Assembly: GCF_902713615.1 (NCBI RefSeq)
Contig: NC_052166.1
Location: 2,156,961-2,220,960 of the forward strand
DNA length: 64,000 bases
From: Scyliorhinus canicula
Taxonomy: Eukaryota
Reading direction: 5' to 3'
In this document: positions 1-64,000 of the stretch, in pieces
How positions within the stretch are numbered: position 1 is the stretch's first letter
How the letters are laid out: each line of letters begins with the position of its first letter
The notes under the pieces: generated by a model
The model's database searches: none
Told to the model about the DNA's origin: nothing
The model's input: the letters and a program-made list of their open reading frames with translations, nothing else
Position numbers and translations under genes: made by a program

Positions 1-1793
1 GTTTGTGACTGTGTTGTGTTTGTGACTGTGTGTGTTTGTGACTGTGTGTGTTTGTGACTGTGTTGTGTTTGTGACTGTGTGTGTGTTTGTGACTGTGTGC
101 GTTTGTGACTGTGTGTGTGTGTTTGTGACTGTGAGTAGTTGTGACTGTGTATGTTTGACTGTGTTGTGTTTATGACTGCATTTGTGACTGTGTTGTGTTT
201 GTGACTGTGTGCGTTTGTGACTGTGTTGTGTTCATGACTGTGTGCGTTTGTGACTGTGTTGTGTTTGTGACTGTGTGTGTGTTGTGACTGTGTTGTGTTT
301 GTGACTGTGTTGTGTTTGTGACTGTGTTGTGTTTGTGACTGTGTGTGTTTGTGACTGTGTGTGTTTGTGACTGTGTGTGTTTGTGACTGTGTTGTTTGTG
401 ACTGTGTGTTTGTGACTGTGTATGTTTGTGACTGTGTATGTTTGTGACTGTGTGTGTGTTTGTGACTGAGTAGTTGTGACTGTGTGTTTTTGACTGTGTT
501 GTGTTTATGACTGTGTGTGTTTGTGACTGTGTTGTGTTTGTGACTGTGTTGTGTTTGTAACTGTGTGTGTTTGTGACTGTGTGTGTTTGTGACTGTGAGT
601 AGTTGTGACTGTGTGTGTTTGACTGTGTTGTGTTTATGACTGTGTGTGTTTGTGACTGTGTTGTGTTTGTGACTGTGTTGTGTTCATGACTGTGTGTGTT
701 TGTGACTGTGTTATGTTTGTGACTGTGTGTGTGCGTTTGTGACTGTGAGTAGTTGTGACTGTGTATCTTTGACTGTGTTGTGTTGATGACTGTGTGTGTG
801 ACTGTTGCGTTTGTGACTGTGTGTGTTTGTGACTGTGTGCATTTGTGACTGTGTTGTGTTTGTGACTGTGTGTGTTTGTGACTGTGTTGTGTTTATGACT
901 GTGTGTGTTTGTGACTGTGTTGTGTGTGTGTGACTGTGTTGTGTTTGTGACTGTGTGTGTTTGTGACTGTGTTGTGTTTGTGACTGTGTGTGTTTGTGAC
1001 TGTGTGTGTTTGTGACTGTGCTGTGTTTGTGTCTGTGTGTGTTTGTGACTGTGTTCTGTTTGTGACTGTGTTGTGTTTGTGACTATGTTGTGTTTGTGAC
1101 TGTGTGTTTGTGACTGTGTGTGACTGTGTTGTGTTTGCAACTGTGTGAGTTTGTGACTGTTGTGTTTGTGACTGTGTGTGTTTGTGACTGTGTTGTGTTT
1201 GTGACTGTGTGCATTTGTGACTGTGTTGTGTTTGTGACTGTGTGTGTTTGTGACTGTGTTGTGTTTGTGACTGTGTGTGTGTGTGACTGTGTTGTGTTTG
1301 TGACTGTGCGTTTGTGACTGTTGTGTTTGTGACTGTGTGCGTTTGTGACTGTGTTGTGTTTGTGACTGTGTGCGTTTGTGACTGTTGTGTTCATGACTGT
1401 GAGTAGTTGTGACTGTGTGTGTGACTGTTTTGTGTTTGTGACTGTGTGCGTTTGTGACTGTGTTGTGTTCATGACTGTGTCTGTTTGTGACTGTGTTGTG
1501 TTTGTGACTGTGTGTGTTTGTGACTGTGTGTGTGTGTTTGTGACTGAGTAGTTGTGACTGTGTGTGTTTGTGACTGTGTTATGTTTGTGACTGTGTATGT
1601 GTGTTTGTGACTGTGTGTGACTGTTGTGTTTGTGACTGTGTGCATTTGTGACTGTGTTGTGTTTGTGACTGTGTGTGTGTGTTTGTGACTGTGAGTAGTT
1701 GTGACTGTGTGTGTTTGTGACTGTGTTATGTTTGTGACTGTGTGTGTGTGTTTGTGACTGTGAGTAGTTGTGACTGTGTGTGTTTGACTGTGT
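1..1793. repeat. Degenerate TG-rich tandem array, core TTTGTGACTGTG plus (TG)n/TTGTG variants
   Basis: Continuous short-period repeat from base 1. The overlapping T/H/S/Q-rich and Gly/Val ORFs are repeat translations. Confidence 0.95.
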
Positions 1794-2195
1794 TGGGGCC
1801 TCGTCCAGGATCAAAATAAAATTGGGGGCTTGTCCAGGATTTTAAAGTATAAATTCTTGCTTGGTTTGGGATGATTGATTTTAAAGATAGTGGATGTGTG
1901 TGGAACTGCTGCTTTCTTTCAGGTGATGAAGTTTAGAGACTGACTGGTACAATGGCTCTCAGTTGCAAAGAACTCCCTGGGTGTAAAAGAGGTCACTCGG
2001 GCTGGTTGACAAAGCGTGGATAAAACAAAACTTTTGGGTTTGGCAGACAAATTGCAGTAAGGAAGATTAGCATTTAAATATGCTGAATACACAGCCTGAA
2101 TCATTAGAATTAACTAGAATTCAATTACAATTGATACAATTAGAAATGCAAGAAAAGGAGAGAATGGCTATGGCAGATTGAAACGGAACAGAGGT
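1794..2195 (+). mobile_element. Decayed 5' internal fragment of a Gypsy-type LTR element (tRNA-Pro-like PBS x2 plus gag N-terminus remnant)
   Basis: TGGGGCCTCGTCCAGGAT (1794-1811) and TGGGGGCTTGTCCAGGAT (1823-1840) resemble the complement of the tRNA-Pro 3' end. A downstream broken frame reads MALS..KNSLGVKEVTR..KTKLLGLADKL..SLELTRIQLQLIQLEMQEKE. Confidence 0.5.
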
Positions 2196-2209
2196 AAATT
2201 TATTTGATT

Positions 2210-2700
2210 TGATTTATTATTGTCACATGTATTAGTATACAGTGAAAAGTATTGTTTCTTGCATGCTGTACAAACAATGCATACTGTACATAGGGAAGGG
2301 AGGAGAGACTGCAGAATATAATGTTACAGTTATAGCAAGGTGTCAAGAAAAGAGCAACTTAATACGAGGTAGGTCCATTCAAAAGTCTGATAGCAGTAGG
2401 GAAGAAGCTGTTCTTGATTTGGTCGGTATGTGACCTCAAACTTTAGTATCTCCTTCGTGATGGAAGAAGATGGAAGAGAGTATGTCCGGGGTGCATGGGG
2501 TCCTTAATTATGCTGGCTGCCTTTCCGAGGCAGCGGGAATTATAGACAGTCAATGGATGGGAGGCTGGTTTGCGTGATGGACTGGGCTACATTCACGACC
2601 TTTTGTAGTTTCCTGCGGCCTTGGGCAGAGCAGGTTCCATACCAAGCTGTGATACAACCAGAAAGAATGCTTTCTATGGTGCATCTGTAAAAGTTGGACG
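2210..2700 (-). mobile_element. LINE 3' fragment (Rex-Babar/L2-like RT C-terminus)
   Basis: Minus frame NFYRCTIESILSGCITAWYGTCSAQGRRKLQKVVNVAQSIT, a typical C-terminal motif of this LINE group. Confidence 0.7.
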
Positions 2701-3380
2701 ACGAGGAGGCATTAACTTGCCTCAGGGTGGCCTCCCATAACCCAGACTCCAACTCACCACCGAACTCTTCCTCCCACTTCCTCTTCACCTCCCCCTATCG
2801 GAGCTTCCTCCATTCCATCAGCTCCTTATAAATCTCCGATACCCAGTCCCTCTTTTGACATTCCTTATCCTTTAGCCCCTGGGGTGGTAGGTGCGGGAAA
2901 GTCGATACCTGCCTCACTCACCTGCAAGCTGAGAAACCCATTCCCACCGTGCAGCTCAAATTCCTCTTCCAACACCTCCAAACACGGAAACCCCCATCTA
3001 TGAACAGATCCCCAAACCACTCGACCCCTGCACGCTGCCACCCCTGAAACACCGCATCCAGCATCCCCAGAACAAACCGGTGGTTTCCACATATCGGTGC
3101 CCACACATATGCCACCCTCAAGTACCATGAGCTACCGCCACTGTCCCCACATCCTCAAGGCCGCCACCACTACTGGGCTTCTGGAGTACCTGGCCGGCAA
3201 GAATGGCAGAGGCACAGTTAATAGTGTCCCCAAACTCGAGTCCTTACATGAGGCTACCTCCATTCTCTCTCACTCCGACCCCTCCCCCACTACCCATTTC
3301 CTGACTATTACTATATTCGCCACCCAGTCGTAATTTCTAGTTTGGAAGAGGCAGCCAGCCCCACACCCCCTCGACCCCAC
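2700..3380 (-). mobile_element. L1-like LINE ORF2 C-terminal fragments
   Basis: MKRKWEEEFGGELESGLWEATLRQVNASSS and VEWFGDLFIDG motifs, homologous to the L1-like element at 18-26 kb. Confidence 0.7.
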
Positions 3381-3504
3381 TCCAGCACCTCCTTCACCTG
3401 TGGGGTTTTACCTGCCCTACAAACCGGAAAATCACTGCATGCTCTTTCCTGAAAAACATCTTGGGAATGAAGATTAGGAGGCTCTGAAAGACAAACAACG
3501 AAAT

Positions 3505-3672
3505 TAAATTTGCTTATTGTCACAAGGAGGCTTCAAATGAAGTTACTGTGAAAAGCCCCTAGTCGCCACATTCCGGCGCCTGTTCGGGGAGGCTGGTTCG
3601 GGAATTGAACTGTGCTGCTGGCCTGCCTTGGTCTGCTTTCAAAGCCAGCAATTTAGCCCTGTGTGCTAAACC
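3505..3672 (-). mobile_element. Short tRNA-derived SINE
   Basis: Reverse complement has A-box/B-box-like head (GGTTTAGCACAC..AGTTCAATTCC) and the same tail as the copies at 19,528-20,045. Confidence 0.85.
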
Positions 3673-3685
3673 CCCTAGGTTGAAT

Positions 3686-3840
3686 TATAGAGGGAGCTTT
3701 ACTCTGTATCTAACACCGTGTTGTACCTGTCCTGGGAGTGTTTGATGGGGACAGTGTAGAGGGAGCTTCACTCTGTATCTAACCCCGTGCTGTACCTGTC
3801 CTGGGAGTGTTTGATGGGGACAGTGTAGAGGGAGTTTTCT
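3686..3840. repeat. 69-bp satellite, about 2 copies
   Basis: Unit TAGAGGGAGCTTTACTCTGTATCTAACCCCGTGCTGTACCTGTCCTGGGAGTGTTTGATGGGGACAGTG. Same unit, inverted, at 59,895-60,610. Confidence 0.9.
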
Positions 3841-4050
3841 TATTCTATATCTGACCTTGGAAGTGTTCAATTCTCAAAAATAACACGAACAACAAACACT
3901 GATCATCCGTGTCATATTTTGCAAGCAATTTTGATATTTGATATAATGAATACTTTTCTTGCCTTTTACTCTATTAGACATTATTGGGAGGAGGGAGAGC
4001 AGTCGTCTTCACCTGCAGGATGTTTTTGTTTATTTTGTTTATCACAATGT

Positions 4051-5718
4051 CATATCCGGAGTGAGACTCATCCAGAGTGGGGATTGAAACTTGGTAATTT
4101 GGTGCAGTGAGGTAATTCGGTGCAGAGTGTGAGAAGGTGCTTTTTAACCCTCGTAAGTGACTGGTAAGTAGTCTCTCTTTTTCTTTTCATTGTCTAATTT
4201 ATTTATTTTTATTTTGAAATTCTAGCTGTTTAAGTTACCAAGGGTTTAAGACATGGCAGGAGATCCCAGACCCGTGTCATGCTCCTCGTGTGCGATGTGG
4301 GAGCTCAGGGACACGTCCACTGTCCCTGGCTCCTTCACGTGCAAGAAGTGTGTTCAGTTGCAGCTCTTGTTAGACCGCTTGACGGCTCTGGAGCTGCGGA
4401 TGGACTCACTTTGGAGCATCCGCGATGCTGAGGAGGTCGTGGATAGCACGTTTAGCGAGTTGGTCACACCGCAAGTGAAGGGAGATAGAAAATGGGTGAC
4501 CAAAAGAAAGAGCAAGAGTAGGAAGGCAGTGCAGGTGTCCCCTGCGGTCATCTCCCTGCAAAACAGATATACCGCTTTGGATACTGTTGAGGGAGATGGC
4601 TCACCAGGGGAAGGCAGCAGCAGCCAGGTTCATGGCACCGTGGCTGGGTCTGCTGCACAGCAGGGCAGGAAGAAAAATGGCAGGGCTATAGTGATAGGGG
4701 ACTCGATCGTAAGGGGAATAGACAGGCGGTTCTGTGGACGCAATCGAGACTCCAGGATGGTATGTTGCCTCCCTGGTGCAAGGGTCAAGGATGTCTCGGA
4801 GCGGCTGCAGGACATTCTGGGGGGGGGGGGGGGGGGGGGGGAGGGTGAAGAGCCAGCTGTCGTGGTACACATAGGCACCAACGATATAGGTCAAAAACGG
4901 GATGCGGTCCTACAAGCGGAATTCAGGGAGTTAGGAGTTAAACTAAAAAGTAGGACCTCAAAGGTAGTAATCTCAGGATTGCTACCAGTCACACGAGCTA
5001 GTCAGAGTAGGAATGTCAGGATAGATAGGATGAATGCGTGGCTCGAGAGATGGTGCAAGAGGGAGGGATTCAAATTCCTGGGGCATTGGGACCGGTTCTG
5101 GGGGAGGTGGGACCAGTACAAACCGGACGGTCTGCACCTGGGCAGGACTGGAACCGATGTCCTAGGGGGGGTGTTTTCTAGAGCTGTTGGGGAGGGTTTA
5201 AACTAATGTGGCAGGGGGATGGGAACCGATGCAGGAAGTTGGAAGGTAGTAAAACAGGGACAGAAGCAAAAGGGAGTAAGGGGTAAAGTGCAAGGCAGAG
5301 AAGACATAGTCAAAAATCTAAAAGGCCGACAGTACAAGGTACAGTGACTGAGGGGAGCTCAGTGAATAGGCCCAGTAATAACAAAAAGAATAAAACTGGA
5401 GATGTTAAGATTCAAAACAGAGGTAAAAAAACCAACATAAGCGTACTTTACCTGAATGCTCGTAGTATTCGGAATAAAGTAAATGAGTTGATGGCACAAA
5501 TCATCGTTAATGACTATGATTTAGTGGCCATTACTGAAACATGGTTAAAGGATGGTCACGACTGGGAGTTAAATATCCGAGGGTATCAAACTATTCGGAA
5601 GGACAGAGTGGATGGTAAGGGAGGTGGTGTTGCTCTGTTATTTAAGGATGACATCCGGGCAATAGTAAGGGATGACATCGGTGCTATGGAGGATAAGGTT
5701 GAATCCATTTGGGTGGAA
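4051..5718 (+). mobile_element. CR1-type LINE, 5' half only (5'UTR, ORF1, start of ORF2 endonuclease), truncated at 3' side
   Basis: Intact ORF1, TAATG ORF1/ORF2 overlap at 5204-5208, endonuclease motifs LYLNARSIRNK, VAITETWL, RKDR..KGGGVALL. Stops abruptly at SIWVE. Confidence 0.92.
4253..5206 (+). CDS. CR1 ORF1p (N-terminal Cys zinc-finger-like region plus SGNH esterase-like domain), 317 aa, open
   Basis: CSSCAMW..CKKC, VIGDSIVR, VVVHIGTNDIG and DGLHL motifs. An expanded poly-G run at about 4820-4843 stays in frame. Confidence 0.88.
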   Translation: MAGDPRPVSCSSCAMWELRDTSTVPGSFTCKKCVQLQLLLDRLTALELRMDSLWSIRDAEEVVDSTFSELVTPQVKGDRKWVTKRKSKSRKAVQVSPAVISLQNRYTALDTVEGDGSPGEGSSSQVHGTVAGSAAQQGRKKNGRAIVIGDSIVRGIDRRFCGRNRDSRMVCCLPGARVKDVSERLQDILGGGGGGGEGEEPAVVVHIGTNDIGQKRDAVLQAEFRELGVKLKSRTSKVVISGLLPVTRASQSRNVRIDRMNAWLERWCKREGFKFLGHWDRFWGRWDQYKPDGLHLGRTGTDVLGGVFSRAVGEGLN

Positions 5719-5810
5719 ACCATCACAACAATTTATACCCCAAGAGAAAAAGGTGCTGATTGGTTGGCCAGTAGACTCTGATTGGTCAAGCTGTACCATT
5801 GGCTCTTTGA
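5719..5810 (-). promoter_or_regulatory. Three CCAAT boxes plus TATA (mirror copy of 58,808-58,927, downstream part lost)
   Basis: Plus strand TTTATACC..CTGATTGG..CTGATTGG..CATTGGCTC. The sequence about 17 bp past TATA is replaced by CR1. Confidence 0.45.
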
Positions 5811-6079
5811 GATCCCAGGTAATTCAAAAAGTTGCAAGGCTTGAATATATTCCTTTTGTTTGCAGTTGGGTCCCTGTTTTGAATGTTTGTCACTTCGAGC
5901 AAGTATAAATGAACGACAAGCCCAACTGAATAAACTACATTACAAGCTGGGAAAATGAGAAATCCACAGGTAGTCAAGGAAAAGGAGGTCTATTTGGAGA
6001 TATTGAGGAGAGTTTGCCTTAGATTAAAAAGGAAACCTATGATACTGGAACAAGAAAAAACCTTGTTTCAATTTAGCCA

Positions 6080-6960
6080 AACTGCAACTTCCCAGTCCAA
6101 GGCACAGGTTAGGGATGTCAAAAATTGAGATGCATCAATTAGCCTCCCTTGGCATTTTTCAGAAGCTTGCAAACAATTTGACGTCCCAAGACAGACACTT
6201 CAAAAAAAAATATCTTCAACTTGGAGACTTTATGCTTCATAAGACAACTGTTCATTTGACGTTTCAGTCCCCCTGTGGGAAAATCTTCAATTCTGAACAG
6301 CCTAAGCAGTTAATTAGCACGGTTCATGATATTTTGTATTCTGGAGACTTTGTGAGTATAATTGAAACACTGCAGCCTTGGAAAAGAGACCTTGCAGACA
6401 ATATTGATGAGGAGACCTGGGGTAATATATGGGGATAAGAAAAGAAAATTTCAGGCTGCAATAGAACGAAGGAGACTCAGTTCAAAATATTGCACCATCT
6501 GCATATAACACAAAGGTTCAGACACAGGTTGACCCTGCTATATCCTCAATGTACCTAAAGTGCCAGATAGTTCAGGGTGACTACAACACAGTGTGTGGTC
6601 CTGTGTCAAAATTCAATCCTACTGGTCTGGTATACTGAAAGAGCTTGAGAAGATATTCGGCACAGTCTTAGAATTTGATTCTTTATTCTTACTTCTGCAG
6701 CTCCCAGATAGCAGAATCGTTGACGTTCATAAAAAAAAGGGTATATAATAGGTTAACCCTTGCGGCACAGAAGAACATTCTTTGATTGTGGATTAATAAT
6801 AAGTATCCCTCAATTCAGAATTGGCATCAAATTATCATGGATTGTATTCCTTCGGAGGGAAGGTTAGGCTTTATCGATTCTTTATACATCGCTCGATTCT
6901 GGAAGGGTGCCAGTGAACCTAGCACCTGTATTCAAGGAATGAGGGAGAGAGAACGCAGGG
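6080..6960 (+). mobile_element. Old L1-like LINE ORF2 C-terminal remnant (mirrored at about 57,650-58,530)
   Basis: LISTVHDIL..LQPWKRDLADNIDEETWGNIW, then broken QFKILHHLHIT and VWSCVKIQSYW motifs. Confidence 0.65.
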
Positions 6961-7331
6961 AGTAACAGCCATTCATATTCTTTTCGCTTTATCCCCTCCT
7001 AGACCCTTCTCTCCTGTCATCATTTCTCCCATCTCGGGGATGAGGCCCTTCCAAACCCAAGCCCAAATTTCTCCAGCACTCCTCGATCTCACTCCTCACA
7101 GGGTTGATGTCCTCTGAGATAAGCCTACAGCTTCCCAATATGCCTCCCCGGCATCCTCCGCAGGGCCTATTGAGGCATTTGGCACTGCCTGTTTATGAAC
7201 AACAATCCCCCAACCCCCTTATCCCAAAACCTCCATCCAGTCACAACAAGATTTGCTACAAAAACAATATTGTGCCAGAAATCGGAAACAAGATCAGAAA
7301 ATGCCGGGACTACTCAGCAAAGTCAGGTAGT

Positions 7332-7502
7332 GGGTGGGATTCTCCATCCCTCAGCACCAGATTTATGCTGCGGCGAGCCCCCCAGGATTCTCCGTCTCGC
7401 CAGCCGGCCAATGGGGTTTCCTATTGTGGGCATGCCTCTGCTGTCGGGAAATCTCCGGACTGCCGGCGTAACGGAGAATCCCCACAGTGGAGAATCCAGC
7501 CC
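7332..7502. mobile_element. 171-bp Harbinger-type MITE with 3-bp TSD AGT (mirrored near 57,105-57,280)
   Basis: TIRs GGGTGGGATTCTCC / GGAGAATCCAGCCC. AGT at 7329-7331 and 7503-7505. Confidence 0.85.
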
Positions 7503-7708
7503 AGTATCTGTGGAGTGACAGAGAAAATGGACAGAATCATGAAGGTGACAGGGGTCTTTGAGGCGTGCTCCCTGTCCATCGCTTGGTTAGTACCAGCAAT
7601 GGTGGCATGAGGTCCTTATGTGGGTATTAATTAATCAGGGTTCTCTCCAGAGGAACCATTGCCCCACCCCTGCCATCAAACGCACCACAGGGAGGGCACA
7701 CGATTCTG

Positions 7709-7765
7709 CCTAATGTTTCAGTTTGACGTCCTTTCATCAGAGCTGACCTGCTGAGTATTTCCAGC
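7709..7765 (-). mobile_element. Decayed Penelope-like pseudo-LTR remnant with degenerate hammerhead core
   Basis: Reverse complement CTCTGATGAAAGGACGTCAAACTGAAACATTAG. Plus-strand copy at about 56,845-56,900. Confidence 0.45.
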
Positions 7766-8039
7766 TCGCTCTGTTTTCAGAACGAGCATTGTTACATCAC
7801 TTTAGTTTCACTGGGATGGCAGACATGCTTTGTTGGTTTGATGAACAGGCTTTGGAAGCCAAATAGCTTTGCAAGCTGTGGAAAGTCCCTGAAAAATCAG
7901 AACAATGCAGATGGATATCACTGACATCAAACAAGTTAATCTTGCTTGACTTGGTCCACTTAGTTACAGTAAACCTTCCTGCTCATAATGGTTCATTGTT
8001 TCATTACCCTGTGACACGACTCCATTTAGTGAATTTGTT

Positions 8040-8310
8040 TATCAATAAAAGGGGAAAGAATTAATGGGAACCTGAGGAGCAACTTTTTTACACAGAGGGT
8101 GGTACGTATGTGGAATGAGCTACCGGAGGAAGTGGTTGAGGCAGGAACATTGGCAACATTTAAAAAGTATTTGGACAGATACATGGATAGGAAAGGTTTA
8201 GAGGGAGGGAATGGGTCAAATGTAAGCAAATAGGGTTAGCTCAGATGGGCTTTTTGGTTGGCATGGACCAGTTTGGGCCAAAGGGCCTGTCTCCGTGTCA
8301 TAGATTCTAT
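8040..8310 (+). mobile_element. CR1 3' end fragment
   Basis: NLRSNFFTQRVVRMWNELPEEVVEAGTLATFKKYLDRYMDRKG and CR1 tail GGGCCAAAGGGCCTGT..ATTCTATGA. Confidence 0.9.
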
Positions 8311-8375
8311 GATCAGGAGTGAGGGACACCATGTTGGATAGGAAGACATCTTTCCAGCTGTTGTTTCCATTCTGT

Positions 8376-8578
8376 GGCTGGGATTTTTCCTGCATCGCAG
8401 CATGTTTTCTGATGGTGGAGGCAGCTTGCCATTGGCTGCGGCGAGATCTCCCAGTCCAGTCGCTATCTACCGTGTTTTTGGTGTCTTTCTCGTCCCTCAC
8501 CGGCGAACCCAATGCGGGGTGCTGCCTTCAGCGGGCCCAGATGGTCCTGCCAGCAAGGAGGGCCCTAAAATCGCACCC
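8376..8578. mobile_element. Degenerate Harbinger-type MITE
   Basis: GGCTGGGATTTTTCC ... AAAATCGCACCC termini. Hosts the left breakpoint of the arm-specific deletion. Confidence 0.55.
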
Positions 8579-9167
8579 TGTGTTTCTAGATGCAGCACTG
8601 ACTTAGTGTGTTAGGTTTTCAAATGTAACCAGTCTGATTGACACCTTAGATGTTCCTTAATCAAGTGACCATGCCATGAGGCAGACATGAGGCACTTCAA
8701 TAAAGGCCTCTCATAGAAACTCTCTAAAGAAGACTCGATCCATATATATGAAACATGGAGTATGGAAGTGAAGAAAAATAGAACACAGGGAAGACATTGA
8801 GGACCCAGGAACACAGCAAACTGCAACAACAACAAGGCTACAGGAAAAGGTAATGTGCAACTTTGGGGGGGGTCGCCCAGAGGCCGTGGTGGGTATGGAG
8901 AGATCAGGGCGGCATTTTAAAATGGCACCCCAGTCCCTTTGTGCACTGAGGAGAAATGAATGTAAGTGCAGCCTCAGCGCAGCTTTCCTCAGAAATTCCT
9001 GGAGAAGTTCATGATCCATAAATGATCTAGCACCGGCACCACATGGAACACACGGAACACAACTGATTCCAATGAAAAACAGGGTCCGATTCGACGGGGT
9101 CCAGATTGAAACAGCTGCATATTAGCACTCTACTCCCCACACAAACATACTCATCCCAGCCAACAAG

Positions 9168-9960
9168 ATGGCAGCACAGAGAGCAGCAGCCCGGTTTGCA
9201 AACACTGAGCTGGAGATGCTGCTGGAAGCCATGGAGGATAGGTGGGTCACTATGTTCCCCAGGGTAGAAAGGAGGCTGCCACCTTCCGCCATACAACTGG
9301 CCTGTGTGCAGGTGGCAGAGGCCGTGTGTGCCATGGAACGCCAGGAACGGCCAGCAGTGCCAAAAGATGAAAGGCCTCCTCAGGGTGGCCAGGGTGAGTG
9401 GGCAGCACTGTGCCCATTGCACCAACCCCTGTCCAACACACCCAGAGGGTGATTGGATCCCACCCGCTGACAGTGTGCACGCTCCCCACCCTGCACCACA
9501 TGCCAGCACACATACTCCTGTCATGGACGGGTGCCTGGGCCACTAATGCCTCCAGCCGCCCACTCCCTGTGCTGCCCACGTGCAACTGTCTAACACTGCG
9601 CACTTTCTGTCTCTCCCAACCCCCACCCGAGGAGAAGGCTGCGCATAACCACCAGGGGAGAGAGAGAAAACCGGAGGGGTACCGCCAGACCAGCAGCCCC
9701 TCACTATAGCGGATTGCCGGGTACTGGACCTGTCAGCGGGCCTGGAGAGAAGGCAGCTGCCAAGGCAGAGGTCGGCATTCGGAAACCGAACCCGCTGTGT
9801 TGCGCTTTCCCATGCGTACCCTGACCTGCAATCATGCATCATGGCTTGTGTCTTGCAGGATACCTGCGATGAGGCGGGCCCTTCTGGTGTCCCCCCCGAC
9901 CCCAACCCCAAGCGATTCCAGCAACGAGGAGGCAACAGAGTGATGAGAGCCCGCAAACTT
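9168..9960 (+). pseudogene. Harbinger Myb/SANT-like DNA-binding gene remnant (3 exons, frameshifted, truncated by CR1)
   Basis: MAAQRAAARFANTELEMLLEAMEDRW.. with donor AGG|GTGAG. Exon 2 EKAAHNH..KTGG, homologous to the gene at 36,707. Confidence 0.75.
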
Positions 9961-9965
9961 TGCAC

Positions 9966-10157
9966 TTGGAGTATAGTGTTCAATTCTGGTCGCCACACTA
10001 CCTGAAGGATGTGGAGGCTTTAGAGAGGGTGCAGAAGGGATTTACCAGGATGTTGCCTGGTATTAGCTCTGAGGAAAGGTTGGTTAAACTCGGTTTGTTC
10101 TCACTGGAATGACGGAGGTTGAGGGGCGACTTGACAGTGGTCTACAAAATTATGAGG
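9966..10157 (+). mobile_element. CR1 RT fragment
   Basis: HLEYSVQFWSPH..KDVEALERVQKGFTRMLPG. Confidence 0.85.
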
Positions 10158-12940
10158 GGCAATTCTCCGTCATCACGATAGCAGCGACAATGCGATCCAG
10201 AACTCACGTATGTTTGCATGTCATTAGCGAGTTCCCCGGTATTCTCCGGGGTCTCCGATTCTTCAATGTGCCGGGTTCCCAATAGCGTGGTTCACTTGTA
10301 CTTTTAAAAATCGTGAAACCATTGCTGTGCTTGATGAGGAAGAGAGAGGTCGGACACAGAGAGGCACAATTGTAGGAGGACATGCGATGGCAGAGCCCGC
10401 AGTGCCAACAGGGGCCACCATGTAGCCCATGCTAACATGTTGGCTTTCACCCCCTGCAGACAAGGGATCTTGCAATTCAACCAGAAATAGTGGCCTTCCT
10501 GCTGGTGGCCACAGACCTTGGGGATGCCCTGCAGCTGTTCGAGCTGGTGCTGCTTGAGAAGGAGGAAGCTGCAGCAGCGGAGCGTGCCCCAGAGGAACAG
10601 GAGGCAGCCAGCCAGGATGGAGAGCCAGTTGCCCAACAGACCAAGGAGGAGGTGGTACCAAGGATGGGTACCTGCCTCACCTATCAATCGAAGACTCCAG
10701 CTCAGCAGGGAGACAGTGCGACACATCTGCCAAATCATGGCACACCTGGCAAAGTGGGGAAATGGGGGAGGACACCCGCTCCCAGTGGCCGTCAAGGTGA
10801 CGGTCGCCCTGAATGTTTACGTGGCAGAGTCCTTCCAGAAACCAACGTGGGTATCTGTCCGGGATGTCACAGATCATGGCGCACAGGTGAATACGCACCG
10901 TCAAGGAGGCCATATATGCCCAGGCGGCTCAATATATCCACTTCAGAGCTGACCAGGATGCCTGGGCAGCAGGGTTTGCCGCCATCGACGGGATGCCTGG
11001 GTTCAGGGGGTGACAGGTGGTGATTGATGGGATTCATATCCCCTTACAAGCACCTGCAGGTGACAGGCCGCTCAACACCAGCTGAAAAGGGTTCCACTCA
11101 ATGGGCATGCAGCTGATATGTGCCCATCATGCACGCCTGCGGCCAGTACCCGGGCACTGTGCACGATATCTTCATCCTGGCACACTTGGTGATTCTTGAC
11201 ATGTTCAAGATGCACCACCCCCTCCCCACCTCTCCCCCGGGCTGTGGGATTGGCTCCTGGGCGACAGGGGTGGTCGTGACTGATGACGACTGTCCAGAGG
11301 CCACAAACTGATTCAGAGACCTGCTACAATGACACCCATACAGCAACCAGGAGTGTGATCGAGTCTAGGCAGACAAGGGAGGCCGCATGATGTGTGCATG
11401 AGGGCCAACGTGTAGGGGACGATCCAGGTTCACCAGCTGGTGGGGTGAGTGTGATCTGGCCGGGGAAGCGGACACCACATCCGCCCCCCACACCCCCTCG
11501 CCAAACACTCCCCTTGTCTGTAACCCCATCTGTGATACATACCTGCCACACTATGGGGTTCCATAGAATTTACAGTGCAGGAGGCCATTCGGCACATCAA
11601 GTCTGCACCGGCTCTTGGAAAGAGCACCCTACCCAAGGTCAACACCTCCACCCTATTCCCATAACCCAGTAACCCCACCCAACACTAAGGGCAATTTTGG
11701 ACACCAAGGTCAATTTATCATGGCCAATCCACCTAACCTGCACATCTTTGGACTGTGGGAGTAAACCGGACGCCCGGAGGAAACTCACGCACACACGAGG
11801 AGGATGTGCAGACTCCGCACAGACAGTGACCCAAGCTGGAATCGAACCTAGGACCCTGGAGCTGTGAAGCATTTGTGCTATCCACAATGCTACCGTGCTA
11901 CCAGGGATGCGGGCCCTGGGTTGGCAGTAACACCATGGGTTTGGTTTATGGGATGGAGGATGATGACAAGTTGCTCTGCGATGAGCTCCGGAGTGCTCCA
12001 TATCGTTTGACAATGTCTTTCTCCTGCCCACGGTAGCACTTTCCACCGTCCGCCTGGGTGATCCCTGCATGCAGGCTGGCCATTCCATCGCACAGTCCAA
12101 TTGAATCCCTGGGGTGACGGTGGTGGGGATGGTTGAGGGGTGAGGGATGGTGGAGGGGAGAAGGGGAGCCCAGGCCACCTACAACATCCACCCAATCCCC
12201 CCACAGCGTCCACCCACTCTCTGGCGAGCCCAGACCAGTCCACCGCTCACAGAGCACAGAGTCAAGTTGGAAACAGTGTGAACAGATGTTTAATCTGAAA
12301 ACATATATACAGATTTGTGCACTAGCTCCTATAACTAAACTGTGCCCTGCACCCGTGTCAACTTAACTGGTGTCTAACCTTCTGGTCTTATGGGCCCGAA
12401 TGCTAGGTCTTGGTGGATCCCAGACGGTACAGCAGGACTGGAGGCGGCCTGCTATGAATCCTGCCCTGTGACTTGGGTCAATGTTGGCGGGTGTCTTCTG
12501 GGGTCACCGAGCCTGGTTGAGCCCAGCTGCTGCACGGGCGTCCCAGGTGGCGTGGTACCATCCTGCTCTGCATGCTGCCAACCAGATGCACCAGGACAGG
12601 AAGGGGGGCCTGAGGTGCGGCAGTGTTCCAGCACCTCCCCAGCGGAAGTCACGACACCCCATCACCTCCTCCTCCCTCGGGATGCCCGATGCCCCCCAGG
12701 CTAATCCATGAGACAGAGGTGAGAGCAAAGTGAACCCCTCTCTGCACCTGCTGGTGCCGGATGCTCGCTGACAACCACCTAATGTAGTCCCTGGCTCAAC
12801 GGCTGCATATCCACGATTGATGGCCTCTGTCTGTTCCAGAGGCCAAAACCGGTCTGGACATCAGCTAGTCCCTAGGTCGGCCCGTCATCCGACCATCCGC
12901 CCCCTTGGGAGTTCCTACCTCCATCTGATGTACCGGAGCA
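10158..12940 (+). mobile_element. Decayed Harbinger (plus-strand transposase remnant about 10,490-11,420; convergent minus-strand Myb-gene 3' remnant about 12,300-12,760)
   Basis: TIR-like GGGCAATTCTCC. Motifs RETVRHICQIMAHL, LPVAVKVTVALNVY, IDGIHIPL, ACGQYPGTVHDIFIL. Myb tail RAHKTRRLDTS*. Confidence 0.75.
11555..11900 (-). mobile_element. HE1-type V-SINE with CR1 tail inserted in Harbinger
   Basis: tRNA head GTAGCATTGTGGATAGCA..GGTTCGATTCC, V-domain, tail CACTGTAAATTCTATG. Confidence 0.9.
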
Positions 12941-13049
12941 GCTGTGTAGTGCGCACCAGATAGTGTCGAAGGAGCCTCTTCACTAAAGTGCTCGACCATC
13001 TGCCCGGGTGTGTGGGTTGGGGGTTGCTAGCAGGGGCACAGTGCTGCCT

Positions 13050-15515
13050 ACTCACCCTGACCGTACTGAGGAGGTTGTGCAATTTGTTCTGGCGCTGCTG
13101 GGGGAGGGGGGGGGGGGGATGAGGTGGGGGTGGGACGCAGTTTCCGTGCCCCTGGCCAGTCACTGCCCTAGTCGGAAACCTGGAGGCGAACAGAGCGTCC
13201 TGTGCGTCCTGTCCCGCCACAATGCCGGAAACCCTCCATCGCTATGCTGGAGGGCCTCTCCAGAGTGGTCCAGACACCTGAACTGTATCTTCAGGATGCT
13301 GAAGCGCTGCTCAGTCATGCTCCTGGTTGCTGGGATGAGGTGGGGGTGGGACGCAGTTTCCGTGCCCCTGGCCAGTCCCTGCCCTAGTCGGGAACTTGGA
13401 GGCGATCAGAGCGTCCTGTGCGGGCTGGCCCTGGCGCACATATAGTGCGGCCTCCCATGCCTGCCTGGTCCCTCTGTCCATTCTCACCCTCCCCCACATC
13501 CTCCTCATCAGAGGAGGTGTGACATTCATCCTCCTCTTGCAGCAAGTCGCCCCTCTGCTGTGAGATGTGGAGGATGCAGCAGGCCGCCACAATGCCGGAA
13601 ACCCTCCAAGCGCTATGCTGGAGGGCCTCTCCAGAGTGGTCCAGACACCTGAACTGTATCTTCAGGATGCTGAAGCGCTGCTCAGTCATGCTCCTGGTTG
13701 CTGCATGGATGTCGTTGTAGCGGGTCTCTGCCTCGATCTGTGGCCTTCGGATAGGTGTCATCAGTCACAACCGCAGTGGGGAATCCGTCGCCCAGGAGCC
13801 AACCCCCAGCCGGGGCTGTGCCTCGAAGAGGGTGGAAATCATTGAGTGTGCCAGGACGGAGGTGTCATGCATACTGCCCTGGTATCGGGCATAGACATGC
13901 ATGATGTGCATCTCATAGTCACACACCAGCTGCACGTTCATTGAGTGGAACCCCTTTCGGTTTGTGTAAAGCGGCCTGCATCTGGTGTTCGTAGGGCGAC
14001 ATGCAACCCATCTACTACTCCCTGGACCCGGGCATCTCAGCGATAGTCACAAACTCCACTGCCCGGGAATCCTCGTGGTCGCGGTCCATATTGAAATGGA
14101 TGCATTGTGCCGCCTGGGCATATCGGGCCTTTGTGACAGGTCCCCACTCGGCACCTGGAAGGAGCACAGCGTAAAGTTTCAGGGCAAGAGTCACCTTGAC
14201 AGCCACCAGGAGGAGGTGTCCTCCCCTTTCTCCACGATGCCAGGTGCCCCATGATCTGGCAGATCTGTCTCATGTCCTCCTGGTGGGCCAGAGTCTTCGA
14301 CGGCATGCCGGGTCCTGCAGGTCCTCAAATGACAGGAGCTGCTGGTACACTCGAGACCTCATTTGGCACCTCCTTTACACCTTCTCCTCGGCCTGTTGGG
14401 CGGCAGGCTCTCCATCATCAGGCTGCCTTCTGATCCTCTGGGACCAGATCCACTGCTGCAGCTTTCTCCTCCTTAAGCAACCCCAACTCGTACAGCCACA
14501 GTACATCCCAAAGGGCTGCGGTGACTAGAAGGAAGGCCACCATTGCTGGTTGAATTTCCATATCCATTGTCTTCAGGGGATGAAAGACCGTCATGGTGTG
14601 TACCCCGTGTCCAACTAGGTCCACAGGGCTACACATGGGCCCCGGTTGGCACTGCCGCCGCATGTCCCCCCCTCCCCCATAGCCCTGTCGCTGCTAAGGC
14701 TACCATCGGTTGGCACTGCCAATAATTGGGGTGCACTGTGCCCCCGTGTTTGGTGCCACCCTGTCGGGGCGACTGTGTGCGTTGCCCTTGGTCGGGTCTC
14801 GTGATGTCCTTCGGTTGGTGGCAGCCCGTTGGGGGTCTATGACGGAGAGTGGGGTGCGGGGCTGGGATGCAGTAGTGATGGGGTGGAGGGTGGGGGCTGT
14901 GATGCAGAGGTGGTGGGATGGAGGGGGGGACTGGGGTGGAGGGCTGGGGTGCGGGCAGCCATACGGCTGGTGCCACTCCGCAGAACCAGGAACCAAGATG
15001 GTCGGTCAGTGGGGTGCGCAGCAAGATGGCTGCCTTGAAGGCCTCAGTAATGGTGGTCCCTGCCTAGACACTGCCACAGTCCCGTGAGGAGTCGCTCCGG
15101 CCCCACGCCCATCTCCTGGTCACCCTTTTCCCGACCCTGGAAGCATTCCTCCGCGCCGCCCCACTGCAGGCCGCCAAGCCTGTGTCAGGACAAGCAGCCC
15201 ATGGTCGAGTCTCTCTGTGTCAAGTATGGCATCTGTTTCTCGATTTTTAAAATTTCAGTGAACCTTCCCATTGGGAATTCGCTCCGGTAGATGCGGACAA
15301 TCGCAGAGGCCCCGGAGAATACCAGCCATGCCTGCTAATGATATGCCAACAGTGTTTATTGTATGTGCAGAGTTGAACGCATTGATGCCGCTGTCAAGGC
15401 ACCAGAGAATTGCGATTTGGTGTGAAACCGGAGCCCGCCACAATTTTGCGTCAACACTGATTTTCCGCCCAATTGCGTTTCCCAATTCCGGCGTCAGCCA
15501 ATGGAGAATCCCGCC
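13050..15515 (-). mobile_element. Decayed Harbinger with minus-strand transposase remnant and terminal TIR
   Basis: MTPIRRPQIEAETRYNDIHAATRSMTEQRFSILKIQFRCLDHSG, AVKVTLALKLY, MRQICQIMGHL. TIR GGAGAATCCCGCCC ends about 15,515. Confidence 0.78.
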
Positions 15516-16029
15516 CAAAGCCTTAAAGCTTGTCTATTTAACATTCCCTGTCCCATTCCCACTATTTTTCTTTGAGGCCCTCTTTGTTTCAGGCCCTTGA
15601 CTTCTCTGCCCATCACTTTTCTTGTTCTTCTTACTGTCCTTTGTTCTTGTCCTTGATTCCCCCTCCTCCGAGACTCAGAATTCCCAGCCTAATCCTATAG
15701 GTCTGGCAGACAGGAACATCGCTTGACAGATAAACAGTGAAGAATAAAACATATATTTTTCAAACATCTGGCTTACATAAGAAATAGCTCGACTCTGAGA
15801 ATGGCTTCTGAGATATGTCAAGCATCTACAAGTTCTGAGTGAAATTAAAGATACAAGGGGATTTCTGATCCAGTGAATAAATACATCTGTATTTCCTTGT
15901 GGAGATGAGTTGACCCAGATTCTGCACAATCATAAAAACATCCAGAGGCAATATTTTCTATTTTTTACCTCCACAAACAAAGAGATTACTCATAAATACA
16001 GATAAGGCACCAGGTCATTAGAATTCTTA

Positions 16030-16220
16030 TGTAGAGAGTGGTTAAGCTCTGGAATGCATGGTTGATGTGCATGGGAGACAGCTTGAACCAGATTGTTATC
16101 TGAAAAGGAAGAATGTTACCAAGGTTACGGAAAGAAGGTGGCAGAATGGCACTGGGTAAATTGTTCATTCGGAGAGTCAGCACAGCACAGACATAATAGG
16201 CCGAATGGCCTCCTTCTGAG
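16030..16220 (+). mobile_element. Old CR1 3' fragment
   Basis: FLCREWLSSGMHG.. degenerate TQRVV region and tail GGGCCGAATGGCCTCCTTCTG. Confidence 0.6.
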
Positions 16221-16562
16221 ACGCAGCTCCATCACAGACAAGTGCTTTGGCCATTTAAATGATTTGCCCACTATTTCAGAGGAGTGTAGGCACACAGACT
16301 TACCCTGTATGCCCGGGATAGCAGCAGCAAACACAGCAACCTCACGTCTCTGGCCTGGGAAGTTGCTGGATAGGAGGTCATCACGGCTGATTATTGAGTT
16401 CAAGGAAGCTGCAGCTGACCTGGCTGGTGGGGACAGGGGTCACTCCTGTGGGGAGGGGGAGATCCAGCAACAGAGTATGGATCATAGCTCCACCATTTCA
16501 GCAAATCCTGACAATCACAGTGAGTCACATGCAGTTTTTTTATAGTTCATGCTCATACACTG

Positions 16563-17808
16563 GGGTTAGGGTTAGGGTTAGCCCAGTTACCAGTGGCGTA
16601 CCGCGGGGATCCATTCTGGGTCCTCTGCTGTTTGTGATTTTCATTAACGACTTGGATGAGGGAGTTGAAGGGTGGGTCAGTAAATTTGCAGATGATACGA
16701 AGATTGGTGGAGTTGTGGATAGAGAGGAGGGCTGTTGTCGGCTTCAAAGAGACATAGATAGGCTGCAGAGCTGGGCTGAGAAGTGGCAGATGGAGTTTAA
16801 CCCTGACAAGTGTGAGGTTGTCCATTTTGGAAGGACAAATATGAATGCGGAATACAGGGTTAACGGTAGGGTTCTTGGCAATGTAGAGGAGCAGAGAGAT
16901 CTTGGGGTCTATGTTCATGGATCTTTGAAAGCTCCCACTCAAGTGGATAGAGCTGTGAAGAAGGCCTCTGGTGTGCTGGCGTTCATTAGCAGAGTGATTG
17001 AATTTAAGAGCCGTGAGGTGATGATGCAGCTGTACAAAACCTTGGTCAGGCCACATTTGTGTGCAGTTCTGGTCACCTCATTTTAAGAAGGATGTGGAAG
17101 CTTTGGAAAAGGTGCAAAGGAGATTTACCAGGATGTTGCCTGGAATGGTGAGTAGGTCTTACTAGGAAAGGTTGAGGGTGCTAGGTCATTTCTCATTAGA
17201 ACGGAGAAGGATGAGGGGCGACTTGATAGAGGTTTATAAGATGATCAGGGGAATAGATAGAGTAGACAGGCAGAGACTTTTTCCCCGGGTGGAACAAACC
17301 ATTACAAGGGGACATAAATTGAAGGTAAATGGTGGAAGATATAGGGGGGATGTCAGAGGTAGGTTCTTTACCCAGAGAGTAGTGGGGGCATGGAATGCAC
17401 TGCCTGTGGAAGTAGTTGAGTCGGAAACGTTAGGGACCTTCAAGCGGCTATTGGATAGGTTATTAGGGTAGAATAATGGAGTGTAGATTAATTTCTTCTT
17501 AAGGGCAGCATGGTAGCATTGTGGATAGCACAATTGCTTCACAGCTCCAGAGTCCCAGGTTTGATTCTGGCTTGGGTCACTGTCTGTGTGGAGTCTGCAC
17601 ATCCTCCCCGTGTGTGCGTGGGTTTCCTCCGGGTACTCCGGTTTTCTCCCACAGTCCAAAGATGTGCAGGTTGGGTGGATTGGTCATGATAAATTGCCCT
17701 TAGTGTCCAAAATTCTATGATTAACCTAGTACAAAAGTTCGGCACAATATCGTGGGCCGAAGGGCCTGTTCTGTGCTGTATTCCTCTATCTATCTTTATC
17801 TATCTATC
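16563..17808 (+). mobile_element. Composite insertion: (TTAGGG)3 + 5'-truncated CR1 RT + V-SINE with CR1 tail, 7-bp TSD TACACTG
   Basis: GGGTTAGGGTTAGGGTTAG at 16,563-16,581. [37 protein letters not shown] from about 17,503. TACACTG at 16,556-62 and 17,809-15. Confidence 0.88.
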
Positions 17809-18440
17809 TACACTGAAACTCTAGTGCCACAATAATGAAGGAAAAACACCAAATTACATTGGTAAATACTGAATAAGACCTGTGAGCTCTTAAAAAATGC
17901 ACATACAAGCCAAAGGTGGCTGAGCATGTAAAGCCAGTTACTGGCTGAATTGTTGGTAAATGACACTATGAGAGATATTTTTTCCAGACACGGATACTTC
18001 TAAAGCATACAGAAACTAATTGGCACCTCTCGTGGAGACAATGGGAGACCATGGGAAATGAATATAATCTCAAGAGATACTCTGTGTGAGCTGACTTCCG
18101 GTGACGTAATGTAAGCAGAGGTCACACGTGGGAAAGCTCCTACCCGAGGTTTTAGCTTCTTTGAACTTTAATGCCTGATCCCAGGGGCAATTTTTGAATA
18201 AATCGGTGTAGGAAGATATTGTGATGTCAAGGCCCAGAAGAAGAATGGCGGAAAGAAGGGGGTGAACGAAAATCTGTCGGCGAGTGAGTTGATGTCTCAG
18301 GGAGATAAAAACGTGGGAACGAGCACAATGTGGCGCTGCTCCCCCCACAAGGGATTCTCTGATCGAAGTGATAAGCGGTGAATTTGTAAGGTTGTTCACT
18401 AACTGGGCAAAGCAAAGGTGAGAGGTGAATTGGGAGGATG

Positions 18441-18744
18441 TGTTGGAACCAACAATTCTACGGACACGTGCTTGTAGGATTAGAATAGCGGTTTTAATAT
18501 ACTTACAACAGAGCCAGTCTGTTAGCCGTTGAACTTTCGGTGAACTGGCCGGCTGACCCTGTGGCACGGATCTTTATACAGAAGCTCCCGGGGGAGGAGT
18601 CCTGTGCGGAGCCAAGGGAGGAGCCCAGTACAAACTCTCAAGTACTCCTAGAGCTACTCCCCCGGTGATCAGGTAGTGCAACTGCACTTACAATATTGAT
18701 ACATATATACAGATTATAATACCGTGTGAATCTCATTCACCACA
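18441..18744 (-). mobile_element. Solo LTR (304 bp), 5-bp TSD GGATG
   Basis: TG..CA termini. TSD at 18,436-40 and 18,745-49. Mirror at 52,716-53,019 with CATCC. Confidence 0.88.
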
Positions 18745-19527
18745 GGATGCTGGTGTACAAATTTACCAGGGTTTGACAAAGGATCTGGCGAAAAGGCGGG
18801 CGGCTTTCGGATGGGTGAAGACGGCTCTACAACAAAGACGGGCGGTTTGGAGTGGTCTATCCCGTGAAATTGAGGGTGATGTACAACTCGAAGGATCTCT
18901 AGTTTGGAATGGTGGAAGCGGTGGAGATGTTCGTGAAGGCCGAAGGATTGGGACGGAAATGAGAGATGGGACTGGAAATGAAACCTGAGCTGAGGGGAAG
19001 GGGACTGGGCTTTGTCTTTGTTTTTCATCTATGGTGCTTTACATTTCTGTACTGGGGAATGCAGGGGCCCTGGGGTTGTTTGAATTTAGGAGGGTGGTCT
19101 ACCTGTGTTTAGAGGTTGTTATAAGTACTTTGGGCTTGGGGGATATGTGCATCGGCTTTATGGGAGTGTTTTTCCCCCTGGAATTGGGCTATGGAACAGG
19201 GGATTGGGAGGAGGGGGGTTTGGTTAGGGCCCCCTAACGAGCAAGCAGAGTTTGATCGTGAACGGGAGTGTGCTGGGGGATGGGGCCACTGCTGTCGAAG
19301 TCTGGTTGATCAGGTTTTGATGGGCCTGGGAGGCAGGAAAGGAGGGGAGGAGTGATAATGGCAAGTCGTTTGGGGGTTTGATGAAGTGTGAGAGGCAGGA
19401 CCCCGGTCGATGATGATGGCGGATAGGAAGGGCGGGTATGAGACCCCCAGTCAGAATAGTAACATAGAACATAGAACAGTTCAGCACAGTACAAGCCCTT
19501 CAGCCAACGAATGGGCTGGTTTATTGG

Positions 19528-20045
19528 GCTGGTTTAGCTCAGTGGGCTAGACAGCTGGGTTGTGATGCAGAACAAGGCCAGCAACACAGGCTCCATTCCC
19601 GTACCAGCCTCCCCGTACAGGCGCCGGAACGTGGCGACTGGAGGATTTTCACAGTAACTTCATACTTGTGACAATAAAAGATTATTATTATGGGCTGGTT
19701 TAGCACACTGGGCTAAATCGCTGGCTTTTAAAGCAGACCAAGGTAAGCCAGCTGTATGGTTCAATTCCTGTACCAGCCTCCCCGAACAGGCGCCGGAATG
19801 TGGTGACTAGGGGCTTTTCACATTAACTTCATTTGAAGCCTACTTGTGACAATAAGCTATTTTAATTCGGGGCTGTTAGCACAGGGCTAAATTGCTGGCT
19901 TTGAAAGCAGACCAAGGCAGGCCAGCAGCACGGTTCAATTCCCATACCAGCCTCCCCAAACAGGCGCCGGAATCTGGCACCTAGGGCTTTTCACCGTAAC
20001 TTAATTTGAAGCCTACTTGTGACAATAAGCGATTTTCATTTTCAT
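19528..20045 (+). mobile_element. Three head-to-tail tRNA-derived SINEs
   Basis: Each begins GGGCTG(G)TTTAGC and ends TACTTGTGACAATAA plus a short microsatellite tail. Mirror at about 51,410-51,930. Confidence 0.88.
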
Positions 20046-20630
20046 GTTGTGCCGACCATTTATCCTATTCTAAGATCAACCGAACCTACACCCCTTCAAT
20101 TTACTGCTGTCCATGTGCCTAAGAGTCGCTTATATGTCCCTAATGACTCTGACTCTACCACCTCTGCTGACAGTGCATTCCACACACCCACCACTCTCTG
20201 TGTAAAGAAAATGCCTCTGACATCTCCCCTGTACCTTCCTCCAATCACCTTAAAATTATGTCCCCTCATGACAGCCATTTCCACCCTGGGGAAAAGTCTC
20301 TGGCTATCCTCTCTATCCATGCCTCTCATCACCTTGTACACCTCTATCAAGTCACCTCCCTGCCTTCTTCGCTCCAGTGAGAAAAGCCCTCGCTCCCTCA
20401 ACCTTTCTTCATAAGACATGCCCTCCAGTGCAGGCAGCATCCTGGTAAATCTCCTCTGTACCTTCTCCAAAGCATCCACATCCTTCTTGTAATGAGGCGA
20501 CCAGAACTGGACACAATATTCCAAGTGTGGTCGAACTAGTTTTATAAAGCTGCAGCAAAACCTCGCGGCTCTTAAACTGTTAATGAAAGCCAACACACCA
20601 TACGCCTTCTTAACAACCCTATCAACCAGG
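20046..20630 (-). mobile_element. CR1 3' fragment inside the L1-like element
   Basis: [53 protein letters not shown]. Confidence 0.92.
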
Positions 20631-22095
20631 GTGGGAGAGAGGGACTGGTGAAGAGATTGAAAGTTTTCACTCATTTGAGGAGCTTAAAGGCTGATGTAAT
20701 GATGCTGCAGGAGACACATCTGACGGTGAAAGATCAGGCAAGTCTTCGGAAATGCTGGGTGAGTCAAGTATTCCACTCGGGGTTTGACAGTAGGGCTCAG
20801 GTGTCAGCAAGACAGTACGGTTTCAGATGGAGAAGATGGTGGCGGGGGACAGGTATGTTGTAGTGAAGGGTATGCTGGAGGGTAGGCTGCTGGTTTTCGT
20901 GAGAACATACGGTCCTAAATGGGTTTGCAAAGAAGGTGATGGCTGTTATTCCGGCTCTGGATATCCATGAGCTGATAGTAGAGGAGATTGGAACATAGTA
21001 TTGAACCCAAAGGTGGCAAGTCCCAATCGGGGGGCAGGGGGTGGGTGCGTTGACTGGGTTTATGGAGGAGCTAGAAGGAGTAGATCCATGGAGGTTCCGA
21101 CATGCAGAGGTGCGAGAGTATTCTCTTTTCTCCCTGGTACACAAGGTGTACTCAAGAATTGACTTCCTTGTGGTGGGAAAGGCACTATTGACTGGGATTC
21201 AGATATCTGAGTACTGAGCAATCGTGTTTTTGGATCATGCTCCGCACTAGATGGATGTGGTACTGGAAAAGGGGGTAGCTCAGAGGCTGGTGTGGAGAAT
21301 GGGTGTGGGGTTACGAGCAGACCGGAGCTTCTGTGAGATTGGGAAGGTGGTTGAGGAGTATGTGATATTTAATTGTACAGGGGAGGTCTCGCAATCAATG
21401 GTCTGGGAGGCATTGAAGGCAGTAGTGGGGGGGGGAAGGTGATTTCATTTAAGGTGAAGGTAGACAGGGTGGAGAGGGAAGAATGTCAAAGACTGATAGA
21501 GGAGATTTTGGAGGTAGATAGGAAGTTTGCTGAGGGCACTGTCCCGAGTCTCCTGGTTAAGAGGAAGGGGCTACAAGGGAGTTTGATCAGCTGTCCGTGA
21601 GGAAAGCGGTATGTAAGCTAAGAAAGGTGAAAGGGGCAGTATATGAGTATGGGGTAAAGGCAGGAACATTGCTGGCTGGTAAACTTCAATAGGAGGCAGC
21701 GGAGAGGGAGATAGTTCCGATACAGAATAAGGCGGGAAGTTGGTGGGGGCTCCGGAGCTGATGAATGAAGTATTTGAAGAATTTTATAGAGATCTATACA
21801 GGTCGGAGCCACCAGAGGAGGAACAGGAGATGAGGGAATCCTTGGATGGGTTAGACTGCCCGAGGTTGGGGTAGAGGGCGGGTTGGAGGAGCTAGTGAGG
21901 GTGCAGGAGGTGAAGGAGGCGATTGGGAGGATGCAGGCAGGGAATGTGGCACAGCCCGATAGGTTCCCAGCCGACCTCTATAAGAAATTTAAAGATAAGC
22001 TGGTGGGCATGTTCGAAGACACGATGGACAGGAGTGTCTTTCCACAAACAATGGGGCGGGTTTCCATCTCGTTACTGCTAAAGAACGATAAGGCA

Positions 22096-22415
22096 GGGCA
22101 GCATAGGGGCACAGTGGGTAGCGGTGTTGCTTCACAGCACCAGAGTCTCAGGTTCGATTCCCGGCTTGGGTCACTGTCTGTGTGCAGTCTGCACGTCCTC
22201 CCCATGTCTGCGTGGGTTTCCTCCAGGTGTTCCGGTTTCCTCACACAAATCCCGAAAGACATGCTGTTTGGTGAATTGGACATTCTGAATTCTCCCTCAG
22301 TGTACCCGAAAAGGTGTCGGAATGTGGCGACTAGGGGCTTTTCACAGTAACTTCATTGTAGTGATAATGTAAGTCTACTTGTGACAATAATGATTATTAT
22401 TATTATAAGGACCCG
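22096..22415 (+). mobile_element. V-SINE variant with non-CR1 tail ending (ATT)n
   Basis: tRNA head plus V-domain, then GGAATGTGGCGACTAGGGGCTTTTCACAGTAAC..GTGACAATAATGATTATTATT. Confidence 0.85.
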
Positions 22416-22440
22416 GTCGAGTGGGGGTCCTGAATACCCG

Positions 22441-22790
22441 TGCGGCAGCATGGTAGCATTGTGGATAGCGCAATTGCTTCACAGCTCCAAGGTCCCAGGT
22501 TCGATTCCAGCTTGGGTCACCGTCTGTGCGGAGTCTGCACGTCCTCCCCGTGTGTACGTGGGTTTCCTCCGGGTGCTCCGGTTTCCCCCCACAGTTCAAA
22601 GATGTGCAGGTTAGGTGGATTGGCCATGTTCAATTGTCCTTAGTGTCCAAAATTGCCCTTAGTGTTGGGTGGGGTTACTGGGTTATGGGGATAGGGTAGA
22701 GGTGTTGACCATGAATGGGGTGCTCTTTCCAGGAGCCGGTGCAGACTCGATGGGCTGAATGGCCTCCTTCAGCACTGTAAATTCTATGAT
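22441..22790 (+). mobile_element. HE1-type V-SINE with CR1 tail
   Basis: Full head, V-domain, tail GATGGGCTGAATGGCCTCCTTCAGCACTGTAAATTCTATG. The mirror copy lacks about 96 bp of the head. Confidence 0.9.
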
Positions 22791-23131
22791 AATACAGATG
22801 CTGAATACAGATGTCAAAAGTTTGGCAAAGGTGTCAGCTTTAAGGTTAGAATGGTGTCTCCTGAACATGATCGGGGAGGACCAGACAGGGTTCGTTAAGG
22901 GAAAGCAGTTGTTTTTGAACGTGAGGAGGTTGCTGAATATGGTCCTCTCACCAGCAGAGGGAAGGGGACAGAAGTGCTGGTGGCTCTTGAGGTGGAGAAG
23001 GCATTCGATTGGGTAGAATGAGGTTATTTGATGGCGGTACTGGAGGTTTGGGATCGGGCCAAAATTTGGGACATGGATACGGCTGCCATATAAGGAACCA
23101 AAGGCAAGTGTGCGTATGAATAATTGGAGTA

Positions 23132-23253
23132 TGATGTGGAGATGCCGGCGTTGGACTGGGGTGAGCACAGTAAGAAGTCTTACAACACCAGATTAAAGTC
23201 CAACAGGTTTGTTTCAAACACTAGCTTTCGGAGCACTGCTCCTTCCTCAGGTG
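23132..23253 (-). mobile_element. Solo Penelope-like pseudo-LTR inserted in L1 RT, flanked by TGGAGTAT(GA) duplication
   Basis: Matches the first 120 bp of the Penelope fragment at 44,021. Duplication at 23,125 and 23,257. Confidence 0.75.
23219..23253 (-). ncRNA. Minimal type-I hammerhead ribozyme motif
   Basis: CAC-CUGAGGA-A-GGAGC(AGU)GCUCC-GAA-AGCU-A-GUG: catalytic core, 5-bp stem II, palindromic stem III, stem I CAC/GUG. Confidence 0.7.
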
Positions 23254-23977
23254 CGCTGGAGTATGAGGCAGAGGTGCCCTATGTACCCCCCTTCTGTTCG
23301 CCTTGGACCCCTTGACCATTTCTCTAAGGAGCTTGGGGCTTTGGAAGGGGATAGTGAGGCGTGGGGTAGAACATAGGGTGTCTCTCTATGCAAATCTTCT
23401 GCTCCTATACATCTCGGAGCTGAAGGATTTGATGGCGGGTAGAATGGAGCTGCCTCAGGAGCTTTGGGAAGTTCTCACAGTACAAGATAAACCTAAGGAA
23501 AAGTGAGGTTTTCATGGTCTTCCCAGTGGGAGTGGGATCGGGGGGGGGGGGGGGGGTTGCCATTCCGCTTGGCAACATCTCACTTTAAGTATCTGGGGGT
23601 GCAGGTGGCTCGGGATTGGGTAGGGCTCCGGAAGTTTAATTTTACCAGTTTGGTGGGGAGGGGAAGGTTATTTGGCAAGGTGGGACAATCTCTCTTTGTC
23701 ATTGACAGGCCGGGTACAGGCTGTCAAAATGAATGCTGCGGTTCCTGTTTCTGATAGTATCTGCTGGTCTTTCTACCTAACGTGTTCTTCAAGGGGGTGG
23801 ATTAGTTGATCTCCTCATTCATTTGGTGCAGGAGGGAAGGTTCCCAGGATAAAAAGGTGATATTACAGCCGGGAAGGCGAAAGGAGGGACTAGGCCTCCC
23901 GAACTTGCTTTATTATTATTGGGCGTCAAATTCTGAGAAGGTGAGAGGGTGGTGTAAGGAGGGGACGCCTCTGTGGG

Positions 23978-24557
23978 TGTCATGGAAATGTAACTTTAAG
24001 AAATATTTGTATGCTCAAGTGGCTGCAGTGATGTCAGAGTGTGGGTGGAGCTGAGCACTGGCTCTGCTTTTTAGTTTCGCTTTGAGGAAAAGCTTGGGTG
24101 TGTCTGTGTCTTTTAGTTTTGTTTTAGTGTTGGAGCTGCAGCCAGCCAAAGAAAGTGTCATTTTGATCTCTCTGCCATCTAAAGACTATCTCTAGATCAT
24201 TTGGTGAATCCAGAGTGATAATTGTTCTCAGTAGAGAATTTAAACCTGATCTGTGTTAAAAAGGGTCTTTTGTCTTCCAGGTGTTGTTTGGGAATTTATT
24301 AAGGGTTATCTCTAGAGTACTGTATTCTTTGGGGATTCATTGTTGTTGACAGTTGTTAAGATGTTTACTGTGGGTTTATAAAGTGTTAACTGGTTTCATA
24401 AATAAACATTGCTTTAATTTAAAAGTACTGTAGATTTTTGGTGCATCACACTTGCAGAGTGGGCCCTTGTGCTCCCCTAACCACAATCTATTAAAAGTTG
24501 TGGGTCAGGTGAACTCCATGATACGCTTTGAGGATCTCTGAACCCTGGCCTATAACA
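23978..24557 (+). mobile_element. Solo LTR (580 bp), 5-bp TSD GTGGG
   Basis: TGTCA..TAACA termini, internal AATAAA. TSD at 23,973-77 and 24,558-62. Mirror at 47,091-47,671. Confidence 0.85.
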
Positions 24558-24780
24558 GTGGGTAAGGATGGAGGTGGGCTCTGTGGGTGAGGATGGAGGC
24601 GGCTCTGTGGGTGAGGATGGAGGTGGGCTCTGTGTGTGAGGATGGAGGTGGGCTCGGTGGGTGAGGATGGAGGCGGGCTCTGTGGGTAAGGATGGAGGTG
24701 GGCTCTGTGGGTAAGGATGGAGGCGGTCTCTATGGGTAAGGATGGAGGCGGGCTCTGTGGGTAAGGATGGAGGCGGTACT
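24558..24780. repeat. 25-bp minisatellite GGCTCTGTGGGTGAGGATGGAGGTG, about 9 copies
   Basis: Direct tandem units abutting the LTR. About 5 copies in the mirror arm. Confidence 0.9.
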
Positions 24781-27159
24781 TGCAGGGGGTCAGGGTTGTG
24801 GTCATTGGCAACGGCACCGCTCTCGATGGCCCCAGGAAAATATTCGGGCAGTCAGGTGGTGGTGGCCACACTGAGGATTTGGATGCAGTTTAGACTGCAT
24901 TTTAAATTGAGGGCCGGGGTCAGGGGGCGAATGACGATTAGGGGGAATCACGTGTTCAGGCCAGGAAGGGTGGATACGAGGTTTGGGGGGTTGTGAGATG
25001 ATGGGTATCAGTGAAATGAAGGATTTGTTCATTGGGGACGATTCGTGAGTCTGGATGAGTCGAGAGAGAAATCTGGATTGACACAGAGAGAGAGAGGTTT
25101 AGGTATATGCAGGTCGGGACTTTTCAAGGAAAGCGTTCCCAGCATTCCCAATGGAGCGGCTCCTTTGTTGTTGGAGGAAGTGTTGTTAACGAGGGAGTGG
25201 GGGGGAGAACTGGAGAAGGGAGTCATCTCGGCGATTTACGGAAAGATCCTGGAGGAGGGTGGGGTGTCTTTGGAGGGGATCAAAATGAAATGGGAAGAAG
25301 AGCTGGGAAAGGTGCTTGAAGAGGGACTGCGAAGTGAGGTGCTACGGAGGGTGAATGCCTCCACTTCTGGTGTGAGGTTGGGGCTGATACAGCTGGTATA
25401 TAGGGCACACCTTAATAAATCGAGGATGAGACGGCTGTTCAAGGGAGTGGAGGATACCAGTGAGCGGTGCGGGAGGGGTGCCGCAAATCATGTTCACATG
25501 TTTTGGTCCTGTCCAAAATTAGGCCTTTATTGAAGGTCAGTATTCAGGATAATATCAGGGGTCTTACATGTGGATGGACATGGCCGCCTAGCCAGCCATA
25601 TTCAGGATGTCGGACCAGCACAATCTGCAGGCGGGCGCGGGGGCTGTTGATCGCTCGAAGACGGCTTTTGTTGGTGTGGAGGTCAGGCTCTCCATCCTGC
25701 GCCTCGTTGTGGCGGGGATATTTACTGGAGTTTTTGATCCTCGAGAAAGTAAAGTTCGAACTGAAGGGGGTGAAGGAGAGGTTCTACAATTGTTGAGGTT
25801 TGTTTATTATGCATTTTCGAGAATTAGTTACCGTGGACTGTTGAGGGGTGAGGTGGGGGAAATGTCTTGTCTGTTTGGAGGTTGCTTGGGGCTGTTTGAA
25901 TGTTGTATTGTGAAAACGTTGAAAATTTGTTGAATAAAAATACTTTAAAAAAAAATAGATACTCTGTGTGTAATGTCCAGACAGAGATTTGTGGATTTTG
26001 CCTTCCAGGAATATACAAAGATTAGGATAAAGGCCAATTGAAATGCTGCCTCTTGTGTGTGTGTTTTGTGTGTATACATGAACCACTGCTGCGGTATCAG
26101 AATATGTGCCACACCGAAGAAGCCAGTAGCAACAGCACACCTGCCAAAGGTTCTATCTCTACCTTTCTGATTGTTGAAGTAAGCCAAGTCGCCAAAGTCT
26201 ACAGTTGAAACCGGGAAGTTTTCCCACTAAACTGCAGAACGCTGGAATCTCGAAATGGAACATTTGCCTGCCGAATCAGCGTTACTGAAATCTTGAAACC
26301 GATTATTTGCCTGCTAAGCCCATGATTACCAGAATCTCAAATCGCATCGGCTGCAACACTCAATCATCTACTCCTCATGAGTCAAAGTCTGTTTGATATA
26401 ACTTTTGTTTTACTCAGTTAATTTGGACTCAAATCTTATTTGTAATTTCTATGAATGTATATGTGTGTCTTTTACCATCTTCTTGTCTTTAGTAGTTTAT
26501 AAACTCACTCTATATTTAAATCAAGAAAGCCTGGTTAAATTGGCTCCTTTTAAAATGTAAATATTGCGATTGGGAATAGGTATCCGCGAGAGGGAAGGAT
26601 CCTTTATAGATTCATCTTATTCACCTTTATTTGAAATGTTTGATGCAAGCATGTCGAACCCTTCTTCCTCAAGGAACACTAATGAGGGAGGGCGGTTCAT
26701 CAGCATTGATATTCTAGTAGTTTGTGTCTGCTCAGTGGTCATGACATGCACAGGAGGAGGAGGTCCTTAGGCATGTCCCCATCTCAGTCACAACAGTGTT
26801 TGCATCATTAGATGGTGGTGAAAGCATCAAATCCTTTCTCCCATATCTCTTCTTCCTTGGTAGGTTCGCAGTTCCAGAATGAGCACATTCACAGGGCACC
26901 GCAGACCAAAGCTGAGATCATGCCTTGTGATTCATGAGGCCAAAATGTACAAGTGTGAATGCAGGACTCACTCTGGACATCCCTGTAATGAAAGGGAAGG
27001 GCCAGGAGATATGTGGCCAAATAGCCTCACCCACCTCTTCCTGGAACCTGTCAGTAATTAAAGATTCAAGGACACATCGAGCAAGTGGTCAGAGAATTCT
27101 GGAACTTGGGTCATCAGCCCCACTTATAAACAACAGTGCCAGCCACTGGGGGTAGAAGA

Positions 27160-27424
27160 GAGCACAGCGGCACAGTAGTTACCACAGTAGCTTCACAGCT
27201 CCAGGGTTCCAGGTTCGATTCCCGGCTTGGGTCACTGTCTGTGCGGAGTTTGCACTTTCTCCCCGTGTCTGCGTTGGTTTCCTCCGGGCGATCCGGTTTC
27301 CTCCCACAGTCCAAAGATGTGCAAGTTAGGTGGATGGGTCATGATAAATTGCCCTTAGTGTACAAAATAAAGATTAGTGGGGTTATTGGGTTGCGATGAT
27401 GGGGTGGAGATGTGGGTTTAGGTG
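27160..27424 (+). mobile_element. V-SINE truncated by assembly gap
   Basis: GCGGCACAGTAG..GGTTCGATTCCCGGCTTGGG head and V-domain running into Ns. Confidence 0.88.
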
Positions 27425-27524
27425 NNNNNNNNNNNNNNNNNNNNNNNNNNNNNNNNNNNNNNNNNNNNNNNNNNNNNNNNNNNNNNNNNNNNNNNNNNNN
27501 NNNNNNNNNNNNNNNNNNNNNNNN
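27425..27524. other. Assembly gap (100 N)
   Basis: Exactly 100 N, a common placeholder for a gap of unknown size. Confidence 0.99.
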
Positions 27525-28624
27525 AATGATGTGATTTCAGATGGGATCTGGGGGTGGTATGGGGATTGGGAGAGGGGGGGGCAGGGTATGAGGGAGAGGG
27601 ACCAATATGAGTTAACAAAGATGTGACTGTTGTGTGAGGTGGGGGGGGGGGGGGGGGTGCCTCACTCTGGGGAAGGGTACGCCTGACCAGGCTTTGGACA
27701 AGTTGCAGTTTATGAGGGTAACCAACGGTGGTTCGGCCTGCGAATCGTCGAGCCTAGAGAGGAGATAAACATGGAGGGTTGAGCAGGGGACAGAAGCGGC
27801 GTGGGCTCCAGTCACTTCCAGAGTGGGAGCCTTGGTTGGGAGGTGATAGGTAATAGTAGTAAGGAGGAATGAGTGGTGTCGGTGATCGAAGTGAATGGGA
27901 GGAAAATGATAGCGGAAGGAGAGGCAGAGAAATAGAGATAATCGGGGAGGTAGAGAAAGTGGAAGAGAAGGACATAGATAGGGAAAGAGAGAAATCAGGG
28001 AAAGAGGACATGTATTTCCGGCTTCAAATCCCACCGCGGCAGCTGATGGAATTTAAATTGAATTAATGAATCGGGAATTGAAATCTAGTCTCAGTAATGC
28101 CAACCATGAAACTATCATCGATTGTCATTAAAATCCTCTTGGTTCACTAATGCCCTATCAGGAAGGAAATCTGCCGTCCTTACCCGGTCTGGCCTACATG
28201 TGACTCCAGACCCCCACAGCAATGTGACCGTCGCTTAACTGCCTCCTGAAATGGCCCAAACGAAGCACTCAGTTCAAGGGGCAATTCGGGATGGGCAACA
28301 AATGCCAGCCTTGCCCAGCGACGCCCACATCCTGGGAAATAATTTTTTTAACTTTTATTATTGGGATTTTACATTTTAGAAATTGACGCAACTAAGTCAT
28401 AGAAAAAGAAGCAAATAAACAGCTTAACATACATGGCCACAGGGTGGCACAGGAGAACAGCATCATAACTGGCTCCGCACAATCCATAGACAAAACCGAA
28501 CACTCTCATGACCCCCACCAAGAACTGGAGGAAGAATAGGATATGATCATAAAAAACATGACACAACGGTTCACACTCTCCCACGCCATCCAGGGCTACA
28601 ACCATCAGTACATACCAACAAGTC

Positions 28625-28900
28625 ATAGAATCCCTACAGTATAGATGGAGGCTATTCGGCCCATCAAGTCTGCCTGATCCCTCTGACAGAGCACTCTGCC
28701 CCAGCCCACTCCCTCGCCCGGTCCCTGTGACCGCATCTCAGCTGCACATCTTTGGACTGTGGGAGGAAACCAGAGCATCCGGACGAAATTTACACAGATG
28801 CAGGGAGACTATGCAAACTCCACACAGTCACCCAAGGCTGAAATTGAACCCGGGGCCCCTGGTGCTGTGAGGCAGCAGTGCTAACCACTGTGCCACCCTC
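28625..28900 (-). mobile_element. V-SINE with CR1 tail
   Basis: CATAGAATCCCTACAG.. tail complement followed by V-domain and tRNA head complement. Confidence 0.85.
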
Positions 28901-29041
28901 GGCCCCAGCTCCAGCACAGGCATCAGTGACCCAACATAGCCCTCTCCTTCGGCAGTCAGACCTAGCCGCACCCACGCAGAAGCCGAGTGGATTTATCACT
29001 CTCAAATTGACAAAAAAAACCAGAAAATCCACAAGAGCCTC

Positions 29042-29696
29042 GGGCTGGATTCTCCCACAATGGGTTGATGTCCCCACACCGACATAAAAGCACAGCCATT
29101 TCACTCTGAGGATTCCTATAAAAAAGATCAGCCAATTCACTCACCTGCAGGGGGCTAGCAGGGACCCAGAGTGATTCACGCAGCTTTAGCTGTGGATACG
29201 AGCACCCGCACTTTGGGTTTTGAGTCCGCACATGAGCACGGTGGCGGCCTCCAGCGGCAGCGCCAAGCGCCATGGCGGACTCAGTCCGCGGGGGGCAGAT
29301 GAGAAATGTAGCCACACCGACCCCGATCGGCCGCGTGCCCGAAGATCCAACCGTCCCGATCTGTCCCCTGGCCGGCTATATGGCCCCCCCCCCCTCCCCC
29401 GGCATCCGATTTCCCCCCAAACCCCCACCAGGCCGCGGACTGCGTTCGCAGTCGCCATGCGAGTTTCCCGAACGGCGGTAAGTGGTTAGAACCACGCCGT
29501 TGGGAACTCGGCCGGTTGGGTGCAGAGGATCGCTGGGCGGGCCTCTGGGAATGGCCCCCTAGCCGCCCGGAGTACTCTGCGATCACAGGTCCCGGAGAAT
29601 CGCCGGACCGCCGCCAACCCCATTTCAGCTCAAAATTGGATTCTCCGGCCCCACGGCAAATGCAATTTCAGAGCAGGGCGGCGGAGAATCCAGTCC
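29042..29696. mobile_element. Non-autonomous Harbinger-type element, about 655 bp
   Basis: TIRs GGGCTGGATTCTCC / GGAGAATCCAGTCC with internal ATTCTCC/GGAGAAT repeats. Flanks CTC/CCC. Confidence 0.8.
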
Positions 29697-31254
29697 CCCA
29701 TTTCTGAGATAATTTACATACGTACCCCACAACACAACCTAACCCTCTCCCAGGCCCAGAACCAATGTTATCCATATAACTACAAAATTACAGGAGAGGA
29801 CCGGCAGCAAAGAGGTCCAAATTGTTCTGGCACCCAGGGCCTCCCACAGAAGAAGAGGAAGGACACGAGCTACCAGCGCTAACGTAGCGGATAACAAGAG
29901 CTCAGGACCTAACGGGTCCTGACCCACCGCAGCAATCCTGAAGCATCCATCATCAAAGAGGGAATAGGCCACCCCACTGACAAGAGGACAACTCGCTCCC
30001 GAGGAGTGACGGGATAACCTTTGAGGCACAGAAATTGAGTCCGAATAAACTTTCCGGTCTCCATCGAAGATGGAGGTCCCACTCAGGGAAGACAGTAATC
30101 ATCAAGATGCCCCCCCCCCCCCACCCCCCCACGCCATAGGGTGGACTGGGGGGGTGGGCCAACTCTTCCTCCCCTGCACCATGGGACCCACCCCGCCAGT
30201 CGAGCCCGCACAGGAGAAAACACAGAACGCCAAGGCGGACCCACTCCTTCATGAAAATGAACACCAAAACCTAACCAACCTCAACGTACGCCAGGGCTGA
30301 ATGTCGCTGCCAAGTGGCTTTTGAAAGGCAAAGGCAAAGGAGAGACAGCCACCAATGAATAAGGGATGGGAGGAGAGGGGCATGGGAAAGAACAGGATAT
30401 GTACTAAGTACAGTGCCCAGCCCACCCCCAAGTCTCCATGCACCCGGGGAACAAACTCTTTTAAATATATTTTTATTTCACCAAGTTGGAGGACATCACA
30501 GTGATGCAGTGTCCTTTCTTTCTAAATAATAGTGTGGACAAGGAGGTGAAGTTTACCCTGTGCAAGATCTCGCTTCAGGACCCTCCTCCTATCTCGAGGC
30601 CAAGTTCTGCCCACCTCTCTCTCTCTTGTGTCGTCCAGTGGGACCCATACCTCCTCTAGAAGTCGCACATTTGTGTCCATGCACTTTCTTCCCCTAATTC
30701 ATCCTGTGAAATTGTCTGTTCAGCAAGGTGTGTCTGGGTAACTGGGGGAATGATGGGGCCTCCTTGCGGAGGCCCCTGAAGGTGCCAGAGCTCATTCCCT
30801 ATCGGAAGCTGGAGCTTCTCCATTACTTACCCCAGGATTGCCACTCTGCCATCTACATACAAGTCCCTGACCCTCTCAACACCCCTTCCTCCTCCTCCTC
30901 GGGTTTTATACATGGCGTCCATCATGGCCGGGATGAATCTGTGGTTCTTGCAGGCAGGGGCTGAGATAGACATGTCTTTTAGCTTAAAGTGGTTCCTAAG
31001 CTGGTTCCAGGCCCTTACCACCACCAGGCTTATCGAGTACTTGGCCAGGTGAAATGGGAGTGGGGCGGTGATCAGTGCCCGCAGGGACATCCCAGTTGTA
31101 AGTTGCAGCAAACTCATAAACCCAGAGCTTGCAAGGAAACCTGGAAGAGCTAAAAAAAATCTCCAGCAAACGGTTGCAACAACTAGAGAAAGACAAGAAA
31201 TAGCTCAAGGAGGGAAATGGTGCAGGAAGGTTAAACAGCCCGAACTCACTCCAA

Positions 31255-31870
31255 GAGGGACAACCACACTTGGTCCCAGGACTACACTGACCTGGAAGTT
31301 AAGGTGCCAGTGTCCAAGACGATTGTGAAAGGAAGACAGGTTTCTGTAGACAAACAGAGCAACTGCCTACGTGTGATTGTATTTGAAGGAGGGAGTGAGC
31401 CAGTCATTGTAGATGGAAGACTGACACATAAAATCAACTGAAAACTCCATATGGAGCTTCGAACCAGGGTGCTGCATCTTGATTAACCTAAATAAAAATG
31501 GTAAATACTGGCTGATGCACGATCAATTGCACAAAGACGAGAGTTGAATACAACTGAGGCTTTATTACACTAAGATGTGTGGCCTCCTACAGCAGCTGGC
31601 TAAATGGCTGCTGTACGGGGAGCACACATATTTATACTCCGTCTACTGGGCGGAGCCAGCAGGCAGAGACTACCCCCATACCTGTAGTATAGGGCCTTAC
31701 CATACATACCCTAATATATACAACAGTGATTACTACCACACTGGCAGAATGCTATTCTAGAAGGTGAAGAGCCTATAGACACAGTCAAGATAAACAAAGG
31801 AAGGTCAATGGCAACAGTGGATGAGGAACATGCAGCGCTGGACAGACTAACCTTTGATTATCACCAGAAT
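31255..31870 (+). pseudogene. NUDCD3: Processed pseudogene of NudC domain-containing protein 3 (CS/p23 domain region), frameshifted and split by a solo LTR
   Basis: RDNHTWSQDYTDLEVKVPVSKTIVKGRQVSV..DGRLTHKIN / TENSIWSFEPGCCILINLNKNGKYW [LTR] QNAILEGEEPIDTVKINKGRSMATVDEEHAALDRLTFDYHQ, recognised from memory as NUDCD3. No introns. Confidence 0.85.
31513..31740 (-). mobile_element. Solo LTR (228 bp), 5-bp TSD CTGGC
   Basis: TG..CA termini, TATA and AATAAA on the minus strand. Removing it restores the GKYWQNAILEG codons. Confidence 0.92.
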
Positions 31871-32062
31871 ATATAAAAACAAACACTGAGGTGAAACTTC
31901 TGAAAGCTGCCCGTAGGTGGCAGCAGAGACAACAGGACCTGTGAGAGACAATCCTAACTAGGCCAGGCGATAAAAAGCCAGCGCCGGAGGAGAGAGACGA
32001 GAGCGAGAGACCGAAGGAGACAGAGACCGAATGAGCAGAGCAAGCGGAAAATGCAGAAGAGC

Positions 32063-35000
32063 TGTGATGAATGTATTGCATTAACCATTCTCCATGTATG
32101 TAACTGTATCACGCTGTTGCCCATGTGGGCTCCACCTATGGACCATTGTATGATATTGCCTGGAATGTATCATGTTGGTGCCTTTGTGGGCTCCGCCCCT
32201 GGCTCCGCCCCTTGAGGGGAGGTATAAAGAGCAGCAGCCCTGTAGGCGGCTCTCAGTAGCAGAGCAGTTGCAGGCAGGCACTGTTCTAGTTGATTAAAGC
32301 CACAGTTTACATCTACTCTCTCACGTGAATTGAAGGTCGCATCAAATTAATCGCCTACAACACCACTATGGATTCGGCCCTCAAACCTGACCGACTGGAA
32401 CTCGACCCACAAGCCGCGGAGGCGAAAGGGATTTTTTCGCACTGGCTCCGCTGTTTCGAGGCCCACCTCGCTGCCTCCTCCTCGCCTTCCATCTCCGACG
32501 AACAGAAGCTGAGCCTCCTCCACGCCCGCGTGAGCCATCGAATCTCTGTACAACTCGTGGGAGCCTCCACCTACGCAGACGCCCTCGCGATGCTGAAGCA
32601 ACCTATACGTAAGGCCAGTGAACGAGGTGTACGCACAGAATCACCTCACTACTCGCCGCCAACGCCCCGGAGAATCGCTGGAGGAGTACCTACACGACCT
32701 CAAAGTCCTTGCGTGAAGTTGTAACTACCAGGCCGTTAGGGCTACTCAATATATGGACCTCGCTGTCCGGGATGCCTACGTGGCTGGAGTCAGGTCCAAC
32801 TACGTGAGACAGCGCCTGCTCGAGAAAGGTGCCCTGGACCTGGAAGAGACGGTAAAGCTAGCCTCCTCCATAGAAGTAGCGTTCCAAAGCCTCAACGCGT
32901 TCCCGTCTGATCACGCGCGCCCCCCCCCTCACGGACCCCCGACCGAAGACTACCCCAGGCCTGTGCCGCGCGGCTGCCCGCCCAACACGGGGGCCTACCC
33001 TGCTATTTCTGCGGCCAGCATCAGCACCCCAGGCAGCGCTGCCCGGCCCGGAACACGAATTGCAGCGACTGCGGTAAAAAGGGACATTTCGCTAAGGTTT
33101 GCCTGACCAGGTCCAAATTTCACAAAATCTCAGGCCCGACTCCCGGATTCACAGGCCCGCAGACTCCGCTGTGTGGCAGCGTGTCTGCCGGCTCCACCCC
33201 CCCGGACGCGTCATAGGCCTTGTGTTGTCTGTGGGGGCAGCCATCTTCAAGCCTGCACAACGTGTGTGACTCACGGAGGCCGCCATCTTGGCCATCCTCG
33301 CCCACGCGGCCCGCCATGTGCGACTCATGGGGGCCGCCATCTTGGACGCCATCTTCCTCGCCGCCTGACACGTGCGACCGACGGGGGCCGCCATCTTGGG
33401 ACCACCCCAGCACCTCCGACCACGCCGGCCACCTGCAACTCAGCGCGGTCACCCTTGACCAGTCGCGACCCAAACACCTCCGGAGCTCCATGATGACCAT
33501 CCGGGTAAATGGACACTAAACGCCTTGCCTGTTCAACTCCGGGAGCACGGAAAGCTTCATTCATCCAGACATGGTAAGGCTCTGCTCGCTCCCAATCTTC
33601 CCGGCACATCAAACATCTCCCTCGCCTCCGGGTCGCACTCGGTGCAGGTCCAAGGGTGCCCTACCCCAACCCTCGCAATACAGGGTGCCGAGTACGCCGA
33701 TTGTAAGCTATACATACTCCCCGACCTCTGTGCTCCTCTCCTGTTGGGACTGAGTATAACCTCAGGAGCCTAACTCTGAAGTTCGGCGGGCCCCTACCCC
33801 CACTCACCGTATGTAGCCTCACGACCCTAAAAGTCGACCCTCCCCCACTCTTTGCAAATCTCACTGCCGACTGTAAGCCAGTCGCCACCAGAAGCAGGCG
33901 GTACAGTATCCAGGACAGGACTTTGATCAGGCCCGAGGACCAGTGACTCTTGCGGGAGGGGATCATTGAGTCCAGCAATAGCCCCTGGAGAGCTCAGGTG
34001 GTGGTCGTCAGGACCGGGGAAAAGAACCGGATGGTTGTAGATTACAGCCAGACCATAAACCGGTACACGCACCTCAATGCTACCCCATTCCCCGGATCGC
34101 AGACATGGTTAACCAGATCGCACACTACCAGATGTTCCCCAGGGTGGATCTGAAGTCTGCTTACCCCCAGCTCCCAATCCGCCCGGAGGACGGCCACTAC
34201 ACGGCCTTTGAGGCAGACGGCCGACTCTTCCACTTCCTCCGGGTCCCCTTCAGCGACACAAATGGGGTCTCGGTCTTCCAAAGAACGATGGACCGAATGG
34301 TGGACCAGTAAGGGCTGCGGGCCACATTTCCGTACTTGGACAATGTCACCATCTGCGGCCATGATCAGCAGGACCACGACACCAACCTCCAGAGATTTCT
34401 CCAAACCACCCAAACCTTTAACCTCACTTAGAACATGGAGAAATGCGTTTTCCGCACAGCCAGACTAGCCATCCTCGGCTACATCGTGGAAAATGGAGTT
34501 CTGGGACCCGACCCCGACTGTATGCGCCCCCTCCTGCAACTCCCCCTTCCCCACTGCCCCAAGGCCCTGAAAAGATTCCTCTGGTTCTTTTCCTATTACC
34601 CTTGTGGGTCCCCAACTATGCGGACAAAGCCCGCCCACTAATCAAGGCCACCATCTTCCCACTGGCGGACAAGGCCCGCCAGGACTTCAACTGCATCAAG
34701 GCGGACATCGCCAAAGCCGCGATGTGCCCGGTGGACGAGTCCGTCCCCTTCCAGGTAGCGAGCGAATCATCAGAGGTCGTCCTCGCCGCTACCCTTAACC
34801 ATAGAATTTAACCATAGAATTTACAGTGCAGAAGGAGGCCATTCGGCCCATCGTCTGCACCGGCTCCTGGAAAGAGCACCCTACCCAAGGTTAACACCTC
34901 CACCCTATCCCCATAACCCAGTAACCCCACCCAACACTAAGGGGAATTTTGGGCACTAAGGGCAATTTAGCATGGCCAATCCACCTAACCTGCACATCTT

Positions 35001-45110: not shown

Positions 45111-48074
45111 AGGATCCTTCCCTCTCGCGGATACCTATTCCCAATCGCAATATTTACATTTTAAAAGGAGCCAATTTAACCAGGCTTTCTTGATTTAAAT
45201 ATAGAGTGAGTTTATAAACTACTAAAGACAAGAAGATGGTAAAAGACACACATATACATTCATAGAAATTACAAATAAGATTTGAGTCCAAATTAACTGA
45301 GTAAAACAAAAGTTATATCAAACAGACTTTGACTCATGAGGAGTAGATGATTGAGTGTTGCAGCCGATGCGATTTGAGATTCTGGTAATCATGGCCTTAG
45401 CAGGCAAATAATCGGTTTCAAGATTCCAGTAACGCTGATTCGGCAGGCAAATGTTCCATTTCGAGATTCCAGCGTTCTGCAGTTTGGTGGGAAAACTTCC
45501 CGGTTTCAACTGTAGACTTTGGAGACTTGGCTTACTTCAACAATCAGAAAGGTAGAGATAGAACCTTTGGCAGGTGTGCTGTTGCTACTGGCTTCTTCGG
45601 TGTGGCACATATTCTGATACCGCAGCAGTGGTTCATGTATACACACAAAACACACACACAAGAGGCAGCATTTCAATTGGCCTTTATCCTAATCTTTGTA
45701 TATTCCTGGAAGGCAAAATCCACAAATCTCTGTCTGGACATTACACACAGAGTATCTCTTTTTTTAAAAAGTATTTTTATTCAACAAATTTTCTACGTTC
45801 TCACAATACAACATTCAAACAGCCCCAAGCAACCTCCAAACAGACAAGACATTTCCCCCACCTCACCCCTCAACAGTCCACGGTAACTAATTCTCGAACA
45901 TGCATAATAAACAAACCTCAACAATTGTAGAACCTCTCCTTCACCCCCCTCAGTTTGAACTTTACTTTCTCGAGGATCAAAAACTCCAGTAAATATCCCC
46001 GCCACAATGAGGCGCAGGATGGAGAGCCTGACCTCCACACCAACAAAAGCCGTCTTCGAGCGATCAACAGCCCCCGCTCCCGCCTGCAGATTGTGCTGGT
46101 CCGACATCCTGAATATGGCTGGCTAGGCGGCCATGTCCATCCACATGTAAGACCCCTGATATTATCCTGAATACTGACCTTTAATAAAGGCCTAATTTTG
46201 GACAGGACCAAAACATGTGAACATGATTTGCGGCACCCCTCCCGCACCGCTCACTAGTATACTCCACTCCCTTGAACAGCCGTCTCATCCTCGATTTATT
46301 AAGGTGTGCCCTATATACTAGCTTCAGCTGTATCAGCCCCAACCTCACACCAGAAGTGGAGGAATTCACCCTCCGTAGCACCTCACTTCGCAGTCCCTCT
46401 TCAAGCATCATTCCCAGCTCCTCTTCCCATTTCATCTTAATCCCCTCCAAGGACACCCCACCCTCCTCCAGGATCTTTCCGTAAATCTCCGAGATGACTC
46501 CCTTCTCCTGTTCTCCCCCCCACTCCCCACTCCCTCGTTAACAACACTTCCTACAACAACAAAGGAGCCGCTCTATTGGGAATGCTGGGAATACTTTCCT
46601 TGCAAAGTCCCAACCTGTATATATCTAAACCTCTCTCTCTCTCTGTGTCAATCCAGATTTCTCTCTCGACTCATCCAGACTCGCAAATCGTCCCCCAATG
46701 AACAAATCCTTCATTTCACTGATACCCATCATCACACAACCCCCCCAAACCTCGTATCCACCCTTCCTGGCCTGAACACGTGATTCCCCCTAATCGTCAT
46801 TCGCCCCCTGACCCCGGCCCTCAATTTAAAATGCAGTCTAAACTGCATCCAAATCCTCAGTGTGGCCACCACCACCTGACTGCCCGAATATTTTCCTGGG
46901 GCCATCGAGAGCGGTGCCGTTGCCAATTACCACAGCCCTGACCCCCTGCAAGTGCCGCCTCCATCTTTACCCACAGAGCCCACCTCCATCCGAGCCCACC
47001 TCCATCCTCACACACAGAGCCCACCTCCATCCTCACCCACAGAGCCTGCCTCCATCCTCACCCACAGAGCCCACCTCCACCCTTACCCACTGTTATAGGC
47101 CAGGGTTTAGAGAGCCTCAAAGTGTATCATGGAGTTCACCTGACCCACAACTTTTAATAGATTGTGGTTATGGGGAGCACAAGGGCCCACTCTGCAAGTG
47201 TGATGCACCAAAAATCTACAGTACTTTTAAATTAAAACAATGTTTATTTATGAAACCAGTTAACACTTTATAAACCCACAGTAAACATCTTAACAACTAT
47301 CAACAACAATGAATCCCCAAAGAATACAGTACTCTAGAGATAACCCTTAATAAATTCCCAAACAACACCTGGAAGACAAAAGACCCTTTTTAACACAGAT
47401 CAGGTTTAAATTCTCTACTGAGAACAATTATCACTCTGGATTCACCAAATGATCTAGAGATAGTCTTTAGATGGCAGAGAGATCAAAATGACACTTTCTT
47501 TGGCTGGCTGCAGCTCCAACACTAAAACAAAACTAAAAGACACAGACACACCCAAGCTTTTCCTCAAAGCGAAACTAAAAAGCAGAGCCAGTGCTCAGCT
47601 CCAACCACACTCTGACATCACTGCAGCCACTTGAGCATACAAATATTTCTTAAAGTTACATTCCCATGACACCCACAGAGGCGTCCCCTCTTTACACCAC
47701 CCTCTCACCTTCTCAGAATTTGACGCCCAATAATAATAAAGCAAGTTCGGGAGGCCTAGTCCCCCCTTTCGCCTTCCCGGCTGTAGTATCACCTTTTTAT
47801 CCTGGGAACCTTCCCTCCTGCACCAAATGAATGTGGAGGTCAACTAATCCACCCCCTTGAAGAACACGTTAGGTAGAAAGACCAGCAGACACTGTATCAG
47901 AAACAGGAACCGCAGCATTCATTTTGACAGCCTGTACCCGGCCTGCCAATGACAAAGAGAGATTGTCCCACCTTGCCAAATAACCTTCCCCTCCCCACAA
48001 AACTGGTAAAATTAAACTTCCGGAGCCCTACCCAATCCCGAGCCACCTGCACCCCCAGATACTTAAAATGAGAT

Positions 48075-48253
48075 AGAACATAGAACAGTACAGCACAGAA
48101 CAGGCCCTTCGGCCCTCGATGTTGTGCCGAGCAATGATCACCCTACTCAAACCCACGTATCCACCCTATACCCGTAACCCAACCCCCCCCCCCCCCCACA
48201 CTACGGGCAATTTAGCATGGCCAATCCACCTAACCCGCACATCTTTGGACTGC
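48075..48253 (-). mobile_element. 5'-truncated V-SINE/CR1 tail present only in right arm
   Basis: AGAACATAGAACAGTACAGCACAGAAC.. replaces left-arm 23,289-23,576. Confidence 0.85.
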
Positions 48254-48288
48254 GGGTACATAGGGCACCTCTGCCTCATACTCCAGCG

Positions 48289-48323
48289 CACCTGAGGAAG
48301 GAGCAGTGCTCCGAAAGCTAGTG
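48289..48323 (+). ncRNA. Minimal type-I hammerhead ribozyme motif (mirror of 23,219-23,253)
   Basis: CACCTGAGGAAGGAGCAGTGCTCCGAAAGCTAGTG. Confidence 0.7.
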
Positions 48324-51300
48324 TTTGAAACAAACCTGTTGGACTTTAACCTGGTGTTGTAAGACTTCTTACTGTGCTCACCCCAGTCCAACGCCGGTAT
48401 CTCCACATCATACTCCAATTATTCATACGCACACTTGCCTTTGGTTCCTTATATGGCAGCCGTACCCATGTCCCAAATTTTGGCCCGATCCCAAACCTCC
48501 AGTACCGCCATCAAATAACCTCATTCTACCCAATCGAATGCCTTCTCCACCTCAAGAGCCACCAGCACTTCTGTCCCCTTCCCTCTGCTGGAGAGAGGAC
48601 CATATTCAGCAACCTCCTCACGTTCAAAAACAACTGCTTTCCCTTAACGAACCCTGTCTGGTCCTCCCCGATCATGTTCAGGAGACACCATTCTAACCTT
48701 AAAGCTGACACCTTTGCCAAACTTTTGACATCTGTATTCAGCATCTGTATTATCATAGAATTTACAGTGCTGAAGGAGGCCATTCAGCCCATCGAGTCTG
48801 CACCGGCTCCTGGAAAGAGCACCCCATCCATGGTCAACACCTCTACCCTATCCCCATAACCCAGTAACCCCACCCAACACTAAGGGCAATTTTGGACACT
48901 AAGGACAATTTAACATGGCCAATCCACCTAACCTGCACATCTTTGGACTGTGGGAGGAAACCGGAGCACCCGGAGGAAACCCACGCACACACGGGGAGGA
49001 CGTGTATTCAGGACCCCCACTCCACCGGGTCCTTATAATAATAATAATCATTATTGTCACAAGTCGGCTTACATTATCACTACAATGAAGTTACTGTGAA
49101 AAGCCCCTAGTTGCCACATTCCGACACCTTTTCGGGTACACTGAGGGAGAATTCAGAATGTCCAATTCACCAAACAGCATGTCTTTCGGGATTTGTGTGA
49201 GGAAAGCGGAACACCTGGAGGAAACCCACGCAGACATGGGGAGGACGTGCAGACTGCACACAGACAGTGACCCAAGCCGGGAATCGAACCTGAGACTCTG
49301 GTGCTGTGAAGCAACACCGCTATCCACTGTTCCCCTCTGCTGCCCTGCCTTATCGTTCTTTAGCAGTAACGAGATGGAAACCCGCCCCATTGTTTGTGGA
49401 AAGACACTCCTGTCCATCGTGTCTTCGAACATGCCCACCAGCTTATCTTTAAATTTCTTATAGAAGTCGGATGGGAACATATCGGGCTGTGCCACATTCC
49501 CTGCCTGCATCCTCCCAATCGCCTCCTTCACCTCCTGCACCCTCACCAGCTCCTCCAACCCGCCCTCTCCCCCAACCTCGGGCAGTCTAACCCATCCACG
49601 GATTCCCTCATCTCCTGTTCCTCCTCTGGTGGCTCCGACCTGTATCGATCTCTATAAAATTCTTCAAATACTTCATTCATCAGCTCCGGAGACCCCACCA
49701 ACTTCCCGCCTTATTCTGTATCCGAACTATCTCCCTCTCCGCTGCCTCCTATTGAAGTTGACCAGCCAGCAATGTTCCTGCCTTTACCCCATACTCATAT
49801 ACTGCCCCTTTCACCTTTCTTAGCTTACATACCGCTTTCCTCACGGACAGCTGATCAAACTCCCTTGTAGCCCCTTCCTCTTAACCAGGAGACTCGGGAC
49901 AGTGCCCTCAGCAAACTTCCCATCTACCTCCAAAATCTCCTCTATCAGTCTTTGACATTCTTCCCTCTCCACCCTGTCTACCTTCACCTTAAATTAAATC
50001 ACCTTCCCCCCCACTACTGCCTTCAATGCCTCCCAGACCATTGATTGCGAGACCTCCCCTGTACAATTAAATATCACATACTCCTCAACCACCTTCCCAA
50101 TCTCACAGAAGCTCCGGTCTGCTCGTAACCCCACATCCATTCTCCACACCAGCCTCTGAGCTACCCCCTTTTCCAGTACCACATCCATCTAGTGCGGAGC
50201 ATGATCCAAAAACACGATTGCTCAGTACTCAGATATCTGAATCCCAGTCAATAGTGCCTTTCCCACCACAAGGAAGTCAATTCTTGAGTACACCTTGTGT
50301 ACCAGGGAGAAAAGAGAATACTCTCGCACCTCTGCATGTCGGAACCTCCATGGATCTACTCCTTCTAGCTCCTCCATAAACCCAGTCAACGCACCCACCC
50401 CCTGCCCCCCGATTGGGACTTGCCACCTTTGGGTTCAATACTATGTTCCAATCTCCCCTACTATCAGCTCATGGATATCCAGAGCCGGAATAACAGCCAT
50501 CACCTTCTTTGCAAACCCATTTAGGACCGTATGTTCTCACGAAAACCAGCAGCCTACCCTCCAGCGTACCCTTCACTACAACATACCTGTCGCCCGCCAC
50601 CATCTTCTCCATCTGAAACCGTACTGTCTTGCTGACACCTGAGCCCTACTGTCAAACCCCGAGTGGAATACTTGACTCACCCAGCATTTCCGAAGACTCG
50701 CCTGATCTTTCACCGTCAAATGTGTCTCCTGCAGCATCATTACATCAGCCTTTAAGCTCCTCAAATGAGTGAAAACTTTCAATCTCTTCATCAGTCCCTC
50801 CCTCTCTCCCTCTCTCCCACCCAGGTTGATAGGGTTGTTAAGAAGGCGTATGGTGTGTTGGCTTTCATTAACAGTTAAAGAGCCGCAAGGTTTTGCTGCA
50901 GCTTTATAAAACTAGTTAGACCACACTTGGAATATTGTGTCCAGTTCTGGTCGCCTCATTACAAGAAGGATGTGGATGCTTTGGAGAGGGTACAGAGGAG
51001 ATTTACCAGGATGCTGCCTGCACTGGAGGGCATGTCTTATGAAGAAAGGTTGAGGGAGCGAGGGCTTTTCTCACTGGAGCGAAGAAGGCAGTGACTTGAT
51101 AGAGGTGGACAAGGTGATGAGAGGCATGGATAGAGAGGATAGCCAGAGACTTTTCCCCAGGGTGGAAATGGCTGTCATGAGGGGACATAATTTTAAGGTG
51201 ATTGGAGGGAGGTACAGGGGAGATGTCAGAGGCAGGTTCTTTACACAGAGAGTGGTGGGTGTGTGGAATGCACTGTCAGCAGAGGTGGTAGAGTCAGAGT

Positions 51301-54300
51301 ATTAGGGACATATAAGCAACTCTTTGACAGGCACATGGACAGCAGTAAATTGAAGGGGTGTAGGTTCGGTTGATCTTAGAATAGGATAAATGGTCGGCAC
51401 AACATCAAAATGAAAATGAAAATCGCTTATTGTCACAAGTAGGCTTCAAATTAAGTTACGGTGAAAAGCCCTAGGTGCTAGATTCCGGCGCCTGTTTGGG
51501 GAGGCTGGTATGGGAATTGAACCGTGCTGCTGGCCTGCCTTGGTCTGCTTTCAAAGCCAGCAATTTAGCCCTGTGCTAACAACCCCGAATTAAAATAGCT
51601 TATTGTCACAAGTAGGCTTCAAATGAAGTTAATGTGAAAAGCCCCTAGTCACCACATTCCAGCGCCTGTTCGGGGAGGCTGGTACAGGAATTGAACCATA
51701 CAGCTGGCTTACCTTGGTCTGCTTTAAAAGCCAGCGATTTAGCCCAGTGTGCTAAACCAGCCCCTAATAATAATAATCTTTTATTGTCACAAGTATGAAG
51801 TTACTGTGAAAATCCTCCAGTCGCCACGTTCCGGCGCCTGTACGGGGAGGCTGGTACGGGAATGGAACCTGTGCTGCTGGCCTTGTTCTGCATCACAACC
51901 CAGCTGTCTAGCCCACTGAGCTAAACCAGCCCAATAAACCAGCCCATTCGTTGGCTGAAGGGCTTGTCCTGTGCTGAACTGTTCTATGTTACTATTCTGA
52001 CTGGGGGTCTCATACCCGCCCTTCCTATCCGCCATTATCATCGACCGGGGTCCTGCCTCTCACACTTCATCGAACCTCCAAAACCCCCAAACGACTTGCC
52101 ATTATCACTCCTCCCCTCCTTTCCTGCCTCCCAGGCCCATCAAAACCTGATCATCCAGACTTCGACAGCTGTGGCCCCATCTCCCAGCACACTCCCGTTC
52201 ACGATCAAACTCTGCTTGTTCATTAGGGGGCCCTAACCAAACCCCCCTCCTCCCAATCCCCTGTTCCATAGCCCAATTCCAGGGGGAAAAACACTCCCAT
52301 AAAGCCGATGCACATATCCCCCAAGCCCAAAGTACTTATAACAACCTCTAAACACAGGTAGACCACCCTCCTAAATTCAAACAACCCCAGGGCCCCTGCG
52401 TTCCCCAGTACAGAAATGTAAAGCACCATAGATGAAAAACAAAGACAAAGCCCAGTCCCCTTCCCCTCAGCTCAGGTTTCATTTCCAGTCCCATCTCTCA
52501 TTTCCGTCCCAATCCTTCGGCCTTCACGAACATCTCCACCGCTTCCACCATTCCAAACTAGAGATCCTTCGAGTTGTACATCACCCTCAATTTCACGGGA
52601 TAGACCACTCCAAACCGCCCGTCTTTGTTGTAGAGCCGTCTTCACCCATCCGAAAGCCGCCCGCCTTTTCGCCAGATCCTTTGTCAAACCCTGGTAAATT
52701 TGTACACCAGCATCCTGTGGTGAATGAGATTCACACGGTATTATAATCTGTATATATGTATCAATATTGTAAGTGCAGTTGCACTACCTGATCACCGGGG
52801 GAGTAGCTCTAGGAGTACTCGAGAGTTTGTACTGGGCTCCTCCCTTGGCTCCGCACAGGACTCCTCCCCCGGGAGCTTCTGTATAAAGATCCGTGCCACA
52901 GGGTCAGCCGGCCAGTTCACCGAAAGTTCAACGGCTAACAGACTGGCTCTGTTGTAAGTATATTAAAACCGCTATTCTAATCCTACAAGCACGTGTCCGT
53001 AGAATTGTTGGTTCCAACACATCCTCCCAATTCACCTCTCACCTTTGCTTTGCCCAGTTAGTGAACAACCTTACAAATTCACCGCTTATCACTTCGATCA
53101 GAGAATCCCTTGTGGGGGGAGCAGCACCACATTGTGCTCGTTCCCACGTTTTTATCTCCCTGAGACATCAACTCACTCGCCGACAGATTTTCGTTCACCC
53201 CCTTCTTTCCGCCATTCTTCTTCTGGGCCTTGACATCACAATATCTTCCTACACCGATTTATTCAAAAATTGCCCCTGGGATCAGGCATTAAAGTTCAAA
53301 GAAGCTAAAACCTCGGGTAGGAGCTTTCCCACGTGTGACCTCTGCTTACATTACGTCACCGGAAGTCAGCTCACACAGAGTATCTCTTGAGATTATATTC
53401 ATTTCCCATGGTCTCCCATTGTCTCCACGAGAGGTGCCAATTAGTTTCTGTATGCTTTAGAAGTATCCGTGTCTGGAAAAAATATCTCTCATAGTGTCAT
53501 TTACCAACAATTCAGCCAGTAACTGGCTTTACATGCTCAGCCACCTTTGGCTTGTATGTGCATTTTTTAAGAGCTCACAGGTCTTATTCAGTATTTACCA
53601 ATGTAATTTGGTGTTTTTCCTTCATTATTGTGGCACTAGAGTTTCAGTGTAGATAGATAGATAAAGATAGATAGAGGAATACAGCACAGAACAGGCCCTT
53701 CGGCCCACGATATTGTGCCGAACTTTTGTACTAGGTTAATCATAGAATTTTGGACACTAAGGGCAATTTATCATGACCAATCCACCCAACCTGCACATCT
53801 TTGGACTGTGGGAGAAAACCGGAGTACCCGGAGGAAACCCACGCACACACGGGGAGGATGTGCAGACTCCACACAGACAGTGACCCAAGCCAGAATCAAA
53901 CCTGGGACTCTGGAGCTGTGAAGCAATTGTGCTATCCACAATGCTACCATGCTGCCCTTAAGAAGAAATTAATCTACACTCCATTATTCTACCCTAATAA
54001 ATGTACCTATCCAATAGCCGCTTGAAGGTCCCTAACGTTTCCGACTCAACTACTTCCACAGGCAGTGCATTCCATGCCCCCACTACTCTCTGGGTAAAGA
54101 ACCTACCTCTGACATCCCCCCTATATCTTCCACCATTTACCTTCAATTTATGTCCCCTTGTAATGGTTTGTTCCACCCAGGGAAAAAGTCTCTGCCTGTC
54201 TACTCTATCTATTCCCCTGATCATCTTATAAACCTCTACCAAGTCGCCCCTCATCCTTCTCCATTCTAATGAGAAATGACCTAGCACCCTCAACCTTTCC

Positions 54301-57300
54301 TAGTAAGACCTACTCACCATTCCAGGCAACATCCTGGTAAATCTCCTTTGCACCTTTTCCAAAGCTTCCACATCCTTCTTAAAATGAGGTGACCAGAACT
54401 GCACACAAATGTGGCCTGACCAAGGTTTTGTACAGCTGCATCATCACCTCACGGCTCTTAAATTCAATCACTCTGCTAATGAACGTCAGCACACCAGAGG
54501 CCTTCTTCACAGCTCTATCCACTTGAGTGGGAACTTTCAAAGATCCATGAACATAGACCCCAAGATCTCTCTGCTCCTCTACATTGCCAAGAACCCTGCC
54601 GTTAACCCTGTATTCCGCATTCATATTTGTCCTTCCAAAATGGACAACCTCACACTTATCAGGGTTAAACTCCATCTGTCACTTCTCAGCCCAGCTCTGC
54701 AGCCTATCTATGTCTCTTTGAAGCCGACAACAGCCCTCCTCTCTATCCACAACTCCACCAATCTTCGTATCATCTGCAAATTTACTGACCCACCCTTCAA
54801 CTCCCTCATCCAAGTCGTTAATGAAAATCACAAACAGCAGAGGACCCAGAATGGATCCCCGCGGTACGCCACTGGTAACTGGGCTAACCCTAACCCTAAC
54901 CCCAGTGTATGAGCATGAACTATAAAAAACTGCATGTGACTCACTGTGATTGTCAGGATTTGCTGAAATGGTGGAGCTATGATCCATACTCTGTTGCTGG
55001 ATCTCCCCCTCCCCACAGGAGTGACCCCTGTCCCCACCAGCCAGGTCAGCTGCAGCTTCCTTGAACTCAATAATCAGCCGTGATGACCTCCTATCCAGCA
55101 ACTTCCCAGGCCAGAGACGTGAGGTTGCTGTGTTTGCTGCTGCTATCCCGGGCATACAGGGTAAGTCTGTGTGCCTACACTCCTCTGAAATAGTGGGCAA
55201 ATCATTTAAATGGCCAAAGCACTTGTCTGTGATGGAGCTGCGTCTCAGAAGGAGGCCATTCGGCCTATTATGTCTGTGCTGTGCTGACTCTCCGAATGAA
55301 CAATTTACCCAGTGCCATTCTGCCACCTTCTTTCCGTAACCTTGGTAACATTCTTCCTTTTCAGATAACAATCTGGTTCAAGCTGTCTCCCATGCACATC
55401 AACCATGCATTCCAGAGCTTAACCACTCTCTACATAAGAATTCTAATGACCTGGTGCCTTATCTGTATTTATGAGTAATCTCTTTGTTTGTGGAGGTAAA
55501 AAATAGAAAATATTGCCTCTGGATGTTTTTATGATTGTGCAGAATCTGGGTCAACTCATCTCCACAAGGAAATACAGATGTATTTATTCACTGGATCAGA
55601 AATCCCCTTGTATCTTTAATTTCACTCAGAACTTGTAGATGCTTGACATATCTCAGAAGCCATTCTCAGAGTCGAGCTATTTCTTATGTAAGCCAGGTGT
55701 TTGAAAAATATATGTTTTATTCTTCACTGTTTATCTGTCAAGCGATGTTCCTGTCTGCCAGACCTATAGGATTAGGCTGGGAATTCTGAGTCTCGGAGGA
55801 GGGGGAATCAAGGACAAGAACAAAGGACAGTAAGAAGAACAAGAAAAGTGATGGGCAGAGAAGTCAAGGGCCAGAAACAAAGAGGGCCTCAAAGAAAAAT
55901 AGTGGGAATGGGACAGGGAATGTTAAATAGACAAGCTTTAAGGCTTTGGGCGGGATTCTCCATTGGCTGACGCCGGAATTGGGAAACGCAATTGGGCGGA
56001 AAATCAGTGTTGACGCAAAATTGTGGCAGGCTCCGGTTTCACACCAAATCGCAATTCTCTGGTGCCTTGACAGCGGCATCAATGCGTTCAACTCTGCACA
56101 TACAATAAACACTGTTGGCATATCATTAGCAGGCATGGCTGGTATTCTCCGGGGCCTCTGCGATTGTCCGCAGCCAATGGCAAGCTGCCTCCACCATCAG
56201 AAAACATGCTGCAATGCAGGAAAAATCCCAGCCACAGAATGGAAACAACAGCTGGAAAGATGTCTTCCTATCCAACATGGTGTCCCTCACTCCTGATCAT
56301 AGAATCTATGACACGGAGACAGGCCCTTCGGCCCAAACTGGTCCATGCCAACCAAAAAGCCCATCTAAGCTAACCCTATTTGCTTACATTTGACCCATTC
56401 CCTCCCTCTAAACCTTTCCTATCCATGTATCTGTCCAAATGCTTTTTAAATGTTGCCAATGTTCCTGCCTCAAACACTTTCTCCGATAGCTCATTCCACT
56501 TACGTACCACCCTCTGTGTAAAAAAGTTGCTCCTCAGGTTCCCATTAATTCTTTCCCCTTTTATTGATAAACAAATTCACTAAATGGAGTCGTGTCACAG
56601 GGTAATGAAACAATGAACCATTATGAGCAGGAAGGTTTACTGTAACTAAGTGGACCAAGTCAAGCAAGATTAACTTGTTTGATGTCAGTGATATCCATCT
56701 GCATTGTTCTGATTTTTCAGGGACTTTCCACAGCTTGCAAAGCTATTTGGCTTCCAAAGCCTGTTCATCAAACCAACAAAGCATGTCTGCCATCCCAGTG
56801 AAACTAAAGTGATGTAACAATGCTCGTTCTGAAAACAGAGCGAGCTGGAAATACTCAACAGGTCAGCTCTGATGAAAGGACGTCAAACTGAAACATTAGG
56901 CAGAATCGTGTGCCCTCCCTGTGGTGCGTTTGATGGCAGGGGTGGGGCAATGGTTCCTCTGGAGAGAACCCTGATTAATTAATACCCACATAAGGACCTC
57001 ATGCCACCATTGCTGGTACTAACCAAGCGATGGACAGGGAGCACGCCTCAAAGATCCCTGTCACCTTCATGATTCTGTCCATTTTCTCTGTCCCTCCACA
57101 GATACTGGGCTGGATTCTCCACTGTGGGGATTCTCCGTTACGCCGGCAGTCCGGAGATTTCCCGACAGCAGAGGCATGCCCACAATAGGAAACCCCATTG
57201 GCCGGCTGGCGAGACGGAGAATCCTGGGGGGCTCGCCGCAGCATAAATCTGGTGCTGAGGGATGGAGAATCCCACCCACTACCTGACTTTGCTGAGTAGT

Positions 57301-58807
57301 CCCAGCATTTTCTGATCTTGTTTCCGATTTCTGGCACAATATTGTTTTTGTAGCAAATCTTGTTGTGACTGGATGGAGGTTTTGGGATAAGGGGGTTGGG
57401 GGATTGTTGTTCATAAACAGGCAGTGCCAAATGCCTCAATAGGCCCTGCGGAGGATGCCGGGGAGGCATATTGGGAAGCTGTAGGCTTATCTCAGAGGAC
57501 ATCAACCCTGTGAGGAGTGAGATCGAGGAGTGCTGGAGAAATTTGGGCTTGGGATTTGGAAGGGCCTCATCCCCGAGATGGGAGAAATGATGACAGGAGA
57601 GAAGGGTCTAGGAGGGGATAAAGCGAAAAGAATATGAATGGCTGTTACTCCCTGCGTTCTCTCTCCCTCATTCCTTGAATACAGGTGCTAGGTTCACTGG
57701 CACCCTTCCAGAATCGAGCGATGTATAAAGAATCGATAAAGCCTAACCTTCCCTCCGAAGGAATACAATCCATGATAATTTGATTCCAATTCTGAATTGA
57801 GGGATACTTATTATTAATCCACAATCAAAGAATGTTCTTCTGTGCCGCAAGAGTTAACCTATTATACACCCTTTTTTTTATGAACGTCAACGATTCTCCT
57901 ATCTGGGAGCTGCAGAAGTAAGAATAAAGAATCAAATTCTAAGATTGTGCCGAATATCTTCTCAAGCTCTTTCAGTATACCAGACCAGTAGGATTAGCAT
58001 TTTGACACAGGACCACACACTGTGTTGTAGTCACCCTGAACTATCTGGCACTTTAGGTACATTGAGGATATAGCAGGGTCAACCTGTGTCTGAACCTTTG
58101 TGTTATATGCAGATGGTGCAATATTTTGAACTGAGTCTCCTTCGTTCTATTGCAGCCTGAAATTTTATTTTCTTATCCCCATATATTACCCCAGGTCTCC
58201 TCATCAATATTGTCTGCAAGGTCTCTTTTCCAAGGCTGCAGTGTTTCAATTATACTCACAAAGTCTCCAGAATACAAAATATCATGAACCGTGCTAATTA
58301 ACTGCTTAGGCTGTTCAGAATTGAAGATTTTCCCACAGGGGGACTGAAACGTCAAATGAACAGTTGTCTTATGAAGCATAAAGTCTCCAATTTGAAGATA
58401 TTTTTTTTTGAAATGTCTGTCTTGGGACGTCAAATTGTTTGCAAGCTTCTGAAAAATGCCAAGGGAGGTTAATTGATGCATCTCAATTTTTGACATCCCT
58501 AACCTGTGCCTTGAACTAGGAAGTTGCAGTTTGGCTAAATTGAAACAAGGTTTTTTCTTGTTCCAGTATCATAGGTTTCCTTTTTAATCTAAGGCAAACT
58601 CTCCTCAATATCTCCAAATAGACCTCCTTTTCCTTGACTACCTGTGGATTTCTCATTTTCCCAGCTTGTAATGTAGTTTATTCAGTTGGGCTTGTCGTTC
58701 ATTTATACTTGCTCGAAGTGACAAACATTCAAAACAGGGACCCAACTGCAAACAAAAGGAATATATTCAAGCCTTGCAACTTTTTTGAATTACCTGGGAT
58801 CTCAAAG

Positions 58808-58927
58808 AGCCAATGGTACAGCTTGACCAATCAGAGTCTACTGGCCAACCAATCAGCACCTTTTTCTCTTGGGGTATAAATTGTTGTGATGGTTTGAAAT
58901 TTGGCAATTAGTGTTTGGCCTGGTGAG
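58808..58927 (+). promoter_or_regulatory. Pol II promoter-like element: CCAAT x3, TATAAAT, then candidate short exon ending CCTG|GTGAGT
   Basis: CCAAT at 58,810, 58,827 and 58,849. TATAAAT at 58,875. Donor-like GTGAGT at about 58,923. Confidence 0.5.
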
Positions 58928-59894
58928 TGATAGATGAAAAGCTTCAACAACTCTCTTTTCAGCAAAATTCAAAAGTTGGGTGGTGTTTGAGGGAGGAATA
59001 TTGTCCGGGATAGTCGGAGAGTTCCCCTTCCCAAAGCTCTTCTACAAAGAGTGACACAGGCTCCTGACTGTCCACCTCAATCTAGCATTGAAGCAATCCT
59101 TAGCACTGAAAGGTATTGTCTGCCAAGATTACTTATTTAAGTCGTGGTGTTTGGATATAATGATGACCTCTCTGATCTGCGTTTGAGACAGTGACCACTG
59201 GACTAACAGCCTGGCTCTCTGCTAGCACTGTTGCTGCTGAGAGACACTGCAGACTCTGTGCATAGTTTCCCCTTCTGTGTCGTACTGAGGGGGTGAAGTG
59301 CTGTTTTCCCAATGAGACACCAACTTGTTCAGGCGAATGTTAAAGATGTTGTGACATTGTCAGAGGAAGAGGAGGGACTTCTCTCCAGAACCTCGTCCAA
59401 CACCAAAAGAAACAGATGATTTAATTCATGATGAAACTTTCCCTTGTGTGACAATCAGTGTAACACAGAGAAGTAGAGGGGTTGAATGAGTTGGTTAGAG
59501 AGGTAGGGCTTTGTGTAATTGACATATTTCACCATTAGTTATCTCAACAAGTATCTCACATTGCCCAGGAAATCACAAGCATGATACAATTCAGTCTATT
59601 GATCATTTTTAACAGATTTCCACAGTTCCTTTACATTGTCTGCAATATACAAACACCCCTTGAACAATTAATGAAGCTTTATTAATATTTGATGTGACAT
59701 TCTGATAAACAAAATAAACTAAAAACATCCAACAGGTGAAGACGGCTGCTCTTCCTCCCAATGACGTTAATCTAGAGTAAAAGGCAGGAACAGTATTCAT
59801 TATATCAAATATCAAAATTGCTTGAAAAATATTACAAAGATGATCAGTGTTTGTTGTTGGTATCATTTCTTGGAATCGAACACTTCCAAGGTCA

Positions 59895-60610
59895 GATATA
59901 GAATAAAGCTCCCTCTACACTGTCCCCATCAAACACTCCCAGGACAGGTACAGCACGGGGTTAGATACAGAGTAAAGCTCCCTCTACACTGTCCCCATCA
60001 AACACTCCCAGGACAGGTACAGCACGGGGTTAGATACAGAGTAAAGCTCCCTCTACACTGTCTCCATCAAACACTCCCAGGGCAGGTACAGCACGGGGTT
60101 AGATACAGAGTAAATCTCCCTCTACACTGTCCCCATCAAACACTCCCAGGACAGGTACAGCACGGGGTTAGATACAGAGTAAAGCTCCCTCTACACTGTC
60201 CCCATCAAATACTCCCAGGACAGGTACAGCACGGGGTTAGATACAGAGTAAAGCTCCCTCTACACTGTCCCCATCAAACACTCCTAGGACAGGTACAGCA
60301 CGGGGTTAGATACAGAGTAAAGCTCCCTCTACACTGTCCCCATGAAACACTCCCAGGACAGATACAGCACGGGGTTAGATACAGAGAAAAGCTCCCTCTA
60401 CACTGCCCCCATCAAACACTCCCAGGACAGGTACAGCACGGGGTTAGATACAGAGTAAAGCTCCCTCTACACTGTCCCCATCAAACATTCCCAGGACAGG
60501 TACAGCACAGGGTTAGATACAGAGTAAAGCTCCCTCTACACTGTCCCCATCAAACACTCCCAGGACAGGTACAGCACGGGGTTAGACACAGAGTAAAGCT
60601 CCCTCTATAC
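59895..60610. repeat. 69-bp satellite, about 10 copies
   Basis: Unit AGAGTAAAGCTCCCTCTACACTGTCCCCATCAAACACTCCCAGGACAGGTACAGCACGGGGTTAGATAC. The 267-aa ORF is its translation. Confidence 0.95.
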
Positions 60611-60769
60611 TCTCCTGACCACTGATTTTTGGCCATCTTGATCAGCTCCTGGTGCAATTGTTCAATTTTCAATTCCTGAACCAATATATTTTATGGGCTA
60701 TTTTAGTGCAAGTGACAATTCAATACCAATTTGTGTTGGGATTTTGATAGTATGTTGCTCTGGACTTGT

Positions 60770-61270
60770 CTCTATCAGGCACTGGATTTTTGCATCATAT
60801 TATTGGGCTGCTTGGGAACACCACCACCTGGAGGTTCCCATCCGGGCCACACACCATCTTGACTTGGAAATATATCGCTGTTCCTTCACTGTCACTTGGT
60901 CAAAATCCTGGAACTCCTTCCTTAACAGCCCTGTGGGTGTACCTGTACCACACAGGCTGCAGTGTTTTTTAAAATAAATTTAGAGTACCCAATTTTTTTT
61001 TCCAATTAAGGGGCAATTTAGCGTGGCCAATCCACCTACCCTGCACATCTTTGGGTTGTGAGGGTGAAACCCACGCAGACACGGGGAGAATGTGCAAACT
61101 CCACACGGACAGTCACCCAGAGCCGGGATTCGAACCCGGGTCCTCAGCGCTGTGAGGCAGCAGTGTTAACCACTGCGCCATCGTGCTGCCCTATGGGCTG
61201 CAGTGTTTTACTGAGGCAGCTCATTACTCCCTACTTGAGGGGCAGTCACTGATGGATAATAAGTACTGGC
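60770..61270 (+). mobile_element. Old CR1 3' fragment interrupted by a SINE
   Basis: CACCATCTTGACTTGGAAATATATCGCTGTTCCTTCACTGTC..AAATCCTGGAACTCC, a CR1-type 3' region. Confidence 0.65.
60969..61191 (-). mobile_element. V-SINE with A-rich tail and 14-bp TSD GGCTGCAGTGTTTT
   Basis: TSD at 60,955-68 and 61,196-209. Target reads TTTT/A. Confidence 0.88.
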
Positions 61271-61630
61271 TCACATCCCAGGAAAGGGCTAAGAAAAATC
61301 TGCAACACATTAATTACTGGAATGAGGATAGTTGAACACGGTCTTACACTGCTTGAGGGACCAATATCTGATCCTACTTGACTCTGACTGACAGTAATAC
61401 GTTGGCTAAAATGAAGAGAGTATCAGTGGGATTAATGATACAAACCTTAATCTGTGATATTTCCATCCTTGATCACAAAGTTATTATTTGCAGAACTGAC
61501 TGGAACAAGGTTTCCCCTGTCTGTAAATGAATTGATAAACATGTTGAAGCTGCCACTTTATAAATCCCAACAGAAACTAAAGCATTTGGTGAATGTGGGA
61601 ACAGAATCAGTCACAATAAAGAGAAGAAAC

Positions 61631-61746
61631 TCACCTGCTGCACAGCTTTGTAACCAGGTACAGACCTACCATCAACCCAAGAGCACCAACAATAACTCCA
61701 ACAGCACAGACAATGGTCCCAATGTGGAGCTGTGGATCTGACTGAT
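61631..61746 (-). CDS. Connecting-peptide/transmembrane exon of an MHC class II alpha-type gene (upstream exons outside window)
   Basis: Acceptor TTTTAAACAG|AT, phase 1. xQSDPQLHIGTIVCAVGVIVGALGLMVGLYLVTKLCSR then TGA (or donor AG|GTGAGT at 61,635). The C-x2-G-x3-G-x2-G-x3-G spacing is that of class II alpha TM helices. Confidence 0.7.
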
Positions 61747-61811
61747 CTGTTTAAAATGTCAAAGAACAGCAGGTTAAATCTTTGTTTATGTTCACTGATC
61801 ATCAGAATTAG

Positions 61812-63650
61812 GGGTGTGTCAGTATTTACTGATGATCCCGGGGGAGTGTGTCAGTATTTACTGATGATCCCGGGGGAGTGTGTCAGTATTTACAGGGGGG
61901 TCCACAGGAAGTGTGTCCATATTTACAGGGTGTCCCAAAGGAACATGTCAGTATTTACAGGGGTGTCCTCAGGACGTGCGTCAGTATTTACAGGGGTTCC
62001 CTCGGGTTTGTCACAAGGGTACTTACAGGGAGTCTCCAAGGATGTGTCAGTATTTACAGGGGGTCCCCAGGGAGTGTGTCAGTATTTACAGGGGGTCCCG
62101 GGGAGTGTGTCAGTATTTACAGGGGGTTCCCGGGGAGTGTGTCAGTATTTACAGGGGGTCCCCAGGGATGTGTCAGTATTTACAGGGGGGTTCCCGGGGA
62201 GTGTGTCAGTATTTACAGGGGGTCCCGGGGAGTGTGTCAGTATTTACAGGGGATCCCGGGGAGTGTGTCAGTATTTACAGGGGGTCCCCAGGGTGTGTCA
62301 GTATTTACAGGGGGGCCCCAGGGAGTGTGTCAGTATTTACAGGGAGTCCCGGGGAGTGTGTCAGTATTTACAGGGGGACCCCGGGGAGTGTGTCAGTATT
62401 TACAGGGGGACCCCGGGGAGTGTGTCAGTATTTACAGGGAGTCCCGGGGAGTGTGTCAGTATTTACAGGGGGGTTCCCGGGGAGTGTGTCAGTATTTACA
62501 GGGGGACCCCGGGGAGTGTGTCAGTATTTACAGGGAGTCCCGGGGAGTGTGTCAGTATTTACAGGGGGGTTCCCGGGGAGTGTGTCAGTATTTACAGGGG
62601 GTCCCCAGGGTGTGTCAGTATTTACAGGGGGGTCCCGGGGAGTGTGTCAGTATTTACAGGGGGGTCCCGGGGAGTGTGTCAGTATTTGCAGGGGGTTCCC
62701 GGGGAGTGTGTCAGTATTTACAGGGGGTTCCGGGCAGTATGTCAGTATTTACAGGGGTTTCCCAGGGAGTGTGTCAGTATTTACAGGGGGGTCCCGGGGA
62801 GTGTGTCAGTATTTACAGGGGGTCCCCGGGGAGTGTGTCAGTATTTACAGGGGGTTCCCGGGGAGTGTGTCAGTATTTACAGGGGGGTCCCGGGGAGTGT
62901 GTCAGTATTTACAGGGGGGTCCCGGGGAGTGTCAGTATTTACAGGGGGTTCCGGGGAGTGTGTCAGTATTTACAGGGGGGTCCCCGGGGAGTGTGTCAGT
63001 ATTTACAGGGGGGTCCCGGGGAGTGTCAGTATTTACAGGGGGATCCCGGGGAGTGTGTCAGTATTTACAGGGGGGTCCCCGGGGAGTGTGTCAGTATTTA
63101 CAGGGGGGTCCCCGGGGAGTGTGTCAGTATTTACAGGGGGGTCCCCGGGGAGTGTGTCAGTATTTACAGGGGGTTCCGGGCAGTATGTCAGTATTTACAG
63201 GGGTTTCCCAGGGAGTGTGTCAGTATTTACAGGGGGTTCCCGGGGAGTGTGTCAGTATTTACAGGGGGTCCCTGGGGAGTGTGTCAGTATTTACAGGGGG
63301 TTCCGGGCAGTATGTCAGTATTTACAGGGGGTCCCCAGGGTGTGTCAGTATTTACAGGGGGGTCCCGGGGAGTGTGTCAGTATTTACAGGGGTTTCCCGG
63401 GGAGTGTGTCAGTATTTACAGGGGGTCGCCGGGGAGTGTGTCAGTATTTACAGGGGGGTCCCGGGGAGTGTCAGTATTTACAGGGGGTTCCGGGCAGTAT
63501 GTCAGTATTTACAGGGGTTTCCCAGGGAGTGTGTCAGTATTTACAGGATGTCCCGGAGAAGCAAGTCTGTATTTACAGGGGGGGCTCGTGGGATTGCTTC
63601 AATAATTACTTGGGTTCCCGGGGAGTGTCACAATTTACAGGGGGTCTCCA
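61812..63650. repeat. ~31-32 bp G-rich minisatellite GTGTGTCAGTATTTACAGGGGGTTCCCGGGGA, about 55-60 copies
   Basis: Tandem units with variable G-run length. No stop codon in any plus frame, which explains the three 585-640 aa ORFs. Confidence 0.97.
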
Positions 63651-63889
63651 GTGAGCGTGAATTTCGGGAATATTCAGAGGAGTTTCCACGCAGTGAAGTT
63701 TGCAAACCTCTAGTGTAAACAGGTTACTCTGGGTCTGAATGGGAGCGTAACTCAGTCAGTTAGATGCCGTGATCTACCCAGATCTCGTGAGGCATTGCAA
63801 TCGGGATTTTGCCCACAATGGACTGCACCAAGCCATTTGCACATAAGTAGGTTAAAACCCCCTTTGACGTGCTGACCCAGGATATTAAA

Positions 63890-64000
63890 AAAAAAACATT
63901 TTTTGCTATAAAATTAGAGTGCCCAATTCATTTTTTCCAATTAAGGGGCAATTTAGCGTGGCCAATCCACCTACCCTGCACATCTAAGGGTCGTGGGGGT
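63890..64000 (-). mobile_element. 3' end of an A-tailed V-SINE running off the window
   Basis: Same tail complement as the copy at 60,969 (TTAGAGTGCCCAATT..AAGGGGCAATTTAGCGTGGCCAATCC). Confidence 0.8.

What the first reader, a model, noticed from the sequence alone, without database searches (positions are those of the whole stretch)
5719..58894. ~53-kb palindrome: two ~14.3-kb inverted arms around a 17.6-kb spacer, next to an MHC-like gene
Seen: 5,719-26,970 is the collinear reverse complement of 44,620-58,894, sharing every nested TE insertion, with sparse substitutions and several arm-specific indels. Flanks beyond both junctions differ, which argues for paralogous duplication rather than two alleles. 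Inference: an ampliconic palindrome of the kind that undergoes arm-to-arm gene conversion and spacer inversion, sitting directly downstream of a class II alpha-type exon. Caveat: a 100-N gap lies 455 bp inside the spacer, so the arms are on different contigs.
Basis: partly seen in the sequence, partly recalled or inferred. Interest (0 to 1): 0.75.

Follow-up and report, generated by a model that had tools for sequence, protein, structure and literature searches.

The report
Mirror-image repeat across an assembly gap
The inverted repeat is really in the catshark assembly, but it is only the inner, gene-free part of a much larger mirror-image copy of a W-category MHC gene unit. The two halves lie on separate short contigs joined by an untested scaffold gap, so a true palindrome is not shown.

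Summary
Observation confirmed. Window 5,717-26,970 is the collinear reverse complement of 58,895-44,620: 13,986 aligned bases, 98.8% identical. The left arm carries 6,850 extra bases.

The reading as a self-contained 53-kb palindrome is only partly supported.

- The genome is the small-spotted catshark assembly sScyCan1.1.
- The arms contain only transposon sequence.
- They are the innermost high-identity blocks of a mirror homology that covers all of contig A (89.4 kb, left of the gap) and nearly all of contig B (99.4 kb, right of it). Both contigs are bounded by N runs.
- Each half carries a head-to-head WA/WB gene pair. The two pairs are deeply diverged (alpha-1 about 40% amino-acid identity), while the flanks are 96-99% alike.
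- The "outer junction" is the edge of a 16.2-kb block found only in contig A. Homology resumes beyond it.
- The left 9 kb of the spacer is a third copy of a flank segment and is cut off by the gap.
- No public contig bridges the gap.

My estimates:
- Two real paralogous units in opposite orientation: about 0.55. About half of that has the arms abutting as assembled.
- Retained second haplotype (false duplication): about 0.3.
- Contig A flipped, so the units are really direct repeats: about 0.1.

Read depth and long reads from the reference male would settle it. Earlier notes of this scan report other mirror copies across gaps in this same genome.

The parts
5717..8441 (+). Left arm, outer block. 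It mirrors 58895-56168 at 99.1% and is made of LINE-like and SINE sequence.
   Evidence: only two full copies in the genome, and parts of the block are interspersed repeats.
8442..15291 (+). 6,850-bp GC-rich block present only in the left arm. It is flanked by the 5-bp motif TGCGG on both sides and has no terminal LTR or TIR, only an internal diverged inverted repeat. Whether it is an insertion here or a deletion in the right arm is undecided.
   Evidence: No Pfam hits in its ORFs.
15292..26970 (+). Left arm, inner blocks. They mirror 56172-44620 and include a CR1-type reverse transcriptase remnant (16394-17086). Three differences are specific to one arm: 22442-22537, 23289-23576 and a 25-bp minisatellite at 24558-24776.
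   Evidence: Mismatch density runs from 0.2% to 3.2% per kb.
26971..27424 (+). Last 454 bp of contig A. The first ~110 bp continue an old interspersed repeat that began inside the arm, so this boundary is the uninterrupted, ancestral state. A SINE copy follows.
   Evidence: many 68-75% genomic copies span 26625-27078..
27425..27524 (.). Assembly gap of 100 N, the only N run in the window. It is the join between contig A and contig B.
   Evidence: No contig of four public runs bridges it; the listed joints are SINE-to-SINE or poly-G artefacts.
27525..36482 (+). Left part of the spacer. It is a third copy of flank segment U2: a direct repeat of 92,196-107,106 on the same contig (95-98.4%) and an inverted repeat of -38,527..-55,065 on contig A. 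The contig end truncates it.
   Evidence: Three-way site patterns are near-star.
36483..44619 (+). Right part of the spacer. It is GC-rich (up to 65%), carries several minisatellites and holds a PIF/Harbinger-type transposase remnant at 40224-41225(-). Its last 1.5 kb, together with the first 369 bp of the right arm, recur at 98.8% in a third, older unit about 113 kb upstream.
44620..58895 (-). Right arm (14,276 bp), the mirror of the left arm.
1..5716 (+). Right end of a 16.2-kb block (-10,496..5,716) found only in contig A. It holds a 16-bp satellite (1-1793), a 69-bp minisatellite (3688-3834), and a LINE ORF1 with an esterase domain (4253-5206) plus an endonuclease N-terminus (5344-5781).
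58896..59293 (-). Continuation of the inverted homology beyond the right arm at lower identity (86-93%). It matches contig A at -10,496..-10,662 and -15,060..-15,282.
61634..61747 (-). Transmembrane exon of the downstream W-category alpha-chain gene (WA_DS5-like, 'W_d'). The rest of the gene lies beyond the window's end.
Evidence: 87% identity to the cloudy catshark WA_DS5-like transmembrane region.

Best explanation
The two arms are the transposon-rich tails of two copies of one large repeat unit in the catshark W-category MHC gene cluster. The unit reads: WA_DS10 gene, ~21-bp satellite, 30-kb segment U, head-to-head WB/WA_DS5 gene pair, then the tail (the 'arm').

Contig B carries one whole unit. 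Contig A carries the other, from the satellite to the tail, in the opposite orientation.

The two W gene pairs are old paralogues. Everything around them is 96-99% alike. This most likely reflects a recent segmental duplication or repeated non-allelic gene conversion that stopped at large heterologies: the diverged gene core, the 16.2-kb block and the spacer.

Shown: the inverted homology, its full extent, the mosaic of divergence, and the different ages of core and flanks.

Inferred: that both units lie on one chromosome, and that conversion keeps the flanks alike.

Not shown: that the arms face each other across a 17.6-kb spacer. That layout rests on one linked-read scaffold join between two contig ends that themselves carry the repeat.
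For: Extent of the mirror:
- -61,999..-41,703 vs 114,164..93,725: 97.6%
- -40,058..-37,318 vs 93,726..90,987: 98.5%
- -37,319..-31,641 vs 90,145..84,504: 98.3%
- The gene-pair region is collinear but only 77-94% alike in patches.
- Then come the arms.

Old paralogy of the gene cores:
- WA of contig A is 87-89% identical to cloudy catshark WA_DS5L '159K'.
- WA of contig B belongs to another lineage; its alpha-1 domain is about 40% identical to that of A.
- Sharks carry clusters of W pairs, banded houndshark has about three WA_DS5 loci, and the family lacks high allelic polymorphism (PMC8713811).

Real duplications of this age exist here on a single contig:
- U2 occurs twice on contig B, 1.6% apart.
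- Contig A's copy is 2.05% from each.

Support for a genuinely inverted unit:
- The WA_DS10 region has a second, inverted copy at 185-191 kb (96.1% over 6.4 kb).
- That copy ends in the same satellite that begins contig A.
- U1 has only two copies in the genome.

Non-allelic conversion is active:
- A 1.87-kb patch at 98.8% lies on an otherwise 77-92% old copy Z.
- Mismatch density along the arms is strongly uneven.

Read-level hints:
- Contigs of two samples from different studies each include A-type pieces (including the A-only junction at 26970) and B-type-like pieces.
- Sample S1 shows letters at 25900, 26347 and 26656 that are neither A-type nor B-type nor from Z.
Against: - The layout matches the published signature of a false duplication. 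The copies are separated by a gap on one scaffold, both contigs are short and bounded by N runs, and contig A is collinear with B over its whole length (criteria in PMC9516828).
- A very diverged gene core inside near-identical flanks is also what long-lived MHC haplotype lineages look like.
- Contig A is the only one of four WA_DS5-type units on the plus strand, and all older arm copies have B's orientation.
- The cloudy catshark paper found no counterpart of B's W pair.
- Houndshark has one WA_DS10 locus; this assembly has two.
- The read evidence is thin. It consists of short low-depth contigs, the odd letters lie near contig ends, polishing errors could mimic them, and sample identities are coded.
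Confidence: 0.55

Rival explanations
1. False duplication. Contig A, and perhaps the contig with the second WA_DS10 copy, is the other parental haplotype of the region assembled in contig B. It was too diverged for purge_dups to remove, and linked-read scaffolding placed it beside B in reverse. The 'palindrome' would then be two alleles, and the two W pairs would be ancient allelic lineages.
For: - Both contigs are 89-99 kb, bounded by N runs, and mirror each other about the gap.
- Contig A is collinear with B from end to end.
- The assembly came from Falcon-unzip, purge_dups and scaff10x on PacBio CLR reads (PMC11979771). Gaps between copies on one scaffold are a listed hallmark of false duplications (PMC9516828).
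- A diverged core with similar flanks fits balanced haplotypes.
- Catshark class II haplotypes differ in gene content (PMC11958417).
- Gene counts in houndshark (three WA_DS5 loci, one WA_DS10) would fit three loci plus one here.
- Earlier notes list other mirror copies across gaps in this assembly.
Against: - About 40% identity in alpha-1, plus unalignable introns, would be extreme for alleles of a family reported to have low polymorphism.
- Divergence is a flat 1-4% over more than 100 kb and does not decline away from the core.
- A within-contig duplicate of the same age exists.
- Two samples each show both types, and S1 shows extra letters.
- Contig A and the second WA_DS10 copy are both inverted, which two independent haplotigs would show by chance only one time in four.
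- The inner boundary differs structurally. A has the uninterrupted old repeat, while B shares its broken form with an old paralogue.
Confidence: 0.3
2. A compact palindrome exactly as assembled. The arms face each other across a spacer of about 17.6 kb or more on one chromosome, exchange sequence by arm-to-arm conversion, and may allow spacer inversion.
For: - The scaff10x join survived Bionano hybrid scaffolding and manual curation. The neighbouring N runs of 35,252 and 13 look like optical-map gaps (pipeline; the meaning of the gap sizes is from my own knowledge).
- Uneven arm divergence, with identical tracts of about 1 kb.
Against: - No read bridges the gap.
- Linked-read joins between two contig ends carrying 98.8% identical sequence are prone to cross-mapping (inference).
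- Contig B's start is cut inside a repeat, so the gap hides more than 100 bases.
- The satellite that begins contig A also ends the second WA_DS10 copy about 190 kb downstream. This suggests A may belong there, with the arms pointing outward.
- Identity is far below that of known ampliconic palindromes.
Confidence: 0.27
3. Both units are real paralogues, but contig A is flipped. The true structure would be a direct (tandem) repeat like the other units of the cluster, so there is no inverted repeat at all.
For: - All other WA_DS5-type exons on this contig (three of four) and all older arm copies have B's orientation.
- An 89-kb contig is hard to orient by Hi-C or linked reads.
- After its arm and spacer, contig B starts a new unit in direct orientation.
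Against: - The second WA_DS10 copy is also inverted relative to the first and ends in the satellite that starts contig A in its present orientation.
- The assembly was curated.
Confidence: 0.1

Closest known systems
Ampliconic palindromes of primate sex chromosomes (P1-P8 type)
   Same: Two long inverted arms around a unique spacer. The patchy arm divergence is compatible with arm-to-arm gene conversion.
   Different: - Arm identity is 98.8% with kilobase indels, not above 99.9%.
- The 14-kb arms carry only transposons.
- The genes of the larger mirror are deeply diverged, not kept identical.
- Continuity of arm, spacer and arm on one molecule is not shown.
Heterotype false duplication (retained haplotig) in long-read assemblies, as described by Ko et al. 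2022 (PMC9516828)
   Same: - The copies lie on one scaffold, separated by a gap.
- Both contigs are short.
- The copies are 1-4% apart.
- The region belongs to an MHC-type multigene family.
   Different: - Half depth and absence of heterozygous sites could not be tested.
- The hints available (both types in two samples, extra letters in S1) point the other way.
- The gene cores are far more diverged than typical alleles.
Shark W-category MHC gene clusters (Okamura et al. 2021, PMC8713811)
   Same: - Head-to-head WA/WB pairs.
- Several pairs per cluster.
- Contig A's pair is the orthologue of the cloudy catshark '159K' pair, which also lies next to a WA_DS10/WB_DS1 pair.
   Different: The paper does not describe the relative orientation of the pairs, near-identical flanks around diverged pairs, or a mirror arrangement. 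It did not analyse this species' chromosome-level assembly.
Inverted low-copy repeats (segmental duplications) in mammalian MHC and other immune gene clusters
   Same: Tens of kilobases at 96-99% identity, a mosaic of conversion patches, transposon-rich sequence, and position flanking multigene family members.
   Different: Presence of both copies on one haplotype is unproven here.

Membership tests
Ampliconic palindrome | Two arms in inverted orientation, collinear over their length | tested here: met
   This holds in the assembly as given.
Ampliconic palindrome | Near-perfect arm identity (about 99.9% or more) maintained by gene conversion | tested here: not met
   98.79% over 13,986 bp. There is also a 6,850-bp arm-specific block, a replaced block and minisatellite differences.
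Ampliconic palindrome | Arm, spacer and arm contiguous on one DNA molecule | tested here: inconclusive
   A 100-N gap lies 454 bp past the left arm. No contig of four public runs bridges it, and only short Logan contigs were available.
Ampliconic palindrome | Arms carry multi-copy genes kept alike | tested here: not met
   About 30 ORFs of the arms, spacer and flanks gave only transposon domains. The W genes of the larger mirror are diverged, with alpha-1 about 40% identical.
Retained haplotig / heterotype false duplication | Assembly gap between the two copies on one scaffold, and copies that reach contig ends | tested here: met
   N runs at -97,251..-62,000, 27,425-27,524 and 126,888-126,900 bound both contigs. 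Contig A is collinear with B throughout.
Retained haplotig / heterotype false duplication | About half the normal read depth over each copy in the assembled individual | not testable with these tools
   Only Logan contigs were served, with no true depth. Shares of sampled words were ambiguous.
Retained haplotig / heterotype false duplication | No heterozygous sites within either copy (each is a single haplotype) | tested here: inconclusive
   Sample S1 shows letters that are neither A-type, B-type nor from Z at 25900, 26347 and 26656, and its A-junction contig has one difference from the assembly. These lie near contig ends, and it is not certain that S1 is the reference male.
Inverted segmental duplication | At least 1 kb at 90% identity or more, present at two loci of one haplotype | tested here: inconclusive
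   The length and identity criteria are met. Presence on one haplotype is not shown. Two samples each hold both types.
W-category MHC alpha chain (flanking gene) | Class II-type alpha chain exons matching published WA sequences | tested here: met
   The transmembrane exon at 61634-61747 is 87% identical to cloudy catshark WA_DS5L. The alpha-1 and alpha-2 exons just beyond the window also match (PMC8713811).

The most novel reading that the evidence does not exclude
A real mirror duplication with arms of about 90-100 kb in a shark W-category MHC cluster. Two anciently diverged WA/WB gene pairs would sit inside flanks kept 96-99% alike by ongoing conversion between inverted copies. The genes would stay different while everything around them is homogenised, and the segment between the copies could invert.
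Probability: 0.3. Interest if true: 0.5.

Novelty: new member of a known kind. Interest (0 to 1): 0.3.

Why it matters
If both copies are real, this would be a clear vertebrate case outside the sex chromosomes of a large inverted duplication whose gene cores are old and diverged while the flanks are young or homogenised. That bears on how W-category MHC genes diversify and on structural instability in the cluster.

If it is a retained haplotype, the count of W-category genes in the catshark reference is inflated: four WA_DS5-type and two WA_DS10 genes are currently counted. The two W pairs would then be the first very old allelic lineages reported for this family.

Either way, users of sScyCan1.1 should not take gene number or orientation in this region at face value.

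Tried and rejected
1. **Gap bridging.** I laid the contigs of four runs on 22300-28299. No joint crosses 27425-27524. The listed joints 22507>27228 and similar are SINE-to-SINE, and 23559>27638 is poly-G to poly-G. This is no evidence for or against continuity.
2. **Dosage from shares of sampled words**. S1 runs hold 0.45-0.50 of the A-only region and 0.32-0.36 of the B-only region. Depending on the assumed transposon floor, this fits one or two copies per diploid genome, so I rejected it as evidence. The 2021 runs (P2) hold more than the presumed reference runs, so they are probably RNA or targeted libraries. Their individuals are unknown.
3. **Contig depths** (about 3 versus about 6-7.6 in X1). 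These cannot be calibrated without a single-copy control.
4. **LINE continuity across the outer junction.** The endonuclease match ends at 5706, and no downstream ORF continues it. Not supported.
5. **The 6,850-bp block as a simple transposon.** It has no LTR or TIR. Only a 5-bp repeat (TGCGG) flanks it. Insertion versus deletion stays open.
6. **Protein search with the alpha-2 exon of the downstream WA**. It found one bullhead shark protein only, which gives no help on other catshark individuals.
7. **Fetching more flank.** I therefore could not check whether a gap follows the second WA_DS10 satellite.
8. **Frame error.** I used a peptide one base out of frame. Its four hits and their strands are valid as DNA-level homologues, but the identities are not.
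9. **The third-haplotype letters.** One of the four (26465) can come from copy Z, so I dropped it.

Full report
**What genome this is.** The window is G000:C21:2,156,961-2,220,960 of a 4.22-Gb assembly with 646 records. That matches the small-spotted catshark reference sScyCan1.1, which has 31 chromosomes plus 614 unplaced contigs and totals 4.22 Gb (PMC11979771). Earlier notes of this scan name the same species. The repeats seen by Tandem Repeats Finder also look like shark SINEs and minisatellites; that last point is from my own knowledge.

**The observation.**
- Block-wise alignment gives 13,986 aligned bases, 169 mismatches (98.79% identity) and 24 small indels.
- The left arm is longer because 8442-15291 is absent from the right arm. 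The break is clean, with TGCGG on both sides.
- The right arm lacks 96 bp of a SINE (22442-22537).
- 23289-23576 is replaced on the right by other sequence.
- Two minisatellites differ in copy number.
- ORFs of equal length lie mirrored in both arms.
- Only transposon domains were found: reverse transcriptase, LINE endonuclease, LINE ORF1 esterase, and a Harbinger-type transposase in the spacer.
- The outer arm piece has exactly two full copies in the genome.

The arms are gene-free.

**The wider picture.** I fetched 100 kb on each side and compared the resulting 264 kb with itself. Coordinates below are window coordinates.

There are three N runs: -97,251..-62,000 (35,252 N), 27,425-27,524 (100 N) and 126,888-126,900 (13 N). 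They define contig A as -61,999..27,424 (89.4 kb) and contig B as 27,525..126,887 (99.4 kb).

A and B mirror each other almost from end to end:
- A 30-kb segment, which I call U, matches at 97.6-98.5% (-61,999..-31,641 against 114,164..84,504).
- A collinear but much more diverged stretch follows (-31,292..-10,496 against 84,504..58,895, alignable only in patches of 77-94%).
- Then come the arms.

The "outer junction" at 5717/58895 is therefore not the end of the homology. Contig A has a 16.2-kb block there (satellite, minisatellite, LINE) that B lacks. A also has a 4.4-kb block at -15,060..-10,662, which coincides with a young LTR element noted earlier (s1-237853).

The spacer is not simple either. 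Its left 9 kb (27,525-36,482) is a third copy of part of U. It is a direct repeat of 92,196-107,106 on the same contig, and the contig end cuts it off. The gap therefore hides more than a trivial stretch.

**What the diverged stretch holds.** Earlier notes place head-to-head W-category MHC gene pairs on both sides. Using short peptides printed in the supplement of Okamura et al. 2021 (PMC8713811), tblastn shows the following:
- The alpha chain on contig A (alpha-1 at -19,854..-19,738, plus strand) is 87-89% identical to the cloudy catshark WA_DS5-like '159K' gene.
- The alpha chain on contig B (alpha-1 at 67,661..67,557, minus strand) belongs to another lineage resembling banded houndshark 'n4'. 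It is about 40% identical to A's alpha-1.

The gene cores are therefore older than the split of the two catshark species. The flanks differ by only 1-4%. That is less than the 6-7% by which contigs of a second, related species (coded organism B) differ from the arm.

**Further copies.**
- The WA_DS10 gene at 118-121 kb on contig B has an inverted twin at C21:2,341,915-2,348,330 (185.0-191.4 kb). The twin is 96.1% identical over 6.4 kb and ends in the same ~21-bp satellite that lies at 112.4-115.2 kb on B and at the very start of contig A.
- A unique piece of U has only two copies in the genome, one on A and one on B.
- WA_DS5-type alpha-2 exons occur four times on this contig. Only contig A's copy is on the plus strand. 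(One search used an out-of-frame peptide, so only positions and strands count.)
- Older arm copies at about -236 kb and -323 kb also have B's orientation.
- So does copy Z at about -113 kb. Z is 77-92% like the arms overall, but 98.8% identical to B over 1.87 kb that spans the spacer/right-arm junction. This looks like a recent conversion patch.
- Across the left arm's inner boundary, the sequence of contig A runs on through an old interspersed repeat that has many 68-75% copies elsewhere. A's boundary is therefore the uninterrupted state. The B/Z boundary is the broken state.

**Real duplication or two haplotypes?** The assembly pipeline was Falcon-unzip on CLR reads, purge_dups, scaff10x, Bionano, Hi-C and curation. 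Copies separated by a gap on one scaffold are a published hallmark of false duplications (PMC9516828). Earlier notes list other mirror copies across gaps in this same assembly.

Evidence for two haplotypes:
- The geometry of two short mirrored contigs.
- A diverged core with similar flanks.
- No counterpart of B's W pair was reported in the cloudy catshark.
- Houndshark has three WA_DS5 loci and one WA_DS10 locus.

Evidence against two haplotypes:
- The gene cores are extremely diverged, in a family said to lack high allelic polymorphism.
- Divergence stays at 1-4% over more than 100 kb.
- Contig B carries a within-contig duplicate of U2 that is 1.6% diverged, while A's copy is 2.05% from each.
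- The second WA_DS10 copy is also inverted.
- The inner boundary differs structurally between A and B.

- None bridges the gap.
- Sample S1 (2019, probably the reference male's short reads) has A-type contigs, including one across the A-only junction at 26,970. It also has contigs whose number of differences equals the local number of A/B differences.
- Sample S6 (2024, another study) shows the same mix.
- S1 also shows letters at 25,900, 26,347 and 26,656 that are neither A-type, B-type nor from Z. S6 and the related species share them. This hints at more than two arm sequences in one animal. However, the sites lie near contig ends, and polishing errors could mimic them.
- Depth and word shares could not be calibrated.

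**Verdict.** The inverted repeat is real in the assembly and is part of a much larger mirror of a W-category gene unit. My estimates are:
- About 0.55 that both units are real paralogues in opposite orientation.
- Within that, about half that the arms abut as assembled. The alternative is that contig A belongs beside the second WA_DS10 copy, with the arms pointing outward.
- About 0.3 that contig A is a retained haplotype.
- About 0.1 that A is simply flipped.

Uneven divergence along the arms runs from 0.2% to 3.2% per kb, with identical tracts of about 1 kb. Together with the Z patch, this makes gene conversion plausible. Neither conversion between these arms nor spacer inversion has been shown. 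By arm identity and gene content, this is not a member of the ampliconic-palindrome class.

Noticed in passing
L006:8297-9942 (window coordinates -41,703..-40,058): A 1,646-bp element is present in contig A but absent from both other copies of segment U. It has more than 35 genomic copies at 97-99% identity on many chromosomes, so it looks like a very young, probably still active transposon.
   Followed up: partly
L016/L024 (113.8-120.2 kb) and L025 (C21:2,341,915-2,348,330): The WA_DS10 gene region is itself an inverted duplicate: 96.1% over 6.4 kb, with the copies about 64 kb apart. Both copies end in the ~21-bp satellite that also begins contig A.
   Followed up: partly
L023 (C21:2,042,631-2,046,564): This third, old copy of the arm is 77-92% like the arms. 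It carries a 1.87-kb patch that is 98.8% identical to window 43,120-44,988 and spans the spacer/right-arm junction. The patch looks like a recent non-allelic conversion tract.
   Followed up: partly
window 59,890-60,615 and 3,688-3,834; also -16,520..-15,957, -26,848..-26,029 and 134,851-135,652: The same 69-bp minisatellite recurs next to each W gene unit, in both orientations.
   Followed up: no
window 1-1,793 and 126,901-132,878: Long arrays of a 16-bp satellite (GTTTGTGACTGTGTGT) are present. One of them starts the contig to the right of the 13-N gap.
   Followed up: no
window 36,000-42,500: The spacer's right half is unusually GC-rich (60-65%). It holds C-rich 21-bp and 45-bp tandem arrays (37,396-37,799 and 41,399-42,026) and long ORFs on both strands with no family match.
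   Followed up: partly
window 4,253-5,781: A LINE 5' part with an ORF1 that carries a GDSL-type esterase domain, followed by an endonuclease N-terminus. It breaks off at the left arm's outer boundary, and no 3' half was found.
   Followed up: partly
156,428-156,547 (L020 region, beyond the window): A further Ig-like C1-type exon is weakly similar to WA alpha-2 (35%). It may belong to another MHC-type gene between the two WA_DS10 copies.
   Followed up: no
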